Shown here in pieces: positions 1 through 64,000 of a stretch of DNA of 64,000 nucleotides. Under the pieces are notes generated by a model. That model did not search any database. It was not told the DNA's origin and worked only from the letters and a program-made list of their open reading frames with translations. The position numbers and the translations under genes were made by a program. Each line of letters opens with the position of its first letter. Positions within the stretch are counted from its first letter, which is position 1. Location of the stretch: NCBI GenBank assembly GCA_002440965.1, contig DJWJ01000019.1, forward strand, positions 8,119 to 72,118. The letters are read 5' to 3'. This DNA comes from Candidatus Omnitrophica bacterium UBA6233. Its GTDB lineage: Bacteria > Omnitrophota > Gorgyraeia > Gygaellales > Profunditerraquicolaceae.

Positions 1-1744
1 CTTGCCAATAATAGTTACCCCGCAGTTTAGGAGGATTATACGGATTAACCGAAACAATTTCAACACTCTTGTCCCGGTCAGCTTCTTTAAGTTTGTTAAA
101 TAACAAAGTAGCTGCATCTTTAACCTTCTCTTCGGACTTACCGCGTAACTTTACAATAATCATATGCTTATACGGAGGAAAATCCAACTGCCTTCTTTGC
201 TTCAATTCTTCTTCGTAAAATAAATTAATATCTTTTTTTAGCAGCGCCTGAAAACAATGGTGCGCAGGCGAAGCTGTCTGAATAAAGAATTTTTTCCCGG
301 TAAGCCTCATTAGCCCGGACAACAGGCCAAAAACCTTTTCCGTAGCCCGGAAATCAACCCGGTTCAAAGCGTTATCTATTCCCAAAACTCCGATAAGGTC
401 AAAATCCAGCCTCACCTGTTTAATAACAGCGCTGGTAGCTATGAATATATCCGCATTTTCCAAACTTGTATTTGCATCATCGATTATCTTAAGGCGCGCC
501 TGCGGAAATATCCTGGCAAGCTCACTCTCTATCTTTTCCGTCCCGCTCCCTGAAAACTTGATATATCCGGAATTGCATTCCGGGCAGATTTTTGGGGCCT
601 CGATTTTATAATTGCAATAATGGCAGCTGAGTAAATCGCCTTTAAAATGATACACCAAATTTATGTTGCAGCGAGGGCACTTAAGTATCTTACCGCAAGT
701 CTGACAGGCGCAGGATGTGGCAAAACCCTTGCGATTAAGAAATAACAGCGTTTTCCCTTTATTATTCAGAACAGTATAAACAGCCTCTTCTAATAATCTG
801 GACAAAACCGCTTTTTTATTCCTATCCTGAAAAGGCAGGCGGCGGGTATCGATAATTTTTATTTCGGGAAAATCTTTTCTTCGAGGGAGAACGATATAGC
901 CGGATTTATTTTTCGCGCATAAATAAAAGCTTTCCAGGGAAGGCGAACCGCTTCCTAAAATAATACTGGCCTGACTTAATTTAGCCCGCAATAAAGCGAC
1001 CTTGCGCGCGTGGTAATGGGGAACCTGATCCTGTTTATACACAAAATCATCTTCTTCGTCGATAATCACTAAACCCAAATCATCCACCGGAGCAAAAACC
1101 GCTGAGCGAGTGCCAAGAACAAGCTTTGCCCCGGATGAACTTAGCTTTAACCACTCTTTAAGCTCTTTGGGTTGCTTACGGAATAAAACTTGCGCCTCAA
1201 CTCCCAAACGCTCCCTAAGGATACCCGCCGCCTTGCTTACTTCCAAGATATCAGGCAATAAAACTATTACTGATAGTTTTTTTTCTAAAGCCCCTTTAAT
1301 CCTGGCGGCATAAATATCCCAACGCGCCTCTCCATCCAAATCATGAATTAAAAAAAGGGACGGTTCTATCTTTCCGGCAGCAGACTCATAAAAAATAGAA
1401 GCGCCCCCTTCTTTATCTGCTATTTTCCCTCTTCTTAAATCCTCAGGGATTGCCGTTTCAATCGCCTCTCCCCAAGAACAATAGTAATACTCGGCAATCT
1501 CCCGGGTAAGATTCAGCATATTCCTGGACAATATGGGAAAACTGTCGATTAACTCCAAAACTGGTTTTAAATTCTTTACTTCGCTTTTTTTAGATAAATC
1601 CACGACGTAGCCGGTTACACGCCTTGGCCCAAAACTTACCCAAACCCTTTTGCCAACCGCAATTTTGGAAACCAGGCTATCCGGAACAATATAATCGAAT
1701 GGCCCGCTAACCGGCAGGCCAACCGCGACTTTAGCGTATAACAT
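1..1744 (-). CDS. priA: Primosomal protein N' (PriA helicase), 5'-partial within window (C-terminus lies beyond position 1)
   Basis: Reverse-strand translation from ATG at 1742-1744 gives MLYAKVAVGLPVSGPFDYIVP (typical PriA N-terminus), later LVIIDEEDDFVYKQDQVPHYHAR (DExH box region) and a Cys-rich zinc-finger block (CQTCGKILKCPRCN...CHYCNYK...CPECNS) near 600-720; no stop down to position 1, hence absent from ORF track. Confidence 0.75.
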   Translation of the reverse strand, partial: MLYAKVAVGLPVSGPFDYIVPDSLVSKIAVGKRVWVSFGPRRVTGYVVDLSKKSEVKNLKPVLELIDSFPILSRNMLNLTREIAEYYYCSWGEAIETAIPEDLRRGKIADKEGGASIFYESAAGKIEPSLFLIHDLDGEARWDIYAARIKGALEKKLSVIVLLPDILEVSKAAGILRERLGVEAQVLFRKQPKELKEWLKLSSSGAKLVLGTRSAVFAPVDDLGLVIIDEEDDFVYKQDQVPHYHARKVALLRAKLSQASIILGSGSPSLESFYLCAKNKSGYIVLPRRKDFPEIKIIDTRRLPFQDRNKKAVLSRLLEEAVYTVLNNKGKTLLFLNRKGFATSCACQTCGKILKCPRCNINLVYHFKGDLLSCHYCNYKIEAPKICPECNSGYIKFSGSGTEKIESELARIFPQARLKIIDDANTSLENADIFIATSAVIKQVRLDFDLIGVLGIDNALNRVDFRATEKVFGLLSGLMRLTGKKFFIQTASPAHHCFQALLKKDINLFYEEELKQRRQLDFPPYKHMIIVKLRGKSEEKVKDAATLLFNKLKEADRDKSVEIVSVNPYNPPKLRGNYYWQ

Positions 1745-2822
1745 CGGAAATTTCCTTACAGCTGAACGGCCTCTTAATCTGCCGCATTGCGTTTCTGACT
1801 CTTTCAAGTTTATCAGGATGGGCTTTAAAATCCAAAACTATATCTTTAATTTCATAAACGTTTTGGGGAGCTAAACCAATGCCGTCCTGGGCCAAAGCTT
1901 CCACATTACCCTCTTCCTGGCCCGGTATTACCGAAATAAATACCGGAGCCAATTCCATATTGAGTATCTCGGCTATGGTAGAACCCCCGGGCTTAGTCAG
2001 GATAATATCGGAAACCGCCATCAATTCCTCGGCGTTATTCACGAATCCGAAAACTTTTGTATTCGGCAGATTTATTTTCTTCATTCTCGCAAAAAGTTTT
2101 TTGTTCGCCGCGCAAACGACCAAAACCTGGGAATCCCGATGTATCAACCTGCTAATCTTTTCAAGCGGGCCGGTGCCAAAAGAACCGGTCATAAGCAAAA
2201 CCGTAAATTTATCCGCCGATATTCCGATTTTAGCTGCCAGGCCCGCGCGATCGAATTGTTTTAAAAACTTGATATCCGACGGTAATCCGCACACCTTTAC
2301 CTTTTCATCCGGCACGCCTTCTTTAAGAAGCTTGTTTTTAGTAAAATCCGAAGCCACTATATATAAATCCGTGCCCTCCTGAATCCAAAAAGGATGCACG
2401 CCAAAATCAGTAATTATAGTCATAACAAAAGATTTTATTTTACCTTTACCTTTTAGATAAACCGCTATTTCCGAAGGCAGAAAATGCGTAGAGATAATGT
2501 AATCGGGGTTTTTACGGATTAAAAACGCGCTAAATTGACGGGTATTGACTTGATCGATTAAAAGCGCAATCATCCGGGTCAAAGGCCGGAACAAGCTGAA
2601 TTCAGTCAACCAGAACGAAAAATGCCAGAGTGAAACCGCATACCTTACAAGAAATGTGTAACCTTTGGTATAGTCGAACCTGAACAAAGCATTTGTTTTA
2701 TCCAATATATCGACTATTTCAATCTCGAGCTCCGGACGGTTCTCTTTAAGATAATTGTACACCGCTTCAGCAACCCTGCGGTGGCCTGCGCCGGCAGACG
2801 CGTAAGTAATTAGTATTTTCAT
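1731..2822 (-). CDS. Glycosyltransferase family 28 / MGDG-synthase-like (UgtP-type processive diacylglycerol glycosyltransferase)
   Basis: 363 aa ORF; N-terminal SAGAGH-type motif (YASAGAGHRR) and GT-B C-terminal domain typical of MurG/UgtP/MGDG synthase family. Confidence 0.55.
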   Translation of the reverse strand: MKILITYASAGAGHRRVAEAVYNYLKENRPELEIEIVDILDKTNALFRFDYTKGYTFLVRYAVSLWHFSFWLTEFSLFRPLTRMIALLIDQVNTRQFSAFLIRKNPDYIISTHFLPSEIAVYLKGKGKIKSFVMTIITDFGVHPFWIQEGTDLYIVASDFTKNKLLKEGVPDEKVKVCGLPSDIKFLKQFDRAGLAAKIGISADKFTVLLMTGSFGTGPLEKISRLIHRDSQVLVVCAANKKLFARMKKINLPNTKVFGFVNNAEELMAVSDIILTKPGGSTIAEILNMELAPVFISVIPGQEEGNVEALAQDGIGLAPQNVYEIKDIVLDFKAHPDKLERVRNAMRQIKRPFSCKEISDVIR

Positions 2823-2830
2823 CTTTAGTT

Positions 2831-2904
2831 AGGGACGGTTCTCAAACCAAGGCAAAACTGTCCCTACCTGGGGACACTTTTAGATTGAGTTGAGAACCGT
2901 CCCT
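2831..2904 (-). repeat. Structured hairpin of the GGGACGGTTCT family, ending 10 nt upstream of start codon of 1731..2822 and overlapping the 3' codons of gmhB
   Basis: 15-bp perfect stem AGGGACGGTTCTCAA (2831-2845)/TTGAGAACCGTCCCT (2890-2904) enclosing inner stem GTCCC(2860-2864)/GGGAC(2871-2875). Confidence 0.6.
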
Positions 2905-3463
2905 GATTTAGCATAAGGAAGTTAGCCGCGCTTTTGAGGTTTTTAAAGATAAAATCCGGCTGAACTTCCCAATTTTTTTGATTCGCAAGTTTTTCTTTTC
3001 CCGAAAGGACAAGAATGGATTTACAGCCAGCGCGATTTGCGGTAATTACATCACGAATAGTATCGCCTATAAAAAATGAACGTGTAATATCGAACTTAAA
3101 TTCCTTTGCCGCATTCTTTAACAACCCGGGCTTTGGCTTGCGGCAGGAACACCCGGCGTCTTTACGATGAATGCAATAATAAACTTTATCTATTTTACCG
3201 CCGGCTTCTTCTACTTCCAGAAGCATCTTGCGGGTAATAGCTTCAAGGGTGCGTTTGGCATATATGCCTCTTCCAACACCAGCCTGATTAGAAGCAATAA
3301 AGATTTTGAATCCGTTCTTGCTTAATTTGGCAATTGCAGATTTTGCGCCTGGCAAAAAACTAAACTTCTTAACCGAAGTAACGTATAACTTATCCCCCGG
3401 ATACCTGTTAATTACTCCGTCTCTATCCAAAAACACTACTTTTTCCATACTCTTGCGCGTCAT
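2864..3463 (-). CDS. gmhB: D,D-heptose 1,7-bisphosphate phosphatase (HAD-family, GmhB-like); true start possibly at Met6 (3448)
   Basis: 199 aa ORF with HAD motif I FLDRDGVIN and GmhB-like Cys-rich insert (CIHRKDAGCSCRKPKPG); C-terminal codons run into the 2831-2904 hairpin. Confidence 0.6.
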   Translation of the reverse strand: MTRKSMEKVVFLDRDGVINRYPGDKLYVTSVKKFSFLPGAKSAIAKLSKNGFKIFIASNQAGVGRGIYAKRTLEAITRKMLLEVEEAGGKIDKVYYCIHRKDAGCSCRKPKPGLLKNAAKEFKFDITRSFFIGDTIRDVITANRAGCKSILVLSGKEKLANQKNWEVQPDFIFKNLKSAANFLMLNQGRFSTQSKSVPR

Positions 3464-3476
3464 TGCAAAACTTTCT

Positions 3477-3522
3477 CGGACAGCGTGGCAAGCTTACCTC
3501 GGACAGCGTGGCAAGCTTATTT
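3477..3522. repeat. Perfect-to-21/23 tandem duplication of 23-bp unit CGGACAGCGTGGCAAGCTTA(CCT/TTT) between gmhB and GT2 gene
   Basis: Read directly: units at 3477-3499 and 3500-3522. Confidence 0.8.
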
Positions 3523-4264
3523 TTTGCATTTCCTTAAATTTAAGATAACTCAATATCTGATACAAAGAATCGAAATAAGCAATCACAAATCCATACATTC
3601 CATCTTTATACGCCTTCTTGCGCAGGTATCTTCTAAAGAACCTATCCACTGCGCGCCAGGCAGCCCAGATCAAAGTCATTTTTCTGCCGGTATTTATCCA
3701 TTTCTTTGCCTCTAAAGTCGATTGCCGGTTGATGCTATTCAGGAAATGTTCTAAATCCGGATAACCCTTATGGACAATGTCGTTTTTTAAATGCCCGCAT
3801 TTTCCGTCAATGATTGCCCGCGGATGGACTTCCGCTTCTTCATATTTGAATTTATCCTTTCTGAAAAGCCTTACCTTTGAAGCCGGATACCAACCTCCGT
3901 ACTTCACCCAATATTTCCCGATAAAATTACGCAGAGGAATATCGTAAGCGACAAACTCGTCGAACTTAATCGCTTCCTCAATCTCATTTTTTAATTCCGG
4001 AGCCACTTTTTCATCGGCATCCAGGCTCAATACCCACAAGTTAGACGCCTGAGCATAGGCCCAATTCCTATGCTTACCTTCTATATCCATCTTACGGTGA
4101 AAGATCTTATTGGTGTAAATTTTGACGATCTCGATGGTTTTATCCGTACTCTCATCGTCAACTACAATAATTTCATTCGCCCATTTTACCGACTCAAGGC
4201 ATTCGGCAATACAAGATTCCTCATTCTTTGTTATAATAACAACGGATAGATTAGCCATTAACAT
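3494..4264 (-). CDS. Family 2 glycosyltransferase (LPS-core type, WaaE/KdtX-like)
   Basis: 256 aa; VVIITKNEE...IIVVDDESTD...SLDADE motifs (GT2 DxD fold); C-terminal tail encoded by 23-bp tandem repeat. Confidence 0.6.
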   Translation of the reverse strand: MLMANLSVVIITKNEESCIAECLESVKWANEIIVVDDESTDKTIEIVKIYTNKIFHRKMDIEGKHRNWAYAQASNLWVLSLDADEKVAPELKNEIEEAIKFDEFVAYDIPLRNFIGKYWVKYGGWYPASKVRLFRKDKFKYEEAEVHPRAIIDGKCGHLKNDIVHKGYPDLEHFLNSINRQSTLEAKKWINTGRKMTLIWAAWRAVDRFFRRYLRKKAYKDGMYGFVIAYFDSLYQILSYLKFKEMQKISLPRCPR

Positions 4265-5369
4265 ACTCCTTTACAGATTGAATGATATAATCTTGCTCTT
4301 CCCGGGATAACTCCGGATAAATCGGTAAAGTCAAAATCTGGCGCGCCGCAATTTCGGCTTCCGGTAAATCGCCTTTTTTATATCCTAAATACTTAAAACA
4401 CTCCTGTAAATGCAGCGGGATTGGATAAAAAACCCGCGAATCAATTCCTTTCTGGCGCAAATATTCCAGTAAACCCTTGCTTTGTCCTTGGACCCGCAAA
4501 ACATATTGGTGGTAAATATGAGTCGTAAAATCCGCGACAAACGGAACCTTGATAGGTAAACTAGCCAGGTTCCGGTTATAAAATTCAGCGATTTCCATTC
4601 TCTTGTTATTCCAGCCAGCAAGGTATTTTAGCTTAACGCCTAAAACCGCAGCCTGAAGCGAATCCAGGCGGTTATTCCGGCCTAAAATCAAATGGATGTA
4701 GTTATTTCTATTTCCCTGATTACGCAAAATCTTTATTTTTTCAGCTAAACTTTTATTATTGGTAAGGATCGCTCCGGCATCCCCAAAGGCCCCTAAATTC
4801 TTACCGGGATAAAAACTAACCGCTCCGCAATCCCCCAAGGTTCCGGACTTCTTACCTTTATATTCGGCCCCGAAACTTTGCGCCGCATCCTCCACAACTT
4901 TTAGTCCGTATTTACGCGCTAATTTCAAAATTCCGGACATATTCGCGCATTGGCCATAAAGATGCACCGGGATAACCGCTTTAATCTTAACCTTGCTTTT
5001 TCTCGCCAGAATCTTTCTAACGCTTTCGACCGAAATATTATAGGTATCTTTATCAATATCGGCAAAAACCGGAACCGCGCCGATAGCCGCCGCAGCTCCT
5101 GCCGTAGCGTAATAAGTAAATGCGGGGCAAATCACTCCCTCGCCGCTCTTAATACCCAAAGCCAGCAAAGCAAGGCTCAAGGCATCTGTTCCGTTGGATA
5201 CCCCAATAGCGTATTTTACATTGCAATATTGCGCAACATGCCTTTCAAACCGCTCCACGCGTTCTCCAAGAATAAAACCGGCATGGTCAATCACCTCTTT
5301 AATCGCCGCATCCAATTCTCCCCTGATAGGAGCTATTTGCTTCTTTAAATCCAAGGCTGGTATTTTCAT
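4251..5369 (-). CDS. DegT/DnrJ/EryC1/StrS family PLP-dependent sugar aminotransferase
   Basis: 372 aa; GVSNGTDALSLAL and SFYPGKNLGAFGDAG motif retaining the PLP lysine. Confidence 0.75.
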   Translation of the reverse strand: MKIPALDLKKQIAPIRGELDAAIKEVIDHAGFILGERVERFERHVAQYCNVKYAIGVSNGTDALSLALLALGIKSGEGVICPAFTYYATAGAAAAIGAVPVFADIDKDTYNISVESVRKILARKSKVKIKAVIPVHLYGQCANMSGILKLARKYGLKVVEDAAQSFGAEYKGKKSGTLGDCGAVSFYPGKNLGAFGDAGAILTNNKSLAEKIKILRNQGNRNNYIHLILGRNNRLDSLQAAVLGVKLKYLAGWNNKRMEIAEFYNRNLASLPIKVPFVADFTTHIYHQYVLRVQGQSKGLLEYLRQKGIDSRVFYPIPLHLQECFKYLGYKKGDLPEAEIAARQILTLPIYPELSREEQDYIIQSVKEYVNG

Positions 5370-5396
5370 TGTTCCTCTTTCGTCAATGACGGAACA

Positions 5397-6488
5397 CTAC
5401 CGCAATAATCCCATTGCCGCCTCAAACACCGCGTCAACAGTTACCTGTTTTAAACACTCCTTATCCTTGCCGCAAACCGGAAGCTTGAAATCCCTGTAAC
5501 ACGGCCGGCATTCCACATCCCATTTTAATACCGGATGGTTCTTCTTATCGGGATACGGACCGTAAACCAACTCACTGACCGGGCCGAAAACCGAAACAGT
5601 TTTTACACCCAAAGCGCAAGCCATATGCATCGGGCCGCCATCATTGGATATTAAAAGATTAAGATTCCTGATTACTGCCGGAAGTATTTCTAACTTAACC
5701 TTACCGGTTAAATCTACCGGCTTATGGGCCATAGCATTAATAATTACTTCGGAAATTGGCTGCTCGGTTTCATCGCCTAAAACTATTATTTTTGCCTTAA
5801 ATTCAGCAGCGAGCCTATCCGCCACCTGCGCAAACTTCAATGCCGGCCAGTGCTTATAAACGGCATCCTTTCCCCAACTTCCTCCTGCTCCGGCGGCAAT
5901 TCCTATTACCAAATCTCCTTTTTCAATCCCCCTGGCCGCAAGCATATTTTGCGCCTTTGACTCGGCTTGGGCAGAAACCATCAGCTCCAAAGGCCTGTTT
6001 TTTGCTTCGAGCTGCAAAAAACGCAGCAAATCCAGATAGTATTCGACTACGTGTTTACCGCTATAAGAAACTAAATCTATTTTGTCCGTAAGGAATCCAC
6101 CCCTATTTTTATAATTAAACCCTACGCGCTTACGGATACCTATAATTTTCGCAAATAAACTATAGCGATAGTCCAAGGAAAAGTCAAAGCAAATATTAAA
6201 GTTACATTTTTTAATCTCCCGCCCGAGTTTTAAGGCCTCTTTCAGCCCGGCAAAAAATGACTCTTGATATATCTTCTTGAGGTCGCCGCGGTTTAAACCG
6301 AAAAGCCGGTTGATTTTAAGGCTTGCTTCCAGTAATGGCCGCACTCTTCTATTGCACCAATACCCAATAAAACAATCCGGGTATTTTTCTCTCAGAGCAC
6401 TTATTAACGGAGTGGTAAATAAAACATCCCCGATGCCAAAAGGATTAATAATCAATATCCTTTTATTTCCGCTACCTGTTGAAATCAT
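5397..6488 (-). CDS. Glycosyltransferase family 9 (ADP-heptose:LPS heptosyltransferase-like)
   Basis: 363 aa; RILIINPFGIGDVLFTTPLI N-term and GGPMHMACALGVKTVSVFGP C-term motifs characteristic of GT9. Confidence 0.7.
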   Translation of the reverse strand: MISTGSGNKRILIINPFGIGDVLFTTPLISALREKYPDCFIGYWCNRRVRPLLEASLKINRLFGLNRGDLKKIYQESFFAGLKEALKLGREIKKCNFNICFDFSLDYRYSLFAKIIGIRKRVGFNYKNRGGFLTDKIDLVSYSGKHVVEYYLDLLRFLQLEAKNRPLELMVSAQAESKAQNMLAARGIEKGDLVIGIAAGAGGSWGKDAVYKHWPALKFAQVADRLAAEFKAKIIVLGDETEQPISEVIINAMAHKPVDLTGKVKLEILPAVIRNLNLLISNDGGPMHMACALGVKTVSVFGPVSELVYGPYPDKKNHPVLKWDVECRPCYRDFKLPVCGKDKECLKQVTVDAVFEAAMGLLR

Positions 6489-7872
6489 CTTCGAATCTTT
6501 CTATATCGTCTTCACCAAGATAACTGCCGGTTTGAACTTCTACAATCTTTAAAGGCTCAGCCGAGGTATTCTGAAGCCGGTGCTTAGTCCTCTTAGGAAT
6601 GTAAATACTCTCATTGCTACGCACAATTTTAGTTTTATTCCCGGCAGTAACTTTAGCCACGCCGGAAACAACCACCCAATGCTCAGCGCGTTTTTCATGG
6701 CGCTGCAAACTCAAACGCTTTCGCGGAAATATTTCAATAAGTTTAATCTTAAAACCCGGGCTATCCCTTAAAACAGTAAAAGTCCCCCACGGCCTTTTTT
6801 CAGTAAAATGGACTAAACGTTCCTTACGGTTGGTTGACTTTAAGATATCAACCACTTTCTTAACATCCTGGGTTTTTCCCCGGTCGCAAATCAAAAGCGC
6901 ATCAGGTGTATCGGCGATAATCAGGTCTCTTACTCCGATTGCCGAAATGAGCCTATCAGCCTTACTAAAAATAGCTACTCCGCGGTTATCCAGATTACAG
7001 GTATCTGCCTGCGATATGTTCCCCGAATCATCCTTTGGGCTAACCTCAGCCAAAGCATCCCAGCTGCCTAGGTCTGTCCAGAAGAAATCAGCCGGGATTA
7101 GCGCGATTTTCCTGGAATACTCCATTATCCCGTAATCAACTGAAATTGGCTTAATCTCCGGCCATACCTTCTTAATATCTTTAACTGACCTGATAAAATT
7201 TAACTGCCTGGATAATTCCGGCAGATATTTACGCATCTCTTCCAGGAATACGCTCGCCTTCCAGATAAACATCCCGCTATTCCAGTAAAAACGCTTGTCT
7301 TTAAAATACTTTTTAGCGTTGCTTAAGGAAGGTTTCTCAAGAAAATCCTCAACCTTATAAGTCGATAGTCGATAGTCGATAGTCGATAGTCGTTCGGCAA
7401 CCCTAATATAGCCATACGCTGTTGAAGGATTGCTTGGTTTTATTCCTATTGTAACCAGGAAATTATCTTTAGCGCAAGCAATTGCTTTTTTGATAGCCTT
7501 CTTAAAATTAGAAATATTCTTAATGTAATGATCCGCCGGTAAAACCACCAAAACAGCTTTCTTATCAAACCGCGAGATTAATTCCGCGCAAAGCCCGATA
7601 GCCGGCGCGGTATTTTTACCAAGCGGCTCCAAAATTATATTCTTATCCGGAATGCCGAATTTAGCGACCTGCGCCTTAACCTCATAAAAATAAATATTAT
7701 TCGTAATGATAAAGGTATTCTTCGGGCTAACGACGCCTTTTAAACGCTGGATAGCCGACTCTAACAGGCTCGCCTCTCCGATTAAACGCATAAATTGCTT
7801 TGGCTCAAGTTCACGTGAAAACGGCCAAAACCTGCTCCCTACTCCGCCAGCCAAGATTACGGCATAGACCAT
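6472..7872 (-). CDS. manC: Mannose-1-phosphate guanylyltransferase / mannose-6-phosphate isomerase (bifunctional type II PMI, ManC/CpsB)
   Basis: 467 aa; N-terminal ILAGGVGSRFWP nucleotidyltransferase motif plus C-terminal cupin (RPWGTFTVL...EHRLQNTSAEPLKIVEVQTGSYLGEDDIERFED); ATG at 7870-7872 preceded by GGAGGG RBS (ORF track start 7875 is a TTG). Confidence 0.8.
   Translation of the reverse strand: MVYAVILAGGVGSRFWPFSRELEPKQFMRLIGEASLLESAIQRLKGVVSPKNTFIITNNIYFYEVKAQVAKFGIPDKNIILEPLGKNTAPAIGLCAELISRFDKKAVLVVLPADHYIKNISNFKKAIKKAIACAKDNFLVTIGIKPSNPSTAYGYIRVAERLSTIDYRLSTYKVEDFLEKPSLSNAKKYFKDKRFYWNSGMFIWKASVFLEEMRKYLPELSRQLNFIRSVKDIKKVWPEIKPISVDYGIMEYSRKIALIPADFFWTDLGSWDALAEVSPKDDSGNISQADTCNLDNRGVAIFSKADRLISAIGVRDLIIADTPDALLICDRGKTQDVKKVVDILKSTNRKERLVHFTEKRPWGTFTVLRDSPGFKIKLIEIFPRKRLSLQRHEKRAEHWVVVSGVAKVTAGNKTKIVRSNESIYIPKRTKHRLQNTSAEPLKIVEVQTGSYLGEDDIERFEDDFNR
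7361..7392. repeat. Heptanucleotide microsatellite (GTCGATA)x4.6 inside manC coding sequence
   Basis: gtcgatagtcgatagtcgatagtcgatagtcg; encodes RLSTIDYRLSTYK in manC. Confidence 0.8.
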
Positions 7873-8017
7873 CAAATATTACCCTCCAGAATATCTACTA
7901 AAACGATTTCATCCATCTCCTTTAGAACGCTTAGTATGCTTCTTTTTAATTTAGGAGTGAACACGCAGGAAAAGAAAAATTTTATTTTTTCCATCTCACC
8001 TTTATCAAGCAAGGCGT

Positions 8018-8572
8018 TTAAAATTCGGATTGCAGCATCTTAATCCTTAATACGCTTATCTTCGCTCTTTCTTTCTTTCTTTCTTTTGACACAATTAGTT
8101 TATGTAAAGCGAAAACTGCCGGATGGGGCAGATTAATTCTTAAACTGCCAATTTTAACATTAATAAGCTTACTTGTAAGCAAGTTAAGATATCTAAGCCT
8201 CTGGGCGTTAACACCAAGTTCGGGTAATTTAAACGGCTGGTCTAAACCTGCTCCTTTTTCCGAAACTAAAAATTCCAAAACAAGATCAGGATGCTCTAAT
8301 TTTATATATCCTTGCGGCCCCTTAAAACCAAGGATAAAACCAAGATCTTTCAATAAATCTTCCAAATCAACCTTGGCTTTTATACCTAATGGCAATGGAA
8401 CAAGCAAATCAACATCTCTAGTTGTTATAGAGGTGACATACTTTGACCCGGAGAAATATTCCTTATAGAAGGGAATGCACCAGCTTCCAACAAGAACCAG
8501 ATTTTTTAACGCCCCCACTTTATCTAATCTGCTTAAAACCTCAATGCACAAATCATACTGACTGTTTTCCAC
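8018..8572 (-). CDS. Nucleotidyltransferase-fold protein (Pol-beta-like NTase, possible toxin/Abi-type)
   Basis: 184 aa; GS-x9-DxD motif (SGSKYVTSITTRDVD) typical of minimal nucleotidyltransferases; no homology to glycan genes around it. Confidence 0.4.
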   Translation of the reverse strand: MENSQYDLCIEVLSRLDKVGALKNLVLVGSWCIPFYKEYFSGSKYVTSITTRDVDLLVPLPLGIKAKVDLEDLLKDLGFILGFKGPQGYIKLEHPDLVLEFLVSEKGAGLDQPFKLPELGVNAQRLRYLNLLTSKLINVKIGSLRINLPHPAVFALHKLIVSKERKKERAKISVLRIKMLQSEF

Positions 8573-8870
8573 GCAAAGAACTCCTCAAAAACTTGATTTG
8601 TTTTCGTAATTTGGATAAATATCCCCTGTATTTAGTTCTATAAAATTTCACATCTTTATAGCGTTTAATTTCAACAGGAGACAACTTTCCTTTATAGCGA
8701 AATTTAACTTTCCCATTCTCTCTTGAAATAACATAAAAATATTCATGCCCCTTGACCTTTTTCTTTATTAGGCTGCCTTTTGGCAGCTTAGCTAACTCCC
8801 TTAAATAATCTTTTTCCATTTGAAGGGAATTATTTAACTCTTCTCTTAACACATTCTTGATCGTACCCAT
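8553..8870 (-). CDS. Small highly basic hypothetical protein (105 aa), overlaps downstream NTase gene by 20 nt
   Basis: Lys/Arg-rich ORF (KKKVKGHEYFYVISRENGKVKFRYKGK), translationally coupled with 8018..8572; function unknown. Confidence 0.3.
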   Translation of the reverse strand: MGTIKNVLREELNNSLQMEKDYLRELAKLPKGSLIKKKVKGHEYFYVISRENGKVKFRYKGKLSPVEIKRYKDVKFYRTKYRGYLSKLRKQIKFLRSSLRGKQSV

Positions 8871-8930
8871 CGCCTTAGCCTCCTGATATGAATATCAAGA
8901 GTATTTTATAATATTCAGCCTTAAAATACA

Positions 8931-8980
8931 ACAAAAAAGTTACCATACAAAAATCAAAACTACATACTTTGTATGGTAAC
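8931..8980 (-). terminator. Rho-independent terminator downstream of heptosyltransferase gene 9088..9993
   Basis: Perfect 13-bp inverted repeat GTTACCATACAAA (8939-8951) / TTTGTATGGTAAC (8968-8980), 16-nt loop, followed on the transcribed (minus) strand by TTTTTTGTTG. Confidence 0.5.
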
Positions 8981-9087
8981 TTTAAGTGTGCCCAAATCCA
9001 CTCTCCTAATGTCCCTAACTAGAATTCTTATACAAATACAAATAATTAACAAATACGTTAACTATCTGCACTTAGCCCATATCAAAT

Positions 9088-9993
9088 CTATCGAATTAAT
9101 TTCTTATTAATTATCTCAATTATTTCTTCTGTGGCTATATCTTCCAATCTACTCTTCTCAATCACCATATGCCCCTTACCCCATGGCCCCCAGCGGCGGG
9201 CGGTTTTACCCGCTAAATCATTCCTAAAAAGCGCTAACACAGGCGTCCCTACTGCCGCGGCCAGATGCATCGGCCCGCTGTCGCAAGAGATAAGCAGCTT
9301 GCTTTGCCTTAGAATCTGCGCTAATTCAACCAAAGAAGTCTTGTTAACCAAATTAATCACATTCTTTCCTAAATTGTCAAACTCTTTTCTGTCGTCCTTT
9401 TCCCTTCCCACAACTATCAATTTAGCGCCAAAATCTTGCGCTAATCGCCTTATTAACTCCTGAAACTTCTCAACCGGCCACTGCTTCAGGCTATCGCTAG
9501 TAAAAGGATGAATAGCAATTGCTCCGGAATACTCAGGTTTATTATGCTGTGGCAGCCTGCCTAAGCGAATCGCTTTATCGACAGTCCTTGCGTCAATCAA
9601 ACCAACCAAGTCCAGATTACACTCCACCTCATGCTTAAGGCCTAAATTTTTATTATCTTGCATTTTATGGGTCAATAAAATGCCCCATTTCTTGTTATAA
9701 CCAACACGTTTGGGGATACCTGCCCAAAAACAAGCCCAGTGAGCTTCTTTCGCAGGATTCAAAACAACGCAAAGATCGAATTTCTGTTTCCTTAAGTTCT
9801 TTTTGAAATCATCATCCCAAATCGCTACTTTATCAGCGCATTCAATACACTCGGCTAATTCTTTGTTCGCAAAGCTAACTGCTAAAGTAAGCTGTGAACC
9901 GGGAAATGACTCTTTTAGCGCCCGGAAAGCCGGAATATTAAGCAAGAATTCCCCAAACCTGTCATTACGTATAACCAAGATATTTTTAATCAT
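9088..9993 (-). CDS. Glycosyltransferase family 9 (heptosyltransferase-like)
   Basis: 301 aa; C-terminal SCDSGPMHLAAAVGTPVLALF motif. Confidence 0.7.
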   Translation of the reverse strand: MIKNILVIRNDRFGEFLLNIPAFRALKESFPGSQLTLAVSFANKELAECIECADKVAIWDDDFKKNLRKQKFDLCVVLNPAKEAHWACFWAGIPKRVGYNKKWGILLTHKMQDNKNLGLKHEVECNLDLVGLIDARTVDKAIRLGRLPQHNKPEYSGAIAIHPFTSDSLKQWPVEKFQELIRRLAQDFGAKLIVVGREKDDRKEFDNLGKNVINLVNKTSLVELAQILRQSKLLISCDSGPMHLAAAVGTPVLALFRNDLAGKTARRWGPWGKGHMVIEKSRLEDIATEEIIEIINKKLIR

Positions 9994-11353
9994 TTATCTC
10001 TTCAGAAAACACTTCTTTCTGAAACAAATAAGCTGTCAAAAAAATAAAAATGCCTGCGAAATGAATCATAAACCTGGTTAACTCCTTTTCGACATGAAAA
10101 CAGAGGTCGGAGGAAGTCGTAAGGAATAGCGCGCACGAATAAAAAAGCAATGCGAGAAAAACAAAAGAAACCGCATATTTTAAAATTCCATCCGAAAACA
10201 TCTTCCTCTTCCATATAAATACTGAGATAACTATAATCCAAAGGATGTTCCATTTTTTAGGATTAAATACTTCTCTCTGTAATTCAAATAATAAAATCGG
10301 AGAATCTCTTAGGTTTTTCAGAAATTTGCCTGCTGTCAGCACCTTAAGATTAATATCGGAGTTTATCAGTCCCTTATGACACTTAAAAACCAGCCACGGA
10401 GAAACAATCAATAAAATAATCAAACAAGCCAAAATCGCCTGCCGCAACAGTATATATCTTTCCTTAGAGCAGGCTATCTTAGCGGCTAGGATTATAAAAA
10501 AAACTGCTAGAAATACAAGGGCCTCGTTTTTTATCCATACCGATACTCCGAACAATAAAGCCGAATTGACCAGAAACGCGCTTTTCTTATCCCGTAAGTA
10601 GAGAATAAAATAGATAAAGGCGCTGGTTATGCACGCCCCTAATACCAAATCCGCATAAACAATAGCAGCATACCTTGTCAGTTGAGGTATTGTCCCAAGG
10701 AAAAATACGGCGATAAGCGAATATTTCCGGCTAAAGAATTTAGTTAGCAGCGCGTAGAACAAACCGAGAAACATTATATAGACAACCGGCATAATTTTTG
10801 TAATTAAAACGTCGTTAAATCCGATAAAACGGTAGATCCAGGTCATATAAAATGGCAATAACAAAGGGTAGTCAAGATGCCAAACACTATATTCGCTCAA
10901 ATTGAAGAAATTACCCGGGATTCCTTCATTAAGGTAGAAAATTTTGGCTTTAAGCGAAAAATTTGCCACCGAGTCAAAAGCTTGCACGGGCATAGGAAGA
11001 ATATGGAGAATAATCCAAAAGACTTGGATAAATAATCCCAAGATAACCAACCTTTCAATCCAATCAAGAGGCTTGCCATCTATACTTGTCACGATTTCTT
11101 TAGCGGATTTTAAGTATAGGTAAATAAAAAGGCCTAAACCCATAGAAACTACTATTGCGATAAACTGAGCGTTGCTTCTTACGGATACAAGATAAAAAAT
11201 AAACTGGAGGTAACTTATAACGCCCAAGCCGACAAAGAAAGAGAAGGTTATAAACTCTATCCGTGAGTAGCGATATTTAAAAAGCAAACCGAGCAATAAA
11301 ACCAAATCCATACCCAATATTTCAATAGAAGCCAAGCCCAAACAAAAAATCAT
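9986..11353 (-). CDS. Polytopic membrane protein, GT-C-like (ArnT/PMT-type glycosyltransferase or polymerase)
   Basis: 455 aa, >10 predicted hydrophobic helices, no soluble catalytic motif recognisable. Confidence 0.35.
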   Translation of the reverse strand: MIFCLGLASIEILGMDLVLLLGLLFKYRYSRIEFITFSFFVGLGVISYLQFIFYLVSVRSNAQFIAIVVSMGLGLFIYLYLKSAKEIVTSIDGKPLDWIERLVILGLFIQVFWIILHILPMPVQAFDSVANFSLKAKIFYLNEGIPGNFFNLSEYSVWHLDYPLLLPFYMTWIYRFIGFNDVLITKIMPVVYIMFLGLFYALLTKFFSRKYSLIAVFFLGTIPQLTRYAAIVYADLVLGACITSAFIYFILYLRDKKSAFLVNSALLFGVSVWIKNEALVFLAVFFIILAAKIACSKERYILLRQAILACLIILLIVSPWLVFKCHKGLINSDINLKVLTAGKFLKNLRDSPILLFELQREVFNPKKWNILWIIVISVFIWKRKMFSDGILKYAVSFVFLALLFYSCALFLTTSSDLCFHVEKELTRFMIHFAGIFIFLTAYLFQKEVFSEEIND

Positions 11354-11772
11354 CCTTGCGATCCCTTCTTTTTAAAAATAACTTCCGCATCATTTACCTT
11401 TTTTAACACGCCATAGCCGCCTGGAACAACTTCATTAGACTTATAAAGCAAAACGAATTCCGGATCAAACGGATCCATTATTGCCGGCCAAAGCATATAT
11501 CTTGCCCGGACCATATCAAGTCCTTCTATCCCTACGAATTTATAAGTCTTTCCAGCAGGGATTTGCTCTTTACAATAATCAACGAAGTCATGCAAATCTT
11601 GACCCATTATGAAACGTTTTCTCTCCGCGTCATTATGGGTATAGAGAAACTTGAGCTGGATGTATTCCCCTCTCTTATTCTGCTTGATTAAAAAAACAAC
11701 CCAGAGTATCAGCCATAGAAAAACAACTAATAAATATATATTTTTTTTAACCAGGAGGTTTTTAAATTTCAT
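11350..11772 (-). CDS. Hypothetical protein with N-terminal membrane anchor
   Basis: 140 aa; single N-terminal hydrophobic helix then soluble domain; overlaps neighbours by 4 nt. Confidence 0.3.
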   Translation of the reverse strand: MKFKNLLVKKNIYLLVVFLWLILWVVFLIKQNKRGEYIQLKFLYTHNDAERKRFIMGQDLHDFVDYCKEQIPAGKTYKFVGIEGLDMVRARYMLWPAIMDPFDPEFVLLYKSNEVVPGGYGVLKKVNDAEVIFKKKGSQG

Positions 11773-11776
11773 TAAT

Positions 11777-12937
11777 TTAATCCTGCTTATTCTTAATACC
11801 CATTAAACTTATCAAAAAGGAGGAAAATACCACTTGTATCCCGATAAGAATAATCGTAAAGGCGAATAATTCCTTGCGTCCTTGCTCCAGCGGCCCCAGA
11901 AAAAACCAAGCCTTAACAATAGAAAACACTATCAAGATCCCTAAAATAATTAACAAGCTTCCAAGCAATATTCCCTTCTCCAAGTTAAAAGTTTTATAGA
12001 ATTTCAAAAAGAAACTGTTTTTTGTCAAGAATCCTTCGGTTAGAGCGTAGGTTTTAGCAAAAAATCCCAAGCTTATAAGCTGAAATCCGAATAAAACAGA
12101 CATACTAAAAAATATCATTGAGTGAAACTCGAATTTATGGTTAAACAATATAAAAGGCCCATTCAAAGATAAACACATCCCCGCAAATCCTGTCAAAAAC
12201 ACCAATCCGCCGGGAATAAAAAATAGATAATTAGGGCAATACATTAGCATAAACCTCAAGCTTCTCCAGCCATCCCTAAATGTCCTAAGCTTTGATTCTC
12301 CTTTTCTTAAATATAAATCAACGGGAACTTCCATTCTTTTCAGATTCAATCCCGATGCTTTTATAATAAGCTCTAAAGCATATTCCATACCGCAACTTAT
12401 CGGCCTTATCTTTTCATAAGCTTCTTTTGTAAATGCTTTCATACCGCAATACACGTCGGAAAAACCGGATTTAAAAAATATATTCAGAATGAAAGAAAGC
12501 ATAGGGTTTCCAAAATATCTATGTAAAAATGGCATAGCCCCATTATGTATTTTTCCCTTTGTCCGGCTCCCATTTATAAACTCATATCCTTGCCTTAAAG
12601 GTTTAACAAATTTCATAATATCCAAAAAATCATAGGTATCATCGGAATCCCCTATGATAATGTACTTACCCTTTGCCACAGAAATACCTAATTGATAGGC
12701 GCAGCCATACCCTTTCATCTTTTGCACAACCACATAGGCCCCTTCTTTTTTGGCTATCTCTACCGATTTATCTGTTGAGCCATTATCTGAAACAATAACC
12801 TCGCCTTTTATCCCGCTTTCCCGGATAGCCCTAAATGCCTTTTCAACACAAACACCTATGGTTTTCTCTTCATTCAGGCATGGCATAACAATAGAAATCT
12901 CGATAGGACTAGAATTATAATCTTTAACTGTTTGCAT
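11777..12937 (-). CDS. Polyprenol-phosphate glycosyltransferase (GT2, DPM1/ArnC/GtrB-like) with C-terminal membrane helices
   Basis: 386 aa; IVMPCLNEE...VSDNGSTD...DSDD catalytic motifs followed by ~4 TM helices. Confidence 0.65.
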   Translation of the reverse strand: MQTVKDYNSSPIEISIVMPCLNEEKTIGVCVEKAFRAIRESGIKGEVIVSDNGSTDKSVEIAKKEGAYVVVQKMKGYGCAYQLGISVAKGKYIIIGDSDDTYDFLDIMKFVKPLRQGYEFINGSRTKGKIHNGAMPFLHRYFGNPMLSFILNIFFKSGFSDVYCGMKAFTKEAYEKIRPISCGMEYALELIIKASGLNLKRMEVPVDLYLRKGESKLRTFRDGWRSLRFMLMYCPNYLFFIPGGLVFLTGFAGMCLSLNGPFILFNHKFEFHSMIFFSMSVLFGFQLISLGFFAKTYALTEGFLTKNSFFLKFYKTFNLEKGILLGSLLIILGILIVFSIVKAWFFLGPLEQGRKELFAFTIILIGIQVVFSSFLISLMGIKNKQD

Positions 12938-14162
12938 AGAATCCTCCGCGCTTTAAAGCCAAAGACAGCCCCACCAGATACCAAAACATTACTGCCACAC
13001 GGGAATAATAAAGGCTGGACTCTGTAAGGCCGTTAACCAAAAATGCGATAAAACAAGCTATCAAAGATATAGAAATGATTTTCAGGTAATCATCCTTAGA
13101 ACTCCTGTAGTATCTTATGAGCTCTCTAAAAAGCAGCCATAAAAACCATACAAAAATACCCAAACCAGCCAACCCCATCTCCCCTGCCATTTGAAAATAA
13201 TTGCTCTGCGCGTAAGCAGTATCCTGAGTATGCGCGTATTTTTCCGCTTCGGCGGTCTTATATTTAGCATAATTTTTCGCGTAAGTATTCACTCCCACTC
13301 CGATAACAGGATGATGGCTGACCATATTTGCGGCGTTCATATACATACTGAGCCTGTCCTCATTAAAAAGAAAAACTAAAGGATTATAATTCGAGTTAGC
13401 CGCCCAACTTTTGATATTTTTCGGCATAACAACCGGATAAATCAGGAAAATTGCCGCGAGAATAGTTATCAGAATTTTATGCCTGCGGACAATAGCTAAA
13501 AATAACACGCTAAAAAATAAACCTAAACCTGAACCGCGGGAAAGCGTAATATAAATACCCGCTGCCGCCAGCAAAGAAACTATACCCCAAGATACCCTTT
13601 CTCTTCCTTTATAATAATAAAGAAAAAGGCCGATTGCGATAGGCGCCAACAACCCAAGATAGATACCCATTACGTTGGGATTTGGAAAAGGCCCGGTGGG
13701 ACGGACCAGATTAATCAGGCACGATTGGATTGCCTCTCCTCTGACAAAATCCCATCCAAGCCTAAGCTGCCAAAGACCGTCAACACTGACTAAAATAATC
13801 CCCGCCACAATCCCTAGAACTATTCTCTTAATATGTTCTACTCCGCGGATCTCTTCGGCGCAAATTAGAAAGATTAATCCGCTTTTCAATAATTTGATTA
13901 TACCCTGAAAACTGGTTGAATAACTGACAGAATTCCTGAATGAAATAAACGCGATTACCAAAAATAACAAGAAGGGTAAAAGCAAAACATTATCCGTAAA
14001 TATACGCTCCCGCTTAATAATCTTTTTGGCAAAAAAAGCGAACGCCAGAAACCCCAGGAAGGTATTGGATAAACCGATAGAAATAGCCACTGAAAACGGT
14101 ATTATTACAATCGACCAATAACTAATGAATTCGAAAATGCTGACCATAAAAACTCCTCCCAA
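12924..14162 (-). CDS. O-antigen ligase (WaaL)/Wzy_C-domain family membrane protein
   Basis: 412 aa polytopic; ITLSRGSGLGLFFS loop motif typical of O-antigen ligase family. Confidence 0.55.
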   Translation of the reverse strand: MGGVFMVSIFEFISYWSIVIIPFSVAISIGLSNTFLGFLAFAFFAKKIIKRERIFTDNVLLLPFLLFLVIAFISFRNSVSYSTSFQGIIKLLKSGLIFLICAEEIRGVEHIKRIVLGIVAGIILVSVDGLWQLRLGWDFVRGEAIQSCLINLVRPTGPFPNPNVMGIYLGLLAPIAIGLFLYYYKGRERVSWGIVSLLAAAGIYITLSRGSGLGLFFSVLFLAIVRRHKILITILAAIFLIYPVVMPKNIKSWAANSNYNPLVFLFNEDRLSMYMNAANMVSHHPVIGVGVNTYAKNYAKYKTAEAEKYAHTQDTAYAQSNYFQMAGEMGLAGLGIFVWFLWLLFRELIRYYRSSKDDYLKIISISLIACFIAFLVNGLTESSLYYSRVAVMFWYLVGLSLALKRGGFYANS

Positions 14163-14163
14163 A

Positions 14164-14847
14164 TTAATTTTTCGTTAAGCGCAGCCTAACAAGACACCAC
14201 AATGCCCCTACTCCGTCTTTCCAGCCGATTTTCTTGCCTTCATTATAAGAACGGCCTTTGTAAGATATAGGAATTTCGACTATCTTATAACCTTTCTTAA
14301 GTATTTTCGCCGTGATCTCCGGCTCTATCTCAAACCTTTTCGCCTGAAGATTCAATTCTTTCGCCAAATCCAGCCTTATGAGCTTATAACAGGTCTCCAT
14401 ATCCGTCAGGGACGCTCCAAAGAGAATATTCGTGAAAGAAGTAAGGAAACTGTTAACCAAATAATGCCAAAAAGAAGTAACCTTCCAACTCTGCTTAAAA
14501 CGCGAACCATAGACTACCGGCAGGTTATTTTTCACGGCGCAATCAACCAATTTAACGCAGTCTTGCGGGTCATATTCCAAATCCGCGTCCTGCACAATCA
14601 CGTATTCTCCCGAAGCCTGCGAAAGCCCGGTTACAACCGCAGCGCCCTTACCCCTATTAGTGCTATGATGAATGACTTTAAGGTTCGGATATTGCAGGCC
14701 TCTCAAAATACTGCCGGAACCATCCGTTGAGCTATCATCAACCACAATGATTTCCTTATCGATACTTACCGAATTAATCTTATCGATAACCTGGCTTATA
14801 GTCGCCTCTTCATTGTAAACCGGAACGATCACAGAAAGCTTAGGCAT
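14164..14847 (-). CDS. Family 2 glycosyltransferase (soluble polyprenol-phosphate sugar synthase-like)
   Basis: 227 aa; LSVIVPVYNEE...VVDDSSTDGS...QDADLE motifs. Confidence 0.65.
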   Translation of the reverse strand: MPKLSVIVPVYNEEATISQVIDKINSVSIDKEIIVVDDSSTDGSGSILRGLQYPNLKVIHHSTNRGKGAAVVTGLSQASGEYVIVQDADLEYDPQDCVKLVDCAVKNNLPVVYGSRFKQSWKVTSFWHYLVNSFLTSFTNILFGASLTDMETCYKLIRLDLAKELNLQAKRFEIEPEITAKILKKGYKIVEIPISYKGRSYNEGKKIGWKDGVGALWCLVRLRLTKN

Positions 14848-14849
14848 TT

Positions 14850-16319
14850 TTATTCTCCATTTACAAGGGTATAATCATAACGCATAGATTGAGCATCCCA
14901 GGTAATACTTAAATCGAGCGGCAACGGTTTTGCTCCATTTTTACAAACATAATCCCCAGCTAGAATAAACCTAATCGCATTTTCATCAAATTTTCCTTCC
15001 TTGGGAAGATTCAGGCGCAGATCCGGGCAAAACTCTCCTCTTTCCGATAGCAATTTTATTTTGTCACCTAAATCACTGAGCATTTTATAGCTCGGGCCGT
15101 AGGCAACCGGATGGCCACCAGCCTTATCCAGAAAATGCAAAATTGCCGCTAGAAGAAAAACTGTGGCCAGAAGAGAAACAACCAAGGCCGCCCTAACTGC
15201 TTTGTATTTCCAAAGCCTAAAGGCGCAAAAGGCGGTTATTACGGCATAGGCGGGAAAAAGCACAATCAAATAATGCAGAGGCGTACGCACCTGAAAAACA
15301 AGATAACCCAAAGTAACGACACTTACCAGAAATCCGGAAACCTGAAAAGGCAGAGGATAAGCTGAATTATTTTTATCGAAAATAAGTTTTCCTCGCGTTA
15401 GGAATTTAATGTAAAAGATAAACCCGCCAGTAAACAACGCCGGAATCACAAAAGTAAGCGGATATAAAATCAATCCGGCAATACCCGAAGAATGCCACAG
15501 GACATGGAGAAAATCGCGCTTAAAATACGACCGGAAAAAATCCAGGGAAGACATCCAGATATGCGAACGAAAAATATTCCAGGGAATATCTTTGCCTTTA
15601 CCGGCATAAGCAAAAACAGCTCCTTTCTCTCCTTCAGCGAAAATATGATAGAGGTAAGGAAGGAATACCACGAAAAGCAAACCCAGGATTAAAAGAATAT
15701 GGGCTTTTTTAATTTTCTGCCGGTATTTGAATCCGACTAGCAAAAGCGCCAGGAAAAGGAAAAACCCCGACATATGTATCTGAGCTGAGATCGCGGCCAG
15801 CAAATTTAAAATAACAAAATATACCGGCTTCTCTTCTTGAATAAACTTACAAAAAATTATATTAAAGAAAATTAAAACTGCCGGCAAACTGCACTGGGCC
15901 CAAATATTAGTAGAATAGATAGTAAACGCAGGAGAAAAAGCCAAAAGAACAGCTGACAAAAGCGCATAAGTAAGCGGCATAAACGCGCAAAAGTACCCGA
16001 TTGCCACCAGCAAAACCACCAAATTCAAAACAGTAAAAAATGCGGTAAGAAAATAGAGGTTGTTTGTAAAACAAGTCAACACTCCCATTAAGTAAATAAA
16101 AAACGGCGGGTTATCGAAACCTACCCCAGAATTCATTCCGTGAGTAACCAGAAAACGCAACTGCCGGGCCTGATCACCCAAGAATATAGCGGCAAGCTGG
16201 TCATTTTTGAACTCAAAGAAAGATAAATGATAAAAACGCAATATTGCCGCTGCGGCAAAAATTACGGCTAAATAAATAATTATAAAAACTAAATTTTTCT
16301 TCATCAGGCTTTCTTGCAA
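14850..16319 (-). CDS. GT-C-like polytopic membrane glycosyltransferase (ArnT/PMT_2-like)
   Basis: 489 aa, ~11 hydrophobic helices then C-terminal soluble segment. Confidence 0.4.
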   Translation of the reverse strand: MQESLMKKNLVFIIIYLAVIFAAAAILRFYHLSFFEFKNDQLAAIFLGDQARQLRFLVTHGMNSGVGFDNPPFFIYLMGVLTCFTNNLYFLTAFFTVLNLVVLLVAIGYFCAFMPLTYALLSAVLLAFSPAFTIYSTNIWAQCSLPAVLIFFNIIFCKFIQEEKPVYFVILNLLAAISAQIHMSGFFLFLALLLVGFKYRQKIKKAHILLILGLLFVVFLPYLYHIFAEGEKGAVFAYAGKGKDIPWNIFRSHIWMSSLDFFRSYFKRDFLHVLWHSSGIAGLILYPLTFVIPALFTGGFIFYIKFLTRGKLIFDKNNSAYPLPFQVSGFLVSVVTLGYLVFQVRTPLHYLIVLFPAYAVITAFCAFRLWKYKAVRAALVVSLLATVFLLAAILHFLDKAGGHPVAYGPSYKMLSDLGDKIKLLSERGEFCPDLRLNLPKEGKFDENAIRFILAGDYVCKNGAKPLPLDLSITWDAQSMRYDYTLVNGE

Positions 16320-17023
16320 ACAAATATAAATTCCCTGGCTAGGTTAACCGGACAAACGCACTTAATCAGAGAACGTTTAAAGAATTTCCCTATCGATTTA
16401 AGTTTAAAAGTCCCTTCCTGGAACAACTCCGGCCAAAGGTTAGAACCGTAAACCCGCTCGGCCAGGAGGCCATTAGCTCCTAATAAGCTAACCCACTCTT
16501 TCCGGGTGGCTGTCTTTTCCAGAATCTGAAAATCATCCACCGGTTTATTTCCTTCTCTTCTAATATGCAGAAAGAAATCCAAGCTAAAAGAATTAGGCAG
16601 AATAATGCAAAATTTAGCATTTTCTTTAGCAACTCTGACTATCTCCCTTATCCCTAAACCCGGATCCAGATAATGCTCAAGACTACCTAAACAAGTTACA
16701 TAGTCAAATTGCTTATCCTTAAACGGTATCTTTTGCCCATCAGCTGTCATTAATCGAGCTTGCGGACAATTTTTTCTAGCTACAGAAATTGCGACATCCG
16801 AAATATCCAGGCCAAATTCTTCAATTTGCTTACTCCGTTTCAAAACTTCCCGCAAGAATATTCCTTCTCCGCAGGAGACGTCCAATATTTTCGCGCCAGA
16901 TTTAGGATTAAGTAAACGCGCCAGCCATCTGTAGTAGGCAGAATTAGTCCTAATCCCAGGACCGGAATAAATCCGATTATAGTCTGAAATAATCTCTTTG
17001 CTGCTTAATTGATTTTCATTCAT
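16304..17023 (-). CDS. Class I SAM-dependent methyltransferase
   Basis: 239 aa; SAM motif I ILDVSCGEGIFLREV. Confidence 0.65.
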   Translation of the reverse strand: MNENQLSSKEIISDYNRIYSGPGIRTNSAYYRWLARLLNPKSGAKILDVSCGEGIFLREVLKRSKQIEEFGLDISDVAISVARKNCPQARLMTADGQKIPFKDKQFDYVTCLGSLEHYLDPGLGIREIVRVAKENAKFCIILPNSFSLDFFLHIRREGNKPVDDFQILEKTATRKEWVSLLGANGLLAERVYGSNLWPELFQEGTFKLKSIGKFFKRSLIKCVCPVNLAREFIFVCKKA

Positions 17024-19101
17024 TGGATTAGCACCTTATATATGCGCGCCAAGGAATTAACATACACCAACTGAAAATCCTGCGGGCGCGCCAGCGCCCA
17101 TTCGTCTTCAATCGGAAATTTAGCAGGATCCTCCGATTCCCTATTCTCAGGAAATGGAAGAGCAATAAATAGATATCCAATTCGCTCTTTTTTTAAGTTA
17201 GTTCTCCAAGTTGCAAAGTCTTTCACCTTGCGGCATAAACCATCCGGATTATCATAAAGAGAGGTTTCCCTGGTATTCACCGAAACATATTTAACGTCAT
17301 TTTTAAGCTTAGATCCGAATAAAGGATAAAATTCCTGCCTGCCAGTATAAGTAACCCGGCTGCCGCTGCCAGTAACTTCATTAAGCTTCTGCCAAGCTCT
17401 GGCTATATCCAATTGCCAAGCCTCTTTCTTGCTAAAAGTAGAAGGATACCGGCTAAATTCATCCTTATCATATCTGCCATTGAGATAAACTAATCCTAAC
17501 GCTATAAATACCAATCCCGCAAAAACAGCCTTGCTAAACCCCTGGCTTTTATAAAACGCGGCCAGCTGTTTCCTATAAACAAACAAAGCTATAAATAACG
17601 CCAAAGAAAGTAATATGGAAAAAACCAATTCGTAGCGGTGGGCCAATTCAAAGGCCGAAAGTAAAACTGATATAAACGCGACAACGCCAAAATATTTTTC
17701 TCCTTTAGGTAACCGGGTTATAAAAATAACCGAACACACTAGCCCTACGCTAACAAAGGGAAAAATATAGCGAGTCACATAAGCATTCACCAATACTACA
17801 TACAAGGCAAACATTATCAAAGGAGTAATAGAAATAAGCAGATATTCCGCAAAATTCCGCTCTCTCTTCTTAAAAAATGTAAGCATAAACATTGGCAACA
17901 AAATACCCGGCAAGATTATGAGTATAAACTGTATCCCCAAACCTTCAGCAAAAATAATTTTCCATAGATCCAATCTATTTCCTGCGTAATATAGTTTATT
18001 ACATACAACCGTATCTATTAAACCTTTAAATATAGTTTTTCCGAACAGGGTTACCTGATTAGGGAATAAAGGGTTACCGGTAAGAATAAAGTTTTTAATA
18101 AACATATACCCGCCAAATAAAACTACCGTCACGGCAATAGATAATAATAAAATTAGGAGCTTCTTTAACCCGGGCTTTTGCGCCTTAATTGCCGTAAATA
18201 AACCATAGAAAATCAACGGAAATAAACCCGCTAACCAGACAATATTCAAAATCTTCGTTCCCACGAATATCCCTACTGTAATCCCAAATAAAAACGCATT
18301 CTTGATACTAAGCTTATCTTTAAGTATTAAGAAAGTAAAAATCACTAAGAGTAGTAAAACCGAGCAGATTACGTCTATCTGAGAGCCAGACTTAAGCTGC
18401 TTAAAAATATTAGGTATAAGCACCCAGAGAAAACCGCTTAATAAAGCAAACTTCTTGTTAACTGAATATTTTCTCAGAATCGTATAGATAGCTATTATCC
18501 CGATAATATAAAACGGAGCTTCTCCTAAATCAGCCAAAAAAGCGTTCCTTAAAGGCAACATTAGCCAAACAAAGAATAATTCAGCGTTAATCGGGAAATA
18601 AGAGATACCGCTTGTTTCCAAACGAGGATATATCGGATTGAATACCCCGCTAAAGACTACAAAAGGGTTATCCAGATTTCCGTTTCTTATCCAAACTGCC
18701 GGGAAAGAAAGGTGATACTGCAGGCTATCCGGACACCATGGCGGGTTGACTAAATTGATGAATGATTTTGCCAAGAAAAAGGCAACAAAAACCGCAAAAG
18801 CAAACAGGATTAAATTGCTTTTGATAAAAGGCTCGATATCGGGTTTGGCAGGAAATAAAACAGGCTTCTTACGGTAAACTAAGATTGTTACCGCAAGAAG
18901 CAGCATATTCGCCAAGAAAACATTCGGAAAATAAAACAGGCCCAGGCTGCCTAAAATCAGTTCCGTTAGAACTATCTGGGCAAAGAATAATATAAAAACC
19001 GTAAGCGCGCAATCACACAATCCTTTAACCCCAAAAAAATTCTTGGCAAGAATTACGGAGTTTAAAATTACCGCTAAATTAATTAAAATCAACATTAACA
19101 T
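17020..19101 (-). CDS. Large polytopic membrane protein with C-terminal soluble domain (GT-C/oligosaccharyltransferase-like architecture)
   Basis: 693 aa; ~13 hydrophobic helices in first 510 aa, then ~180-aa hydrophilic C-terminus. Confidence 0.35.
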   Translation of the reverse strand: MLMLILINLAVILNSVILAKNFFGVKGLCDCALTVFILFFAQIVLTELILGSLGLFYFPNVFLANMLLLAVTILVYRKKPVLFPAKPDIEPFIKSNLILFAFAVFVAFFLAKSFINLVNPPWCPDSLQYHLSFPAVWIRNGNLDNPFVVFSGVFNPIYPRLETSGISYFPINAELFFVWLMLPLRNAFLADLGEAPFYIIGIIAIYTILRKYSVNKKFALLSGFLWVLIPNIFKQLKSGSQIDVICSVLLLLVIFTFLILKDKLSIKNAFLFGITVGIFVGTKILNIVWLAGLFPLIFYGLFTAIKAQKPGLKKLLILLLSIAVTVVLFGGYMFIKNFILTGNPLFPNQVTLFGKTIFKGLIDTVVCNKLYYAGNRLDLWKIIFAEGLGIQFILIILPGILLPMFMLTFFKKRERNFAEYLLISITPLIMFALYVVLVNAYVTRYIFPFVSVGLVCSVIFITRLPKGEKYFGVVAFISVLLSAFELAHRYELVFSILLSLALFIALFVYRKQLAAFYKSQGFSKAVFAGLVFIALGLVYLNGRYDKDEFSRYPSTFSKKEAWQLDIARAWQKLNEVTGSGSRVTYTGRQEFYPLFGSKLKNDVKYVSVNTRETSLYDNPDGLCRKVKDFATWRTNLKKERIGYLFIALPFPENRESEDPAKFPIEDEWALARPQDFQLVYVNSLARIYKVLIQ

Positions 19102-19805
19102 TTATTCACCTTACCAAAAAACTTCACCCTCAAAATAGCCAAAATCGCAGGAATAATATCGAACATTCTGATGGTTTTACCCTCTTTATGCGTACGGGGC
19201 TTATAGCTTATCGGAACCTCTCCGATTTTATAATCCCTTTTACAAAGCATACTAACCAATTCAAACGCGAGAGCCTGTCCATTAGACTGACAATCTATTT
19301 TCTTTAAAACCTCCGTTTTAATTAAATTAGTCCCTATAATATCTGTAAAATTCTTCCGGTATAACAAATTTATCATAGAAGTCGCTATAATCGTGCCCAG
19401 CCAAAAAGGCCTTTCTCTAATCAATGCCCGGATAGAAACCCCCTTTCTATCCGCTAAACGCGAACCAAAAACAACATCCAAACCTTCATTCTCTATTTTT
19501 TCCATCATTTTCAGGACATCTTCCATCTTGTATTCCAAATCCGCTCCAGGCCCATAAACATAATCACCTTGCGCCAGGCACATTCCTTCCCAACCAGAAT
19601 ATCCGGCGCCCATATTCTTAGAATGGAGAATTATTTTAAGCTCCTTATCGCCTTTTAAACTCTCCAATATTTCTTTTGTGCCATCAGTCGAGCAATTATC
19701 TATAACGATAATCTCTTTATCAATCTTTAAAGCCTTAGCTTCTTCTATAGCTTTTAAAATCGTTGGTTTTTCATTAAAACAACTTATAACAATTGTTAGT
19801 CTCAT
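19095..19805 (-). CDS. Family 2 glycosyltransferase (polyprenol-phosphate sugar synthase-like)
   Basis: 236 aa; LTIVISCFNE...VIDNCSTDGT...GADLE motifs. Confidence 0.65.
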   Translation of the reverse strand: MRLTIVISCFNEKPTILKAIEEAKALKIDKEIIVIDNCSTDGTKEILESLKGDKELKIILHSKNMGAGYSGWEGMCLAQGDYVYGPGADLEYKMEDVLKMMEKIENEGLDVVFGSRLADRKGVSIRALIRERPFWLGTIIATSMINLLYRKNFTDIIGTNLIKTEVLKKIDCQSNGQALAFELVSMLCKRDYKIGEVPISYKPRTHKEGKTIRMFDIIPAILAILRVKFFGKVNKC

Positions 19806-21115
19806 ATTGCCTTTCTGAAGAAATTATGTAAAACCATCTCCACATAAGATAACATTGACTTGGTGAGGCCCGGATAAACTCCGAGCCAAAAAAGATTGTT
19901 CATCACCAAATCAGTATTTTTTAAATTCCCCGCCACCCTATACTTTATATTCTTATAAGCTGGCTGCTTAAGCAAGTTCCCTCCGAATAACATCCGCGTA
20001 GCTATTTTTTTATTCTCTAAATAACTGACAATATCCGTTCGATTAAATGGAGCTGTATCTCTTACTAAAACCGGAAAACCGAACCAGCTCGGATCAGAAT
20101 GTTCTTCTGCCTGCGGCAATATAAAATAATCGCCGTATTTTTCAAAAACTTTATAAAGGAATCTAAAATTATTTTTCCTCGCTTCGATAAACCGGGGCAA
20201 TTTTTCTAACTGCGCGCACCCGATAGCCGCTTGCATATCGGTAACCCTTAAATTATATCCTATATGCGAATACACATATTTATGGTCATAACCATATGGC
20301 AAATCACCAAATTTCTGAGAGAATCTCTTTCCGCAAGCGTTATCGCGCCCGGTTTCACAATGACAATCCCGTCCCCAATCACGAAAAGACATAACGATTT
20401 TCTTAAGAAGCGGATTCTCCGTTAAAACCGCTCCTCCCTCTCCCATAGTCATATGATGACTCGGGAAAAAACTACAAGTAGAGATATCGCCGAATGTTCC
20501 GGCATATTTTCCTCTATATCTAGACCCGAGGCTATCGCAATTGTCCTCGATCCACCACAATTTATGCTTTTTAACTATTTTTTTAACCTTGTCTATGTTT
20601 ATCGGATTACCCAGGGTATGCGCGGTAAAAATTGCTTTCGTCTTTCTAGTAATAGCTTTTTCTATTTTTTCTGCCTGAATATTATAAGTCCCTGACTCCA
20701 CATCGATAAATACCGGAACAAGATTGTTCTGGATTACCGGGTTAAGCGTAGTCGGAAAACCGCAGGCAGTAGTAATCACCTCGTCTCCCGGCCTTAAGCG
20801 CCTTTCTTTTAATAATGGCGAGGTTAACGCGCTTAAAGCCAAAAGGTTTGCCGAAGAGCCGGAGTTTACCAGCAGACAATACTTTATACCCAGGAAATCC
20901 GCCAGCCTGGATTCAAATTCTTTAGCGTATCTTCCGGCGGTAATCCAGAAATCCAAAGAAGCATCCACGAGATTAACCATCTCGCTTGCGTCAAAAACCC
21001 TTCCCGCGTAATTAATATAGCTTGCTGAAGGAACGAAGCTCCTTATAAATGATTGCTTATGGTATTTTCTAACCTTGGCAAAAATCTCTTTTCTCAATCT
21101 CTTCTCTCTATCCAT
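19802..21115 (-). CDS. ddhC: CDP-6-deoxy-D-xylo-4-hexulose 3-dehydrase (E1, DdhC/RfbH/AscC), PMP-dependent with [2Fe-2S] motif
   Basis: 437 aa DegT-fold; PLP-Lys replaced by His (SFFPSHHMTMGEGG); cysteines arranged C-X57-C-X1-C-X7-C (NCDSLG...DCHCETGRDNAC), the E1 iron-sulfur signature. Confidence 0.75.
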   Translation of the reverse strand: MDREKRLRKEIFAKVRKYHKQSFIRSFVPSASYINYAGRVFDASEMVNLVDASLDFWITAGRYAKEFESRLADFLGIKYCLLVNSGSSANLLALSALTSPLLKERRLRPGDEVITTACGFPTTLNPVIQNNLVPVFIDVESGTYNIQAEKIEKAITRKTKAIFTAHTLGNPINIDKVKKIVKKHKLWWIEDNCDSLGSRYRGKYAGTFGDISTCSFFPSHHMTMGEGGAVLTENPLLKKIVMSFRDWGRDCHCETGRDNACGKRFSQKFGDLPYGYDHKYVYSHIGYNLRVTDMQAAIGCAQLEKLPRFIEARKNNFRFLYKVFEKYGDYFILPQAEEHSDPSWFGFPVLVRDTAPFNRTDIVSYLENKKIATRMLFGGNLLKQPAYKNIKYRVAGNLKNTDLVMNNLFWLGVYPGLTKSMLSYVEMVLHNFFRKAI

Positions 21116-21116
21116 A

Positions 21117-22283
21117 TTATTGATAAATACTTATTATTTCATTCTTTAATTTAAGCACCCGCCTGATCTGCCGGATTATCTCCTCCTGATAACCGTATGT
21201 TGATACCAATATAGGCAAACTTTCACCGCGTATTTCTGCCGGCGGTTTTATACTTATACCGCGCAGCTTCTTTCCGGCGTACCTCAGGTTTGAATCGACG
21301 AAAAATGATATTTTTGATAAGTCAAGGGCTGAACCAATCAATCTCTGGGTATGAGTGCCTGCGCCCCAAACAATAATTTTATTCCTGCCGGACAGTTTAC
21401 TATGAATGGCTCTTCTAACCTTTAGATCAAGTTTTGAACAGCCGGCAATATAGCTTTTTATCTTTCTTGCGCTGATATTATCCTTAACGGTTTTCATATC
21501 GCTCTTGCCTGTTTTTTTCAAAAGGACAAAAAGCACAGGATCAATGTTCTTTCTCGCCTTATTTTCATTCCTCTTTACCGCTGCTATCGAAAATGAGAAT
21601 CTCGAAGCCAAATTCCCGATTGAATACCTGGAAAAATAATTGATATGTTCGATACTAAACTGCTGGAATGGCGGGTATATGTATTTGTCAAACCGCTCTG
21701 TATCAGGCACCTCTAAAAATACTAATCCGTTTTCATCTAATAAACTATGTATTTTTCGCATCGGCGCCTTGAGATCTACCAAATGCTCAAACACAGAGGA
21801 TAAAATCACTAACCCGAATTTTTCCTTGCCCTTATAGCTTGTTATGTTGTTAGAGGTAACATTAATATCGTATATCTTTTTAGCCGCTTTTGCGCATGAA
21901 GGCGACGGATCAATACCCTCTAAATCGCGATACCCGCGTGTTTTAAGCACCGATAGCAGGGCGCCTGTCGAACAACCGATATCCAATATTTTTGCGCATG
22001 GATGCTTTATATGAGGAATCAAAAAATTCACTATTTTCCTAAAATGGGCCATGTTCCCGGCTGGCACAGCGCCAGAATTATTATTGAATTCATATTTAGA
22101 CATCCGCGCATAGTAATTATCGAATTCCGCCTGCGGAGGGATATTGTCAGCGTAAATGAAACCGCATTTTTTGCATACGGCGACATTATATTTTTCCATC
22201 AGCGAGATTTCATTATTACGGAAATTCTGCACATAAAGCTGCCTTTTTTGAGCACAGCCGCAAACCGGACAATCTCTGGACAC
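21117..22283 (-). CDS. SAM-dependent methyltransferase with N-terminal zinc-ribbon (NDP-hexose C-methyltransferase-like, TylC3 family architecture)
   Basis: 388 aa; CPVCG...(28 aa)...CKKCG zinc ribbon, then SAM motif ILDIGCSTGALLSVL, then ~150-aa C-terminal domain. Confidence 0.5.
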   Translation of the reverse strand: MSRDCPVCGCAQKRQLYVQNFRNNEISLMEKYNVAVCKKCGFIYADNIPPQAEFDNYYARMSKYEFNNNSGAVPAGNMAHFRKIVNFLIPHIKHPCAKILDIGCSTGALLSVLKTRGYRDLEGIDPSPSCAKAAKKIYDINVTSNNITSYKGKEKFGLVILSSVFEHLVDLKAPMRKIHSLLDENGLVFLEVPDTERFDKYIYPPFQQFSIEHINYFSRYSIGNLASRFSFSIAAVKRNENKARKNIDPVLFVLLKKTGKSDMKTVKDNISARKIKSYIAGCSKLDLKVRRAIHSKLSGRNKIIVWGAGTHTQRLIGSALDLSKISFFVDSNLRYAGKKLRGISIKPPAEIRGESLPILVSTYGYQEEIIRQIRRVLKLKNEIISIYQ

Positions 22284-22285
22284 CT

Positions 22286-24079
22286 CTAATTGCCCTCCTG
22301 TATAAATATATTTTCTTTAAATTCTTTTCTATCCAGAAAAGGGGACATATCCTCAAGCCGGCTTGAAACTATCTTGCCGTTATCCAGCTTACTGGAGGAA
22401 AGCCGGGGAGCGAATTTATAATTCGTTTCAAGCATAACTTCGCACAAAATCGCGCCTTCCGAATTTATTATCTTAAGGATCTTTTCAGGCATGCCCTTAT
22501 GGGTTGTAATTTTTGCGGCCTTGATCCCAAAAGCGCCGGCCACTTTCACAAAAGAAGGGAAACTGACCCCTGATTTTTTATCGCATCCCACATACGGCGG
22601 GCCAAAAAAATTCTCCTGCGTCTGCCTTATCGAACTGTATCCGCCATTATTCAACACGAATATCTTAATCGGCAGTTTATTATATTTTATGGTCTGTAAT
22701 TCCTGTATATTCATCTGGATACTGCCATCTCCGGCTATGCAGATTATATCCCTATTCCCATTGCCTATGCATGCCCCTATGGAAGCCGGCAAATCATACC
22801 CCATTGCAGCACAACCTGAGTTCCATATTACCCGCTGTTTGTCTTTAACTATACCTGCCTGGAATAGAACTACGGATGGAGTCGCGTTTGCGGTAACAAT
22901 CGTCTCTCCGGGCCTGGCTAATTCGGTAAGAACCCGCATAAAATAATAAGGATTGACCGAAGCAGACCTGCTGTATTCCGGAAGCACTACCGGATACTTA
23001 TCCCTCCTCTTGCTGCACCACAACAACCAATCCTTGCAGTCAAAGCCGGAAATTTTATATTGCAAAAATTTGCTTAAGAAAAGCCCGGCATCGCAGTTAA
23101 TGGCAATATCCGGTTTAATTGTCGGTTTTTTTAGCTCTGCCGAATCTATATCCACAACAACTTTCTTTGCAGCATGCGCGAACGACTGCCAATTATAGCT
23201 AACCTGCCTTATATTATTCCTTGTCCCCAGGCATAAAACGAGGTCGGAATTCTGCAAAGCGAAATTTCCCGCACGGCTGCCTAATGTTCCTATCCTGCCG
23301 ATAAAATACGGATTATCGGAAGGCACTAAATCAAAACCGTTAAAAGTAGATAAAACGGGAACCTTTAATTTGCGGATTAGAGCCAGTAAAAATTCCTTCG
23401 CCCCTGCTATCCGTATTCCATTACCGGCAACTATGACCGGCCTTTTTGATTTCTCAAGCAATTCGAGAAAATGCCGTATTTTACCGTCAATATTATCTGG
23501 TTCCCGCCTGAGGATAATACCGGATCCGATTAGATTATTTTCTTCTATAACTGCTCCCTGAATATCCAAGGGAATATCCAACCACACCGGCCCCGGCCTT
23601 CCGGTAGCCGCTAGGTTAATTGCCTTATCCAATAATTTCCTTATATCTTCGGCTTTCCTGACCGTAGCGGCGAATTTTGTCAATGGCCTGACAACACTTA
23701 CTATATCCACTTCCTGGTCGCCTAACTGTCTTAATCTAATATTTGGACAGGAAGCAATCGTGGTTTCGGATTTTACCTGTCCGGATATATATAACACCGG
23801 AACTGAATCCGTCCATTGCCCCATAACGCCGGTTAACGTATTCAATCCCCCCGGGCCCGTAGTTACATTGACAACGGCGAGTTTGCCGCTTACCCTGGCA
23901 TAGCCTTCCGCGGCTATAGCGCAAGCCTGCTCATGATGCATAAAAATACACTTGAGAAGTTTATTCTTCCCGAATGAATTATTTAAATGCATTGCGCCGC
24001 CGCCGGTAACCATAAAAACGCGCCTAACTCCGTATTTCGTCAGGTACCTGGCGATATAATCGGAAACCTTGATTTTCAT
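22286..24079 (-). CDS. Thiamine-diphosphate-dependent enzyme of the acetolactate-synthase family (YerE-like C-C bond forming enzyme candidate)
   Basis: 597 aa, three-domain ALS architecture: N-terminal Pyr domain (VFMVTGGGAMHLNNSF), central domain, C-terminal PP domain with GDGSIQMNIQELQT. Confidence 0.75.
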   Translation of the reverse strand: MKIKVSDYIARYLTKYGVRRVFMVTGGGAMHLNNSFGKNKLLKCIFMHHEQACAIAAEGYARVSGKLAVVNVTTGPGGLNTLTGVMGQWTDSVPVLYISGQVKSETTIASCPNIRLRQLGDQEVDIVSVVRPLTKFAATVRKAEDIRKLLDKAINLAATGRPGPVWLDIPLDIQGAVIEENNLIGSGIILRREPDNIDGKIRHFLELLEKSKRPVIVAGNGIRIAGAKEFLLALIRKLKVPVLSTFNGFDLVPSDNPYFIGRIGTLGSRAGNFALQNSDLVLCLGTRNNIRQVSYNWQSFAHAAKKVVVDIDSAELKKPTIKPDIAINCDAGLFLSKFLQYKISGFDCKDWLLWCSKRRDKYPVVLPEYSRSASVNPYYFMRVLTELARPGETIVTANATPSVVLFQAGIVKDKQRVIWNSGCAAMGYDLPASIGACIGNGNRDIICIAGDGSIQMNIQELQTIKYNKLPIKIFVLNNGGYSSIRQTQENFFGPPYVGCDKKSGVSFPSFVKVAGAFGIKAAKITTHKGMPEKILKIINSEGAILCEVMLETNYKFAPRLSSSKLDNGKIVSSRLEDMSPFLDRKEFKENIFIQEGN

Positions 24080-24087
24080 TCTTCCTG

Positions 24088-25179
24088 CTATAATCCTCGG
24101 CTGTATATTGTATTCTTCAAACCTTCATTGTTGGCATAGGGGCTGTCGATCATATCAATCTTTATCGGTTCATCCTTCTTGCAGGGCTTTAACAAAACTT
24201 CTCCGCTCATCAATTCCCTGCAGGAAATCTGGCCTTTTTGCAAAGGTATAGCCAGATACACATCCTGCTCCATATCTTCATGATGGAAAATATGCCCCTT
24301 TGGTAAATCCCTTTTTGCATAGACTCCCCTGACAAGAGCGTCAAGATATGTAATTTCTTTCTCGGAAGGGAACCTTTTTGAAGCTCCGGAGGCGCCGCAC
24401 ATCTCTTTCGCTTTTTTAAAAGCCTTAAACCAGGCATCTATCTGATGAGGAAGAGAACAATAGGCAGAAACGGGGTGTTTACCGTCTTCTATATCTATGT
24501 GCCTTTCAAAAGTCCTTGCCCCTTTTGCGTAAGCTATCATTATGGAAGAAGACCAATCATGGTATTCATGGGTAGATAATCCGATGGTATGGTTAGGATA
24601 CCTATTTTTCAAGAAATCTATCTGATTTAGCTCCAGCTCGTGGTCTTCGGAAGGATATAACGCAACACAGTGATTTAAAGCAAGCGGGATATTCCTGTTT
24701 TCAAAAAAAACAACCAGATCATCAAGGTCCTTAAGAGACGAACCCCCGGTAGAAACAATAACCGGTTTCTTGGTCCGGGCAATCCTCTCTATCAATACCC
24801 AATCATTTAAATCGGAACTGGCAATTTTCAATATTTGAATCCCTATTTCCTCACAAAAACCTACAGAATGCTCGTCAAACGGCGTTGCCGAGGAGATCGC
24901 CCCTCCTTTTCTAATAGCATCCACCATAACCGTAAAATCCTCCGGAACCAACCGGGTATCTAGCGTTTTTTTAATATACCGCAGGTCTGCCCTATCGCGA
25001 AAATCCTTATGTATAAAATTGCTTACGTCCCTTATCTGAAGCTTGATGGAAGCTCTTACATTGTTAAACCTGATTATCCTGGAGAATTCACTTATAATCC
25101 TCAAGCCTCTTTCCAGATTGCCGTAATGGTTATTGGCTAATTCTAAAACAAACAAATCTTCAAATATATCCTTATTCAT
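24088..25179 (-). CDS. NeuB-family sugar-PEP aldolase (sialic/legionaminic/pseudaminic acid synthase paralog) with C-terminal SAF domain
   Basis: 363 aa; N-terminal LELANNHYGNLERG (NeuB TIM-barrel signature) and C-terminal SAF-like region. Confidence 0.65.
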   Translation of the reverse strand: MNKDIFEDLFVLELANNHYGNLERGLRIISEFSRIIRFNNVRASIKLQIRDVSNFIHKDFRDRADLRYIKKTLDTRLVPEDFTVMVDAIRKGGAISSATPFDEHSVGFCEEIGIQILKIASSDLNDWVLIERIARTKKPVIVSTGGSSLKDLDDLVVFFENRNIPLALNHCVALYPSEDHELELNQIDFLKNRYPNHTIGLSTHEYHDWSSSIMIAYAKGARTFERHIDIEDGKHPVSAYCSLPHQIDAWFKAFKKAKEMCGASGASKRFPSEKEITYLDALVRGVYAKRDLPKGHIFHHEDMEQDVYLAIPLQKGQISCRELMSGEVLLKPCKKDEPIKIDMIDSPYANNEGLKNTIYSRGL

Positions 25180-25206
25180 AACAATACTACCTCCTCTTAA
25201 GATAGA

Positions 25207-26085
25207 TTACTTGTCGGACAACAATGATTCTCTATTAATTGCCGCTTTGTTTTCCGAATACCACGAATAAAGTCCGCCTATCGATTTCTCCATCGGGCTG
25301 AAATTGAAATCAAGTATCTGGCTGCGGAGCCTTGCATTATCCCCGCTATACTCATAGCACATTCCTTCCTTAGCAACTTTAATCGGAAGCTTTTTGCCGG
25401 ATATTTCGATTACTTTTTCGGCTAACTTATATAATTCCACCGAGGCATCCGGCGTAATATTATAGCAGTTATACTTTGCCTCATTCTCTATGAAATGCGG
25501 AATAATCCTCACAAAATCCTCGATGTAAACATAATCGAATTTTCTATTCTGTTTTGCGGTAATCGGCAGATCGAAAATGGCCTTGCAAATTGCGTTAGAG
25601 ATGAACCTTATGGCATAATCTTCATATTTACCGAAAATACCGAAAATACGCAGTTCTACGATATTTTCGAGCTTCTCTATCTGTTTAGCTATAATATACT
25701 TGGAAAATCCATGCTCATCCTCGGGGACATACGTATCAAAAAAATCTTCGCTTACCTTTACCAACGGCTTGGACACATCGTATACCGCACCCGAACTTAA
25801 AAATACCATCTTGCCGAAATACCCTCTATTCCGGATTATGTTAAAGAACATACGTAAATTATTATAAAGCTGCCTGGACGGATCCTTGGCATTACGGTTC
25901 CCGGGGCGCACGGCGCTGTGGATTATCACATCCGGCTTATGAACCTGAAGATAACTTCTTACCGCATTTCCATCCAAAAGCTCCAGTTCTTTATGCCCTG
26001 GGGCAAATAATTCATACTTTTGCTTCAGGTATTCTGCCAGATTCCTGCCGATAAAGCCGCTGCCGCCGGTGAGAAATATTTTCAT
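25207..26085 (-). CDS. NAD(P)-dependent epimerase/dehydratase-family protein (candidate NDP-4-keto-sugar reductase)
   Basis: 292 aa; Rossmann motif IFLTGGSGFIGRNL. Confidence 0.6.
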   Translation of the reverse strand: MKIFLTGGSGFIGRNLAEYLKQKYELFAPGHKELELLDGNAVRSYLQVHKPDVIIHSAVRPGNRNAKDPSRQLYNNLRMFFNIIRNRGYFGKMVFLSSGAVYDVSKPLVKVSEDFFDTYVPEDEHGFSKYIIAKQIEKLENIVELRIFGIFGKYEDYAIRFISNAICKAIFDLPITAKQNRKFDYVYIEDFVRIIPHFIENEAKYNCYNITPDASVELYKLAEKVIEISGKKLPIKVAKEGMCYEYSGDNARLRSQILDFNFSPMEKSIGGLYSWYSENKAAINRESLLSDK

Positions 26086-26822
26086 AATTTATAAATCAGG
26101 CCGTCCCTGGCGGCTATGGTGTTCTTAAAAATCTTCCGGGCGGATTCTTTAGCTAATCTTATATCGCTTTCTTTCAAATAATCGCCGGCATCGAAATGCA
26201 CCAAAACCAATTTTTTTACTTTCGCGGCCCTAGCCGCCCTAGCCGCCTGTTCAGGATTTAAATGCGGCCACCCCCTATCGATAACTCCAGGAAGCAAGGA
26301 TGACTCTGCTATTAATAAATCTGCGTTTTTTGCCAAGGCCAGCATTCCTTTACATTCTCCGGTATCGGTGCAAAAAACCAATGTTTTACCGCCGGCGGAT
26401 AAACGGTATCCGTAACAAACAGTCGTATGCAAAAGTTTTTCATATTCGATATCAAAAGGGAACTTCAGGCCGCGGCTGATATCTTTAACCAGGATTTTTG
26501 ACTTAAGCTTACGGATAGGTTTAGAATACGGAGTATTAATGACAAGATTAAACATTTTCCGCGTTCCCTTTGGCCCAAAAACTTTGATGCCCTGCGGAAA
26601 AACGAATTTATTCAAAGCGTGCAACCCGATAATATGGTCCAAATGAAAATGGCTCAAAAAAAGATAAACGGGACGCTTGTCTTTTATGTAATGGTCAATC
26701 TTGGAAAAACCCGTCCCGGCGTCAAAAATAACATACTCCCTGCCGGTATCCACCAAGACGCAAAGGGTGTTACCGAGCCGGCCGTCATACCAACCCATAG
26801 TCCCCAAGAATATAACCCGCAT
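26082..26822 (-). CDS. MBL-fold metallo-hydrolase
   Basis: 246 aa; HFHLDH metal-binding motif. Confidence 0.6.
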   Translation of the reverse strand: MRVIFLGTMGWYDGRLGNTLCVLVDTGREYVIFDAGTGFSKIDHYIKDKRPVYLFLSHFHLDHIIGLHALNKFVFPQGIKVFGPKGTRKMFNLVINTPYSKPIRKLKSKILVKDISRGLKFPFDIEYEKLLHTTVCYGYRLSAGGKTLVFCTDTGECKGMLALAKNADLLIAESSLLPGVIDRGWPHLNPEQAARAARAAKVKKLVLVHFDAGDYLKESDIRLAKESARKIFKNTIAARDGLIYKL

Positions 26823-26836
26823 AAAATTAGACAGGA

Positions 26837-27769
26837 TTAATCAAAATTAATCCGTTCCCTCTCGATAACTAAAGGCCTTTTCCTGACTTGAGTATAAATT
26901 GCCCCGATATATTCCCCCAATACCCCGATAAAAACCAGCTGGACGGAGAAGAAGAAAAACACACCGACAACCAGAGGGGCGACTCCTAACTGGAAATTAT
27001 TCCAGAAAATTAATTTATATATTAAATATATCACCCCGATTATAAAGAATATGAAGGAAAATATCATCCCGAAAAAAATCGCCATCCTCAAAGGCACCTT
27101 GGAATTATTCACGATGCCTAACATCGCCATATCAAACAAGGTATAGAAATTATTTTTAGTAATTCCCGCGGCCCTATTTGGCTGGACATACTCTACAAGC
27201 GCAACATCGGAACTTATCTCAAGTATTAATCCCCTCAAGTATGGATACGGATCCTTGATGCCCCTTAAAGCTTCGACAACCTTCTTGTCAAAAAGGCCAA
27301 ACCCGGAATAATTCTCTATCTGTTTCTCTTCTGAAAGGGAATTTAATAACTTATAGAACAGCTTCCTTACGGTAAACATAAGAGAATTTTCCTTGCTCCC
27401 GGTTTTTACCCCCACAACAACTTCATGGCCGGCTTCCCACTGCCTTATGAAATCGTTTATCAATCCCGGAGGATCTTGCAAGTCGGAAGCGATATTGATA
27501 ACCGCGTCTCCTTTGGCTTGCAATAAACCGTAATAAGGCGAACGGATATGGCCAAAATTCCGGGCGTTCACAATTATTTTTAAATTTTTGTCCTTAGCGG
27601 CAATACTTTTAAGAATCTCAACGGTTTTATCCGTCGAGGCATTATCGATAAAGATATGTTCGTAAGTGTAGCCGCCCAAGGCGCCGAAGATTTCTTTTAC
27701 CTGCCGGTATAGCTCATAAACATTCTCTTCTTCGTTATAGCAGCCGGTTACGACGCTTATTTTCTTCAT
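26837..27769 (-). CDS. Polyprenol-phosphate glycosyltransferase (GT2, DPM1/ArnC-like) with C-terminal TM helices
   Basis: 310 aa; ISVVTGCYNEE...IDNASTDKT...ASDLQD then two hydrophobic helices. Confidence 0.65.
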   Translation of the reverse strand: MKKISVVTGCYNEEENVYELYRQVKEIFGALGGYTYEHIFIDNASTDKTVEILKSIAAKDKNLKIIVNARNFGHIRSPYYGLLQAKGDAVINIASDLQDPPGLINDFIRQWEAGHEVVVGVKTGSKENSLMFTVRKLFYKLLNSLSEEKQIENYSGFGLFDKKVVEALRGIKDPYPYLRGLILEISSDVALVEYVQPNRAAGITKNNFYTLFDMAMLGIVNNSKVPLRMAIFFGMIFSFIFFIIGVIYLIYKLIFWNNFQLGVAPLVVGVFFFFSVQLVFIGVLGEYIGAIYTQVRKRPLVIERERINFD

Positions 27770-27779
27770 CTTAATAAAA

Positions 27780-27833
27780 GGGGACGGTTCTATTTTTCTT
27801 AAATACCTAAACCGGAAAAATAGAACCGTCCCC
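27780..27833 (-). repeat. 19-bp-stem hairpin of the GGGACGGTTCT family, 10 nt upstream of start codon of 26837..27769; T-run follows on the minus strand
   Basis: GGGGACGGTTCTATTTTTC (27780-27798) pairs perfectly with GAAAAATAGAACCGTCCCC (27815-27833); 16-nt loop. Confidence 0.6.
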
Positions 27834-28808
27834 TTTAGCTCCCCTTTTAACCCTATAGCTTTCTATTGTTTGGATTAAACCCGCTAAAACAGAGAACTTA
27901 GGCTTCCAACCGAGTTTAGCCCTGGCTTTGCGGGAAGACAAATACTGATGTTTTATTTCATACTTCGCCTGATTCAATATTTTATAATCAACTGGTTTGC
28001 CAACGGATTTAGCAATCATTTTAACCAGTTCGATGACCGTAAGCGGATTTTCACAGCTAAAATTAAAAGCTTCACCGGCAAGGTTAAGCTTCCGCATTTT
28101 TTCCGCTAAAAGGATATAGCCGTTCACTATGTCCTCCACGAACACATAATCGCGGGTAAACAGACCGTCGCTGCGGATTAAAAGTTTTTTTCCGGCAAGC
28201 GCGCATTTAACCGCATCAGGAACAAGACGGCTGGAATTAAAATCTCCGGGGCCGTAGATGTTACCGCAACGAGTAACACATACAGGCAGGCCATAGGTAT
28301 GGGCGTAGGTATTGGCGATTAAATCCGCGCAGCTTTTGGAAACATCATACGGATGGCTGCCTTGTAACGGAGCCTTTTCCGTATAGGGAAGTTTTTCATG
28401 GATTCCATAGGCCTTATCGCTAGAGGCGAGAATAACTGCTTCGATGTTTTTTGCGTTCCGGCAGGCCTCCAAAACATTCCAGGTTCCCCGGATATTCGCA
28501 GAAAAAGCTGACAAGGGGCGGTTATGGCATTTCCCTACAATGGCCTCTGCCGCTAAATGGAATACCAGATTAATCTTATTTTCCCTTATTATTTTTTCTA
28601 ACAGTTTATAGTTCGCCACGCTGCCTTTAACAACGGATATCCTCTTATAGTCATCCGGAGCAAGAAGCGTGGCTTTTCTTTCAGTCTTAATATCTAATCC
28701 GATTATCCTGGCTCCGGAAGGAATCAACGCCCTGGTAAGATTAGAACCCAAGAACCCTTCAAATCCGGTAATCAGCACATTTTTTCCCGCCCAAAATTTC
28801 TTATTCAT
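27807..28808 (-). CDS. ddhB: CDP-glucose 4,6-dehydratase
   Basis: 333 aa; N-terminus KKFWAGKNVLITGFEGFLGSNL matches RfbG/DdhB signature (FW.GK.V..TGhTGFkGsWL). Confidence 0.7.
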   Translation of the reverse strand: MNKKFWAGKNVLITGFEGFLGSNLTRALIPSGARIIGLDIKTERKATLLAPDDYKRISVVKGSVANYKLLEKIIRENKINLVFHLAAEAIVGKCHNRPLSAFSANIRGTWNVLEACRNAKNIEAVILASSDKAYGIHEKLPYTEKAPLQGSHPYDVSKSCADLIANTYAHTYGLPVCVTRCGNIYGPGDFNSSRLVPDAVKCALAGKKLLIRSDGLFTRDYVFVEDIVNGYILLAEKMRKLNLAGEAFNFSCENPLTVIELVKMIAKSVGKPVDYKILNQAKYEIKHQYLSSRKARAKLGWKPKFSVLAGLIQTIESYRVKRGAKGDGSIFPV

Positions 28809-28817
28809 TGACCTATC

Positions 28818-29594
28818 TTAATCCTTCCATTTTTTCCAGGGAGCCTTGCCGCTATCCCAAAGCGCTTCCAACTCGCACCTATCCCGTAACGTATCCATAC
28901 ATTTCCAAAAACCATTGTGTTTAAACCCAACCAACTGATTATCCAAGGCCATACTTTTTAGAGAATCGAATTCCCATATAGAGCGGTCTCCGCTGATATA
29001 GTCGAAAACTTCCGGCTCAAGCACAAAGAATCCGCCGTTAATCCACGAGCCATCCCCTTTTGGTTTTTCGAGGAAAGAATTGACTGTTCCCGAATCTTTC
29101 ATTCTTAGGGCGCCAAACCTGCCGGCAAGCTGAACCGCGGTAACTGTCGCGCTTTTACCGGAACGCTTATGAAATTTAAGCAGCTGCCGGATATCCACGT
29201 CGCTAACTCCATCGCCATAAGTCATCATAAATGTTTTATTGCCTACGTATTTCTGAACGCGCTTCAGGCGGCCGCCGGTCATTGTGTCAAGGCCGGTATC
29301 GACAAGAGTAATCTTCCACGGTTCGGAAGACGTCGCGCGGACTTCCACAGCGTTTTTCTTCAAATCAATGGTAATATCGCTCATATGCATAAAATAATGG
29401 GAGAAATACTCCTTGATTATGTAGCCCTTATAGCCTAAACAGATAATAAAATCGTTGAATCCGAAATGAGAATACAGCTTCATAATATGCCAGATGATAG
29501 GCTTGCCGCCGATTTCGACCATCGGCTTGGGAATATTGGTCGTCTCTTCGCTGATTCTCGTTCCTCTGCCGCCAGCTAATATGACTACTTTCAT
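28818..29594 (-). CDS. ddhA: Glucose-1-phosphate cytidylyltransferase
   Basis: MKVVILAGGRGTRISEET...PKPMVEIGGKPIIWHIM; start at Met14 of track ORF (ATG 29592-29594) preceded by AAGGAGAG RBS. Confidence 0.8.
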   Translation of the reverse strand: MKVVILAGGRGTRISEETTNIPKPMVEIGGKPIIWHIMKLYSHFGFNDFIICLGYKGYIIKEYFSHYFMHMSDITIDLKKNAVEVRATSSEPWKITLVDTGLDTMTGGRLKRVQKYVGNKTFMMTYGDGVSDVDIRQLLKFHKRSGKSATVTAVQLAGRFGALRMKDSGTVNSFLEKPKGDGSWINGGFFVLEPEVFDYISGDRSIWEFDSLKSMALDNQLVGFKHNGFWKCMDTLRDRCELEALWDSGKAPWKKWKD

Positions 29595-29604
29595 ACGCTC
29601 TCCT

Positions 29605-30816
29605 TTATGGCTTAAAAACCGGTTCTTGCTCAAGCTTAGAGCTTAAGGCAACCGTCAAGCCTAATACCGTCCAAAAAAGAAAACTTAACTGAAAAGAATA
29701 CAGGTGAACCTCAAAAAAACTATGGACTAAAAACCCCAATAACCCCGCAGTCAGGCCCAATAAAGCAAAACTACCCAGAGATCCGGGCGCGCTTAAACTT
29801 ATCCTGATACTCCTGTAGAAAATATAGCCCATAAACAGAAGAAAACACAATAAGGAAAAAACTCCCGATTCCGCCCAAATTTGAAGGAAACAATTATGCG
29901 CGTAAAAAATACCCGGGCTATTGGTATAGGAAGCGCAATAATCCATAAAAGTGCCGATACCCTTACCCAAAAAAGGGTGCTCCCTAATCATCCGGCCGGC
30001 GCCGCGGAAAAGAGTGAACCTGTAACTATCCCGCCTGTTCTGGAAGAAAAATAAAAGCAATCCCAATAACGGCACAAAAAAAAGATAGCAAACCAAAAAC
30101 AGGGGCCAAAATACTTTTTTTAGCCGGAGACGGTTAGTGACTAAAACTATAAGAATTAAACCGGAAACAACGCCTAACCACCCGCCCCGGGAAAGAGCCC
30201 AAAGAGAAGACAGGATAAGCATAATGGTAATCAGAAAAAGGCACAATCTTACAGCCGCTTTTTTCCATTTCCACAGGCTAAGGCTCAAGGCAAGGGGAAT
30301 AACGCAGGTCAAATAAGCTGCCAAGGCATTTGGATTTTTAAAAGGGCCTATGCTGGGCAACGAATGGCCCCATGAACCCCTTCCTCTTAAGAATTCAAAC
30401 CCAAAAAACTTTTGCGTAAAAACCGTAAGCCCTACCAGCGCCGCGCTAAACAAGAGGACATAAACCGCCTTAACAATGCGCTTGGTATCCTTAAACGTAT
30501 CGATAATTGCCCAAAGAAGCAAAGGAAACCTGCCCCATTTCAAGATAAGCACCTTTAAGCTTTTAGCCAATAATGGCCCGCTGTTAAACAGGGACAAACC
30601 CATAAAGACAAAAAATAACAGCAGGAATAAAAACAAAACTTTATTGGCCTTGATACTGGAAAAATCGGGGAATAAAATTTTTTTAAGCAAAAAGAAGGCA
30701 AGGACAAAACCGGCAAAAGAACCGATCATCGCTATAGAGATGGGGATAAAGAATATCAACCCGTAAACAGAATATTCCACCGCCGCGTCCAAAAATCTTA
30801 ATATTTTTAATTTCAT
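29605..30816 (-). CDS. O-antigen ligase/Wzy_C-family membrane protein (second paralog)
   Basis: 403 aa polytopic; WALSRGGWLGVVSGL loop motif. Confidence 0.5.
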   Translation of the reverse strand: MKLKILRFLDAAVEYSVYGLIFFIPISIAMIGSFAGFVLAFFLLKKILFPDFSSIKANKVLFLFLLLFFVFMGLSLFNSGPLLAKSLKVLILKWGRFPLLLWAIIDTFKDTKRIVKAVYVLLFSAALVGLTVFTQKFFGFEFLRGRGSWGHSLPSIGPFKNPNALAAYLTCVIPLALSLSLWKWKKAAVRLCLFLITIMLILSSLWALSRGGWLGVVSGLILIVLVTNRLRLKKVFWPLFLVCYLFFVPLLGLLLFFFQNRRDSYRFTLFRGAGRMIREHPFLGKGIGTFMDYCASYTNSPGIFYAHNCFLQIWAESGVFSLLCFLLFMGYIFYRSIRISLSAPGSLGSFALLGLTAGLLGFLVHSFFEVHLYSFQLSFLFWTVLGLTVALSSKLEQEPVFKP

Positions 30817-32639
30817 AGAGGTATTATTTCGCGCAATTTCTTAACCGTTGCCGCCCCGTCCATTACGCCTGCCGTTCTTTCCAGCTCCTTGATTTTGCGC
30901 CTTAAGACGCGCGGGTCAAAAGAATCCGACTGGGCAATATAAATCTTATCCGCCTTGGTAGCTTTGTCTTTTTCGCTATTTAACAAGGTCTCCTCAAAAA
31001 GCTTTTCTCCCGGGCGCAAGCCGATAAACTTTATCTTTATGTCTTCTTCGGGCTTTAAGCCATAAAGAGCAATCAACTCTTTGGCTAAATCCAATATCTT
31101 AATCTGCTCGCCCATATCCAAAATAAATATTTCTCCCGCTTTAGCCATAGCTCCGGCCTGCAAAACAAGCTGGCTGGCTTCATTAATGCTCATAAAATAC
31201 CTTTTGACTTCGGGATGAGTCAGGGTTACCGGGCCGCCTTCTTCGATTTGTTTCTTGAATAACGGAACAACGCTTCCGTCAGAACCCAAAACATTCCCAA
31301 ACCTAACCGCCATAAATTTAGTTTTGCTCATCCTAGCCTTAGACTGCAAAACCATCTCCGCTACCCTTTTAGTAATACCCATAACACTCTTGGGGTTTAC
31401 CGCCTTATCCGTAGAAATAAAGATAAACCTTTCCACTTTGTAATGATCCGAGGCATAAATAAGGTTCCGGCTTCCGATAATATTATTTTTTACCGCTGCC
31501 GCGGGATTCTCCTCCATAAGAGGAACATGCTTATGGGCTGCCGCGTGGAATACAACTTGCGGCTTGTAAAGCGAAAACACCTTCTTTAACAAACCAATGT
31601 CTCTGATATCCCCAATGATGGTCTTAAACTTAATCTTCGGGTATTTTGTCAGAAATTCAATACCCAAATAATAGACATTGTTCTCATTGTGGTCGAATAA
31701 CAAGATTTCCCTAGGGCTAAAATTCATTATCTGCCTGCAAAGAGACGAACCGATTGAGCCGCCAGCGCCGGTAACTAAAACCACTTTATCAAATAAATAA
31801 TCCTTAATCTCTTTTTCATCGATATTTACCGTTTCTCTGCCCAAAAGGTCTTCCGGTTTAATATCCCGGGGCTTAACTTCCAAATCGCCATTAAGTATCT
31901 TTTGCAAACCCGGGACTATCCGGATTTTCACAGAAGGTATCTGGCAACGCGAAATGATATTCCTGATTACTTCGCCTTTGGCAGAAGGAATGGCTATGAT
32001 GATTTCGTCAATTCCGTATTTTTCGACAATCGAAGCGATATCGTTACAGGCTCCCAAAATACCCACGCCTTGAATACGCAAATTCTTTTTGTTCCTATCA
32101 TCGTCAATAAAACCGATAATCTCCATATTTGTGTTGGGATTAATCCTGGCCTCTCTTAACACCATTACACCGGCTTCTCCCGCCCCGATAATGATAGCCC
32201 TCTTCCGTTTGCTTTCCAGAACAGGACGGAACTTTTCCCGGAATAACCGCGTAACGAAACGGATCCCGGCGACAAAACAAAAACTTATGACACCATCCAA
32301 GATAAAGACCGAGCGCGGGAAACCATTAAAATAAGGGATGAAAACAACCACGGCGGTAAAACAGAATATGGCTAGAATATGCGCTTTGATTATTCTCCAG
32401 ATATCATCTATACTGGCGTATCTCCATAAACCGGAATAAAGGCCAAAATACCCGAAAATAATCATTTTGATAGCGGCAAAAACCGGGAGGGTTTTGATAA
32501 TTACCTGCCAAGAGCTGTTGTCAATTTTAAAATCCAACCGCAGGTAAAAAGCGAGGATATAGGCGCAAATCACCAAGGCCAAATGAATGGTTATGATAAT
32601 CAGGCGCCGGGATTTAAAGATTAATTCCTTTAGGTTCAT
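30813..32639 (-). CDS. Membrane-anchored NDP-sugar 4,6-dehydratase (CapD/WbpM/PglF family)
   Basis: 608 aa; 4 N-terminal TM helices, two Rossmann domains (AIIIGAGEAG; VLVTGAGGSIGSSL), YxxxK region. Confidence 0.8.
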   Translation of the reverse strand: MNLKELIFKSRRLIIITIHLALVICAYILAFYLRLDFKIDNSSWQVIIKTLPVFAAIKMIIFGYFGLYSGLWRYASIDDIWRIIKAHILAIFCFTAVVVFIPYFNGFPRSVFILDGVISFCFVAGIRFVTRLFREKFRPVLESKRKRAIIIGAGEAGVMVLREARINPNTNMEIIGFIDDDRNKKNLRIQGVGILGACNDIASIVEKYGIDEIIIAIPSAKGEVIRNIISRCQIPSVKIRIVPGLQKILNGDLEVKPRDIKPEDLLGRETVNIDEKEIKDYLFDKVVLVTGAGGSIGSSLCRQIMNFSPREILLFDHNENNVYYLGIEFLTKYPKIKFKTIIGDIRDIGLLKKVFSLYKPQVVFHAAAHKHVPLMEENPAAAVKNNIIGSRNLIYASDHYKVERFIFISTDKAVNPKSVMGITKRVAEMVLQSKARMSKTKFMAVRFGNVLGSDGSVVPLFKKQIEEGGPVTLTHPEVKRYFMSINEASQLVLQAGAMAKAGEIFILDMGEQIKILDLAKELIALYGLKPEEDIKIKFIGLRPGEKLFEETLLNSEKDKATKADKIYIAQSDSFDPRVLRRKIKELERTAGVMDGAATVKKLREIIPL

Positions 32640-33005
32640 AACCAGATATTATATATCAAAATACAGCTTTAGCAATTAGTTATGCGATTTTTTTACATTG
32701 TCATTATGGTTGGCACAGGGCCAATTAGGTTATAATGAGCTTAAAAAACAAAGTGGATTTATATGTCAAGGCTATTTAAGAAATGCAATGACCGCGATAT
32801 TTTTTAAGTACAATAGCACCAAACATCTCGGACTAGGCTCTTTTATAATGGCTTCTATATAAGGCAATTTAGGCGATAATTTTTAAAGTATAGTCGCAAT
32901 AAATTGGCATTATATAGGAATTGAGGCTTTTGCAGAAACAGATAAAGCACGCGTCTACCGTAAAAGAGATAATATGCGGTATGTTGTTAGGAAATTTTGC
33001 TGTAG

Positions 33006-33533
33006 TTAATTCAGGGGGGTTTTTATCTTTAGCGTTTTCTCAATATCTTTTAAAAGAAGATACAGGTGGAATTGGTCAATTGGTGAGCGCTCAAAACCAA
33101 AATGCTCATAAAAAGATCTGGCTGGTTCATCTTTGGCATGCACTACAATAGCTCTTCCACCGATGCTATCGGCTGCATAGGTAACCCGCAGCAAAGCCTC
33201 TCGCAACAAAGCCTTTCCTATGCCGACGCCTTGTTCGGTTTTATCAACAGCAAGCCGCGCGAGAATGATAACTGGAATAGGGTAATCAGCCAGCCCTTTT
33301 CCTACGCGTAGAGGGGCCTCCTGCTTGCCTACAGAACCAATGGTTAGCGTATAATATCCTACGACTTTATTATTTCTGATTGTTACGTATGTTTTTGAGG
33401 AACCATTTTGGTTATTAATAATTGCGTATTTTTTAAGATACGAATTGAGGGCTTCGTTACGGCAGTCAAATTCACTAATGGAATGTGATCTTTGGAGTAA
33501 AGTGGGAGTGCTTAAAGAAAGCTTCCTACTCAT
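33006..33533 (-). CDS. GNAT-family acetyltransferase toxin (TacT/AtaT/KacT-like, partner of DUF1778 antitoxin)
   Basis: 175 aa; LARLAVDKTEQGVGIGKALL acetyl-CoA motif; 8-nt overlap with upstream antitoxin. Confidence 0.7.
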   Translation of the reverse strand: MSRKLSLSTPTLLQRSHSISEFDCRNEALNSYLKKYAIINNQNGSSKTYVTIRNNKVVGYYTLTIGSVGKQEAPLRVGKGLADYPIPVIILARLAVDKTEQGVGIGKALLREALLRVTYAADSIGGRAIVVHAKDEPARSFYEHFGFERSPIDQFHLYLLLKDIEKTLKIKTPLN

Positions 33534-33801
33534 TAAAAATATCCGGCCCCTTAAAGAGGTTTTTTAGCTTTGGAATTTCGCGAGCCGGACTATCCAATGC
33601 CTCGCAGAAAGCCTTCCACTGTGGTTCAGGCAGTTGGAAATTGTTCCTATCAGCCATTAATTCTTCCGCTTCTTTCATTGCGCTTTCAAGAATAAATGCA
33701 GATAGCTTTTTTTGGCGTAGCGAAGCCACATACATAAGGAATCTTTTTTTCCTGCTGTCGATACGGAAGTCAATCCGTGTATTTTTCTGTATTGTTGCCA
33801 T
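33526..33801 (-). CDS. DUF1778/TacA-family antitoxin (RHH-like)
   Basis: Start at Met16 of track ORF (MATIQKNTRIDFRIDSRKKRFL...): ATG 33799-33801 preceded by AAGGAGGT RBS. Confidence 0.65.
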   Translation of the reverse strand: MATIQKNTRIDFRIDSRKKRFLMYVASLRQKKLSAFILESAMKEAEELMADRNNFQLPEPQWKAFCEALDSPAREIPKLKNLFKGPDIFNE

Positions 33802-33827
33802 ATTTCTTACCTCCTTTACCCAATAAA

Positions 33828-33855
33828 AATATAACATATTGTACACACATTGTCA
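33828..33855 (-). promoter_or_regulatory. Sigma70-type promoter of GNAT TA operon with TGTGTACA palindrome (putative autoregulatory operator)
   Basis: On minus strand TTGACA-16 nt-TATATT, ~30 nt upstream of antitoxin ATG. Confidence 0.5.
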
Positions 33856-33882
33856 ACACAAAGTTTTTACATTGCGATTTTT

Positions 33883-34446
33883 TTAATGCCGGACGCCTTC
33901 TTTGCGGATAACTTTTATTGCGGTCAAGAAAAGAATACGGAGATCGAAGGCAAAGGAGAGATGATTTAGATAATATTCATCGAAGGAAACCTTTACGGGA
34001 ATCGGCAGGTCATCCCTGCCGTTGACCTGGGCCCAACCGGTGATACCGGGAGTAAGCTTATAGACCCCATTATCCGTCCTTAAGGCGACAAGGTCATCCT
34101 GATTAAACAAAGCCGGGCGCGGCCCGACAAAACTCATATCTCCCTTTAAAATATTGAACAACTGCGGAAGTTCATCGAGGCTGGATTTACGCAAAAACCC
34201 GGAGCCGGGAATCAAATACTTTTCAGGATTTTCCATCAAATGCGTGGCTACCTGGGGCGTATTTAATTTCATTGTCCTGAACTTAGCCATTTTAAAAATG
34301 GTATTGTTTGCGCCAACGCGATCCGTCCAAAAAATAGCCGGCCCCTTAGACATTAGCTTAATGAATAAGGCGATAACTAACATCGGAACGCTCAATAGAA
34401 TTATTAATGCTAAAGCCAAGATTAAATCAAAAATTCGTTTCATCAT
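33883..34446 (-). CDS. Initiating undecaprenyl-phosphate sugar phosphotransferase, small type (PglC/WbaP-C-terminal family)
   Basis: MKRIFDLILALALIILL... single TM then FRTM...DELPQLFNILKGDMSFVGPRP catalytic motif. Confidence 0.8.
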   Translation of the reverse strand: MMKRIFDLILALALIILLSVPMLVIALFIKLMSKGPAIFWTDRVGANNTIFKMAKFRTMKLNTPQVATHLMENPEKYLIPGSGFLRKSSLDELPQLFNILKGDMSFVGPRPALFNQDDLVALRTDNGVYKLTPGITGWAQVNGRDDLPIPVKVSFDEYYLNHLSFAFDLRILFLTAIKVIRKEGVRH

Positions 34447-34481
34447 ATCACTAATACATTCCAAGATATTAGCTACGCTGT

Positions 34482-35297
34482 CTATCTTACTTTAATTCTT
34501 TTAGTTTGCCCTAAGAAATTGTCTCTTGAAACAATAGGCCTTCTTATCCTTTTTTCCAACTGTTTTCTGGCATTACCGGCGATATCTCCTCCTGCTTTGG
34601 CATCGGATTTAAGCTTCGGCACGCCTTGCGAATCTTCAACGCGATGGATTTCGGTAGTTGATCTTTCTCCAAGCATTGTAAAAATAAGCTCAAAATCGTC
34701 CATATGGTCGCGTAGATTTTCACGTTTTAACCGTTTTATCTTTTTATACTGGCTAGGCGTAATTCCAAAAGTGGCTTTAGAGATTTCTGCCGTTAAAATT
34801 TCATAATCCTTTTGTTCTTGCGCCCCGCGTTTCTGCCATTCATCCGTAAGTTCTTCCCGAATGGCAATGCCCCGTATCCGTTTTTCAATCCAGCTATCGG
34901 GATATCCTTTGAGCTTATAGAGCATCCTTGTTCGCTTGGTTGCCAATTCCGGGTCTTCTATCTCTTTAATACGTTCATAACCAACTTTAGCCAACCACCG
35001 CTTAAATGGCTCGGCTTTAGGAGATGGAATTGACTGAACAATACGAAAAATGCCTTCGGTATTGGCGCAATTCAGCTTTTGAGGCCCTCCTGCCGTCTTA
35101 ATCAAAAGGGGGGTGGCAAATTGCCCCCACCCTTTGGACAACTCCGGATCCCTTCTACGCATATCCTTTATGTACCCATCAGGCTGCACCGAATCCGTAA
35201 GTACCGCCACTACATCATTAATCACAAACCACCATTCATTATTATGAATGGTTTTACGCACCTTTTGCCCCTTAAATACTGCTATTTTTGTTTCCAT
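34482..35297 (-). CDS. Bro-N domain protein (phage antirepressor/DinD-like)
   Basis: 271 aa; N-terminal IAVFKGQKVRKTIHNNEWWFVINDVVAVL resembles Bro-N/DinD family. Confidence 0.55.
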   Translation of the reverse strand: METKIAVFKGQKVRKTIHNNEWWFVINDVVAVLTDSVQPDGYIKDMRRRDPELSKGWGQFATPLLIKTAGGPQKLNCANTEGIFRIVQSIPSPKAEPFKRWLAKVGYERIKEIEDPELATKRTRMLYKLKGYPDSWIEKRIRGIAIREELTDEWQKRGAQEQKDYEILTAEISKATFGITPSQYKKIKRLKRENLRDHMDDFELIFTMLGERSTTEIHRVEDSQGVPKLKSDAKAGGDIAGNARKQLEKRIRRPIVSRDNFLGQTKRIKVR

Positions 35298-35413
35298 ATC
35301 GCCCTTCTCCTTTCTCGCGTTATTATTATTTACCCTCTACTATAATTGACGCAAGAAAAGGCCAAATCTAACATTTATTTCTCAATACTAAACCCCTTTA
35401 ACCATCCCCTGAT

Positions 35414-35462
35414 CCCATCCTTGCAGGGTGAAGGGCGGGGGGAGCAGCCAAACAGCTTACCT
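35414..35462. repeat. Copy A of recurring GC-rich intergenic motif (CCATCCTTGCAGGGTGAAGGGCGGGG + AGCCAAACAGCTTACC tail)
   Basis: Direct comparison with copies B-D. Confidence 0.7.
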
Positions 35463-36634
35463 TATAATATCTTTCCCGACCATAGTTGCTGCAAAAAAAT
35501 CTCCCATGGTGATATTTCTATTTTACCGTGCAGCCTTTTCTCCTTTTCATTACAGACTACTATGCTTTTTTTTGGAGAACACGATTGGATAAAAGCCTCT
35601 AGCCCATTCATATCTTTTCCGTCAATCCGAGCAGATCCTTTTACCTCTATAGCAACCTCCCCCTGGCCCAGGACAAAATCAACCTCAAGCCCCGACTTGG
35701 TCCTCCAGAAATTTATCGCAAAGTCCTTACCCGCGTAAGATCTATAAGCAATCATCTCCATAAGCAAGAAATGTTCGAACGCCTTACCAAATTCCGCTCC
35801 TTTTTGTTCGGCTAAATGCCTCTTTGTCAGGTAACCGGCGACACCAACATCAAACATATAATATTTCGAGGCTTTTGTTATAACCTGCCGGGATTGCCTT
35901 TTCTTAAAAGGCTCTACCCTTACAGCCAACAGCGTATCTATAAGTATCTGGTAATACTCTTTGACCGTCTTGGAATCGACACCGCATTCGCGGGCAATAT
36001 TACAATAATTCGTTATCTCGCCATGCGAGTAGCCGAAAGCGTCAAAAAATCTTGAAAACGCGGGAATATTACGTGTCAGGCCTTCAGCAAAAACCTCTTC
36101 ACGTAAATAATCCTGCACATAAGCCTCTAAAGATTTTTTACAATCTATGCCGCTTTGCAAATAATGAAACGGAATCAGGCCATGATTTAAAGCGCGCAAC
36201 AAATCAAATTTTGTAATCTCCCGGCTGACAAGCGGAAAAAGCTCATAACGCCATGCCCTGCCTCCCAGCAGATTCGCGTGGCCTTTTTTTAATTTTCTTG
36301 CGCTTGAACCGCAAAGCACAAAACTCAAACCCTTATTTTCTATCAACCAGTGCACTTCGTCGAGCACTTGCGGAACTTTTTGCACTTCATCGAGTATTAC
36401 CGGTTCTTTAAGCACAACCTCGTCTTTTGCGAGTAACTGTTCGCGCAAAAGCGAGGGATTTTTTGATATTTCAAAAAATAAATCCGTTTTTAGAAAATCA
36501 TACACCACGCTATTGGGAAATCTTTCTTTCAGATATGTGGATTTGCCTGTCTTTCTGGCTCCCCATAAAAACGCGGATTGGCGATGCGGAAGCCGCATAA
36601 CCAGTTTTCTTGGGATATTTTTCATTTGTATCAT
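35462..36634 (-). CDS. COG1373-type AAA+ ATPase (AAA_14 + DUF4143)
   Basis: 390 aa; Walker A GARKTGKST, Walker B ILDEVQ. Confidence 0.65.
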   Translation of the reverse strand: MIQMKNIPRKLVMRLPHRQSAFLWGARKTGKSTYLKERFPNSVVYDFLKTDLFFEISKNPSLLREQLLAKDEVVLKEPVILDEVQKVPQVLDEVHWLIENKGLSFVLCGSSARKLKKGHANLLGGRAWRYELFPLVSREITKFDLLRALNHGLIPFHYLQSGIDCKKSLEAYVQDYLREEVFAEGLTRNIPAFSRFFDAFGYSHGEITNYCNIARECGVDSKTVKEYYQILIDTLLAVRVEPFKKRQSRQVITKASKYYMFDVGVAGYLTKRHLAEQKGAEFGKAFEHFLLMEMIAYRSYAGKDFAINFWRTKSGLEVDFVLGQGEVAIEVKGSARIDGKDMNGLEAFIQSCSPKKSIVVCNEKEKRLHGKIEISPWEIFLQQLWSGKIL

Positions 36635-36660
36635 CCTCCGGATTAGTATTACTAATTAGG

Positions 36661-36689
36661 AGTATATACCATTTTAGTTAGAGCGTCAA
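36661..36689 (-). promoter_or_regulatory. Near-consensus sigma70 promoter for ATPase gene 35462..36634
   Basis: Minus strand TTGACG-17 nt-TATACT (contains palindrome GTATATAC), 27 nt upstream of ATG. Confidence 0.5.
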
Positions 36690-36696
36690 GGCTTTT

Positions 36697-36750
36697 CCCC
36701 CATCTTGCAGAGTCAAGGGCGGGGTAAGAGCCTTTCTTTAACCTTACCTA
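36697..36750. repeat. Copy B of recurring GC-rich motif (CCCCATCTTGCAGAGTCAAGGGCGGGG + ...AACCTTACC)
   Basis: Alignment to copies A, C, D. Confidence 0.7.
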
Positions 36751-37934
36751 TTGAGGAGTCCGGCAAGAAATAGCGGCCGCTTTATACCAACCATATTATA
36801 GCCATCAGCAAAGATAATTTTTGTTTTGATACCCATACCCTTGAACTGGCTTCTCCCCTTGCCCTTACCGCCAACTTCAAAGACGATATCTTGCGAATCA
36901 CGAATAAGATAATCCGGCGTTTTTGCCCCGCGCATAGACTTAAGATAAAAAACTTCTTTGCCTAAGGCCCTAAACGCTTCCACAAAAAAATCCTCCCGCA
37001 AGCCACCGATAGCCTCATCAAACGGTTTATACAAAAGACGATACGGCAAAGCCATGACAACCTTAGGCTCCTTCATCACATTGCTCCCCATTGGGAAAAT
37101 CCGATGCAAAACAAAAGCCCGTTCCAAAAGCGTAATATACTGTTCAGCTTTATACTTGGTAATATGAACATTCTGTGACACCGAGGAATAGTTGATTCCG
37201 TCAACCCCTGAGCGCCCAATAAAACGGACAAGCTGTTCTATCTTTTCCAGCTCACCGGTCAGGAGCCTGGCGATATGAGGGATATCTTTACGAATAATCG
37301 TTTTGAGGATGTTTTCTAAAAGCGCCAGGGGCTGCGGTTCCCGCAAAGCGAATGGCATAAGGCCACCCTGGATATACGATAAAAAATGTTCTCCCGCCCT
37401 AAAAACATCCGCGGGGATCTTTCCCTCAACAATATTCTGGATGGTTAAGACGGTAAACTCCTGCCCATATTTGAATTTCGCGTACTCCCGCAACGAAAAA
37501 GGATAAAGGGTTTTGAGCAGGACACGCCGCGATAAATCGTAACCCGATTCATACATCCCTAATGCCGTAGAACTGGTGAAGATCACCCTGATGTCAAAAA
37601 CATCGTAGAGTTTCTTGAGGTCGGCTTCAAAACGGGGATAAACATGCACTTCATCCAACAAAAACAACCTTATCCGCATCGTTTCATGCAAAGCCTTAAC
37701 GAGATCAAAAAGATCACCCTCCATAGCATCCAGGGATACATAAAAAGACCCTTCATTTGCCAGGGCCAGTTGTTTAAGCATGATCGTCTTGCCTGCTCCG
37801 CGCGGCCCAACGATTCCAATAAAATGAGCTCCGGCATCCCGAGTAATGTCGTCATAAAGCTCACGCTTTTTATCGTATTTCTGTCCATCTTTCTTGGCCA
37901 GACGGTCAAATTCAAGCAATTGATTGATATTCAT
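36744..37934 (-). CDS. COG1373-type AAA+ ATPase (AAA_14 + DUF4143), divergent paralog
   Basis: 396 aa; Walker A GPRGAGKT, Walker B LLDEVH. Confidence 0.55.
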   Translation of the reverse strand: MNINQLLEFDRLAKKDGQKYDKKRELYDDITRDAGAHFIGIVGPRGAGKTIMLKQLALANEGSFYVSLDAMEGDLFDLVKALHETMRIRLFLLDEVHVYPRFEADLKKLYDVFDIRVIFTSSTALGMYESGYDLSRRVLLKTLYPFSLREYAKFKYGQEFTVLTIQNIVEGKIPADVFRAGEHFLSYIQGGLMPFALREPQPLALLENILKTIIRKDIPHIARLLTGELEKIEQLVRFIGRSGVDGINYSSVSQNVHITKYKAEQYITLLERAFVLHRIFPMGSNVMKEPKVVMALPYRLLYKPFDEAIGGLREDFFVEAFRALGKEVFYLKSMRGAKTPDYLIRDSQDIVFEVGGKGKGRSQFKGMGIKTKIIFADGYNMVGIKRPLFLAGLLNR

Positions 37935-37969
37935 CTTATCTTTCTATTTTACTGTTACAAGTATATCAC

Positions 37970-37997
37970 AAATATACATTCTGTCAAATTGTTTTAT
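37970..37997 (-). promoter_or_regulatory. Near-consensus sigma70 promoter with GTATAT-N5-ATATAC palindrome for ATPase gene 36744..37934
   Basis: Minus strand TTGACA-16 nt-TATACT; palindrome GTATATCACAAATATAC overlaps spacer/-10; near-identical module at 39034-39062. Confidence 0.5.
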
Positions 37998-38083
37998 GGA
38001 ATGCTTATCATTACAGATAATTCCTATCGCTAATGCAGCTAATTTTTATTTTACGCTTTCATGCCCCCTAGCCATCTCCCTAA

Positions 38084-38130
38084 TCCCCTCTTGCAGGATG
38101 AAGGGCGGGGGACAGCCAAGAAAACGCTAT
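38084..38130. repeat. Copy C of recurring GC-rich motif (CCCTCTTGCAGGATGAAGGGCGGGGG + ACAGCCAAG)
   Basis: Alignment to copies A, B, D. Confidence 0.7.
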
Positions 38131-38133
38131 CTG

Positions 38134-38493
38134 TTATTCCGCTAATTCTTTTTCTTTTAATATTTTGTAATTTGTTTTAAAGTAGGTATTGAATATTACC
38201 CGGAAACTATTGTAGGGAGATATCGCAGGCCAGACAACTTCGCAACTTTTACCCGGCAGGTAATAAGCATTAAGGATGGATAATTTGGTGTTTTCGCTAT
38301 ATTTACCACGCCTATATCCATGGTCGCCTTGAAGAACAATAATCGGTTTTTTTACAGATTTAAGAAGAATCTCGTCAATAACTTCTAATATCAGCTTATT
38401 AGTTCCTAACACCTGTTCTATATAAGCGGAACTATCCATCATCCCCTTTCGTTTCCACAAAGGTATAACATTGGCATCCCGGTCAAAAATCAA
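38134..38493 (-). pseudogene. C-terminal remnant of an alkaline-phosphatase-superfamily sulfatase/phosphoethanolamine- or phosphoglycerol-transferase
   Basis: 119-aa ORF containing IIVLQGDHGYRRG, which matches the conserved C-terminal metal-site motif (xxGDHG) of sulfatase/LtaS/EptA enzymes; N-terminal ~400 aa catalytic and membrane parts absent. Confidence 0.4.
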
Positions 38494-38515
38494 TGGTTCA
38501 TGAGGAGTATACTGC

Positions 38516-38788
38516 CTAATTTATGTTTCTATATACCGAGGCTCGAGAGGCAATCAAAGTAACAAAAACTTTATTCTTCTCTTTGTCAATCCCGTAAATC
38601 GCGCGGTAATCACCTACCCGGTATCTATAACGCCTCTTCTCACCCTTTAGCACCTTTATATTCGGGCCCCAGAAAGGATTACTTTCAAGCTCCTCAAAAC
38701 ACTTATTTAACCTTTTTGCCAGCTCTTCCGGGCAAGACTTATAGGACTTAAGCGCAGCCGGCATCAAAAGGACTTCAAAATTACCCAC
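38516..38788 (-). CDS. RelE/ParE-family type II toxin
   Basis: 90 aa; RYRVGDYRAIYGIDKEKNKVFVTLI typical RelE/ParE fold signature; overlaps antitoxin by 8 nt. Confidence 0.6.
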   Translation of the reverse strand: MGNFEVLLMPAALKSYKSCPEELAKRLNKCFEELESNPFWGPNIKVLKGEKRRYRYRVGDYRAIYGIDKEKNKVFVTLIASRASVYRNIN

Positions 38789-39014
38789 GCTTTACTTTTC
38801 TCCATCTGGTGCCTTTGCCTTTCAGGTATTGTCTTTCGCCCTCGGCAACAATCTTTTGCTCTGCCGAAGTAAGAGAGCCCTCTATCTGCTCAACAATCAA
38901 TTCCCGGACAAATGAGGACATTGACATATACCTCTTTTTGCAGATCTTAACTGTTTCGTTATAAAGCGAGGATGGCATTCTTATCAAAAGCTCTTTATTC
39001 ATAGTTACAGACAT
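38781..39014 (-). CDS. Ribbon-helix-helix (CopG-like) antitoxin
   Basis: Start at Met32 of track ORF (MSVTMNKELLIRMPSSLYNETVKI...), ATG 39012-39014 preceded by GGAGGTGA RBS. Confidence 0.5.
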   Translation of the reverse strand: MSVTMNKELLIRMPSSLYNETVKICKKRYMSMSSFVRELIVEQIEGSLTSAEQKIVAEGERQYLKGKGTRWRKVKRG

Positions 39015-39033
39015 TTTTATCACCTCCGAAGAA

Positions 39034-39062
39034 AGTATATCATAGTGATATACTTTTGTCAA
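39034..39062 (-). promoter_or_regulatory. Consensus sigma70 promoter with GTATATCACTATGATATAC palindromic operator for RelE/RHH operon
   Basis: Minus strand TTGACA-17 nt-TATACT; perfect 8/8 palindrome arms spanning spacer and -10. Confidence 0.6.
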
Positions 39063-39154
39063 GCGGCATCCGTTACCCTCTCCATAGTCCGTATACAAGG
39101 TGCCCAACGGCCAGACGAAGAGCCCAAGCTGCGCGGCAATCCGTTAGCTTTTAA

Positions 39155-39200
39155 TGGTTCCTCTAATCCCCTCTTCCAGCGTAAACGGCGGCTTCCAGCC
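39155..39200. repeat. Copy D (degenerate) of recurring motif (TAATCCCCTCTTCCAGCGTAAACGGCGGCTTCCAGCCAAG)
   Basis: Shares TAATCCCCTCTT-CAG and AGCCAAG blocks with copy C. Confidence 0.5.
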
Positions 39201-39286
39201 AAGCAAATTCCTGATTTTTTTGCTATCAACGACAGAATTCCTGTCCCACGAGAATCCACATGTTATGATGTACCTCTCTCCTAATG

Positions 39287-40438
39287 CTACTCATGACTCA
39301 CCCGCTGCTGGAGCAAACTCTTTGCCGCACTAATGACAGAACTAACCTCTATAGCCATCATGCAAAGGCTTACGAACTCATTTCCGAGTGGCGACAAATA
39401 AGGACAATCAGGTACTATTGCTCTTTCAATATCTATACAAGGGCTACAAGATGCTCCTTTATAGAGTACGACCGCACTCTTGGAAAACGGCCGATACCGA
39501 TTGGGAGAGTTTGGGCCAAAAAGCCCAATTACCCCTGCCCCTTGGGCGGCTGCCAAATGCATTGGCCCTGTATCATTGGCCACCACTAGCTTAACAACCG
39601 AAAACAATGAAATTAGCTGCCTGATATTTGTCTTCCCCGCTAGGTTGTTTACTTTTAACCGATATCTTGGCTCGACACTATTGACCAGATCATCGCAAAG
39701 TTTAACTTCGGCCTTACTTCCAGTTATACTAACGTTTAGCCCTTGCTCATCAATAATCCACTTAGCCAATTTAGCAAAGCAACTGACAGGCCATCTTCGG
39801 CCCAACCCGGTGTTACCCGACCCAGGATGCAAAACTACCTGAACATTTAACGACCTTGCCCATTCAACATTTTCAGCATCACATGGCAATGATACTAATC
39901 CATCTAGATCCTGCTCTATTCCACAAGGTTTAAGCAATTGAACGAAATTAAGTGCCGCATGTATGGAAGAATTGAATAAAACTGAAGTTGTTGAACCTAT
40001 ATGTTTACACTGTCGGTCTGAATGAAACGCGACGCGATGGGGCGCATTTGTCGCTCGCGCGCATAATGCTGAAATCCTGGCAAACTGTTCAAAATCAACA
40101 CACATTTCATAGCGAGACCTCCACAGCATCGCAACTAGAGAGCAAAAACGCCAGATTTCACTTTCTTTAAAAAGAATTACATTATCAACCCACGAAGCAG
40201 AAGCTGCGATTTCATATCCTTCCCCCGTTGTAAGAAAATCAATCTGATAGTCTGGGAATTTTTCCTTGAACAACTTAACTCCCGACATGATTAGGACAAC
40301 ATCACCCATACCATACAATTTAATAAACAAAACCCTTCGGCTGTGGATCTTTCGTGGTGGCATAAACCGCAGGACGCTGCATATCAGAAAAAGCAACGGC
40401 ACTCCCACCCAGTAATCCAGTAACTTACGTAATTTCAT
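39287..40438 (-). CDS. Glycosyltransferase family 9 (heptosyltransferase-like)
   Basis: 383 aa; NDTGPMHLAAAQGAGVIGLFGPN motif. Confidence 0.65.
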   Translation of the reverse strand: MKLRKLLDYWVGVPLLFLICSVLRFMPPRKIHSRRVLFIKLYGMGDVVLIMSGVKLFKEKFPDYQIDFLTTGEGYEIAASASWVDNVILFKESEIWRFCSLVAMLWRSRYEMCVDFEQFARISALCARATNAPHRVAFHSDRQCKHIGSTTSVLFNSSIHAALNFVQLLKPCGIEQDLDGLVSLPCDAENVEWARSLNVQVVLHPGSGNTGLGRRWPVSCFAKLAKWIIDEQGLNVSITGSKAEVKLCDDLVNSVEPRYRLKVNNLAGKTNIRQLISLFSVVKLVVANDTGPMHLAAAQGAGVIGLFGPNSPNRYRPFSKSAVVLYKGASCSPCIDIERAIVPDCPYLSPLGNEFVSLCMMAIEVSSVISAAKSLLQQRVSHE

Positions 40439-40503
40439 TTGATTGCGACATTAAGTATCTTACTAAAAGCATTTTTAATTAAAGCCTTGCCCACCCGTTC
40501 TTC

Positions 40504-41265
40504 TCAATTTTCTGAGTGTCCAGTAAAATAGTTCGTTTCAAGCGAAGCATATTTAGACCACTCTAAAAATTCAGTTTTATATTCGTTAACTTTTCGAATA
40601 CAATAAAATGATGCGACAGACATGGTTGGAAATAGTTTTGACAACAATCTTGAAATTATTTTAGGGAATGGATAAAATTGTGCGCCATAAAAATGCTCTA
40701 ATTTACAGAAACCCACTCCTATATTTCTATAAAATAGGACAACGTCTCTTTTAGAAAATACACGGACATGTGCTGACATTAGTTGATTGCACGTTGGATG
40801 ATACCCTAGCATCATAAGAATACGGTTATGTAAGGACAAAATATTAGGAACACCCATAAAAAAAATCCCGTTTTTTTTCAAACACCTAAACACCTCATGG
40901 TTTATCCAGAATATTTCTTTTGTATGTTCCAAGAATTGATTAGATATTATAAAATCAACAGATTCATCTTCAAATGGTAATTTATCATTTTCAATATTTA
41001 TTACAATCGGTTTGATACCAAGTGATCTCAATTTATCCGCATTCCATGAACCAAAATCTACTCCGTAAAGTTCAGCGCCGGGGTAATATTGTTTTACAAT
41101 AGACAAATCGTATCCGAGACCACATCCAATATCTATGACCTTCCCCAGCTTAGAAACGTTAATCTTCTTAACAATGTTTTCAAGAATGTGTCTACCACTT
41201 GTCTCTGTATGGTCCACGACTTTTAATCTACTTGTAGAACCTGGGATAACATTTTTAAAGAACAT
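40504..41265 (-). CDS. Class I SAM-dependent methyltransferase (type 11)
   Basis: 253 aa; VIDIGCGLGYDL motif I, FDFIISNQFLEH motif. Confidence 0.6.
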   Translation of the reverse strand: MFFKNVIPGSTSRLKVVDHTETSGRHILENIVKKINVSKLGKVIDIGCGLGYDLSIVKQYYPGAELYGVDFGSWNADKLRSLGIKPIVINIENDKLPFEDESVDFIISNQFLEHTKEIFWINHEVFRCLKKNGIFFMGVPNILSLHNRILMMLGYHPTCNQLMSAHVRVFSKRDVVLFYRNIGVGFCKLEHFYGAQFYPFPKIISRLLSKLFPTMSVASFYCIRKVNEYKTEFLEWSKYASLETNYFTGHSEN

Positions 41266-41295
41266 ATTTCTTTATCTCCTTAATGTTTATTGATA

Positions 41296-42480
41296 TCATT
41301 CTCGTATCGCCTTTAAATAGATATCTTCGATTTGTGTTGTTGTTACCTTATTACAAAAAAGAGATTTAATTCTATCGGATGCCGCAATCCCCATTTCTTT
41401 TCGAAGATTCTCATCAAAAAGAACCTTTATTGCACGAGACAAAGCTTGAATATCTCCCAATGGGACCAATATTCCCGTTTTGTTTTCTACAATCATCTCC
41501 GGAATTCCTCCGACCTTTGTGGCAATTACTGGAATCTGCATTGCTCCAGCTTCGAGCACTACCCGTGACGACGCCTCCGTGTGCGATGGTGCAACTAGGA
41601 TATCCATACATTTCATAACGGCAGGAACGCTCTTCACAAAACCCGTAAAAATAACTTCGCTGGCAATTCCTAACTCAAAAGCCAAATCCTTTAGAGAATT
41701 AAGCTCCGGACCGTCACCTACAACCAAACAGCAGAAGACAGATACACCTTCCTGCTTCAGTATGGCTAGCGCTTCAAATAACTCCCGATGCCCCTTCAGC
41801 TGAATTAACCGTCCGACGATACCAATAACTAACACGCCATCCTTAATTCCAAATTCTTCACAAAGGCCAGAATCAGGCATGCTACAATTATAATAGCCTA
41901 AATCGATCCCAGTATAAACGGTAATAACCTTCTCATTATTCTTACCAGATTTCCGAAAAAAAGACGCAGCCTTATCCGAAACGGGAAGAACATAATCCAT
42001 AGTATTAAGAATTATTGTTCGCAGAATTCTGCTCGTCGTATTTACCTCAAAATCGTCCATTATCTGGCAAACAGCGGGCCTACGCGTTATTTTTGCGGCA
42101 ATTCCTCCAACAATTCTCATAATGTTGTCACCTGGATGTAACAAATCAATCTGATTAATATTTATATATCGAATTAGTCTTTTCAAGAGCACAACAACAT
42201 GCCAACAATAATAAACCAAATGGTATGGATCATATTTGACAGAATTACGTCCCAGTGAAGCAATTTTTTTAGGAAAAGAGATGACTTCAACGTGAACGCC
42301 ACACGCTCGTGCTTCAGACGTAAAAGCATTCTCTTGAGTGCTCACAATAAACGGAGTAAAAAGATCTTTGTCCAAACCTTTAATCAATGACAGGGTATTA
42401 ACCTGACCCCCTCCGAGCGGCTTTACCCCGTGCTCCAAGAACAGTATGTTGTATTTACGTCTTACGGCTCTTTTATCCAT
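41296..42480 (-). CDS. Glycosyltransferase family 4 (GT-B, group 1)
   Basis: 394 aa; EASSRVVLEAGAMQIPVIATKVGGIPE (E-x7-E region). Confidence 0.7.
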   Translation of the reverse strand: MDKRAVRRKYNILFLEHGVKPLGGGQVNTLSLIKGLDKDLFTPFIVSTQENAFTSEARACGVHVEVISFPKKIASLGRNSVKYDPYHLVYYCWHVVVLLKRLIRYININQIDLLHPGDNIMRIVGGIAAKITRRPAVCQIMDDFEVNTTSRILRTIILNTMDYVLPVSDKAASFFRKSGKNNEKVITVYTGIDLGYYNCSMPDSGLCEEFGIKDGVLVIGIVGRLIQLKGHRELFEALAILKQEGVSVFCCLVVGDGPELNSLKDLAFELGIASEVIFTGFVKSVPAVMKCMDILVAPSHTEASSRVVLEAGAMQIPVIATKVGGIPEMIVENKTGILVPLGDIQALSRAIKVLFDENLRKEMGIAASDRIKSLFCNKVTTTQIEDIYLKAIRE

Positions 42481-42509
42481 CTACTCTCCAGTGATCCAAT
42501 TTTACCAGT

Positions 42510-43733
42510 CTACTGCAAGTAACGATTTATATGCGGAACGTGAAAGTGAAGGTCCTTTAAATAATAAAAGATAAAGAAAAAAGGAATAAAATCAAATCGA
42601 TTAAAAAAAATAAACAAATCACTCGAGGCCCGCAGAATTAGAGCCAACAATAAAAAGAAAAAGACTTTATTTGTCCTATAAAACTTAAAAAGGGCAAAAA
42701 TAATTAGTATCAGAGTCATTAATCCCATAAAGCCAGTTTGTAAATGAAGATTAATAAACGAATTATGATAATTATATTCGTTAATTTCCCCTTCAGGCCA
42801 TAGGTCTTTAACTACATTAACACCGAATATAACCCGTGATGTATCTAAATTATTAAAATAGTTGGTCCACATAGCCCAACGCACAGGATCCTTCTTCACT
42901 TCCTCTCCCACTATAAAACTATCCCTCGCATTCCTAAAAAAAGAATAATCCATAGCAAACTTAGACCAAGCAAAATATGCAATAAACAAACAAATAATTG
43001 CATAATAAATAAATTTTAGTTTAGCTCGAAAACTGATGAATAAAAGCCCAAGAAAAAGCACAAGACTTGAAACGATCCCGGAACGACCGATCCCCCAGAT
43101 TGAAATAACCAAAGTAAGAAATGCCGGCTTCAAATCAATCTTTTTCTTCTCCATACTCAATATAATATATAAGGAGACACAAGCGACCAATATCACCATC
43201 GAGATACCGTTACGGCTGCAATATTTCAAAGCGGCGTATCCTGGAACTCCAGTAAACATTAACATCAGAAAATAGCTCGCGAGGCCATAAAACACAATAT
43301 ATCCACCCCAATTATAGACATACCTCCTAACCAGAATCAGGGCAGCTCCGAAACTAGATGTGATAAAAACGTAAGGTTGAAATGATCTCCAGCCTGTTCG
43401 CCCTACAAAAAGCGATGAAACCAAAAAAGATATAACAAGAAACCCTACAAATATATATATCGAAACATACTCTCTGCGAATCCTGGTGCTTAAAAGTATG
43501 ATAGCGAGCATACCAAGCAACATGTTTACTTTAATTAATACATCAATGTTCCAAATAAAGGAGATTAATGATAAAGCGAGGCATAAAGAATAAAGAATAG
43601 TGAAAAATAATTTTTTTACTTTATAACTTTCTGGCAAAATAGAGTTTGAGAGCTCTGCACAACTCTGTTGATTATAATTTTTAATGTTCATGTATTCATC
43701 TAAGATCGTTGAGCAACCAGCGTCCAATGCCAA
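42510..43733 (-). CDS. Polytopic membrane protein, putative O-unit polymerase (Wzy-like)
   Basis: 407 aa, ~11 hydrophobic helices with one large loop; no soluble catalytic domain. Confidence 0.3.
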   Translation of the reverse strand: MALDAGCSTILDEYMNIKNYNQQSCAELSNSILPESYKVKKLFFTILYSLCLALSLISFIWNIDVLIKVNMLLGMLAIILLSTRIRREYVSIYIFVGFLVISFLVSSLFVGRTGWRSFQPYVFITSSFGAALILVRRYVYNWGGYIVFYGLASYFLMLMFTGVPGYAALKYCSRNGISMVILVACVSLYIILSMEKKKIDLKPAFLTLVISIWGIGRSGIVSSLVLFLGLLFISFRAKLKFIYYAIICLFIAYFAWSKFAMDYSFFRNARDSFIVGEEVKKDPVRWAMWTNYFNNLDTSRVIFGVNVVKDLWPEGEINEYNYHNSFINLHLQTGFMGLMTLILIIFALFKFYRTNKVFFFLLLALILRASSDLFIFFNRFDFIPFFFIFYYLKDLHFHVPHINRYLQ

Positions 43734-44671
43734 CAGAATTTGCGTAATAAAGGGACTCGTGACAGAAAATCATCAAATGCAACAAGCGCCCGCTGCAGAG
43801 TAATCGGAAGGTCAATCATCCGTTCTGCCGGACGCTTTGAATTTATATATAGTACGACATAATGAACAAAACCGCCGAGATACCAGATGCGCTGTAAACT
43901 CACCTTTTTCAGCCCCTCCGCCCTAAGGAAATGCTCAAAATCTGCTTCGGCAAACCCTTTAGTTTCCATATCCCCAATTGAAGTTTCTCCTGGATTAATA
44001 TTCCGGTTCGGGTGCAGCATTCTGCTAAGAAACCTCATCACTGGCATAACCGTATAATAAGGCCACCGGTTAGGCTCAAAACCAATTACTAGTTGACCAC
44101 CCGGCTTAAGAGCACGGTTGGCTGCTGCGAAAAAACTTCCAGGAGATGGTAAATGGTGAAGCGCTGCTACAATCAATACTGCATCCAAGCTATTATCCGG
44201 ACATGGCAATTGCTCGGCATCACAAACAACAAATACTGTGTGAGCGTTCTGTCCATTATCGAATGCACGCCTGCGTGCTCTCTTTACCATACCGACAGCA
44301 ACATCACTCTCAATTACTGTAATCCCCATATTTTTTAGCCGGCAAGCTTCTAAACCGCCGCCTCCACCGACCACAAGAACAACAGCCCCCTCTTGATAAT
44401 TACCGAAACAAACCAAGTAGTCATCATGATAACGAGACACGCGGTATGAGAACCTATGGGCGCGCTCTGCAAAGTAATCTGCATTATTTGAGTGAAATTT
44501 AGCTTCAAGAATTTTAAACTCCTCCAATTGCGGAGGCAACAGGATAGGAATGCCATCGTCCACAGGATAGGTCGCTTTGCAAGATAAACATTCCATCTGA
44601 TTAACGCCGACTCTCTTCAAGCTCCCCTTACATAATGGACATGCCAAAAATGGCATCAGATCATCCGACAT
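43700..44671 (-). CDS. SAM-dependent methyltransferase with N-terminal Trm112-like zinc ribbon
   Basis: 323 aa; CPLCKG...CLSCKATYPVDDGIPILL then VVLVVGGGGGLE and LKPGGQLVIGF. Confidence 0.55.
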   Translation of the reverse strand: MSDDLMPFLACPLCKGSLKRVGVNQMECLSCKATYPVDDGIPILLPPQLEEFKILEAKFHSNNADYFAERAHRFSYRVSRYHDDYLVCFGNYQEGAVVLVVGGGGGLEACRLKNMGITVIESDVAVGMVKRARRRAFDNGQNAHTVFVVCDAEQLPCPDNSLDAVLIVAALHHLPSPGSFFAAANRALKPGGQLVIGFEPNRWPYYTVMPVMRFLSRMLHPNRNINPGETSIGDMETKGFAEADFEHFLRAEGLKKVSLQRIWYLGGFVHYVVLYINSKRPAERMIDLPITLQRALVAFDDFLSRVPLLRKFCWHWTLVAQRS

Positions 44672-44689
44672 AAAAGATCCCCCCTCATT

Positions 44690-45736
44690 CTAAACTTCAG
44701 TGACCAGCCTTTTCCTCGTGATAGCTTGCAATTTTCTTATAGCCCATATAGCCGAAGTTATAATTTGTAAATTAATTAAAGCCATTTTTTTAGTTTTTCG
44801 ATTCTTTATTAAATAACCTAACCATATAAAAGGACTATATAAAATTCGTAAAGGGAAACATAAGAGAATCATCAGCACATAAGATAAAGCTGCCTGACTG
44901 CCTCCACCATACTCTAGAAAATAAAGATAATCCCCTTCACAATATAACTTTGCTGTATCTACTATCCATTTCGGTTCTGCTTTTGAACGACTTATTCCTA
45001 CAAAATGTACTATTTCAACATCTGCCAAATAATAAATTCTAAATCCAGCCTTCCTTATTCTACAACAATATTCTACATCCTCATAAAACATCGGTAATTT
45101 TTCATCTAATCCACCCAGCTTTCTGTAAATAGATCCCGGAAACATCATATAGCCACCGTGAAGCAAATCTACGTCGCAGCTATTATTATGATCCCAATAT
45201 CCCATTTCTGATGGTTTAAGAAACTTCCATTTCGGAAATATTGTATCAATAAAGAAGATTTGCCAAAACTTGCTCCAAATCGACGGAAACGATCTAGCGC
45301 ATGAAAATAAAATTTCACCGTTGCCCTTGAGTGTTTTAACGCCAATGCACCCAATAGAATCTTCATTTTTTAAAACATGCAGGGATTGCTGAAGAGCGTT
45401 ATTCTTGATTAAAGTGTCCGGATTAAGCATCAGAAAATACTTTCCTCGAGCAATAGTGAAAGCCTGATTATTTGCGGCAGGAAAACCGACATTTTTTTTA
45501 TTTTTAATTAGGATTACCTCTGGAAAACTCGCAGCAATATTTATTACAGAATTATCAGATGAACAATTATCCACAACGATTATTTCATATCTTAATCCAT
45601 CGGCATTTTCCTTTATAGACATAATACACTTTTGCAAATAACCCCATGAATTCCAATTTACAATAATAATAGATAAATCAATTAGTTCATTATTCGATTT
45701 TGAGTAAAATACGCTCATTAAAATTCCTGGCTCCAA
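44690..45736 (-). CDS. Family 2 glycosyltransferase
   Basis: 348 aa; LSIIIVNWNS...IIVVDNCSSDNS...LNPDT motifs. Confidence 0.65.
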   Translation of the reverse strand: MEPGILMSVFYSKSNNELIDLSIIIVNWNSWGYLQKCIMSIKENADGLRYEIIVVDNCSSDNSVINIAASFPEVILIKNKKNVGFPAANNQAFTIARGKYFLMLNPDTLIKNNALQQSLHVLKNEDSIGCIGVKTLKGNGEILFSCARSFPSIWSKFWQIFFIDTIFPKWKFLKPSEMGYWDHNNSCDVDLLHGGYMMFPGSIYRKLGGLDEKLPMFYEDVEYCCRIRKAGFRIYYLADVEIVHFVGISRSKAEPKWIVDTAKLYCEGDYLYFLEYGGGSQAALSYVLMILLCFPLRILYSPFIWLGYLIKNRKTKKMALINLQIITSAIWAIRKLQAITRKRLVTEV

Positions 45737-45799
45737 TACATATTTTTAGATTGCCCTATTTCCTGTCTACAATTTCCAGCGACCGGCCGATAGAAAAGT

Positions 45800-46756
45800 T
45801 TAATTAATTCTGATTCTACCTCTCCACCACTCTAAAAGATCTATCAAAGAATTTTCTATCGTATATTGAGGTATCCAGCCCAAACTGCTTAGTTTTATAT
45901 TATCTCCAACGAAGTCAGGAACATCAGACGGCCTGAGCTTATTTTTATCTATTTCTAGCAGAATATCTTTCCCAGAAAATGTGATTAGTTTATTCAATAT
46001 TTCTTGAATTTTAATAGACTTCCCCGTGCATACATTATAGACTTCACCAGCCTTGCCACTATTGATGATTCTCCAATAAGCGCTAACTACATCCCTTATA
46101 TCTGTAAAATCTCTCTTCGCCTCAAGATTCCCGACTTTTATACACGTTTTCTTACCGGTTTCAACATCAACGATTTGCTTTACAATATCTGAACATACAA
46201 AGCCTAAAGGCTGTCTCGGTCCAGTATAATGAAATGTCCTCGTAAAATAAATATTTAATCCAAAGTTTTTAAGATAATAAAATCCAATTTCTTCTTGTAC
46301 TTTCTTGCTAATTGCATAAGGATTAATAGAATTCAAGGGATAGGTTTCTTTTATGGGCATCTTATCTTCTGGAACTTTTCCATACTCTTCAGCTGATCCC
46401 GGAATAAGAATCTTGGCTTGCGGTACAATTTTCCTTATACCCTCCATCAAGTTTGTTGTCCCAATTATATTTGTTTGGAAGGTTGGAATTGGATTATTTA
46501 AAGAATCGAAAACTGAAACATATGATGCAAAATGAAAGATGACATCAGGTTGAGTCGTACTTAATGCTCTTTCGATTGAGTAAACATCATTGATATCGCA
46601 TTCAAAAAGAGTTGCTTCACTAAAATTATCCGTGATGTTTCTGTTTCCCGTAGAATGCCTGAATGTTCCATACAAATTATTATCATCTATATGTTTCAAA
46701 AAATGGTACATGGAAGTCCCCGCAAACCCTGTGATACCCAAAACTAGTATTTTCAT
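45800..46756 (-). CDS. NAD-dependent epimerase/dehydratase-family protein (NDP-4-keto-6-deoxyhexose reductase-like)
   Basis: 318 aa; ILVLGITGFAGTSM Rossmann, YAISK catalytic dyad. Confidence 0.55.
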   Translation of the reverse strand: MKILVLGITGFAGTSMYHFLKHIDDNNLYGTFRHSTGNRNITDNFSEATLFECDINDVYSIERALSTTQPDVIFHFASYVSVFDSLNNPIPTFQTNIIGTTNLMEGIRKIVPQAKILIPGSAEEYGKVPEDKMPIKETYPLNSINPYAISKKVQEEIGFYYLKNFGLNIYFTRTFHYTGPRQPLGFVCSDIVKQIVDVETGKKTCIKVGNLEAKRDFTDIRDVVSAYWRIINSGKAGEVYNVCTGKSIKIQEILNKLITFSGKDILLEIDKNKLRPSDVPDFVGDNIKLSSLGWIPQYTIENSLIDLLEWWRGRIRIN

Positions 46757-46769
46757 ACAGCCTCCCGCT

Positions 46770-47837
46770 CTAACGTCTGATTTTCAGGCTAATATATTTT
46801 ACCATTATTGATGTAACATAACGCTTATAATAATAAGTACTGTTCTCTAAATCTACGAGGTAAATTTCTGCATTGGTATAATAAAAACGAAAAATCGTAA
46901 AATACGCATATAATCCGAGATTAAGAAAAACTCCGGGCAATTGCGCTATGAGCCGTGTAAAAAAACGATCTATAGTGGAATCCAACCGTTTCATAAGAAA
47001 TTCTTTATATTCTCTCAACGTATATGCGCCTCTTGCCCGATAAATCAGCAATGTCTTAAAGCGACGCCAGGGTTCACGCGGACAAACCCGATGCCTGGCA
47101 GATTCCGAAAAGTCAGAAAATGACCATATTAAATTTGGCCAAATAAGTAGAGAGACCTCAAAACATTTATTCGTCCACAAAGAATTCCCATATCTAATCG
47201 AGATCATCGGATTTGCGAGAACTACAATCTTTCCAGCAATAGGGCTCTGAAAAATAACAGCAACGTGAACAAAGAGAGTCCCAAAATATGTTTTTTTCTC
47301 TCTCGCATTCCATAGCGATCGCTTGAATACAATACAACCAATGAACGAAAGATAGCTAGCAACATCAATAAATAACTGCTCTGAATCTTCTCTCTGATAT
47401 ATTCGGTTATCTACAAAATTAAGGTAGCGTTTTTTTAGCACCTTAGAAAGATTGACATTCTTTATTTCAGCATTTACAAGAATCAACTCATAGTTGTGCT
47501 GAAACTCATCTAAAACAGCCTTAATCGCACCTGGCTTTAAAATATCATCATCAGAAAACAACCAACAATACTTACCTTCAGCTAATTCAACAGCACGACA
47601 GCAATCCTGATCAAACCCTCCCTTAGCAGCAAGGCGAATATAGCGAATAAGCGGAAATTTTTGTTGATAATTCTTTACAATTTCTCCCGTATTGTCAGTT
47701 GAGGCTCCATCCACAATAATAATTTCAACTTCATTTGTCGCTTGTGAAACAATACTATCTAATGCTTCCCCAATCAACATTGCACGATTAAATGTGGCGA
47801 TACAAATTGATAAAACAATATTATTACTCATATTCAC
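46770..47837 (-). CDS. Family 2 glycosyltransferase
   Basis: 355 aa; LSICIATFNR...IIIVDGASTDNT. Confidence 0.6.
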   Translation of the reverse strand: MNMSNNIVLSICIATFNRAMLIGEALDSIVSQATNEVEIIIVDGASTDNTGEIVKNYQQKFPLIRYIRLAAKGGFDQDCCRAVELAEGKYCWLFSDDDILKPGAIKAVLDEFQHNYELILVNAEIKNVNLSKVLKKRYLNFVDNRIYQREDSEQLFIDVASYLSFIGCIVFKRSLWNAREKKTYFGTLFVHVAVIFQSPIAGKIVVLANPMISIRYGNSLWTNKCFEVSLLIWPNLIWSFSDFSESARHRVCPREPWRRFKTLLIYRARGAYTLREYKEFLMKRLDSTIDRFFTRLIAQLPGVFLNLGLYAYFTIFRFYYTNAEIYLVDLENSTYYYKRYVTSIMVKYISLKIRR

Positions 47838-49420
47838 TTCCCTGATCCTGCCATCTTTAATGCCAACGCTTCGACGCGGGCAGCAGCCATACCGTCTGCT
47901 TGATATGCATAACGCTTTAAAAAATCTTGGCGCGCAGATTCAAGTTTTACCTTTGTATTAGCCTCTGAACCATCCGCAATCATTCTAAATATATTTATGA
48001 TCTCCTGACATGATTCAGGAATAAGGACTGCGCCAGAATCTTTAAAAATATCGCTGAAAACCCAACCTGGAAAAACAGGACAAATGGTAAGTTTACCAGC
48101 GATAAGCGCATCTATGGTCGCTGTGGAACCAAAAGAAATAAAAGCGTCGCAAATCCGGATTAACTCCCTAATGTCTGACTTCTGAGAAACAAAAATAATA
48201 TTTTTATATTTTTTAGCCAAAGCACGCGTTTGGCGCACATTTTCAACCGGATGAGGTTTAACTACAAGACTTATTCCCGGCGTCTTATCAGCAGCCTGAA
48301 ATATAGCACACTTCATAGAACGTAAGAATTCCGGATTTGAGTATTTATCATGGGTCTTCAAATGGTAAGTAGAAGCCAACACGACCATCGCGTTTTCTTC
48401 CGGTACACGTAACATGGCGCGCTTCGATTTAACCTCTGAATTAGACAGATTAACAAGAAAATCATGACGTGGCGAACCTGTTATAATAATTCTCTCTGAG
48501 GAAACTTTCTGTTTCAGCATTGCCTCTTTCGAAACATCCCCCCAGACAGCAACGCGATCTGCAGTAAGAAAACGCCACTCGATCCCTTCATCCCCAGCTA
48601 AACCAAACTGGATATCCATACAAGGAATACCCATAAGCCGGCAAAGTAGCGTATAAATTCGCGTCCGAGGATCAGCTGTATCAGAATTAATTACCATTGC
48701 AGGACGATGCTTCTCTAAAATATGCCGAGCTACAACAGCATGCGGGATAATAAGAGGCAAATAAACCCGAAAAAACCGATTAAATAAATTTTTAAAATTC
48801 CTTACCAGATGACGGTCATTATCAGGCACTGCGTTTAATAATGCATTTGATAATCGTAAATTTATTTCAATTTGGTAAATTGATTTCTGTAGTTTAGAAA
48901 CCTGCCCCCCTATTTGTTCACCCCAATGCTGCCACAATGTTTGATATCTACAATTTTCAAAGGAAGATAGTTTCTTATCAAAACGATTCTGATCGCCCAA
49001 TACTACTATGTTACAATCTTTATGCATAACTAATCGGCTAACTACCGGCCGGAGAACATCTCTGTACATCTGATTAGTAAAACCAAGACAAAGAAGAGTT
49101 TTCCCGATTGGCCATGATGAACATCCATGCGTATTGTGGCGGTGACGAATTAAATTACGCAAGCCGTGTTTAAATCGAATCAGACCTGGCCTTATTCGCT
49201 GCATCATGTCTTTAGATGAAATATCGGATGCTAATACGGTTGGTATATGACTGTGTGCAAATTCAGCAGAGAACACATCCCAGAATTGTATGCCCTCCAC
49301 AGTAAGTGTTGTCGACAATGTTTTCCCGTTAGAAAGATTAAATTTACCGAACTCTTCAACTAAGGATGCGGAATAATTCAGCGTATCTATAACATTTAAC
49401 ATAGATTTATCTTTAGTCAT
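47834..49420 (-). CDS. GT-B-fold transferase with HP motif (KpsS/KpsC ulosonic-acid transferase or TagF glycerophosphotransferase-like)
   Basis: 528 aa; C-terminal LVVKPHPVE...FISFGSTATIDALIAGK pattern shared by Capsule_synth and Glyphos_transf families. Confidence 0.35.
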   Translation of the reverse strand: MTKDKSMLNVIDTLNYSASLVEEFGKFNLSNGKTLSTTLTVEGIQFWDVFSAEFAHSHIPTVLASDISSKDMMQRIRPGLIRFKHGLRNLIRHRHNTHGCSSWPIGKTLLCLGFTNQMYRDVLRPVVSRLVMHKDCNIVVLGDQNRFDKKLSSFENCRYQTLWQHWGEQIGGQVSKLQKSIYQIEINLRLSNALLNAVPDNDRHLVRNFKNLFNRFFRVYLPLIIPHAVVARHILEKHRPAMVINSDTADPRTRIYTLLCRLMGIPCMDIQFGLAGDEGIEWRFLTADRVAVWGDVSKEAMLKQKVSSERIIITGSPRHDFLVNLSNSEVKSKRAMLRVPEENAMVVLASTYHLKTHDKYSNPEFLRSMKCAIFQAADKTPGISLVVKPHPVENVRQTRALAKKYKNIIFVSQKSDIRELIRICDAFISFGSTATIDALIAGKLTICPVFPGWVFSDIFKDSGAVLIPESCQEIINIFRMIADGSEANTKVKLESARQDFLKRYAYQADGMAAARVEALALKMAGSGK

Positions 49421-49476
49421 ATATTTAAATCAAGTTGTGCCATATATTCCATATTTACTCCCAAGCTGATAATCAC

Positions 49477-50982
49477 CTAACGCGTGATACCAAAACGTTC
49501 CAAACTTGCTCGTGAAAAATCCAGTTTCAATACTCGAGCTACAATGTAAATAAGCGGTAGATAACCAAGCAAATATAGAATGACTTTAGCGCCTGCGATT
49601 ATTAAAGAATCTGTGAATAAATGGGCGGAAATAAAATAACTTACTGCACTTTCAACTGACCACAGTAATATTAACATATAGATAAACGGCGCCCAAAGTC
49701 GGGAAAAAAACCGAATCCAATCCTTATATTGCCTTGTGTAATGGGATAGCGCATACCCAATAACAATACATGAATAAAAAAAATAGGTAAGCAGCGTACC
49801 GCCAACTGCTATCCCTTCAATTCCATAACCCATACGTATGAATAGGAAATCCAGAATTATATTAAAGACGAGCGCAATACAGCCGAAAAAGGCGTATTGT
49901 TTCAATTTACCGGTAGTCACTAAAAAATAATCAGTCAGACCAAGGATGCCATAAAAGAAAATCCCAACAGCAACAATTCTGGCAGCAACAATGCCAGGAG
50001 CATAAGCCGGAAGAAAAGTCTTAACAACAAACGGCAGGACTAGATATAACGGACCTATTAACAATGGTAACAAGAAACTCAAGACCATGGGTGGTATAAA
50101 AACATATGACCGTAGCGCCTCAATACTTCTTCCTGTATTTCCAAAGTGATAACTGATCCGAGGATATAATACCTGGCTTGCCATTGACGGTATCAGGGAT
50201 ATTACACTAACTAACAAGAGTGCCAACCCCAAGTATCCTAATTGTGTCTCTCCCAGAAAAGCGATGACCATGAGACGGTCAATAGATGTCAACATTGTTA
50301 TTATAAAACCGGAAACTAAAATAGGTATGCCCACGCGCATTAATGACCATGCAAAAGACAAGTTGAATTTTGGCACTGGTTGCCAAGGATTACGGTATAA
50401 AGCGTACATTACAATTGCTGCCTGCGCCAGAATTGCGGCAATTAACCGTCCTTTTAGCCCACTAAAAATTACAAATAATATTGCTAGTCCTGCGGTAGCT
50501 ATAGCAAGCAAAACTTGCTGTTGGCTTAATTCCTTGAAGTGATTATGGGAACGCAACAAGATTCGATGATAAGTGTAAATTTGCTGCAGAATCAAAACAA
50601 CCGCCATAGCCTGCATTCCAAAAGATATTTCAGATGAATGCCCTGGTAAAAAAGAGATTACAAACACAACCATGGATGCAAGAATAGCTCCATAAATTGT
50701 AGTATACCTAGCCGCGCCATCAACATCCGCAACTCTTTGAGAATCACCTTGCCCTAAATAAATAGGCAGATCGCGCCCCATCGCAGAAAGTACACCAAAT
50801 TCCACATAAGCCCCATATGATAAAACTAATAAAACTGCATTCCAAACCCCATAATCATGAGGACCAAGCAAACGGGCGACCCAAAAACCCGAAACCAAAC
50901 CTATAGCCTGCGACGCAAATGCACTAACACTGTAATAAAATGCATCTTTAATTATATGAAATCGATTATGCAGCTGCCTCAT
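49477..50982 (-). CDS. Oligosaccharide flippase (Wzx, MOP superfamily)
   Basis: 501 aa, 12-14 TM helices, Wzx-like N-terminal amphipathic start. Confidence 0.6.
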   Translation of the reverse strand: MRQLHNRFHIIKDAFYYSVSAFASQAIGLVSGFWVARLLGPHDYGVWNAVLLVLSYGAYVEFGVLSAMGRDLPIYLGQGDSQRVADVDGAARYTTIYGAILASMVVFVISFLPGHSSEISFGMQAMAVVLILQQIYTYHRILLRSHNHFKELSQQQVLLAIATAGLAILFVIFSGLKGRLIAAILAQAAIVMYALYRNPWQPVPKFNLSFAWSLMRVGIPILVSGFIITMLTSIDRLMVIAFLGETQLGYLGLALLLVSVISLIPSMASQVLYPRISYHFGNTGRSIEALRSYVFIPPMVLSFLLPLLIGPLYLVLPFVVKTFLPAYAPGIVAARIVAVGIFFYGILGLTDYFLVTTGKLKQYAFFGCIALVFNIILDFLFIRMGYGIEGIAVGGTLLTYFFYSCIVIGYALSHYTRQYKDWIRFFSRLWAPFIYMLILLWSVESAVSYFISAHLFTDSLIIAGAKVILYLLGYLPLIYIVARVLKLDFSRASLERFGITR

Positions 50983-51923
50983 TTATTTTTTTTCGATAAA
51001 GCCCTTATCCTATATTCTTCTATCGTTTTCTTTATTCCATCTTCTAATAACATCTTCGGGGCGTAGCCCAAAGCATTAAGTCGTGAAACATCCATACATT
51101 TACGCGGCATACCATCAGACTTTGCGGTATCCCAATTTATAAAACCTTTATAGCCTGTTTTTTGAGCAATTAGTTTTACTAAATCCCGAATTGAAATATC
51201 AATACCCCAACCAATATTGATAAATGCAGATTCGTTGTAATTATCTATCAGGAAAAGAATGGCTTCGGCGGCGTCATCTACATGCATGAACTCCCGCCTT
51301 GCTGAACCCGTCCCCCAGACAGTAACACTATCTATCTCTGAGCCTACAGCATCAACAAATTTCTTAACAAGGGCGGCTAGCACATGTGAGCGCGAAGGAT
51401 CAAAGCTATCATTAGTCCCATACAAATTGCACGGCATCACGCTGATACCCCCAAACCCATATTGCTTACGGTAATATTCAACCATTTTAAGGCCCGCAAT
51501 TTTCGCTAAGGCATAACTTTCATTTGTCGGCTCTAATGGTCCAGTGAGTAAATACTCCTCTCTCATAGGTTGAAGGCATTCGCGCGGATAAATACAAGAG
51601 CTACCCAGGAAACAAAACTTTTTAACTCCACTCAAAAATGATTGATGTATTACATTATTCTGAATTGCGAGATTATCAAAAAGAAATTCGGCAGGATGCT
51701 CAAGGTTAGCCTGAATACCTCCAACGCGGGCAGCAGCAAAGATAACTATTTCCGGCTTCTGCATCGCGAAAAAATTCTTAACAGCGAGAGAATCTCTCAA
51801 GTCGAGTTCCCGATGATTACTCAAAACAAGATTTTCAAATCCCTTTTTTTTGAGCAAACGTACTATTGCTGATCCCAACATCCCGCTGTGTCCGGCAACA
51901 TATATACGATTATTTTTATCCAT
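50979..51923 (-). CDS. fcl: GDP-L-fucose synthase family (GDP-4-keto-6-deoxymannose 3,5-epimerase/4-reductase; could equally be a ColC-type GDP-colitose synthase)
   Basis: 314 aa; RIYVAGHSGMLGSAIVRLL, canonical Fcl N-terminus. Confidence 0.75.
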   Translation of the reverse strand: MDKNNRIYVAGHSGMLGSAIVRLLKKKGFENLVLSNHRELDLRDSLAVKNFFAMQKPEIVIFAAARVGGIQANLEHPAEFLFDNLAIQNNVIHQSFLSGVKKFCFLGSSCIYPRECLQPMREEYLLTGPLEPTNESYALAKIAGLKMVEYYRKQYGFGGISVMPCNLYGTNDSFDPSRSHVLAALVKKFVDAVGSEIDSVTVWGTGSARREFMHVDDAAEAILFLIDNYNESAFINIGWGIDISIRDLVKLIAQKTGYKGFINWDTAKSDGMPRKCMDVSRLNALGYAPKMLLEDGIKKTIEEYRIRALSKKNK

Positions 51924-51972
51924 TTGAATTCATCTATTAATAAACTATCCTTAAAAACATATGCCTAACATG

Positions 51973-52779
51973 TTATACTTTGCTCCATAATTCCGGAACT
52001 AAATCTCTCGGACTACTCCTGGCTTTTTCAGTAAACCATTTTTGTGGTGCAAATACCTTCTTGTTCGGATTTTTATTCAGCCATGCTCCCCACCAGCTAA
52101 AAGTACTATTAGCAATAATGTTATGCTTACACAAACTCATTAAACGCATGTCTTCATAATTTTTATCTGCCCCGTTGTGATCAACAAATGTAACCGGATA
52201 CGGAAGTTTAAAATTATCACGTACCCAAAGGATATCATCGGCAAATATAAAAAAATGCGGTTTCTTAAGATCGCGAACAATGCGTTTAGCGGAATCCAAG
52301 TAATAATCAAAACTGCAACTTTCTAATATCTGCTCCTTATAAGTATTAGGCAGGTAATCTGACCTACGTATATGCACACTTACCGAATCACAACACATAA
52401 TTTGCCCAACGACTTCTTTATCTCTACCCGATAATGGCAACTTTACAGATAGTTCGCACCTAATAATATCAGCAATACTTTTAAAATATTTCTCGCTTTG
52501 CCAATAACCGAGCAAGTAAACTTTATCAGGAAGTTGCAATATTTCGGGATCAAAATGAAAGTGTTTTTCCCGTACATGTTTTACTTCTGCTAATTCATCC
52601 GGTGTAGCAAAATTTTCTACAATATTTAAATGGTTTAAGGAATACGCGTGTATCTTATAAAACTCGAATTCCGATATATCAATTTTTAATTCCGCATGAC
52701 AAATTTCGGACAGATGCCGCCCAACAGCATATTGAAAACACTGATTCCCAAGTCCACCGATTAATCTAGTAATAATCAT
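51973..52779 (-). CDS. Glycosyltransferase family 11 (alpha-1,2-fucosyltransferase-like)
   Basis: 268 aa; ITRLIGGLGNQCFQYAVG = GT11 signature motif I. Confidence 0.8.
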   Translation of the reverse strand: MIITRLIGGLGNQCFQYAVGRHLSEICHAELKIDISEFEFYKIHAYSLNHLNIVENFATPDELAEVKHVREKHFHFDPEILQLPDKVYLLGYWQSEKYFKSIADIIRCELSVKLPLSGRDKEVVGQIMCCDSVSVHIRRSDYLPNTYKEQILESCSFDYYLDSAKRIVRDLKKPHFFIFADDILWVRDNFKLPYPVTFVDHNGADKNYEDMRLMSLCKHNIIANSTFSWWGAWLNKNPNKKVFAPQKWFTEKARSSPRDLVPELWSKV

Positions 52780-53957
52780 GCCTCATGCCTCTTAAGACAA
52801 TCGGTTAAAGTTTTAATATCTTTCTTATTTAATTCCGGATAGTTCCCGCAATAAAACCCCCGATCATGGACAAAATCAACATCAGGGAGTTCATATGAAT
52901 AAAGAATATATTTTTTGTAAAAAGGTTGTCTCTGAATGTTGCCGGCAATTATGGGACGGGTCTCAATGCCGGCGTTAGAGAAAAGTTTCATATATCTGCA
53001 TTTGAGCTGCGGAGTTTTGCATAAAACCGGAAATGCGAAATTAGAAAGCACCGAAATATGCGACCTATCAAGCGTTTGCAGGTCAGGATTATCTTTTACT
53101 ATAGACTCCAGCAATAAGTAATTTCTTTGTCTTATAGCTATATTCTCCTTTAAGAATTTTAATTGATATCGTCCCAGAAAGCCTGTTATCTCAGTCGGGC
53201 GAATATTATAACCCAGATCATAAAAAGTGTATTTCGCTTCGAATTCGGAATTAATATTGTATTTCTTCCGCCACCTATGTTGTTTAGGCGCACTTAAATT
53301 ACGGTCCCACCCATTTGCACGGACAATTCTAAGCATTTCATCTATCTCTCCGTCGTTTGTGCAAATCATCCCACCCTCGACAGTAGACATATGGTGTGCA
53401 ACAAAAAATGAAAACGAAGACATTATTCCGAAATTTCCAGTTTTACCAGAAGGTAATTCTGTTCCTAATGCTTCACAATTATCTTCAATTAGAATAATCT
53501 GGGCTTCATTACAAACTTTACGAATAACATCAAGATCTCCCGCAAAACCAAGCGCGTTAGTAACAAAAAATGCCCGGAGATCTGTCTGGTTCAGCCGTTT
53601 TTTAAGATTGGATGCCATAACGTTCAGAGTCCTTTGATCGCAATCAATTGGAACTGGTTGCATACCAAGCTGCAGAATAGGCATAACATTTGTAGACCAG
53701 GTTAACGCTGAAAAACCAATTTTATCCCCATCTTTCAATCTGCCAAGGTTTTTAAGCGCTTGAAGCATAGCAAGATTAGCGCTCCCTCCGCTATTCACAA
53801 GAGTCGCATTCTTTACACCTTGAAATACGGCAAATTCTTTTTCAAAGGCTACAACCTGTTCCCCCATACTTAACTTCTTGGCTTTTAAAATAAACTTTAC
53901 TAAGGCATCTTTCGTATCAAGTTCATTTAAAAAAGCACTTTTCATTAAGGGAATCAT
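52776..53957 (-). CDS. DegT-fold sugar 3-dehydratase of the ColD type (GDP-4-keto-6-deoxymannose-3-dehydratase-like), not a transaminase
   Basis: 393 aa; PLP-lysine position occupied by His (SFSFFVAHHMSTVEGG); no Cys cluster. Confidence 0.55.
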   Translation of the reverse strand: MIPLMKSAFLNELDTKDALVKFILKAKKLSMGEQVVAFEKEFAVFQGVKNATLVNSGGSANLAMLQALKNLGRLKDGDKIGFSALTWSTNVMPILQLGMQPVPIDCDQRTLNVMASNLKKRLNQTDLRAFFVTNALGFAGDLDVIRKVCNEAQIILIEDNCEALGTELPSGKTGNFGIMSSFSFFVAHHMSTVEGGMICTNDGEIDEMLRIVRANGWDRNLSAPKQHRWRKKYNINSEFEAKYTFYDLGYNIRPTEITGFLGRYQLKFLKENIAIRQRNYLLLESIVKDNPDLQTLDRSHISVLSNFAFPVLCKTPQLKCRYMKLFSNAGIETRPIIAGNIQRQPFYKKYILYSYELPDVDFVHDRGFYCGNYPELNKKDIKTLTDCLKRHEA

Positions 53958-53978
53958 AAAATAAACCTCACAATCTTT

Positions 53979-54887
53979 TTAAACAGTAAATCTAAAATGA
54001 TTTATTTTCTCTTTTTCCTGGAGTTGATATGCCTCAAGTCCAACAGTCGTTTCTCCCGGACGCGGAATCATATAAGCAACAACTTTATCTAAAAAACCCA
54101 TTCTGACATCTGCATGATAAATTCTTTGAGATAAATCAATGTCATTAACTCGATTCCAACTCTTCCGCCAGCAATTGATATTATACTTAATAAATTTAAG
54201 ATACGAGCGATACAACCATGTCTGCGTACCTCCTAATCTCGGGCAATCATTTGGCACGAGTCCATTTTTTCTTGTATAATACGGATCCAACGCTTTAACT
54301 CCTGTATCCACTCTTTTTACCCCATGACGCTCTTCTACATACTGTGCGGATACAAATTCATAGTTCCCATGTTGAGCAAATCGCAAAAGAACCTCGATAT
54401 GATCTGATATCCAAGTATCATCATCATCAATCCTAGCTATCCATTTACCCTTAATCATGCTCAATCCAGTATTCGCGGCAACCACAGGACCTGCCAGCCA
54501 ATGGTTTTCAGCGGTTTCGGGATACCGACAGACTCTTTGGGGTATATTGTAAAACCTGACTCGCGGATCTTTAATTTTAGAAATACGATGTTCAGTATCA
54601 TCAGTACAATGATCGCCTATAATAATAAGTTCCAGGTTCTTATAGGTCTGTCCCAAAACAGAAGGAACAGCCCTTTCCATTAAAATTTCCCCTCTGTTAT
54701 AAGTAGGAATATAGACCGATACCAATGAATTTTCATTAGGATTATTATACTGATGCTCATATTTCAAACGGACAACTTTAAGCATCAACGGTTCCGTAAC
54801 GGCATAACGTACAGAATTAAAACCACTTATCAATTTATCTTGAAAAGTACGCTTAGTAATTTTACTTTTATAAATTATATCTACCAT
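53979..54887 (-). CDS. Family 2 glycosyltransferase
   Basis: 302 aa; VSVYIPTYNR...IIIGDHCTDDT...DDDD. Confidence 0.6.
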   Translation of the reverse strand: MVDIIYKSKITKRTFQDKLISGFNSVRYAVTEPLMLKVVRLKYEHQYNNPNENSLVSVYIPTYNRGEILMERAVPSVLGQTYKNLELIIIGDHCTDDTEHRISKIKDPRVRFYNIPQRVCRYPETAENHWLAGPVVAANTGLSMIKGKWIARIDDDDTWISDHIEVLLRFAQHGNYEFVSAQYVEERHGVKRVDTGVKALDPYYTRKNGLVPNDCPRLGGTQTWLYRSYLKFIKYNINCWRKSWNRVNDIDLSQRIYHADVRMGFLDKVVAYMIPRPGETTVGLEAYQLQEKEKINHFRFTV

Positions 54888-54943
54888 AAAAAATCACCTT
54901 AGGTATTTCATTTATATTTTTTCCGGAATGCCTCTTTAAAGAA

Positions 54944-56212
54944 TTAATCATCCACACCGCCGCCCCATATTGTGTGCCTCAATCTCCATTGGCCATTAAT
55001 TTTTGACCAAAGATGAGGTGAACGGAAATGATCACAAAGTTCCATAAATCTCTCTGGTTTAATTTCTAAATAATTCATAATTTCTTTAAAGTATTTGTCC
55101 GGAAACTCACCATCGAATTTTTTCACTAGGGCAACACCTTCTTCCCGTGTCAAATGGTTATTCCTTATCTCCTGGGAAGCATCATAAGTAGCCCGTCCGA
55201 TCCCAAATTTAATAAATGTTGTATAATAATGGAGATCATCAATCTTATCATCAATACTATTGTATTTGCTATAAGTCCCCTGAGTCCTAAACGGTCTGGC
55301 CTTAAATCCCGTATTTTCAACCGCATAATAATACACTTCTTCCGGTGTCCACTTGAGGTAATATCCGAGATAATGCACCTCAATAGCTGCTTTTTCCAGC
55401 TCAACCGGGCTGCAAGGTAAAAAAGGCATCAGATCATTAAGTGAAACGTTATATTTATCTGTTAACTCCCTGATAGATATTCCTCCTAAGTAAATTTCAT
55501 CTAAATCTTTAAACATATAATATGATTTGTCGCGCAATGACTTGGTATTATCGGCAAGAGGATTGCCGTATTCAGCCTCATTTTCTCCGTAAAAAACAAG
55601 AGGTATCCCGAATTTCGCAGCAAGCTTGGGCCCTAAATTCTTTTGGCCCAAAATAAAAGTTTGAAAAGGATGGAACAAGTTTTCTATACTCAGCCTTGTT
55701 AAAAGCTTCATAATCTGTCCATTATGATTAAAGCTTAGATTGTCAAAACCTCCGATATCCAGCCAATTCTTAAAATTCTTGTAACCGTAATCCGTATATA
55801 AAATCGGGGACCAGGTCACTGTCAATGGATGCATTCCATACTTATACTTCAAAATATGCGCCTGATAAGCGCTGTCTTTACCGCCGCTGCCGGGAACTAT
55901 GCAATCATATTCACCGTCGTTGCGCCGGTATTTTTCCAGAAGCTTCAATAATTCATCTTCGCGTTTTTTCCAATCAATGCGCGTTTTTTCCTCGGCATGC
56001 AAACAGGCATCGCAAACACCCTCTTCATTAATATTTAAGGTGACCTTTTTACTTTGGATCGTATGCTTAAACTCGATAGCTGAGGCCGGCCTTTGATTAG
56101 ACATAACGCATCTTTTACAGAAAATCACTTTTTCCGGTAACCCGTATTTTACTTCAATATTTTCGCTCATTTTTTCATCAACTCCGAGTGCGCAGATACA
56201 ATCTGAGCCCAA
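54944..56212 (-). CDS. N-acetyl sugar amidotransferase (PP-loop ATPase; WbuX/WbpG/PseA family)
   Basis: 422 aa; SGGKDS PP-loop (CIVPGSGGKDSAYQ), N-terminal Cys-rich segment. Confidence 0.8.
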   Translation of the reverse strand: MGSDCICALGVDEKMSENIEVKYGLPEKVIFCKRCVMSNQRPASAIEFKHTIQSKKVTLNINEEGVCDACLHAEEKTRIDWKKREDELLKLLEKYRRNDGEYDCIVPGSGGKDSAYQAHILKYKYGMHPLTVTWSPILYTDYGYKNFKNWLDIGGFDNLSFNHNGQIMKLLTRLSIENLFHPFQTFILGQKNLGPKLAAKFGIPLVFYGENEAEYGNPLADNTKSLRDKSYYMFKDLDEIYLGGISIRELTDKYNVSLNDLMPFLPCSPVELEKAAIEVHYLGYYLKWTPEEVYYYAVENTGFKARPFRTQGTYSKYNSIDDKIDDLHYYTTFIKFGIGRATYDASQEIRNNHLTREEGVALVKKFDGEFPDKYFKEIMNYLEIKPERFMELCDHFRSPHLWSKINGQWRLRHTIWGGGVDD

Positions 56213-56901
56213 TTCTTAAAAACTCTCAATCCTTTTAACCCGCTCTTTTCAGGATGAAACTGTGTAGCACAGATGGAATCTTTTAAAAGAGCAGAGCAGT
56301 ATTCCGTATCCTCATAGTTTGTTTTCGTAAGAACAAAACTGGTATCATCTAAAACTGCATAATATGAATGCACAAAATACATATACTCGCCATCAGGTAT
56401 GTTTTGTAAAATAGGGGCACCCTGAAAGGCGGGATGAATTTTATTAAAAAACACCCGGTTCCATCCAACCTGCGGAACCTTGATCTTCCGCCCCGCTTTA
56501 TCTATACTATTGAATTTGATAACCCTGCCTTTGATAACATCCAGGCCTTTGTGCCCGCCGAATTCTTCACTTTCAGTCAAAAGAAGCTGCATCCCCAAAC
56601 AAATTCCCAAAAAAGGCTTACTTAATCCGATACGATCCTTTATTGCTCCGACTAAATCCATTTTTTTTAAATTATTCATTGCATCCCCAAAAGCTCCTAC
56701 GCCGGGAAGAATAACGCCCCCTGCCTGTAAAATAATATCTTTATCCGCAGTAATAACGCTGCGCAAACCTACACTGGCACACGCACGCTGGACATTAAAC
56801 AAATTACCCATGCCATAATCGATAATCGCTACCTGATGTTTATTTAGGTCCGGCATAGGTATCCTGTTCATTATACAGACGGCACTGAACCCCTTCATCA
56901 A
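56167..56901 (-). CDS. HisH-like glutamine amidotransferase subunit (WbuY-type)
   Basis: 244 aa; class I GATase triad region LGICLGMQLL...H.. Confidence 0.8.
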   Translation of the reverse strand: MMKGFSAVCIMNRIPMPDLNKHQVAIIDYGMGNLFNVQRACASVGLRSVITADKDIILQAGGVILPGVGAFGDAMNNLKKMDLVGAIKDRIGLSKPFLGICLGMQLLLTESEEFGGHKGLDVIKGRVIKFNSIDKAGRKIKVPQVGWNRVFFNKIHPAFQGAPILQNIPDGEYMYFVHSYYAVLDDTSFVLTKTNYEDTEYCSALLKDSICATQFHPEKSGLKGLRVFKNWAQIVSAHSELMKK

Positions 56902-57730
56902 TTAAATATTTTTTTATCAAAGGAAGCGGCTCGGATTTAAAATTTGTAAAAACCCGGCCGCTCTTTAAAAATTCAACATTGCCTTCGCTAAATAGTCCTG
57001 AATCAAATTCTGCTTCTTTAATAACATGATAATGCAGCATAGAGGCAATGGCCACGGCATCCGCTCCGCCCTGAATAATGGCATCTTTAACATCTTCCAG
57101 CTTCCCGGGACCACCGGAAGCAATCACGGGAATAGCAACAGAATCCGATACGGTTTTTATCAGCTCCAGGTCATAGCCTGACCCGGTTCCATCGCGGTCA
57201 ACAGAGGTTAATAATATCTCGCCGGCGCCCAGCTCTTCTGCCCGCTTTGCCCAGGCAAGAACCTCCACTCCCGTATATTCTCTGCCGTTATCAATATATG
57301 CCAGGTACTTTCCATCTGCTTGCCTGATCACCTCAATAGTAATGACAATCGTAGAAGATCCGAAGATCCGTGAAGCCTCATAAATAAAATTGGGATTCTT
57401 AATCGCGGCAGTATTCAAAGAAACTTTATCCGCTCCGGCCCTTAAAACACTCCGGATGTCCTCGATAGTCCTGAGCCCTCCCCCAACCGTCAAAGGAATA
57501 AAAATTTCTTGCGCTGTTTTATTAATTATATTATGCAGGCTATTGCGGTTATACAAGCTGGCAACCACATCGATGTAAATAAGCTCATCAGCGCCATGCT
57601 CATAATAAAACCGGGCAAAATCTTCCGGTTTACCCAAAACACGCAAGCCCTCTAAATGAATACCTTTAACAAGATTCGGACCTTTGATATCAAGCCTAGG
57701 GATAATGCGAATGTTCTTAGCCATTTTCAA
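56840..57730 (-). CDS. HisF-like cyclase/ammonia-channel subunit (WbuZ-type)
   Basis: 296 aa; (beta/alpha)8 HisF motifs [10 protein letters not shown]...DGTGSGYDL. Confidence 0.8.
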
Positions 57731-57744
57731 ATTAAATATTTTAA

Positions 57745-58602
57745 TTATTTAACTTTAAAAATTGAATTAACGGAATTTAATCTTATAATATGCGAATAAA
57801 AACTTGTTTTATTCTTAGCATCTGCGGTAATCGCTGTAGGCTCTTTAATAATAAAATAGGCTTCGTAGCTATTATTATAAGCTACAAATGCGATGTTAAA
57901 CCGTTCAATCATAGCTTTATTCTCCGATGAGGAAAAATCAGGTAAAAGTATAGGCCCGGTATCTACCTGATATAGTTCATTTTCTTTACTCACATTCAAT
58001 GTTTTTATAGGAAATTCCAAAATAGCGCGGTATCGCCCCGATTGATCGCTAATTTCTATGCGGCCATTAATAATAACGCTGCCCTCCGTAATCATCGCAA
58101 TTTTTATTTTATCTGATAATTGCTCGATTCTAGCCATTTTTATGTAGAAATCAATATCTCCAAACGCTTCTTTCCAAAAACCAGGCTGAACATTATCAAA
58201 CAGCGTATTAGCAAAGTTGCGTATGATCAGAAATTCCTTATCTGCAATAATCATGGAAAAATCGTAAGGCGGATCAAGGAATAGCCTGCCCTTAGAATAA
58301 GTGTCCTCCCCTTTACAGCTGGCTAATAAATAGTAATTTTTCGTTTGACCTGTAAGCGTATCATGGATTTCACACCGAGCCTCAACTTTAATCCTGGTAT
58401 TAGACTTACTGCTTCTTCCGCATAAAGTGATAAATGATTTGCTAAAATCACAACCTCTAGTTTCTTGTTTTTTAGCTACTTGCGCACCTATCCTCCGTAA
58501 CTGCGCGTCCTTTGAAATAATTCTATATCCAAAAACTAAGATAATAACAACAAAAAGCAGTCCTACGGTCTTAAAAACAATCTGAAAATATTTAATTACC
58601 AT
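57745..58602 (-). CDS. Hypothetical membrane-anchored protein (no recognisable family)
   Basis: Start taken at Met32 (MVIKYFQIVFKTVGLLFVVIILVF: signal-anchor), ~285 aa. Confidence 0.3.
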   Translation of the reverse strand: MVIKYFQIVFKTVGLLFVVIILVFGYRIISKDAQLRRIGAQVAKKQETRGCDFSKSFITLCGRSSKSNTRIKVEARCEIHDTLTGQTKNYYLLASCKGEDTYSKGRLFLDPPYDFSMIIADKEFLIIRNFANTLFDNVQPGFWKEAFGDIDFYIKMARIEQLSDKIKIAMITEGSVIINGRIEISDQSGRYRAILEFPIKTLNVSKENELYQVDTGPILLPDFSSSENKAMIERFNIAFVAYNNSYEAYFIIKEPTAITADAKNKTSFYSHIIRLNSVNSIFKVK

Positions 58603-58660
58603 TTCTTCCCCTTTCAATATTTTAAAGATAATAGAACAAAATTTAATCCCCCTATACGCA

Positions 58661-59377
58661 TCAGAAAGCACATCCTTTATTCTTATTTCCTTCAACCATC
58701 ATGATTTCGGCTATTTTAAAATCCATATAATCATCAATATCAATTGAACGGATTTTGGGCATAACATATACTTTACTATTTTTTAGGAATATTCCCTTTT
58801 TTTCGTCCAAAACATCTTTCCACCAAACGTATATCGAAGCATTCATGTCATACACTTTAGGCGCTTGCTGCCTTGAGCTGAAACGCCCCTCTTTAACCAG
58901 TTTGACCTTGCCCCTGACCACCTCCACCATATTAAAATACGGATTCCTGTTCGCTTCAGTAACCGAAAAAACATTATCCGCCTTCTGATTAACGAGCAAC
59001 TTAATGCAATTATTAATATCTTGAACTGATCTCAACGGAGCTGTCGCATGCAACAATACCAGGATATCAAACGGATAACCTTCCCCTTGGAGCCACCCCA
59101 TAGCGTGCAATAAAACATCTATGGTGCTGCTTTTATCTTGGGCTAAAAACTTTGGCCTGATAAAAGGAACCTCAGCTCCATACTTCTTCGATATATCCGC
59201 GATCTTTTTATCATCCGTAGAAACAATGATCCTGTCAATTAACCCGGAGTCCTTTGCCTGTTTGATACTGCGGGCGATCAACGGCTTGCCCAGAAACATT
59301 TTAATATTTTTGCCAGGCAACCCTTTTGACCCACCTCTGACCGGAATAATACATACTACTCTTTTATTTTTATACAT
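58661..59377 (-). CDS. CMP-nonulosonic acid synthetase (acylneuraminate cytidylyltransferase family)
   Basis: CIIPVRGGSKGLPGKN signature; start at Met5 (ATG 59375-59377) with GAGG RBS. Confidence 0.8.
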   Translation of the reverse strand: MYKNKRVVCIIPVRGGSKGLPGKNIKMFLGKPLIARSIKQAKDSGLIDRIIVSTDDKKIADISKKYGAEVPFIRPKFLAQDKSSTIDVLLHAMGWLQGEGYPFDILVLLHATAPLRSVQDINNCIKLLVNQKADNVFSVTEANRNPYFNMVEVVRGKVKLVKEGRFSSRQQAPKVYDMNASIYVWWKDVLDEKKGIFLKNSKVYVMPKIRSIDIDDYMDFKIAEIMMVEGNKNKGCAF

Positions 59378-59378
59378 T

Positions 59379-60317
59379 TTAAGCCTCAATAAGCTTGAGC
59401 ACCTTTACTCCGTCTTCGAATGTAACTTCCGGCTGACGGTTAAACTTTACTGATTTTATAAAACTCCGGATTTCATCCGTGTAGCTCTTATCCAAATTAA
59501 AAAGTTTTTTATCAGAAACGACTGTTTTTCTTCCCAGAGTATCAATTATTATCCTTTTGTTGATTAAATCGCAGGTAAGTGCCCCTTTTTCACCTTCTAT
59601 GCAGATAACTCTTTTCTTATTTTTCTGCAAGTAATCCAGATGCACGCTGCAGATAAAATTATCATAAACATATATTCCTTCAAAAACATCATCCGCATTG
59701 ATCTTTAGGTTACTGACCTTAGCCTTAACCACTTTGCTTGAGTAAGGATCGCCAAAGAGAAAGCGCATATAATCTATTTCGTGGGATAAATCTAAGGCAA
59801 CGCCTCCGCCGCGTTTTTTTGAAGCGCTGTAAGAAACGCGGTAATCGCGCCCTTTCCTCCAGAACGGTAGATACTGCCCAGCTTCAATCTTGGCAAAGTA
59901 GATGCTGCCGATCAAATTATGAGAAAGCTTGGTTTTAATAAACTTAAGCGCTCCCAAAAACCTTAAGTTATATCCAACGCCAACTTTTATTTTGTTTAGC
60001 CGGACAATTCTTTTTAATTTCTCCAGATCCCCGCTCAAATTATGCGCAATCGGTTTTTCAATGAACAGATGAATTCCTTTTTTTGCTAAAATTAACGCCG
60101 TATTCAGGTGTTGATAAGTTTCATTGGCGATCACTGCTAAATCCGCCTGAACAGTATGCAAAGACTTTACCATTGAAACTTTACGTTTATCTTTTAAACC
60201 GTCCAGGCAATGCTTAACTTTAGAATAGACAAATATCTGGCTAACTTCAGCCAGCTTATTTAAATTTCCCAAATGCCTTTTTCCTATGGATCCGCACCCA
60301 ACCAGCAATACTTTCAT
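59379..60317 (-). CDS. Gfo/Idh/MocA-family oxidoreductase
   Basis: MKVLLVGCGSIGKRHLGNL Rossmann; start ATG overlaps SDR stop (TAATG). Confidence 0.7.
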   Translation of the reverse strand: MKVLLVGCGSIGKRHLGNLNKLAEVSQIFVYSKVKHCLDGLKDKRKVSMVKSLHTVQADLAVIANETYQHLNTALILAKKGIHLFIEKPIAHNLSGDLEKLKRIVRLNKIKVGVGYNLRFLGALKFIKTKLSHNLIGSIYFAKIEAGQYLPFWRKGRDYRVSYSASKKRGGGVALDLSHEIDYMRFLFGDPYSSKVVKAKVSNLKINADDVFEGIYVYDNFICSVHLDYLQKNKKRVICIEGEKGALTCDLINKRIIIDTLGRKTVVSDKKLFNLDKSYTDEIRSFIKSVKFNRQPEVTFEDGVKVLKLIEA

Positions 60318-61087
60318 TACCAGACACTCCATCCGCCATCAACTAAAAGATTCTGGCCGGTAATATAAGCAGCGGCTTCTGAAGAAAGGTAGATTACTGC
60401 CCCGACCATATCAAGCGGTTTAGCCATCCGCTTAAGCGGAGTCTTATCGGCGTATCTCTTCACAAATAAAGGATCTTGCCGGTTAAAAACCCCTCCAGGA
60501 GATATAACATTAGCCCGGATGTTGTATTTTGCATAATAGGTAGCCAAATATTTAGTAAAATTAATGATACCGCCCTTGATTGCAGAGTAAGCTGCCGGCA
60601 TGGTTATTTTAGTGCCTCGATATATACTGAAATCCGGGGCCACTACCCCGTAAATAGAAGCAAAATTTATAATGACCCCTCCTGATTTTTTCTTCATCAA
60701 CTCTGCGGCCACCTTAGAGCAGATAAAATACCCGCCCAAGTGGTTATTCACATTCTCTTTCCAGGAATCAAAGGTAACTTTTTCCAATCCTAAACCCCAA
60801 TCATCGGTCCGGGGATAGGCACAATTGATCAAAATATCAATTCCTTTAGCTTCTTCGCAAACTGCATTTAAAGCCCGGTAAATCGAATCTTCTGAAGCTA
60901 TATCTAAATAAATAAACTTAATACCCCTAGTTTTAATCTTTCCTGCGGCTTGCTTATCAATATCGGCAATATACACCTTTGCCCCAAAATCGCTCAAGCC
61001 TTTTACGATTTCACTGCCGATCAAACCCGCTCCGCCTACCACAACCGCTACTTTATTTTTTAAATCAAAAATAGAATTATATCTCAT
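60317..61087 (-). CDS. Short-chain dehydrogenase/reductase (SDR)
   Basis: 256 aa; VAVVVGGAGLIGSEIV, YSAIKGG catalytic Y-x3-K. Confidence 0.75.
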   Translation of the reverse strand: MRYNSIFDLKNKVAVVVGGAGLIGSEIVKGLSDFGAKVYIADIDKQAAGKIKTRGIKFIYLDIASEDSIYRALNAVCEEAKGIDILINCAYPRTDDWGLGLEKVTFDSWKENVNNHLGGYFICSKVAAELMKKKSGGVIINFASIYGVVAPDFSIYRGTKITMPAAYSAIKGGIINFTKYLATYYAKYNIRANVISPGGVFNRQDPLFVKRYADKTPLKRMAKPLDMVGAVIYLSSEAAAYITGQNLLVDGGWSVW

Positions 61088-62253
61088 TTCTCTCCTATCG
61101 CATAAAAAGTTTTTTTAATATCTTTTAGGCTTGAAATATTCTTCTTGATTAGTCGATAAATTTTCCCCACTGTCCCACCTTTACCATATGGATTAGACAC
61201 GCCTTTGCAGAATTTCGAGAATTCAGGAGACAGCGCTTTTTGAATAGCTTTTGAAATTTGCCCTGATTCCGGTTTAACATCAATTACGCTCATCGCCCTT
61301 ATTCTGCCTTTTTGCCGATCACCGATATTAACCGTGGGAATCTTCAGGGACGGCGCTTCTATTATCCCGCTACTGGAATTCCCGATTACTAAGTTCACAT
61401 TTTTTAAACACGACAGATACCTTAACTGGCCTAAAGATGAAAAGGCTGCCGCTTTATTCGGTGATCGCCTGACGTATGCATCTATCAATTTAATAATGAT
61501 ACGCCCGCCCGGATCGGCGTTCGGCTTAGTAAAAATAATTTTAAGCCCCGGGCAAGCATCAAGGGCTTTAAGTAGTTCTGTAACCTGGTATTTAGCCGTA
61601 TTATCCTCTAAGGTAACCGGATGAAAAGTTACCAATGCCGACTTTTCGCCCAAACTAAAATCCAGCGATCGTTCTAATTCCGGTCTCGTCAATAATTTCA
61701 TTTCCAGGATATTATCTATTCCTATCGCACCGACGTTAAATACCCTACACGGAGACTCTCCCAATTGCACCACTCTTTGACGGTATTCTTCCGTAGAGGT
61801 AAAATGCAATAAACTCATCTTCGTAATAGAGTGCCTGATTGCTTCATCAATCAGCCCGTAAGTCGCTTCGCCTCCGCCGATATGAACTATGGGTATCCTG
61901 GCAATAAGGGCGGCAATAGCTGCCGCTAAGGCTTCAAATCTATCACCGAAGATAATGATTAAATCCGGCCTCAATCTGCTTAACGCTTGGCTATAACCAC
62001 CGATCCCCGTGCCGATCGATTTTGATATACCTGCTATTGAATCCGAGTTCGTAATTATTTTTACTTTTTTCGATATTTTAAACCCATCCTTTTCAATCTC
62101 TTTATAAGTCAACCCGAATTCCGCAGATAAATGCATCCCAGATACTAATATCTGAAAGTTCCAATCCCTGTCTTTATTTATCCTATCCATCAAGGGCTTC
62201 AGAAGGCCATACTCAGCCCGTGTTCCTGTAAATACACATATTGTCTTTTTCAT
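61084..62253 (-). CDS. neuC: Hydrolysing NDP-GlcNAc-family 2-epimerase (NeuC/LegG type)
   Basis: 389 aa; KKTICVFTGTRAEYGLLKPL N-terminus typical of NeuC. Confidence 0.8.
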   Translation of the reverse strand: MKKTICVFTGTRAEYGLLKPLMDRINKDRDWNFQILVSGMHLSAEFGLTYKEIEKDGFKISKKVKIITNSDSIAGISKSIGTGIGGYSQALSRLRPDLIIIFGDRFEALAAAIAALIARIPIVHIGGGEATYGLIDEAIRHSITKMSLLHFTSTEEYRQRVVQLGESPCRVFNVGAIGIDNILEMKLLTRPELERSLDFSLGEKSALVTFHPVTLEDNTAKYQVTELLKALDACPGLKIIFTKPNADPGGRIIIKLIDAYVRRSPNKAAAFSSLGQLRYLSCLKNVNLVIGNSSSGIIEAPSLKIPTVNIGDRQKGRIRAMSVIDVKPESGQISKAIQKALSPEFSKFCKGVSNPYGKGGTVGKIYRLIKKNISSLKDIKKTFYAIGEK

Positions 62254-62918
62254 ACAATCCCCTTAAGGAGCATAAAACTTTCCGCGTAAAAACAATTAGC
62301 CATGGCTCCTCTAAAAATAGCAAGAGCTTCAATATTCTTTTTACTCCTAGGAAACGGATGCTTTTGTATTTCATTTTTGTAGACAGCCATTATTTCAAGC
62401 TTGGTTTTAAAGTAACGGCTGATATCAACAAAATAATTCGGGATAAAGGTATTTTCCTCTAAAGTTAAGGCAAATTCTGTTTCGCTTATAGTTTCCATCA
62501 TTAATACAGTTTTTATGAATGGATTTCTGAATGTTTTAAGGCAGCTATAAGCCGCATTAAAAAAATACCTGTGGTCGGAATGGACATCTCCCTGGAATGG
62601 CAGGTAAACAGTCTCCGGTTTAACTTTCTCAATTACGGCAGATATTTTTGTTATCAACTCTGCAACTGGTATTATATCTATACTCTTAGCCGGTAGGCAC
62701 AGCCTGAAAGTATCAGTAAAACCGTAAGCTGCCGCCACTCTCTCTATTTCCTTTTGGCGGCGCTTCACCGCCGGTGTGCCAGGCCCATATTCTTTTGCAG
62801 TATCGGTAGCAATCAACCAAAACAAATCATCCCCCGCCGCCTTATGCTTCAGCAGTGTTCCGCCGCATCCGAGAGTCTCATCATCAGGATGCACTGCCAT
62901 TACCAGTACTTTTTTCAT
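62250..62918 (-). CDS. PIG-L/LmbE-family N-deacetylase
   Basis: 222 aa; AVHPDDETLGCGGTL zinc-binding signature. Confidence 0.7.
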   Translation of the reverse strand: MKKVLVMAVHPDDETLGCGGTLLKHKAAGDDLFWLIATDTAKEYGPGTPAVKRRQKEIERVAAAYGFTDTFRLCLPAKSIDIIPVAELITKISAVIEKVKPETVYLPFQGDVHSDHRYFFNAAYSCLKTFRNPFIKTVLMMETISETEFALTLEENTFIPNYFVDISRYFKTKLEIMAVYKNEIQKHPFPRSKKNIEALAIFRGAMANCFYAESFMLLKGIV

Positions 62919-63799
62919 AGTAAATATTCCCCTGTTTGTGGTAAAACCTTAAATTCATGTACCGTTAAAAGAATAGCTCCCGCATAGCATTTTACTAAAA
63001 CCTGCCTGCCTGAAATTCCTAGCACTTTACCGCATTCGATATTCGCGATATTATATTTTTTTTCAACCACCTGCCATATTTTAACTTCTTCGCCGCGCCA
63101 TATTAGATGCGCTCCAGGATAAGGCTTAGTCAATGCCCTCACCAGATTATAGATCGCCCTGCTTGTCATTCTAAAATCTATTCGCCCGTCTTCTTTAATT
63201 CTTTTCCGCCAACAGCTTGACTTTGAATGATCCTGAGGTATCCGGCTGTAATTATTCTTCTGTAATTTAGGTAAAAAACCCTCCATTTGCCGCAAGGCAA
63301 TATTCGTTACTTTCCGGTATAGACTCCCTGCATCATCGCTATATTCAATTAAAATATTTCTCTGGGACAATATATCTCCACTGTCACAACTTTCATCCAT
63401 AAAGAAAAAAGTAGAAGCGGTTTTGCCCAATCCGAGCGCTAACGCCCAAATCAAAGGATGCCTTCCCCTGTTTATAGGAAGTTTGGCTGGATGATATCCA
63501 ACTATACCTAAAGACGGAATTTTTAATATCGCTTTTTTTATTATTTGCGAGAATCCAAAACAAAAAATAATATCCGGGCGTTTATTTCTAATCCATTCCT
63601 GATTTTCTTTAATGTTAATATCTGTAACGTATTTATACGGTATTTTATTCTTAACGCATATACTGGACAAGTCGGCAAAATCCGCATTCAGTCCCGAGCT
63701 TTTCCGGGTAAGCACTCCAACAACATCAGCTTTTAGTTCTATCAATTTTTGTAACGCCGCTTTACTGAATTCTACCGTTCCGATGTAAACAATTTTCAT
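62915..63799 (-). CDS. Formyltransferase (Fmt/ArnA-N-terminal-domain family), probable sugar N-formyltransferase
   Basis: 294 aa; N10-formyl-THF binding region ILNIHPSLLP-like (VGYHPAKLPINRGRHPLIWA) and C-terminal Fmt-like domain. Confidence 0.6.
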   Translation of the reverse strand: MKIVYIGTVEFSKAALQKLIELKADVVGVLTRKSSGLNADFADLSSICVKNKIPYKYVTDINIKENQEWIRNKRPDIIFCFGFSQIIKKAILKIPSLGIVGYHPAKLPINRGRHPLIWALALGLGKTASTFFFMDESCDSGDILSQRNILIEYSDDAGSLYRKVTNIALRQMEGFLPKLQKNNYSRIPQDHSKSSCWRKRIKEDGRIDFRMTSRAIYNLVRALTKPYPGAHLIWRGEEVKIWQVVEKKYNIANIECGKVLGISGRQVLVKCYAGAILLTVHEFKVLPQTGEYLL

Positions 63800-64000
63800 A
63801 TTGAAATCTTTTCATCCTTTAAAAAATCACGTTTTGCCGTTTTTCCTATAACTTTATCCCAAAGCATGGGACTTAATCCTATACCCGGTCTCTTAACCGT
63901 TAGATTAGCTCCTGAAAAAATTTCCTGCTTTTTTATATCCCGCAAAGCCACAATGCTTTTTCTAACAATTGAGATATTTTTAGCTTCCGAATCCGATAAT
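63796..64000 (-). CDS. neuB: NeuB-family nonulosonic acid synthase, 3'-terminal 68 codons only (gene continues beyond window end); stop TGA overlaps downstream ATG (ATGA)
   Basis: Reverse translation gives ...ISIVRKSIVALRDIKKQEIFSGANLTVKRPGIGLSPMLWDKVIGKTAKRDFLKDEKISI*, a SAF (antifreeze-like) C-terminal domain as in NeuB/LegI/PseI. Confidence 0.55.
   Translation of the reverse strand, partial: LSDSEAKNISIVRKSIVALRDIKKQEIFSGANLTVKRPGIGLSPMLWDKVIGKTAKRDFLKDEKISI

Follow-up and report, generated by a model that had tools for sequence, protein, structure and literature searches.

The closest described systems are the REP/REPIN-RAYT elements of Proteobacteria, which serve here as the comparison system as they are set out in PMC3116915, PMC3337134 and PMC5581495; the last of these also covers the groups of RAYTs. 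RAYT-like transposases with non-GTAG inverted repeats were described as TIRYT/TIRtron by Di Nocera, De Gregorio & Rocco (2013, PMC3733652), and some TIRYT repeats carry the motif GGGGWSAS and form moderately abundant families present as dimers or clusters. The same paper places REPs inside DNA replication and repair genes and assigns no transposase to the CGTC-type REPs (including RPE-4 and RPE-6); its taxa do not comprise Omnitrophota or Bacillota (the strings 'Firmicutes' and 'Clostridi' are absent from its text).

The window, i.e. the whole stretch of 64,000 nucleotides that was analysed, comes from a Candidatus Omnitrophota bacterium, and the genes around the elements in it are all on the minus strand. 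The hairpins of this window are probably REPIN-type doublets of a non-autonomous family, for which a single-copy HUH/Y1 (IS200-like) tyrosine transposase of the RAYT type most likely supplies the mobility in trans. REP/REPIN-RAYT elements are already known as a class; the present member comes from a little-studied phylum and has a 12-base core common to several phyla. The dispersed REP- or MITE-like element suggested by a first-pass annotation of the DNA is thus supported, and narrowed to the REP/REPIN type with a RAYT-type transposase.

Features of the elements

The elements and the genes next to them are listed in Table 1.

Table 1. Coordinates of the elements, the adjacent genes and a core-flanked transposase gene (window positions unless a locus is named)
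Feature	Coordinates	Strand	Remarks
priA	1..1744	-	Clipped by window edge; 617 aa in full; hosts element C
Element C	1349..1415		Decayed doublet, in frame in priA linker, translated ..KEGGASIFYESAAGKIEPSLF..
MGDG-synthase/GT28-like gene	1731..2822	-	ATG 8 nt past element A
Element A	2831..2904		74-nt doublet between gmhB and MGDG-synthase-like gene
gmhB-like HAD phosphatase ORF	2864..3463	-	Final 18 codons read into element A
GT2 glycosyltransferase gene	26837..27769	-	ATG 7 nt past element B
Element B	27777..27836		Doublet, 22-bp perfect arms AAAGGGGACGGTTCTATTTTTC / GAAAAATAGAACCGTCCCCTTT, 16-nt spacer
NAD-dependent epimerase/dehydratase ORF	27807..28808	-	C-terminus ..KGDGSIFPV-stop encoded by 5' arm and spacer of element B
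Element D	L001:18536-18596		Between gap and spermine-synthase-like gene, 7 kb beyond the window
RAYT-like gene	L030:4676-5452		Clostridiales UBA3678; Pfam Y1_Tnp E = 2.5e-16

The 11-mer GGGACGGTTCT has five exact matches in the window, at 1357(+), 2832(+), 2893(-), 27781(+) and 27822(-), and seven matches if one mismatch is allowed, against 0.59 expected; none of 100 shuffles attained seven. The shared arm core noticed in the first-pass annotation is therefore in excess over chance, and its verdict that the hairpins are not accidental holds. It had named the lack of further copies as grounds for doubt; a fourth copy was found outside the window (element D), and a large family elsewhere. The organism thus carries at least four elements (A, B, C, D) in ~81 kb, at unrelated sites, a modest density of ~1 copy per 20 kb. 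At the gathering score, Rfam gave no matches for the window and 18 copy-rich loci, and a permissive Rfam search returned generic hairpin (miRNA-like) matches only.

Element A has its arms at 2831-2864 and 2871-2904, with a perfect outer stem of 15 bp and a nested GTCCC/GGGAC stem, all as previously described. The outer arms are GGGACGGTTCT and AGAACCGTCCC, the nested degenerate inner pair is GGGACAGTTTT / AAAAGTGTCCC, and the RNA is predicted to fold with -46.5 kcal/mol (z = -6.1). Two further earlier observations, the missing U-run and the overlap with the end of gmhB, were also made here: the stop codon of the upstream ORF lies inside the hairpin, at 2866-2864, and the gmhB-like product has 199 aa with the element, compared with 181 aa in element-free relatives. 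The same junction in the relative L130 is an empty site that reads TAA-AAAAA-ATG only, and no target duplication is visible between the filled and the empty junction. Since this element-free junction already lacks room for a Shine-Dalgarno sequence, the tight spacing reported for element A is real, but the hairpin is not its cause, the gap being older than the insertion. Copies of the A type are also present in L097 and L262 (81% column identity; three different loci in all), and each of the three is followed by TAA(C/T)TAAA(G/A) with a start codon 8-10 nt away.

Element B, with arms at 27777-27798 and 27815-27836, was rightly called a perfect hairpin, but its stem has 22 perfect pairs instead of 19. 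Its fold has a z of -4.7 as RNA and -8.0 as DNA, and in the transcript UUUUAUU follows directly, in line with the terminator-like shape attributed to it. Overlap with an upstream ORF had been claimed for hairpin A only; element B shares it, with the stop codon at 27809-27807. Both hairpins do end close to the next ATG, at ~8 nt (8 and 7) and not at the ~10 nt first given, and elements A, B and D together end 5-8 nt before it. Element D likewise combines a G+C-rich stem with a U-run directly behind it in the RNA.

Element C occupies codons ~110-132 of priA, in the linker that joins the 3'-DNA-binding domain to the helicase core. The 17/17 arm match seen earlier at 1354-1370 is real, but it is not a solitary half-site: its 3' arm is exact, its 5' arm is GGGGGCGCTTCT, and the partner arm at 1397-1413 (GGGGCGCTTCTAT, two core mismatches), though decayed, completes a third full doublet. 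The hairpin has -29 kcal/mol as RNA (z = -2.4) and is weak as DNA (z = -1.0). In elements C and D, two substitutions retain G.U pairing in the sense RNA only. Regarding orthologous regions, which the first-pass annotation had proposed to compare, intact counterparts of element C occupy the same priA position in L129 and L130, whereas element A is absent from L130. Across species with ~68% PriA identity the arms of the priA doublet are perfect over 19-22 nt, whereas the spacer has wholly diverged; in sister species the priA linker is lost and priA is split. Neutral selfish DNA alone hardly accounts for such perfect arm conservation, and selection on structure or repeated conversion may be responsible.

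Core and distribution of the family

The invariant core of the REP-like unit is the 12-mer GGGGACGGTTCT. When one genome was scanned for each species, the paired core was found in at least 120 tiles, from Bacillota, Bacteroidota, Actinomycetota, Omnitrophota, Elusimicrobiota, Atribacterota and Desulfobacterota; across many genomes the core occurs singly, in inverted pairs and in tandem arrays. The real pattern matched 10 viral contigs, compared with none for a scrambled control. At position -1 of the core, 81% of copies have G. The flanks differ among genomes yet are mutually complementary, which puts the core in the loop of a short hairpin: the mean exact complementary run is 5.26 nt, versus 3.35 nt after re-pairing of flanks between loci (200 trials, maximum 3.67). 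Single units likewise show this complementarity, and the sequences on the two sides of an inverted pair are inverted and not direct repeats. Cores are arrayed in tandem in L030, L072, L106 and L043 with periods of 19 to 58 bp (some ~21-23 bp), and the local density of cores is high in, for example, L030, L046, L107 and L135. Beside the core there is no GTAG head of the kind that proteobacterial REPs have, and although CGTC occurs within the reverse core AGAACCGTCCC, the CGTC-REP layout (8-9 bp stem, 4-5 nt loop, CCA tail) does not.

About 16% of the pairs lie in frame inside real genes, including those for Mfd, a MATE transporter, CobT and radical-SAM enzymes, and an Lpd-like gene with three copies. 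Among the 52 co-directional intergenic cases in 120 metagenome tiles, the upstream stop codon is at a median distance of 54 nt (a quarter at 9 nt or less), and the downstream start codon is farther away (median 96 nt). Copies were also found inside ORFs, between convergent and between divergent genes, and in both orientations.

Association with a RAYT-type transposase

The RAYT-like gene of L030, whose neighbours are recD2 and ftsZ, is flanked by six (+) and four to five (-) cores; these are inverted around the gene, with a + unit 50-90 nt 5' of the start and a - unit at the stop, an arrangement shared by several Omnitrophota contigs. The best NCBIfam match of its protein is NF047646 (REP-associated tyrosine transposase), with 69.8 bits versus 16.5 for the IS200 model. 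As a set, the RAYT-like proteins score 58-70 bits on NF047646, far above the IS200 model though all under the 80-bit equivalog cut-off, and have 222-262 aa compared with the 146 positions of that model. Their HUH and Tyr motifs are invariant in Clostridial and Omnitrophota proteins, though mutual identity is 28-32%. The leader of the transposase contains an anti-SD/SD hairpin, a feature also described for IS200.

A RAYT homologue is present in 7 of the 120 metagenome tiles holding GGGGACGGTTCTATTTT, and in five of these seven an exact core lies within ~90 nt of the gene ends. Core-flanked RAYT genes are those of L030 (Clostridiales) and of the Omnitrophota-type loci L212, L220, L252, L260, L262, L267 and L268; regarding the RAYTs labelled as Omnitrophota, the exact core flanks L267 and L268 and a variant core flanks L266. 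The arm type of element B also flanks RAYT genes in Omnitrophota contigs. Related RAYTs carry related but different cores (GGGACCGGTTCT, GGGACAGTCCC and GGGGACGCTCCT), which indicates that the repeat follows the transposase. A search of the ~81 kb of the window organism gave no RAYT gene, so the link rests on other Omnitrophota. No enrichment of DDE transposases was observed near the copies, and no candidate regulator linked to them was seen.

Proposed mechanism and alternative explanations

In this reading, each REPIN joins two REP-like units, each built around the 12-base core, in opposite orientation. By analogy with TnpA of IS608 and TnpA-REP of E. coli, the putative RAYT would bind the single-stranded hairpin, and would cut and rejoin it without target duplication. 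Copies would survive where the harm is small, either directly behind the stop codons of tightly packed operons or in frame within protein linkers, the latter being possible because none of the six frames of the core contains a stop codon. Elements B, C and D, with a G+C-rich stem and a U-run, could serve as terminators or 3'-end stabilisers, and side-effects on regulation, for instance through termination, may occur.

A more far-reaching reading, in which the core is the address that a deep clade of RAYTs recognises, preserved to the letter by transposases of only ~30% identity in different phyla, and some copies, especially the priA doublet, have been adopted by the host, is considered rather unlikely. 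Under it, the retention of the priA arms beside a diverged spacer would reflect selection at the nucleotide level, for example on an internal terminator or attenuator, or on a RAYT-dependent control of a gene for replication restart.

Translational-control or attenuator hairpins placed before start codons, which would couple or gate the downstream gene as cis-regulatory RNA, had been raised in the first-pass annotation and are now improbable. They would suit the short distance of elements A, B and D from the next ATG, the upstream stop codon inside the hairpin, the common sequence and start-codon distance after the three A-type copies, and the substitutions in C and D that preserve pairing in the sense RNA only. 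The 52 co-directional cases, however, lie nearer to the stop than to the start, so the distance to the start codon follows no general rule; the closeness seen in the window is explained by insertion into 5-nt intergenic gaps, and the empty L130 site is equally tight in its stop-start spacing. Sequestration of start codons, which had been suggested as a check, does not appear in the predicted folds, which leave the starts of A and B free, and the occurrence of both orientations, of genic copies and of copies in convergent and divergent gaps, together with the absence of an Rfam match, also speaks against a cis-regulatory RNA.

Two further explanations have little probability, and neither has more than the other. 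An array of binding sites (iterons or operators) for a sequence-specific protein that binds double-stranded DNA and is conserved among phyla could account for the invariant asymmetric core of 12 bp and for the array periods of ~21-23 bp, roughly two helical turns. The full range of periods is wider, however, the flanks covary as a hairpin stem and so point to a single-stranded form, no regulator is linked, and the associated enzyme is of the HUH type, which acts on single-stranded hairpins. Alternatively, a DDE-type insertion sequence could have given rise to a MITE that has the core for its terminal inverted repeat and is bounded by a target-site duplication; the inverted termini, the small size and the dispersed copies would agree with this. 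Against it, the flanks of the pairs are inverted and not direct, which means no target duplication, and the filled and empty sites show none either; single units and same-direction tandem arrays exist, and the gene that is flanked encodes a Y1/HUH transposase, without DDE transposases being enriched nearby.

That two or three independent ordinary intrinsic terminators share a stem sequence by accident is extremely improbable, even though B, C and D have the appropriate stem and U-run and all elements lie at the ends of ORFs or behind them, among genes of a single strand: five exact 11-mers stand against ~0.6 matches expected with up to one mismatch, the core recurs in at least 120 genomes and flanks transposase genes, A has no U-run, and copies are found inside ORFs. 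The window has about as many terminator-like sites as chance would give, and a simple terminator scanner misses B, C and D (loops >8 nt).

The DNA uptake sequences of Neisseria (DUS) and Pasteurellaceae (USS) form inverted pairs that act as terminators as well as single genic sites, at ~1 per kb, with one oriented and lineage-specific motif. That the motif is such a sequence has almost no probability: the superficial likeness of a short exact motif with inverted pairs after genes and one genic copy stands against a density of ~1 per 20 kb, a core spanning many phyla, tandem arrays, a flanked transposase gene and a 'single' genic site that is really a doublet. Integron attC sites were rejected as a candidate, as the arms (..AGAACC / GGTTCT..) fit neither RYYYAAC nor GTTRRRY and the flanking genes are housekeeping genes.

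Comparison with known systems

With Rho-independent terminators, elements B, C and D share G+C-rich hairpins and U-runs at ORF ends; the hairpins differ in that they share their sequence and belong to a dispersed family, that A is without a U-run, and that stems and spacers are longer. With IS200/IS605 the family shares the enzyme superfamily (Pfam Y1_Tnp, HUH + Tyr) and hairpin-forming ends, but the gene looks single-copy and lies amid housekeeping genes (recD2 and ftsZ in L030), the flanking repeat multiplies instead of the gene, and the score with the RAYT model is far better. Like the Rickettsia RPE and other intragenic REPs, copies are found in frame and translated in conserved proteins, here priA, Mfd, the Lpd-like gene and others; RPEs have another sequence and host range, and those of the CGTC type have no assigned transposase, whereas this family has a linked RAYT.

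Regarding TIRYTs, the cores begin with GGGGAC, and the variant GGGACAG of L142 fits GGGGWSAS, whereas GGGGACGG deviates from that motif at position 7; this comparison concerns the repeats. The proteobacterial REP/REPIN-RAYT systems (E. coli, Pseudomonas, Stenotrophomonas) agree with the present family in single units, inverted doublets that form a long hairpin, and clusters, in a location mostly after genes in co-directional or convergent gaps, in an inverted arrangement around a single-copy Y1/HUH gene, and in the absence of target duplication. They differ in that proteobacterial REPs have a GTAG head by a conserved G+C-rich stem, where this family has a 12-nt core between short complementary flanks; in that the proteins here are longer and under the NF047646 cut-off; and in that proteobacterial REPs are lineage-specific, whereas the exact core described here is common to several phyla.

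Repeat elements in the window and its flanks

The hairpins belong to a dispersed repeat family of an ordinary kind, the REP/REPIN-RAYT family (REPIN, inverted REP doublet; RAYT, REP-associated tyrosine transposase of the Y1/HUH type); the new part is its occurrence in a phylum that has received little study, with a core of unusual length that is common to several phyla. Within the window, GGGACGGTTCT was found exactly at 1357(+), 2832(+), 2893(-), 27781(+) and 27822(-). Allowing up to one mismatch gave 7 matches (0.59 expected), a number reached in 0 of 100 shuffles, which bears out the first-pass annotation in treating the shared-core hairpins as real. With element D, which came from same-protein contigs drawn from at least 12 metagenome assemblies, the count is four elements in about 81 kb (window plus both flanks); the extra 7 kb of right flank held neither a further copy nor a RAYT. 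The same contigs are labelled Candidatus Omnitrophota, which gives the identity of the organism. The stem of hairpin B, originally put at 19 bp, is longer, and the priA half-site that had been taken as solitary has a partner arm and forms a full hairpin (see the table below). RNA folding gave -46.5 kcal/mol (z = -6.1) for hairpin A and -29 kcal/mol (z = -2.4) for element C; the predicted folds of A and B leave the start codons unsequestered.

Coordinates of the repeat elements and associated features (window positions unless a contig is named)
Feature	Position or protein	Description
Hairpin A	2831-2904	Between gmhB and an MGDG-synthase-like gene; perfect outer stem of 15 bp plus nested GTCCC/GGGAC stem
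Hairpin B	27777-27836	Between epimerase and GT2 genes; 22 perfect pairs
Element C	1349-1415	In frame in priA; partner arm 1397-1413 with two core mismatches
Element D	L001:18536-18596	7 kb past the window, between gap and a spermine-synthase-like gene; AAAAAGGGGACGGTTCTATTTTC...GAAAAATAGAACCGTCCCCTTTATTTTTTATG
Repeat unit		Layout CAAGAAAAATAG-GGGACGGTTCT-AATTTTTCTTG
RAYT leader sites	L262:9960-10010; L266:9930-10005; L267:9950-10005, 11620-11685; L268:9950-10005	
Split-priA proteins	P0008, P0018, P0023, P0028, P0047, P0071, P0098, P0113	Eight clusters, all exactly 489 aa

One-mismatch core matches at 2733-2743 and 52953-52963 (CGGACGGTTCT and GGGACGGGTCT) lie in coding sequence, lack a partner arm and are probably due to chance. 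In the intergenic stretch 8936-8983, two perfectly matched inverted 16-nt arms, AAAGTTACCATACAAA and TTTGTATGGTAACTTT, are separated by 16 nt; they bear no relation to the core. A (CT)n microsatellite at L001:~20950-20985, beyond the window, varies in length by strain (L001 versus L004 and L005) and adjoins the point where two 79-kb contigs end.

Unit structure and core

In 81% of copies a G precedes the core, which was therefore taken as the 12-mer GGGGACGGTTCT; variation is greatest at its final T. The sequence shows that all six reading frames of the core are free of stop codons. Its adjacent flanks vary by genome yet are mutually complementary (GAGTCA/TGACTC, GAAGCA/TGCTTC, GCGGAAC/GTTCCGC), with a mean exact run of 5.26 nt versus 3.35 nt in re-paired controls; this complementarity is also present in single units, so that each unit is a small hairpin whose loop contains the core. 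The units are found as single copies, inverted doublets or tandem arrays with a period of 19-58 nt. At the gathering threshold no Rfam family was found for the window or for 18 copy-rich loci, a permissive Rfam search of L030 (Clostridiales UBA3678) returned generic hairpin matches only, and the core sequence, written as DNA or as RNA, was met in the searchable literature only in unrelated primer sequences. A hairpin located 3' of gap in a relative (L131:13570-13610), AAAAGGGCGGTTC-tttct-GAATCGCCCTTTTTT, looks like two abutting cores with an A:T pair lost from both arms, and may be a collapsed doublet retained as a terminator.

Insertion and placement relative to genes

The junction between gmhB and the MGDG-synthase-like gene is available both as a filled and as an empty site. 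It reads TAA-AAAAA-ATG in the relative L130, where gmhB has 181 aa; in the window it holds the 74-nt element A, into which gmhB extends by 18 codons to reach 199 aa. No target duplication was visible on comparing the filled and empty junctions. A-type copies are known from three loci in three organisms (81% column identity), and one of these contigs, L262, carries an A-type copy plus a RAYT with B-type flanking units. All three copies (window 2820-2831; L097:4812-4825; L262:2045-2058) have a tail TAA(C/T)TAAA(G/A)(A) on one side, followed by ATG 8-10 nt off; with three copies seen, the tail may belong to the element, reflect a target preference or be accidental. In L131 the same junction (6489-6592) holds a different 100-nt palindrome, CCCCGCACCTTC...GAAGGTGCGGGG, an unrelated hairpin, indicating that this gap was struck by another repeat family.

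The stop codons of the upstream ORFs lie inside the hairpins (2866-2864 in A, 27809-27807 in B), and the next ATG follows after 8 nt (A) or 7 nt (B). The spacing initially given as about 10 nt before start codons is nearer 8 nt for these two hairpins, and it is not a general placement: in 52 co-directional intergenic cases from the metagenome tiles the median distance was 54 nt to the upstream stop (a quarter within 9 nt) and 96 nt, i.e. farther, to the downstream start. Other copies in these tiles were convergent (20), divergent (13) or intragenic (13). The nearness to start codons in the window results from insertion into the very short gaps of a tight operon. The minus strand carries all 59 window ORFs of 150 aa or more, every plausibly coding one included; GC skew stays between -0.11 and -0.21 along the whole window, and the gene content is a long series of glycan and LPS-type biosynthesis genes.

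Copies inside genes

Insertion in frame is tolerated. Long open frames contained 21 of 135 pairs, and in-frame inserts were recognized by inspection in Mfd, a MATE transporter, CobT, radical-SAM enzymes and an RNase H linker, with three in one Lpd-like gene. One end of the translated insert is GDGS.., GTVL.. or GRF.., the opposite end ..RTVP, ..EPSP or ..NRP. Element C is read in the priA frame as ..KEGGASIFYESAAGKIEPSLF.. and uses the GDGS...EPSP frame; this signature recurs in the same linker of the Omnitrophota PriA proteins P0004, P0007, P0009, P0010 and P0014. The priA doublets of the relatives L129 and L130 have perfect arms and unrelated spacers; in other PriA homologues the linker is unrelated in sequence and similar in length.

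In the window, priA (1-1744, minus strand; P0001) encodes an Omnitrophota PriA without Walker A motif: LLAGITGSGKTEVY of K. pneumoniae PriA aligns to LIHDLDGEARWDIY, a replacement kept in the 40 closest homologues. The protein retains Walker B (IIDEEDD) and is about 120 aa shorter than solved PriAs. In several sister species (L131:7670-9464 and the split-priA proteins of the table) the repeat-holding linker is absent and priA is split into ORFs of 114 aa and 489 aa in different frames, the junction being GGTAAAAAGATTGATCGAG with an overlapping TTG start.

Spread across genomes

Further copies, which the first-pass annotation had asked for, exist as element D and as cores in many other genomes. 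A paired-core scan with one genome per species matched at least 120 tiles. Among the matches listed, the paired core occurs in Bacillota (Bacillaceae, Lachnospiraceae, Syntrophomonas), Bacteroidota, Actinomycetota (Micropruina, Coriobacteriia), Omnitrophota, Elusimicrobiota, Atribacterota and Desulfobacterota. Ten viral contigs were matched by the real pattern and none by a scrambled core.

Associated RAYT genes

All-against-all ORF clustering of 120 tiles gave no family in more than 11 loci and no enriched neighbour, which at first suggested that no protein is linked to the repeat. The RAYT came to light through a 258-aa ORF between recD2 and ftsZ in L030 that is bracketed by core arrays (six cores in (+) and four to five in (-) orientation). 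This ORF matches Pfam Y1_Tnp (E = 2.5e-16); among NCBIfam models it scores highest on NF047646 (REP-associated tyrosine transposase), with 69.8 bits against a cut-off of 80 and only 16.5 bits for IS200, and the clade as a whole falls under the curated NF047646 cut-off. Of 667 homologues at E up to 1e-5, one is named RayT by JGI. Homologues in other genomes bear related yet different flanking repeats (GGGACCGGTTCT, GGGACAGTCCC).

A metagenome scan with the Omnitrophota-type arm GGGGACGGTTCTATTTT returned 120 tiles, 7 of which encode a RAYT homologue; in five of these seven the exact core lies in (+) orientation 50-90 nt upstream of the start and/or in (-) orientation at the stop. The exact core flanks the RAYT genes of L267 and L268, GGGGACGCTCCT that of L266 and GGGGTCAGAATT a second gene in L267; NCBI gives homologues of the L262 protein the name 'transposase [Candidatus Omnitrophota bacterium]'. 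The HUH and Tyr motifs are fully conserved between Clostridial and Omnitrophota RAYTs at a mere 28-32% identity. No RAYT was found in the window organism's ~81 kb. The Omnitrophota RAYT P0306 probably belongs to a different MAG, the NCBI accession numbers lying far apart, and L084 was rejected as a linked case (Y1 transposase 2.4 kb from the pair, gene without flanking core).

The Omnitrophota RAYT leader is conserved (..GTTAGATT..CCTCCTTTTACGTCTATTAATAGTAGAAGGAGG..ATG) and contains an anti-SD stretch that could pair with the Shine-Dalgarno sequence, resembling the translational repression known for IS200 tnpA. In L267 (10001-12373) two RAYT genes 1 kb apart have their own flanking repeats, GGGGACGGTTCTAATTTTT and GGGGTCAGAATTATTTTT, with a Fic/RHH pair between them. 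Many RAYT-bearing contigs (proteins P0241-P0360 and P0121-P0240) are only about 0.8-1.5 kb long, consistent with assembly breaks at the flanking repeats.

Interpretation and comparison with known systems

An attC site, a sigma-54 promoter, a tRNA T-arm mimic, a CsrA sponge and an RfaH ops-like site were rejected by eye for consensus misfit or wrong distribution, and a DNA uptake sequence was ruled out by density and the transposase link. A terminator scan was uninformative for the hairpins because their loops exceed the scanner limit. B, C and D are shaped like terminators and could possibly act on the host. Substitutions in the 5' arm of C (A to G) and, in some strains, the 3' arm of D (C to T) keep G.U pairing only in sense RNA, a slight hint of an RNA-level role.

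Judging from IS608 TnpA and E. coli TnpA-REP, the RAYT would most likely bind the single-stranded hairpin, cut and rejoin it, and so spread doublets, copies of which would persist downstream of stop codons or within protein linkers. The repeats account for unusual ORF endings (the frames of gmhB and the epimerase run into the element, and one RAYT terminates in GDGSIF) and for the GDGS...EPSP or RTVP stretches inserted in frame into conserved proteins; they are probably also the reason why contigs break in metagenome assemblies. In annotation they should be masked, and not each hairpin read as a regulator.

Proteobacteria have been almost the sole setting of REPIN-RAYT study, and only two RAYT groups are tied to abundant repeats (PMC5581495). 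Here a RAYT-like clade is tied by direct flanking to its own repeats in Omnitrophota and Clostridia, and the exact core recurs in Bacteroidota and Actinomycetota as well; the long invariant core should render the protein-DNA recognition code testable. The repeats flanking these RAYT genes have the same arrangement as in Proteobacterial REP-RAYT systems, and the TIRYT/TIRtron repeats with the GGGGWSAS motif are close to the present family (PMC3733652).

Follow-up and report, generated by a model that had tools for sequence, protein, structure and literature searches.

Nine open reading frames, all on the minus strand, occupy positions 19802-29633 of the window, i.e., the whole 64-kb stretch of DNA that was analysed, according to the ORF listing of this stretch (Table 1). 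Neighbouring genes overlap by up to 4 nt or lie at most 37 nt apart. The co-location of genes coding for DdhA, a dehydratase, an E1 enzyme, a ThDP enzyme, an SDR, a NeuB paralog and a methyltransferase, described in the initial annotation, is real, and all were found where it had placed them. The interval contains two more genes absent from that annotation, coding for a GT2 glycosyltransferase and an MBL-fold hydrolase. Co-transcription had also been put forward; for the nine genes it is predicted from their tight packing only. Promoter and terminator scans returned signal at chance level.

Table 1. Predicted genes of the operon and of its downstream border (window coordinates).
Product	Position	Strand	Basis
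Glucose-1-phosphate cytidylyltransferase (DdhA/RfbF)	28818..29633	-	TIGR02623
NDP-glucose 4,6-dehydratase, extended SDR	27807..28808	-	best NCBIfam CDP_4_6_dhtase, below cutoff
GT2 polyprenyl-phosphate glycosyltransferase (ArnC/GtrB/PgfS-like), C-terminal TM helices	26837..27769	-	Pfam Glycos_transf_2
MBL-fold hydrolase (RNase Z/PhnP-like)	26082..26822	-	Pfam Lactamase_B_2
Extended SDR, 292 aa	25207..26085	-	Pfam Epimerase/RmlD_sub_bind
NeuB-family PEP-dependent synthase paralog, 363 aa	24088..25179	-	Pfam NeuB, 118.7 bits
Putative YerE-like ThDP-dependent carboligase, 597 aa	22286..24079	-	TPP_enzyme_N/M/C
Three-domain SAM methyltransferase	21117..22283	-	Pfam Methyltransf_23; fold match
Putative E1 3-dehydrase (RfbH/DdhC/AscC)	19802..21115	-	NF011936, Cys motif
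Second, short GT2 (AglJ/PpgS/dolichyl-P-hexose transferase-like)	19095..19805	-	NCBIfam, below cutoff
693-aa polytopic membrane protein	17020..19101	-	hydrophobicity; weak LIC_10190 match

Three genes point to a CDP-3,6-dideoxyhexose. DdhA scores 419.6 bits against TIGR02623 (cutoff 300), bearing out the name first given to it. Its ORF extends to position 29633 with a TTG start and the JGI gene call is 258 aa long; the true start is likely Met14, around position 29594, which gives these 258 aa. The proposed ddhB product is indeed a 4,6-dehydratase-family SDR, with SSDKAYG and YxxxK motifs, but not a canonical DdhB: its top NCBIfam model, CDP_4_6_dhtase, scores 204.7 bits, below the cutoff of 278.45 and similar to the dTDP type (187.9 bits), and in the PDB the dTDP-glucose dehydratase 6bi4 (156 bits) ranks before the CDP-glucose dehydratases 1rkx and 1wvg (130 bits). 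Judging from its sequence, the protein is probably a CDP-glucose 4,6-dehydratase of divergent type. The third protein scores 717.5 bits against NF011936 RfbH (cutoff 423) and displays the cluster ligands exactly as C193-X57-C251-X1-C253-X7-C261, together with His220 in an SFFPSHH context, so that both the cysteine motif and the histidine reported earlier could be located; it is predicted to be the CDP-6-deoxy-L-threo-D-glycero-4-hexulose 3-dehydrase (RfbH/DdhC/AscC). Neither Pfam lists nor a motif scan revealed an E3/AscD-like gene within the window, which upholds the absence of DdhD/AscD noted initially, and turnover of E1 would consequently rely on a partner encoded outside the window. As a local E3 was found neither in any of 80 genome loci of ThDP-enzyme homologues nor beside the gene of the ThDP enzyme JanthE, such an absence is normal for this cluster type.

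The ThDP protein contains all three Pfam domains of the architecture first described for it, as well as a canonical GDG...NN ThDP motif. Its highest NCBIfam scores are to ALS models, each far under its cutoff (e.g., TIGR00118, 352 bits for a cutoff of 538). When compared with YerE and ALS relatives as PDB sequences, the protein was closest to YerE-like JanthE, not to an AHAS, in agreement with the relationship originally suggested: JanthE (8rph) is its best solved relative, with 382.8 bits against at most 254 for ALS/AHAS, and aligns over the full length, C-terminal tail included, at 36% identity. An identification as IlvB was rejected, since JanthE stands about 130 bits ahead of all AHAS structures and the ALS models remain below cutoff; Pfam lists of the window also reveal neither ilvN nor ilvC near the gene. 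Plant AHAS matches the window protein just as well by score as PpYerE (5ahk) does, so that YerE-like enzymes do not form a tight sequence clade. We predict that the enzyme is a YerE-like carboligase. Its family was detected in at least 598 genome loci; among the 80 sampled for synteny, which come from many phyla and carry homologues 46-69% identical, the ThDP gene is accompanied by DdhA in 47, E1 in 47, the 292-aa SDR in 39 and the operon-borne GT2 in 37, the strand being nearly always shared. The SDR homologues are on the same strand in all cases and mostly adjoin the ThDP gene, and other SDR families take this slot elsewhere. The window pairs this SDR with the NeuB paralog, whereas many NeuB-type loci have other SDR families. 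Pfam confirmed the SDR as a member of the epimerase/reductase family, as initially annotated, and we propose that it acts as a YerF-like reductase of the side-chain ketone.

Acyl-branched sugar pathways have been described for yersiniose A (YerE/YerF), erwiniose (ErwE/F/I/J), caryophyllose (MMAR_2331/2332), gastriose (MygE/F/I) and the "ropiose" of R. palustris. Steitz et al. 2022 (PMC9306805) unify such pathways in a scheme in which an aldolase provides an α-keto acid to a YerE-like enzyme, followed by a reductase and sometimes a SAM methyltransferase; the rejection of pyruvate by ErwE in vitro supports this scheme (PMC9306805). The window shares with YerE-type pathways the genes leading to CDP-4-keto-3,6-dideoxyglucose, a ThDP carboligase of three domains with an adjoining NAD(P)H SDR, a candidate enzyme able to build a functionalised α-keto acid, a surface-glycan setting and, as in R. 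palustris, the optional SAM methyltransferase. It differs from the described examples by its predicted keto-acid former, a NeuB-family PEP-dependent synthase instead of DmpG/BphI or HpcH/HpaI-citrate-lyase pyruvate aldolases, and by the TylC3/TcaB9 C-methyltransferase fold, the polyprenyl-phosphate GT2 inside the operon and the uncultured Omnitrophota host. The locus of JanthE (Janthinobacterium sp. HH01; PDB 8rph/8rpi/8rpj), arranged DdhA-DdhB-E1-JanthE-SDR-DmpF-DmpG aldolase, has the same core layout, but a DmpF/DmpG aldolase-dehydrogenase pair where the window has the NeuB paralog. JanthE carries a CDG variant of the ThDP motif and lies outside the subfamily of the window protein, which is tighter (46-69% identity among its members).

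The NeuB paralog scores far under the PseI and NeuB equivalog cutoffs, and its best PDB match is the uncharacterised 3g8r from Chromobacterium violaceum (217 bits, against about 75 for PseI/NeuB). With 3g8r and NeuB/PseI/LegI it shares the TIM-barrel NeuB domain and a C-terminal SAF-like region, and it retains the PEP and metal motifs ANNH, KLQ, KIASS, STGG, HCV..YP, STHE and ERH. Upstream, the window also holds a nonulosonic-acid pathway with its own canonical NeuB+SAF. Unlike NeuB/PseI/LegI, the paralog has the ThDP enzyme as genomic partner, their genes adjoining in nearly all NeuB-type loci, and no CMP-sugar synthetase was found in any NeuB-paralog locus. Within the 80 genome loci, the neighbour of the ThDP gene is an HpcH/HpaI aldolase in 48, the NeuB paralog in 15, both in 1 and neither in 15 (Fisher p = 3.6e-7 for the exclusion, a value overstating independence since the loci are related by descent); NeuB-type and HpcH-type loci are interspersed in a rough NJ tree lacking support values. 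Conversely, 80 metagenome contigs fished using the NeuB paralog alone yielded the ThDP gene in 52, including 22 of the 25 informative ones (at least 2.5 kb on both flanks), and the HpcH aldolase in none. The paralog, for which the initial annotation had no explanation, most likely takes the place of the aldolase in the scheme of Steitz et al. (PMC9306805) and would make a 3-deoxy-2-ulosonic (4-hydroxy-2-oxo) acid as donor for the ThDP enzyme. Consequently, a branch longer than C2 is predicted, not yersiniose.

The methyltransferase comprises an N-terminal zinc ribbon with four cysteines, a class I methyltransferase domain and a C-terminal Rossmann-like domain, matching the zinc ribbon, SAM domain and nucleotide-sugar-binding domain of TylC3, TcaB9, KijD1 and MtmC. 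Its proposed likeness to TylC3 found no echo in Pfam, where only Methyltransf_23 and neither Methyltransf_13 nor Methyltransf_14 was matched, but holds at the level of the fold and of three catalytic residues. PDB sequence matches are KijD1 (2e-7) and TcaB9 (7e-6), and with an AF2 model (pLDDT 91) the top 18 Foldseek matches are all KijD1, MtmC or TcaB9 (E 1e-21 to 1e-18, TM ~0.67), the next best standing at 1e-10. H167, E212 and H213 are invariant across the family, and KijD1 His183, Glu226 and His227 have conserved counterparts; identity to the fold relatives is only 16-18%, and Ser210 is found where TcaB9 has the catalytic-site Tyr222. The model thus suggests that the protein has the fold of NDP-sugar C-3 methyltransferases over all three domains, although its substrate would carry CDP and not, as for TylC3, TcaB9, KijD1 and MtmC, dTDP. 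Assignment as an O- or N-methyltransferase was rejected, the C-methyltransferase fold matching better by ten orders of magnitude. The gene is not part of the core, as weak homologues occur in 8 of the 80 genome loci and FkbM-type methyltransferases are found instead elsewhere; in Magasanikbacteria and Nitrospirae, homologues adjoin genes of ThDP enzymes and of NeuB-domain proteins.

Outside the window, the MBL-fold hydrolase was only found in L009, which is the closest locus from the Omnitrophota, and on a few contigs from metagenomes, HAD phosphatases standing at its place in other loci. It is possibly an accessory phosphatase or phosphodiesterase of the branch-precursor route. The GT2 of the operon (PgfS 185 bits, ArnC 120 bits, both under cutoff) has homologues 47-60% identical in the 37 genome loci mentioned above and in 46 of the 80 NeuB-fished contigs. 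As in ArnC/GtrB-type systems, where such enzymes with C-terminal TM helices make polyprenyl-phosphate sugars, it is proposed to load the finished sugar onto undecaprenyl phosphate, and GtrA-like flippase genes are present in 11 related loci. Unlike in those systems, the donor would be a CDP-sugar, not a UDP-sugar, and no protein of the window could be confidently recognised as the cognate GT-C transferase. The short GT2 gene overlaps the E1 stop by 4 nt, and its product has a 75% identical homologue in L009 (AglJ 68.8 bits, PpgS 54.5 bits, both under cutoff); its membership in the pathway is uncertain. The 693-aa protein is strongly hydrophobic, has no Pfam hit on record and matches the LIC_10190 membrane family weakly; speculatively, it is a candidate for a GT-C-type transferase, which would pass the sugar from its lipid carrier to the glycan.

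Other products deserve consideration. The ThDP enzyme may use pyruvate like YpYerE and install a C2 acetyl branch, reduced by the SDR to 1-hydroxyethyl, the NeuB paralog having an unrelated job, e.g., providing the glycan with an ulosonic acid as a further building block. A complete YerE/YerF-like pair is present in the window, JanthE and MygE can use pyruvate in vitro (PMC9306805, PMC12188165), and the upstream nonulosonic-acid pathway indicates that this glycan locus does employ chemistry of the NeuB type. However, that pathway already possesses its canonical NeuB+SAF, and the paralog lacks a CMP-activating partner, is nearly always accompanied by the ThDP gene and excludes the HpcH aldolase beside it, which makes a yersiniose-type sugar rather unlikely. 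We give even less weight to the NeuB paralog and the ThDP enzyme forming a self-contained two-step unit apart from the CDP-sugar, e.g., turning an ulosonic acid into a deoxy-aldose or acyloin used elsewhere. Their adjoining genes, and several NeuB-fished contigs without E1 or DdhA in the available sequence, would fit such a unit, but these contigs are mostly short, E1, dehydratase and GT2 recur in the same operon wherever flanks exist, HpcH-aldolase members of the ThDP family are likewise tied to DdhA and E1, and the characterised relatives all branch 4-keto sugars.

Least probable is an ordinary 3,6-dideoxyhexose of the abequose, paratose or tyvelose type, in which case the ThDP protein would be a stray acetolactate synthase and the methyltransferase would modify O or N atoms of the glycan. 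While the 292-aa SDR could in principle act as a CDP-4-keto reductase, and the ALS models and generic Pfam methyltransferase domains are the best profile matches of the other two proteins, this reading is contradicted by the scores and fold matches given above, by the lack of nearby ilvN/ilvC and by DdhA and E1 synteny kept across phyla.

We consider it reasonably probable, then, that the operon directs the synthesis of a CDP-activated 4-C-branched 3,6-dideoxyhexose for a cell-surface glycan. Points that speak against this reading are the below-cutoff score of the dehydratase, the pairing of the 292-aa SDR with a NeuB paralog, the absence of E3 from the window, the loose sequence kinship of YerE-like enzymes and, for the methyltransferase, its low identity to the fold relatives, the Ser in place of Tyr222 and its rarity among the loci. 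The substrates and steps that we infer are as follows. DdhA, by its family, would form CDP-glucose, which the SDR dehydratase would probably convert into CDP-4-keto-6-deoxyglucose. E1, whose family and cofactor motifs are clear, would strip the 3-OH with an electron donor encoded elsewhere, giving CDP-4-keto-3,6-dideoxyglucose. In parallel, the NeuB-like enzyme would condense PEP with an aldehyde or aldose into a 3-deoxy-2-keto acid, the MBL hydrolase perhaps removing a phosphate along this route. The ThDP enzyme would decarboxylate the keto acid and add the acyl-anion equivalent to the C-4 ketone, yielding a tertiary alcohol and an acyl branch whose ketone would then be reduced by the 292-aa SDR. 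While the sugar is still nucleotide-bound, the TcaB9-fold methyltransferase may C-methylate a keto-adjacent carbon; candidates are C-3 and C-5 in the 4-keto sugar and C-2' in the branch. Finally, the ArnC/GtrB-like GT2 would load the sugar onto undecaprenyl phosphate, so that it can be flipped and then attached outside the cytoplasm.

The core of the initial annotation, a branched sugar made by CDP-3,6-dideoxyhexose enzymes, a YerE-like carboligase and a YerF-like reductase, is thus supported by the similarity to JanthE, by the layout of its locus and by the co-occurrence of the ThDP family with DdhA and E1 across phyla. Pathways of this class had already been recognised in silico, hence the finding is less novel than first implied. 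The operon of this uncultured member of the Omnitrophota most likely makes a cell-surface 3,6-dideoxy sugar bearing a long carbon side branch.

Nine minus-strand ORFs are packed between window positions 19802 and 29633, with intergenic distances ranging from a 4-nt overlap to a 37-nt gap, within a 64-kb surface-glycan locus that lies entirely on one strand. Family matches bear out the gene set that the initial annotation had placed in this interval for a branched 3,6-dideoxy-sugar pathway; it left out the GT2 glycosyltransferase and the MBL-fold hydrolase. A promoter and terminator scan of window 14-33.8 kb returned counts at chance level and did not inform the operon boundaries. Metagenome contigs also contain the same DNA.

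Genes of the operon, in order from the upstream end (minus strand), with model scores
Product	Coordinates	Strand	Remarks
DdhA/RfbF	28818-29633	-	TIGR02623 419.6 bits, cutoff 300; true start probably Met14
4,6-dehydratase-family SDR	27807-28808	-	top match CDP type, 204.7 bits
GT2, ArnC/GtrB/PgfS kind	26837-27769	-	
MBL-fold hydrolase	26082-26822	-	
Extended SDR, 292 aa	25207-26085	-	
NeuB-family protein (NeuB paralog), 363 aa	24088-25179	-	
Three-domain ThDP enzyme, 597 aa	22286-24079	-	
Methyltransferase, 388 aa	21117-22283	-	
E1/RfbH	19802-21115	-	NF011936 717.5 bits, cutoff 423

The E1 3-dehydrase matches its family at equivalog level, carries the exact [2Fe-2S] motif (C193-X57-C251-X-C253-X7-C261) and has His220 at the position of the PLP-lysine of aminotransferases; the cysteine motif and the histidine are as initially described. 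The gene that had been called ddhB does encode a 4,6-dehydratase-family SDR, but not a canonical DdhB, as its score of 204.7 bits falls under the CDP-type cutoff (TIGR02622, 278.45 bits) and is nearly tied with that for the dTDP type (187.9 bits). Because the gene adjoins ddhA, we infer that its product acts as a CDP-glucose 4,6-dehydratase.

The ThDP enzyme possesses all three Pfam domains TPP_enzyme_N, TPP_enzyme_M and TPP_enzyme_C, a GDGSIQMN...NNGGY ThDP-binding motif and an HHEQ stretch with the catalytic Glu. In NCBIfam it matches acetolactate synthase (ALS) equivalog models, but with scores far under the cutoffs of all of them (352 bits for TIGR00118, cutoff 538). Among solved structures its top match, at 382.8 bits, is JanthE from Janthinobacterium sp. 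HH01 (8rph), a YerE-like enzyme joining α-keto acids to ketones (PMC12188165, PMC12247030), while every AHAS scores at most 254 bits. The alignment with JanthE is full length, with 36% identity and a C-terminal tail common to both. The protein belongs to a very large, tight family: out of 8000 database matches scored, the best 120 are 57-69% identical to it, and GTDB species genomes hold at least 598 loci, with hosts in Omnitrophota, Bacteroidota, Melainabacteria, Elusimicrobia, Campylobacter concisus, Legionella, Clostridium and others. In the best 80 of the at least 598 loci, tblastn detected DdhA in 47, E1 in 47, a 4,6-dehydratase in 54, the 292-aa SDR in 39 and the GT2 in 37, almost all of them in the orientation of the ThDP gene. 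The association of the ThDP gene with CDP-4-keto-3,6-dideoxyglucose genes and a side-chain reductase is common to the window, 47 of the 80 loci and the JanthE locus, which is ordered DdhA-DdhB-E1-JanthE-SDR-DmpF-DmpG. Taken together, the ALS scores under cutoff, the JanthE match and the conserved DdhA/E1 synteny make a stray IlvB very unlikely and support the YerE logic proposed by the initial annotation. On sequence grounds the enzyme is best filed as YerE-like, with the caveat that PpYerE (5ahk) reaches only 251 bits, no closer than AHAS, in a comparison whose YerE-like members were JanthE and PpYerE.

Gene lists and a motif scan agree with the earlier statement that the window carries no gene for the E3 reductase (AscD/DdhD). 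None is found in the 80 related loci or beside JanthE either; the motif scan, of the window and the 80 loci for plant-type ferredoxin cysteines together with FAD and NAD motifs, yielded zero candidates. A missing local E3 is typical of this class of acyl-branched-sugar clusters.

When all ORFs of the 80 loci were clustered, the commonest neighbour without a counterpart in the window proved to be an HpcH/HpaI aldolase/citrate-lyase family protein of 271 aa; MMAR_2331 of caryophyllose synthesis is also reported to belong to this family (PMC9306805). This aldolase and the NeuB paralog largely exclude each other: 48 loci carry the aldolase only, 15 the NeuB paralog only, one carries both and 15, many of them truncated, carry neither (Fisher p = 3.6e-7, kinship among loci ignored). 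Cultured hosts of the NeuB-type cassette include Acidocella sp. KAb 2-4 (L080) and Methylobacterium sp. BTF04 (L085), and those of the HpcH-type cassette Campylobacter concisus (L074) and Gabonibacter massiliensis (L035). A single clade of NeuB-type loci was considered and rejected, as HpcH-type and NeuB-type loci are interspersed in a rough neighbour-joining tree (BLOSUM distances, without support values). The paralog is 63-73% identical across phyla (63-76% for the 3g8r-type subfamily), with a median separation of 339 bp between it and the ThDP gene, and occurs in at least 534 metagenome stretches. In the opposite direction, the NeuB paralog alone was used to retrieve 80 metagenome contigs; the ThDP gene was present on 52 of these and, where both flanks spanned at least 2.5 kb, on 22 of 25. 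The HpcH aldolase was present on 0/80 and the GT2 on 46/80.

Membership of the NeuB fold family was confirmed for the paralog, which retains the PEP and metal motifs of NeuB/PseI/LegI synthases but neither reaches an equivalog score (PseI, 117 bits, cutoff 340; NeuB, 112 bits, cutoff 400) nor has a CMP-activating partner, no NeuA-like CMP-sugar synthetase being found in the NeuB-paralog loci. Its match in the PDB is the uncharacterised 3g8r (217 bits), PseI and NeuB scoring about 75 bits. The canonical NeuB+SAF and NeuA of the window are encoded about 30 kb farther upstream, in a cluster of their own; a branch drawn from that nonulosonic-acid pathway, an idea suggested by 'aurantose', was dropped as no supporting evidence was found. 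NeuB-type enzymes condense PEP and an aldehyde into a compound of the 4-hydroxy-2-oxo-acid class. For longer-branched sugars it has been shown that an aldolase first makes a 4-hydroxy-2-oxo acid, which the YerE-like enzyme then uses, and ErwE refuses pyruvate (Steitz et al., PMC9306805). Since a NeuB-type enzyme makes the same class of compound, the paralog can by analogy be read as a non-orthologous replacement of the aldolase. What the initial annotation regarded as an unexplained extra NeuB hence has a likely role, given the exclusion pattern (48 versus 15 loci) and the recurrent ThDP gene (22/25 contigs). NeuB is not mentioned in the accessible literature on acyl-branched-sugar pathways, and a literature search linking 3G8R, NeuB and thiamine returned no relevant result. 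We give roughly even chances to the full proposal that the 3g8r-type NeuB subfamily, distinct, highly conserved and not of the sialic-acid type, is dedicated to the PEP-dependent supply of a 3-deoxy-2-ulosonic acid that the YerE-like enzyme would decarboxylate and graft onto CDP-4-keto-3,6-dideoxyglucose, and that the product, a new, probably C-methylated, higher-carbon branched sugar, would follow a lipid-carrier route to the surface glycans of many uncultured bacteria.

Other genes accompany these enzymes. A HAD_2-type phosphatase gene lies directly upstream of the NeuB paralog on 22 of the 80 NeuB-fished contigs (L092, 5349; L102, 5354; L113, 5355), a hint that the substrate or product is phosphorylated in the manner of the KDO-8-P and Neu5Ac-9-P routes; in the window the MBL hydrolase is present and no HAD_2-type phosphatase lies by the paralog. 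In the 80 genome loci, a recurrent module adjoins the ThDP gene (e.g., L050 8877-9968, L063 13858-14529); it comprises HAD phosphatases, a DHQ-synthase-like protein in 26 loci and an adh_short SDR in 25, and at times includes a sugar-kinase-like protein. Common to HpcH-type and NeuB-type loci, this module plausibly makes the aldehyde partner.

The 388-aa methyltransferase had been described as TylC3-like and of C-methyltransferase type. The proposed check against Methyltransf_13 (zinc domain) and Methyltransf_14 (C-terminal domain) was negative, with no Pfam match to either at E <= 0.01 and matches to generic class I methyltransferase domains only, although a few members of the family have a precomputed PF08484 match. 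Structure prediction and a fold search then took the place of the failed Pfam test. A PDB sequence search matched the sugar C-3 methyltransferases KijD1 (2e-7) and TcaB9 (7e-6) over the second CxxC and the conserved FxQxxxEHxxxFS stretch. With a confident AF2 model (pLDDT 91), the top 18 Foldseek matches in the PDB were KijD1, MtmC and TcaB9 over all three domains (E 1e-21 to 1e-18, TM ~0.67), the next ones covering the SAM domain only (E >= 1e-10). Residues H167, E212 and H213, invariant in 41 homologues, align with H183, E226 and H227 of KijD1, and Ser210 replaces the catalytic-site Tyr. The three-domain fold and the His/Glu-His residues of the proposed type were thus recovered, but not its Pfam domains or its Tyr. 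Our best guess is that the enzyme C-methylates at the nucleotide-sugar level. In Magasanikbacteria and in Nitrospirae, genes for ThDP and NeuB-domain proteins adjoin those of its homologues, and many NeuB-type loci have a methyltransferase of this kind or of the FkbM type beside the NeuB/ThDP pair; one weak match in a nine-sequence database, a hint only, links the C-terminal domain to the N-terminal domain of a neighbouring FkbM-type methyltransferase.

Magasanikbacteria contig Ga0210057_1000054 (L089, 1-19167) holds a more elaborate relative with two ThDP enzymes, paired in one case with a DmpG-type aldolase and a bona fide Methyltransf_13/14 C-methyltransferase and in the other with a NeuB-Cupin_2 fusion. 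This locus also encodes three radical SAM/SPASM proteins and two further methyltransferases, one of the FkbM type and one homologous to that of the window; a Nitrospirae locus (L090) resembles it. Both may make still more heavily modified branched sugars.

About half of the related loci retain the GT2 of the operon, and 11 have GtrA-like genes, which suggests that the finished sugar is loaded onto undecaprenyl phosphate and attached outside the cytoplasm. Candidate membrane transferases of 693 aa, 489 aa and 455 aa (PMT_2-like) are encoded downstream, with weak evidence for this role.

A complete nonulosonic-acid-type cluster lies upstream on the same strand (54944-64000 and past the window end, L008 1-9944). 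It encodes canonical NeuB+SAF, a NeuC-like epimerase, a PIG-L deacetylase, a formyltransferase, an SDR, a GFO/IDH oxidoreductase and a CMP-transferase. An amidotransferase trio resembling WbuX, HisH and HisF is present as well, with WbuX over its cutoff at 359 bits, which suggests a formylated or acetamidino nonulosonic acid. A non-glycan island at about 33000-39300 encodes a TacA1-like antitoxin with a GNAT toxin-like acetyltransferase, a Bro-N protein, two AAA_14/DUF4143 ATPases and a ParE toxin, with a single Bac_transf initiating transferase among them, which suggests that mobile elements brought the two glycan sub-loci together or reshuffled them. Scattered through the locus are three Wzy_C/O-antigen-ligase-like paralogs (29605-30816, 12924-14162, 42510-43733); with its three GT9 heptosyltransferase-like genes and a Glyphos_transf (CDP-glycerol/ribitol phosphotransferase-like) gene (47834-49420), the locus is unusually composite for one strand. 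A 608-aa PglF/PseB-like membrane-anchored UDP-GlcNAc 4,6-dehydratase (30813-32639), consistent with a bacillosamine-type reducing-end sugar, apparently heads the operon and is directly preceded by a 10/12 sigma-70-like site (32675-32648), in a promoter scan at chance level overall.

By analogy, the operon would work like known acyl-branched-sugar pathways, with a product structure, substrates and step order that we infer. More than 200 clusters of this established pathway class have already been predicted in silico (PMC12247030), so that the locus is a variant of a known pathway and less novel than initially held. New here are the proposed NeuB-type donor synthase, a methyltransferase with the TcaB9 fold whose substrate would be a CDP-sugar, the presence of the lipid-carrier GT2 within the operon and the Omnitrophota host.

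Yersiniose, erwiniose, caryophyllose and other acyl-branched sugars are rare and immunologically important in bacterial surface glycans, and the enzymes that make them are wanted as biocatalysts to produce chiral tertiary alcohols. Among uncultured phyla the cassette is very widespread (at least 598 ThDP genome loci, at least 534 NeuB-paralog metagenome stretches). This locus and its relatives point to a third route to the branch donor, PEP-driven and therefore irreversible, and provide a testable function for an orphan NeuB subfamily already represented by a crystal structure (3g8r). They also predict a new donor scope for YerE-like enzymes, possibly the first CDP-sugar C-methyltransferase, and hitherto unknown sugars in the envelopes of Omnitrophota.

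Follow-up and report, generated by a model that had tools for sequence, protein, structure and literature searches.

The region between positions 33,006 and 39,286 of the 64-kb stretch of DNA analysed here (the window) is a real, variable, cassette-like accessory island inside a glycan (O-antigen-like) locus of an uncultured Omnitrophota bacterium. At the junction between an SDR epimerase gene and pglC it has gathered self-contained units of a promoter and one or two genes each: toxin-antitoxin (TA) pairs, ATPases of the PADLOC model PDC-S01 and a Bro-N protein of model PDC-S13. Between them lie decaying, non-coding copies of the 3' end of the epimerase gene, which we call T. The epimerase|pglC junction is an additive recombination hotspot, and we think it somewhat better than an even chance (about 55%) that units enter it by homology-driven and illegitimate recombination.

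All genes of the island lie on the minus strand. The island and its flanks comprise:

30813-32639, minus strand: PglF/CapD-like dehydratase, flank of the island
33006-33533, minus strand: GNAT protein, TacT-like toxin (Pfam)
33526-33846, minus strand: TacA/DUF1778 (Pfam)
33883 to about 34446-34464, minus strand: PglC-type initiating sugar-phosphate transferase, 187 aa (Pfam Bac_transf, E 4e-56)
34482-35297, minus strand: Bro-N domain protein, 271 aa, defence candidate (Pfam Bro-N, E 4e-12)
35462-36689, minus strand: ATPase1 unit, promoter 36689-36661 and a 387-390-aa AAA_14/DUF4143 ORF at 35462-36634 (Pfam)
36744-37987, minus strand: ATPase2 unit, promoter 37987-37960 (11 of 12 positions) and a 396-aa AAA_14/DUF4143 (COG1373) protein, ORF 36744-37934 (Pfam)
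38134-38520, minus strand: 5'-truncated remnant of a sulfatase/LtaS-like membrane protein, C-terminal ~125 aa (119-aa ORF at 38134-38493)
38516-38788, minus strand: ParE/RelE-family toxin (Pfam ParE_toxin, E 8.6e-9; NCBIfam RelE_StbE, weak)
38781-39014, minus strand: candidate RHH-like antitoxin, 77 aa (weak DUF6290/RelB matches, E 0.02-0.07)
39062-39034, minus strand: RHH-ParE promoter, TTGACA-17-TATACT (promoter scan, 11 of 12 positions)
39287-40438, minus strand: GT9 glycosyltransferase, flank of the island, adjoining an epimerase remnant (Pfam Glyco_transf_9, E 8e-29)

The gene families proposed in the initial annotation were recovered with Pfam for TacA/GNAT, PglC, Bro-N, the two AAA_14/DUF4143 ATPases, ParE and GT9, whereas the RHH antitoxin drew weak matches only; we favour that call because the gene lies upstream of ParE and overlaps it. 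The ATPases are divergent, as had been said, with a mere 20% identity. Both match PDC-S01 (E 6e-47 for ATPase1, 5e-22 for ATPase2) and the Bro-N protein matches the defence-candidate model PDC-S13 (E 2.5e-107), in agreement with the suggested defence-island character. ATPase1 has homologues 82-93% identical to it, and its unit of promoter and ORF is also found in unrelated contexts. The sulfatase hint from Pfam and PDB was weak (PDB sulfatase YdeN, E 0.43). The remnant is indeed a truncated gene: it is the C-terminal quarter of a homologue intact in the related locus L191 (60% identity, E 2e-54, to residues 343-462 of 468). It is part of the glycan locus, though, and not accessory cargo as first described. 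It is joined straight onto the ParE stop, and this fusion is an illegitimate junction. Each unit had also been credited with its own near-consensus promoter. The promoter scan found four (10-11 of 12 positions), just upstream of RHH-ParE, ATPase2, ATPase1 and TacAT, but no strong match for the Bro-N gene, and the total count was no higher than in shuffled sequence.

The units had been described as bounded by a GC-rich motif. Its sequence, CCCGCCCTTSAYYCTGCAAG, occurs exactly three times in the 64 kb (35420-39, 36704-23 and 38090-109; 0.01 expected by chance), and a diverged fourth copy at 39163-39207 is 78% identical over 45 nt to the copy m1; all four lie in the island locus. By homology, the motif derives from the 3' coding end of a neighbouring SDR epimerase gene: the final ~50 bases were duplicated, and the copies have decayed. 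All four copies, when translated, agree with the conserved epimerase C-terminus LGWKPPFTLEEGIR, and tblastn and nhmmer tie them to intact epimerases:

35364-35385, minus strand: 22-nt "leader" TTGAGAAATAAATGTTAGATTT, also present after T copies in several related arrays
35397-35460, minus strand: T copy m3, decayed epimerase tail, frameshifted (PPPFTLQ.../DGIRGW...; nhmmer E 6e-14)
36685-36736, minus strand: T copy m2, decayed epimerase tail reading ALTPPLTLQDGG... (nhmmer E 2e-9)
38060-38128, minus strand: T copy m1, decayed epimerase tail reading FLGCPPPFILQEGIRE... (nhmmer E 1e-17, motif profile)
39144-39233, minus strand: T0, genuine 3' remnant of the epimerase gene, ending ...VVDSKKIRNLLGWKPPFTLEEGIRGTIKS and a stop codon (tblastn, nhmmer, translation)

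T0 is 86% identical to residues 283-310 of the intact epimerase of the related locus L129 (tblastn, E 1e-9), and an epimerase 3' profile finds it with E 6e-21 in nhmmer. The body of the gene is gone there, and the T0 reading frame may extend to 39286, right behind the GT9 stop. An independent profile made solely from intact epimerase 3' ends also recovered m1 (nhmmer E 1e-4). These T copies border RHH-ParE with the sulfatase remnant and the two ATPases, whereas none lies between Bro-N and PglC or around TacAT, so the claim that every unit is bounded held in part.

It could be supposed that the motif takes no part in rearrangement and is a conserved operon regulatory element, such as a promoter or a terminator, or else a dispersed repeat of REP/MITE type. 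Every copy is intergenic, lying between a stop codon and the promoter that follows it; however, the promoter hexamers are distinct from the motif and lie 20-90 nt further downstream, the motif has neither a stable hairpin nor a T-run (DNA folding z-scores of -0.6, -2.1, +0.8 and +1.4) nor an Rfam match, within the 64 kb it is confined to the island locus, it is homologous to coding sequence, and a polymorphism between strains has its breakpoint precisely at the motif. This reading is hardly tenable and already largely refuted. Identification of the motif as an attC site, a terminator or a promoter was likewise rejected, given its epimerase coding-tail homology and lack of a fold.

To compare orthologous loci from related Omnitrophota, we gathered them with the PglF/CapD-like dehydratase as anchor. 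The intact epimerase directly adjoins pglC in 18 related species, and the junction is interrupted in 11. pglC, 80% identical at the protein level between the window and L129, is the conserved anchor downstream of the hotspot. At least two T copies were present in seven assemblies (six species), up to at least six, with TA pairs, AbiE, RhuM/Fic, COG1373 ATPases and some glycan genes between them. In L137, at least six T copies separate HTH, MNT/HEPN, RhuM-Fic, Gp49/HTH, Asp-protease, CopG and two ATPase units. L001 is near-identical to the window (99.6% over 9.1 kb) and has an additional unit of ~1 kb, placed precisely between two T copies; this is the polymorphism mentioned above. In L119, AbiE and ParD/PemK stand where the window has its own units. 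The Bro-N copies of L001 and L119 are truncated, as judged from reading the sequence and not from a length test. Units are thus independently present or absent in L001, L119, L137, L139, L178 and others, and T copies border them in several species, as the initial annotation had proposed for a cassette-like island; gene order is not uniform among the relatives, and the motif recurs in them. The window arrangement was found in 14 contigs from several samples, which makes assembly chimeras unlikely. The leader has exact matches in L001 (twice), L136, L137, L139 and L208/L212, the last two being extracts of one contig (Draft_10000291) that carry the window's own arrangement.

Cargo units have sharp limits: each starts ~10 nt ahead of the -35 hexamer and finishes with the stop codon. 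At third codon positions, identity reaches 0.75-0.85 in the ATPases versus 0.53-0.64 in PglF/PglC, which indicates that cargo was shared more recently than the flanks. Neither the T core nor ATPase1 was found on the viral contigs searched.

One possibility for these observations is a site-specific cassette system, integron-like or made of cis-mobilizable elements accreted at a gene 3' end, in which T is the attachment site and a recombinase outside the locus excises and integrates circles of cargo plus T. Integrase-mediated insertion classically leaves behind direct repeats of a gene 3' end, the identical site was used in 11 species, and the cargo consists of discrete units of TA or defence type. 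Moreover, the T 3' core GGAAGAGGGGATTAGGGAGA is nearly invariant in the junction listing. One L137 T copy is closest to another genome's T, which hints that T can travel together with cargo, and in L153 an ATPase and, after it, a T copy sit elsewhere, namely in the pglC-pglF interval. Nevertheless, we regard this possibility as unlikely. No recombinase was found in the 64-kb window (Pfam on unrecognised ORFs, others read by eye), as the initial annotation had noted for integrases, or in the related loci inspected, and the core shows neither inverted repeats nor anything like an attC structure. A single core predicts one boundary, whereas T repeats vary from ~25 to 306 bp, with 3' ends that coincide with the gene end and 5' ends spread over profile positions 97-403 (nhmmer); one copy reaches ~35 nt into pglC, and others take in spacer or a shared 48-nt leader. 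Some junctions truncate genes. In L178 the ATPase is flanked by a 305/306-bp duplicate of that genome's own epimerase 3' end, an identity to the host gene unexpected for an element-borne tail.

The L178 duplicate, the scattered T 5' ends, the copies that reach into pglC, spacer or leader and the gene-truncating junctions are signs of homologous or illegitimate recombination. A further sign is that T copies in one genome have genome-specific MITE insertions in common and are for the most part nearest neighbours of one another. Variable T lengths and boundaries, truncating junctions and the lack of a recombinase in the window are our reasons for preferring such recombination to an integron-like system, although reuse of one junction in many species and sharp cargo ends would also fit the latter. 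No dedicated recombinase would be needed. A newcomer unit would be anchored by homologous recombination in epimerase or T sequence, with its other end joined illegitimately upstream of the resident T, a scheme close to homology-facilitated illegitimate recombination and to the way "orphan" modules are displaced. In another version, T x T recombination could loop out a circle of cargo plus T that integrates, Campbell-style, into a resident T. Both routes would leave the newcomer with T on either side, and later T x T recombination could delete or reshuffle units. Against this scheme, the T copies of the window are short and diverged (~45-60 bp, 75-85% alike) and therefore poor RecA substrates, T duplication is not obligatory, since L155, L193, L194 and L153 have insertions at the site without it, and neither circular intermediates nor hybrid T copies were seen directly.

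Replication template switching (MMBIR/FoSTeS-like), in which a fork stalled at epimerase|pglC copies foreign DNA and re-enters upstream, would yield an insertion with a variable-length duplication. The flanking duplications do vary in length and can be perfect, cargo ends adjoin T without a spacer (the L178 ATPase stop codon is inside T), and palindromic MITEs, possible fork stallers, are common at the locus in relatives. On the other hand, it leaves unexplained why the same units with the same ends occur in different genomes and why T copies resemble another genome's T, and we consider it improbable.

TacAT is a second, separate insertion, in the pglC|pglF spacer, which is otherwise ~50 nt long. 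Comparison with the uninterrupted spacers of L129 and L139 shows that a 10-bp direct repeat flanks it:

32683-32692, minus strand: right copy of the direct repeat AAAAATCGCA
33006-33856, minus strand: TacA (DUF1778)/GNAT TacT-like TA pair with its own promoter, 33856-33828 (Pfam; promoter 11 of 12 positions)
33873-33882, minus strand: left copy of AAAAATCGCA

The island had been likened to a superintegron. Like integron arrays, it has co-oriented, TA-rich units of one or two genes, one repeat per unit and strain-variable content. It does not belong with them: it has no IntI integrase or attI site, its units bring their own promoters, and its repeat is a decayed coding tail of ~25 to 306 bp with no fold, whereas the integron repeat is an imperfect palindrome with GTTRRRY cores. 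Integrase-less elements are known to accrete in tandem at gene 3' ends, as in the CIMEs next to ICESt1/ICESt3 at fda of Streptococcus thermophilus, e14 and phage 21 in icd, and the repeated tRNA-Pro 3' ends of Prochlorococcus islands. These share direct repeats from a conserved gene 3' end and several tandem elements with no integrase of their own, but the units here measure just 1-1.5 kb, neither end of the array showed an integrase, the repeat has no constant core length and the target gene in the window is not intact. In arrays of "orphan" modules, a full-length gene is similarly followed by modules that each start with a fragment of its conserved region, are thought to be displaced by incoming ones via recombination and in some cases resemble other strains' modules, read as horizontal transfer. 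The variable part there is an alternative C-terminus with an immunity gene; here it is unrelated, independently transcribed genes, and the repeated fragment is the extreme 3' gene end. In ISCR1-bearing complex class 1 integrons, captured genes are flanked by a duplicate of the 3'-conserved segment, a pattern ascribed to a circle that bore part of the resident sequence and integrated by homologous recombination. The partial duplication of resident sequence is alike, but the island has no ISCR or rolling-circle transposase.

Defence islands and "additive" flexible islands in hypervariable polysaccharide loci likewise gather TA, Abi and defence-candidate (PDC-S01, PDC-S13) genes where a glycan locus varies between strains; here, by contrast, duplicates of a neighbouring gene's tail bound the units and there is no tRNA or integrase anchor. 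The TA modules probably stabilise the region, and the ATPase and Bro-N candidates probably act in phage defence or in conflict with mobile elements.

The window is one long glycan locus in which genes are co-oriented on the minus strand. An accessory island lies within it, between a PglF/CapD-like gene and a GT9 gene, and its main features are as follows.

30813-32639, minus: PglF/CapD-like gene, one flank of the island
33006-33533, minus: GNAT (Pfam GNAT families, E 1e-9 to 1e-11)
33526-33846, minus: TacA/DUF1778 (Pfam TacA1, E 2.7e-19)
33883-34464, minus: PglC-type Bac_transf (Pfam)
34482-35297, minus: Bro-N (Pfam)
35462-36634, minus: ATPase1, AAA_14 plus DUF4143 (Pfam)
36744-37934, minus: ATPase2, AAA_14 plus DUF4143 (Pfam)
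38516-38788, minus: ParE (ParE_toxin, E 8.6e-9)
39287-40438, minus: GT9 gene, the other flank

Pfam thus bore out most of the gene families that the initial annotation had proposed between the two flanks. The two ATPases share just 20% identity. The GNAT and DUF1778 open reading frames overlap by 8 nt, and by sequence the two genes match the arrangement of a putative TacA/TacT type II toxin-antitoxin (TA) pair (TacAT). As for the suggested RelE/RHH pair, the toxin has Pfam support, while the candidate RHH antitoxin preceding ParE gave weak matches alone (DUF6290/RelB, E 0.02-0.07). A 119-aa open reading frame at 38134-38493 is joined straight onto the ParE stop codon. The related genome L191 encodes an intact membrane protein of the sulfatase/LtaS type (468 aa), and the frame matches its C-terminal quarter at 60% identity (E 2e-54); judged by this homology, the frame is a true gene remnant. 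Near-consensus promoters were predicted upstream of RHH-ParE, ATPase2, ATPase1 and TacAT (10-11 of 12 positions), and the promoter scan found none of this quality upstream of Bro-N, contrary to the claim that each accessory unit has its own. Promoter-like sites overall were no more numerous than in shuffled sequence.

Two further genes lie away from the island. The low-coordinate end (1-1730, minus) appears by eye to encode the C-terminal region of a primosomal helicase of the PriA type which, if correctly identified, would make the locus chromosomal. At 8018-8572 (minus), an NTP_transf_8 nucleotidyltransferase gene (E 5e-17) with long spacers on either side looks like another TA/Abi-like accessory gene within the glycan locus.

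The units of the island had been described as bounded by a GC-rich motif. The 64 kb contain exactly three copies of this motif, CCCGCCCTTSAYYCTGCAAG (chance expectation, 0.01), and a repeat finder located a fourth, diverged copy at 39163-39207. Read on the coding strand, the fourth copy gives ...VVDSKKIRNLLGWKPPFTLEEGIRGTIKS*, the conserved C-terminus of an extended-SDR epimerase, and the other three translate to decayed or frameshifted but recognizable versions of it (FLGCPPPFILQEGIRE; ALTPPLTLQDGG; PPPFTLQ/DGIRGW). A tblastn search with an intact epimerase orthologue gave 86% identity across residues 283-310, and a nucleotide profile made from intact epimerase 3' ends alone recovered the 39.2-kb copy (E 6e-21) and the 38.1-kb copy (E 1e-4). 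The copies did not fold better than shuffled sequence (DNA z-scores -0.6, -2.1, +0.8 and +1.4) and shared no structure; they have no terminator features, and an Rfam E-value scan of 32000-40000 returned no family. On these checks, attC-like or terminator folding was rejected. A dispersed REP/MITE repeat was also rejected, as the copies are confined to this locus in the 64 kb and are not palindromic. On the basis of the translations, the homology searches and the lack of fold, terminator or Rfam family, we identify the motif as a repeated, decaying duplicate of the 3' end of the epimerase gene (hereafter T). The epimerase itself survives in the window genome just as a stub at 39144-39233.

We used PglF to scan species-representative genomes and obtained 80 loci. 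In 18 species an intact epimerase of 310-330 aa immediately adjoins pglC or overlaps it, with pglF next, an order that we take to be ancestral. Inserts of 1-8 kb interrupt the epimerase|pglC junction in 11 species. Seven assemblies have multiple T copies, from two up to six or more; they amount to six species because the window organism, a Candidatus Omnitrophota bacterium, and L001 are strains of one species. L001 is 99.6% identical to the window over 9.1 kb and has one additional ~1-kb unit exactly between two T copies. (A 42-aa open reading frame in L001, by eye a DUF1016 N-terminus, was dropped as such when Pfam gave no match.) Three of the related loci are arranged as follows.

L137: at least six T copies of 80-300 bp between units encoding HTH, MNT/HEPN, RhuM-Fic, Gp49/HTH, an aspartyl protease, a CopG antitoxin and two COG1373 ATPases
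L119: T-AbiE-T-ATPase1-T-ATPase-T-ParD/PemK-pglC
L178: intact epimerase, ATPase, 305/306-bp duplicate of its own epimerase 3' end, PLD-like gene, pglC

Glycan genes were also inserted at this junction (by Pfam, a flippase in L128 and a UDP-GlcNAc 2-epimerase in L193), and the insert of L194 encodes a 484-aa protein that is radical-SAM-like by eye. Four loci (L155, L193, L194 and L153) have insertions at the site without any T duplication. Upstream of a T copy in L155 (90-5046), three genes add larger, defence-like cargo to the array, by eye a Fic-family protein, an 890-aa helicase-like protein and a SWIM zinc-finger protein.

The arrangement of the window was found again in 14 contigs from several samples and is therefore not an assembly artefact. 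Contigs of the window population often break within ATPase1. The proposal of a variable island is upheld: relatives do not keep the same gene order, their content varies, and the motif borders units elsewhere. The cassette island is real and more structured than could be seen at first, although its integron interpretation, discussed below, is not supported. Units have been added recurrently at this hotspot, and fossil duplicates of the neighboring gene's tail form its borders.

The cargo units have the same ends in different genomes: they start ~10 nt ahead of the -35 hexamer and finish at the stop codon. The T copies beside shared units, in contrast, are genome-specific. Identity at third codon positions is 0.75-0.85 for the shared ATPases compared to 0.53-0.64 for the adjacent PglF and PglC, which indicates that the cargo was shared more recently than its flanks. 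The ATPase1 family (35462-36689 in the window) is very large and extremely conserved in Omnitrophota, with 82-93% identity among the best 120 of 8000 matches scored; many of these 120 sit on 1-3 kb contigs. Promoter and ORF move together as one unit between unrelated contexts (L119, L120, L122, L215 and L219), and homologues occur at a pyr operon, at ribF, and beside TA genes, IS elements or Y1 transposase genes. In such settings (L120 and L122) no direct repeats flank the homologues, and the COG1373 ATPase was accordingly rejected as the maker of the flanking duplications. In L215 a DDE_Tnp_1 IS (134-1096) adjoins a ParE-plus-ATPase1 cluster, and a contig end beside the L119 array (1-52, minus) may encode an IS110-like N-terminus, MVYSPNEYDIFIGIDVD.

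Within a genome, T copies have lineage-specific MITE insertions in common and are usually mutual closest relatives; one L137 copy resembles the T of another genome. Some copies run into the first ~35 nt of pglC, the epimerase-pglC spacer or a shared 22-48-nt leader, and junctions cut the sulfatase-like gene and, by eye, the Bro-N copies of L001 and L119. A 22-nt leader, TTGARAAATAAATGTTAGATTT, comes after T copies in several genomes and before differing cargo (Bro-N, RhuM, CopG). A palindromic MITE/REP-like element, GGGGACGnnTCTATTTTTC...GAAAAATAGAAMCGTCCCC, is distinct from T. In the window one copy provides the final codons of a dehydratase gene (27807-28808), and in relatives the element is found as an in-frame insertion within pglC and also within T copies. 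The sites of both sequences are listed below.

Leader: window 35385-35364; L001 439-460 and 4188-4209; L136 267-288; L137 5577-5598; L139 2234-2255
MITE/REP-like element: window 27780-27833 and 1356-1408; L119 3880-3940, 5250-5310 and 6125-6200; pglC-pglF spacers of L128, L130, L136 and L137

The TacAT pair is an event separate from the T-bounded units. The pglC-pglF spacer, ~50 nt in genomes such as L129 and L139, is interrupted in the window by TacAT, with a 10-bp direct repeat of spacer sequence, AAAAATCGCA, on either side (33882-33873 and 32692-32683). Unlike the T repeats, this repeat resembles a target-site duplication; the insertion showed neither a transposase nor terminal inverted repeats. 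Other genomes carry AbiE, an ATPase or other genes at the pglC-pglF junction.

The initial annotation had likened the island to a superintegron. An integron has an IntI gene beside its array, with attI and Pc, whereas the window array is flanked by GT9 and PglF genes. We recognized no recombinase or transposase among the window's open reading frames of at least 110 aa (minus-strand frames inspected by eye, unrecognized ones by Pfam), and no cognate integrase in the window or the inspected loci. Sites of the attC type fold as single strands and are imperfect inverted repeats containing R''/L''-L'/R' boxes (GTTRRRY cores); T is an unfolded epimerase coding tail. Integron cassettes are co-oriented, as are the window units, but mostly promoterless (TA cassettes excepted), whereas four of the five window units, both ATPase units included, have predicted sigma-70 matches at 10-11 of 12 positions. 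With no IntI or recombinase in 64 kb and a T that is a non-folding coding tail, the superintegron-like reading is not supported.

The arrays resemble two other known kinds in logic. Integrase-mediated islands and CIME-like accretion leave direct repeats of the target gene's 3' end at element borders, a feature shared by the four T copies of the window and the six or more of L137, but they have a constant att core and one crossover position. The T copies range from ~25 to 306 bp, and while their 3' ends are the gene end, their 5' ends scatter over profile positions 97-403 (~300 nt of the gene). In orphan-module arrays (CDI/Rhs) the modules are alternative C-terminal domains for the upstream gene, each with a cognate immunity gene; here the cargo is unrelated and has its own predicted promoters. 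The present arrays differ from both in having no visible recombinase, in their independent promoter-bearing cargo and in belonging to an uncultured phylum, and our literature searches found no description of such T-bounded arrays. A metagenome scan with an 18-mer of the motif gave at least 117 matches, essentially all chance among the matches listed; the sole look-alike among these, L025, is an unrelated peptidase locus. Viral carriers were discarded, as scans of viral contigs found neither the T core nor ATPase1.

We favor, with a probability of roughly 0.55, recombination anchored in epimerase/T homology over a dedicated integron-like system. Incoming units would recombine at the epimerase/T homology and the second junction would be illegitimate, by analogy with the displacement of orphan CdiA-CT/CdiI modules by recombination (PMC9086364). 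Alternatively, T x T recombination could free circles of cargo plus T that undergo Campbell-type integration. Against a dedicated system stand the lack of a recombinase in 64 kb, the variable T lengths and 5' ends, the overruns, the genome-specific T and the cut genes. Our confidence goes no higher because one junction is reused, cargo ends are sharp, one L137 T looks foreign, some insertions lack T, and replication template-switching could be the origin, though we consider the last improbable. A recombinase encoded elsewhere would likewise suit the repeated use of the same junction and the sharpness of the cargo ends, but seems unlikely. We also consider it unlikely that the 3' end of the epimerase, a housekeeping glycan gene, is a reusable attachment site of a new gene-capture system in Omnitrophota for small, promoter-bearing cassettes, mobilized by a recombinase elsewhere or by COG1373 ATPase/PD-(D/E)XK-like proteins. 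If true, its cassettes would comprise TA, Abi, COG1373 ATPase-nuclease and glycan-modifying genes, and it would be a functional analogue of the integron without IntI or attC.

The suggestion of an anti-phage defence island gains support from PADLOC, which assigned the ATPases to PDC-S01 (E 6e-47 and 5e-22) and Bro-N to PDC-S13 (E 2.5e-107), both candidate systems. Relatives carry AbiE, HEPN/MNT and HipA. With its clustered matches to known or candidate defence models, the island qualifies as a putative defence island of candidate families.

Under the homology-anchored reading, the motif records repeated insertions as a molecular fossil and is not a new type of recombination site. A single intergenic junction, epimerase|pglC, has been struck repeatedly throughout an uncultured phylum, and it gathers TA and candidate defence genes within a cell-surface glycan locus whose product phages are likely to target in turn. 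For Omnitrophota, the arrays serve as a natural inventory of accessory units that are mobile and self-expressed, among them PDC-S01 ATPases whose conservation exceeds that of the neighboring core genes. They also make it practicable to ask whether short, portable stretches of homology are by themselves enough for genes to accumulate as they do in integrons.
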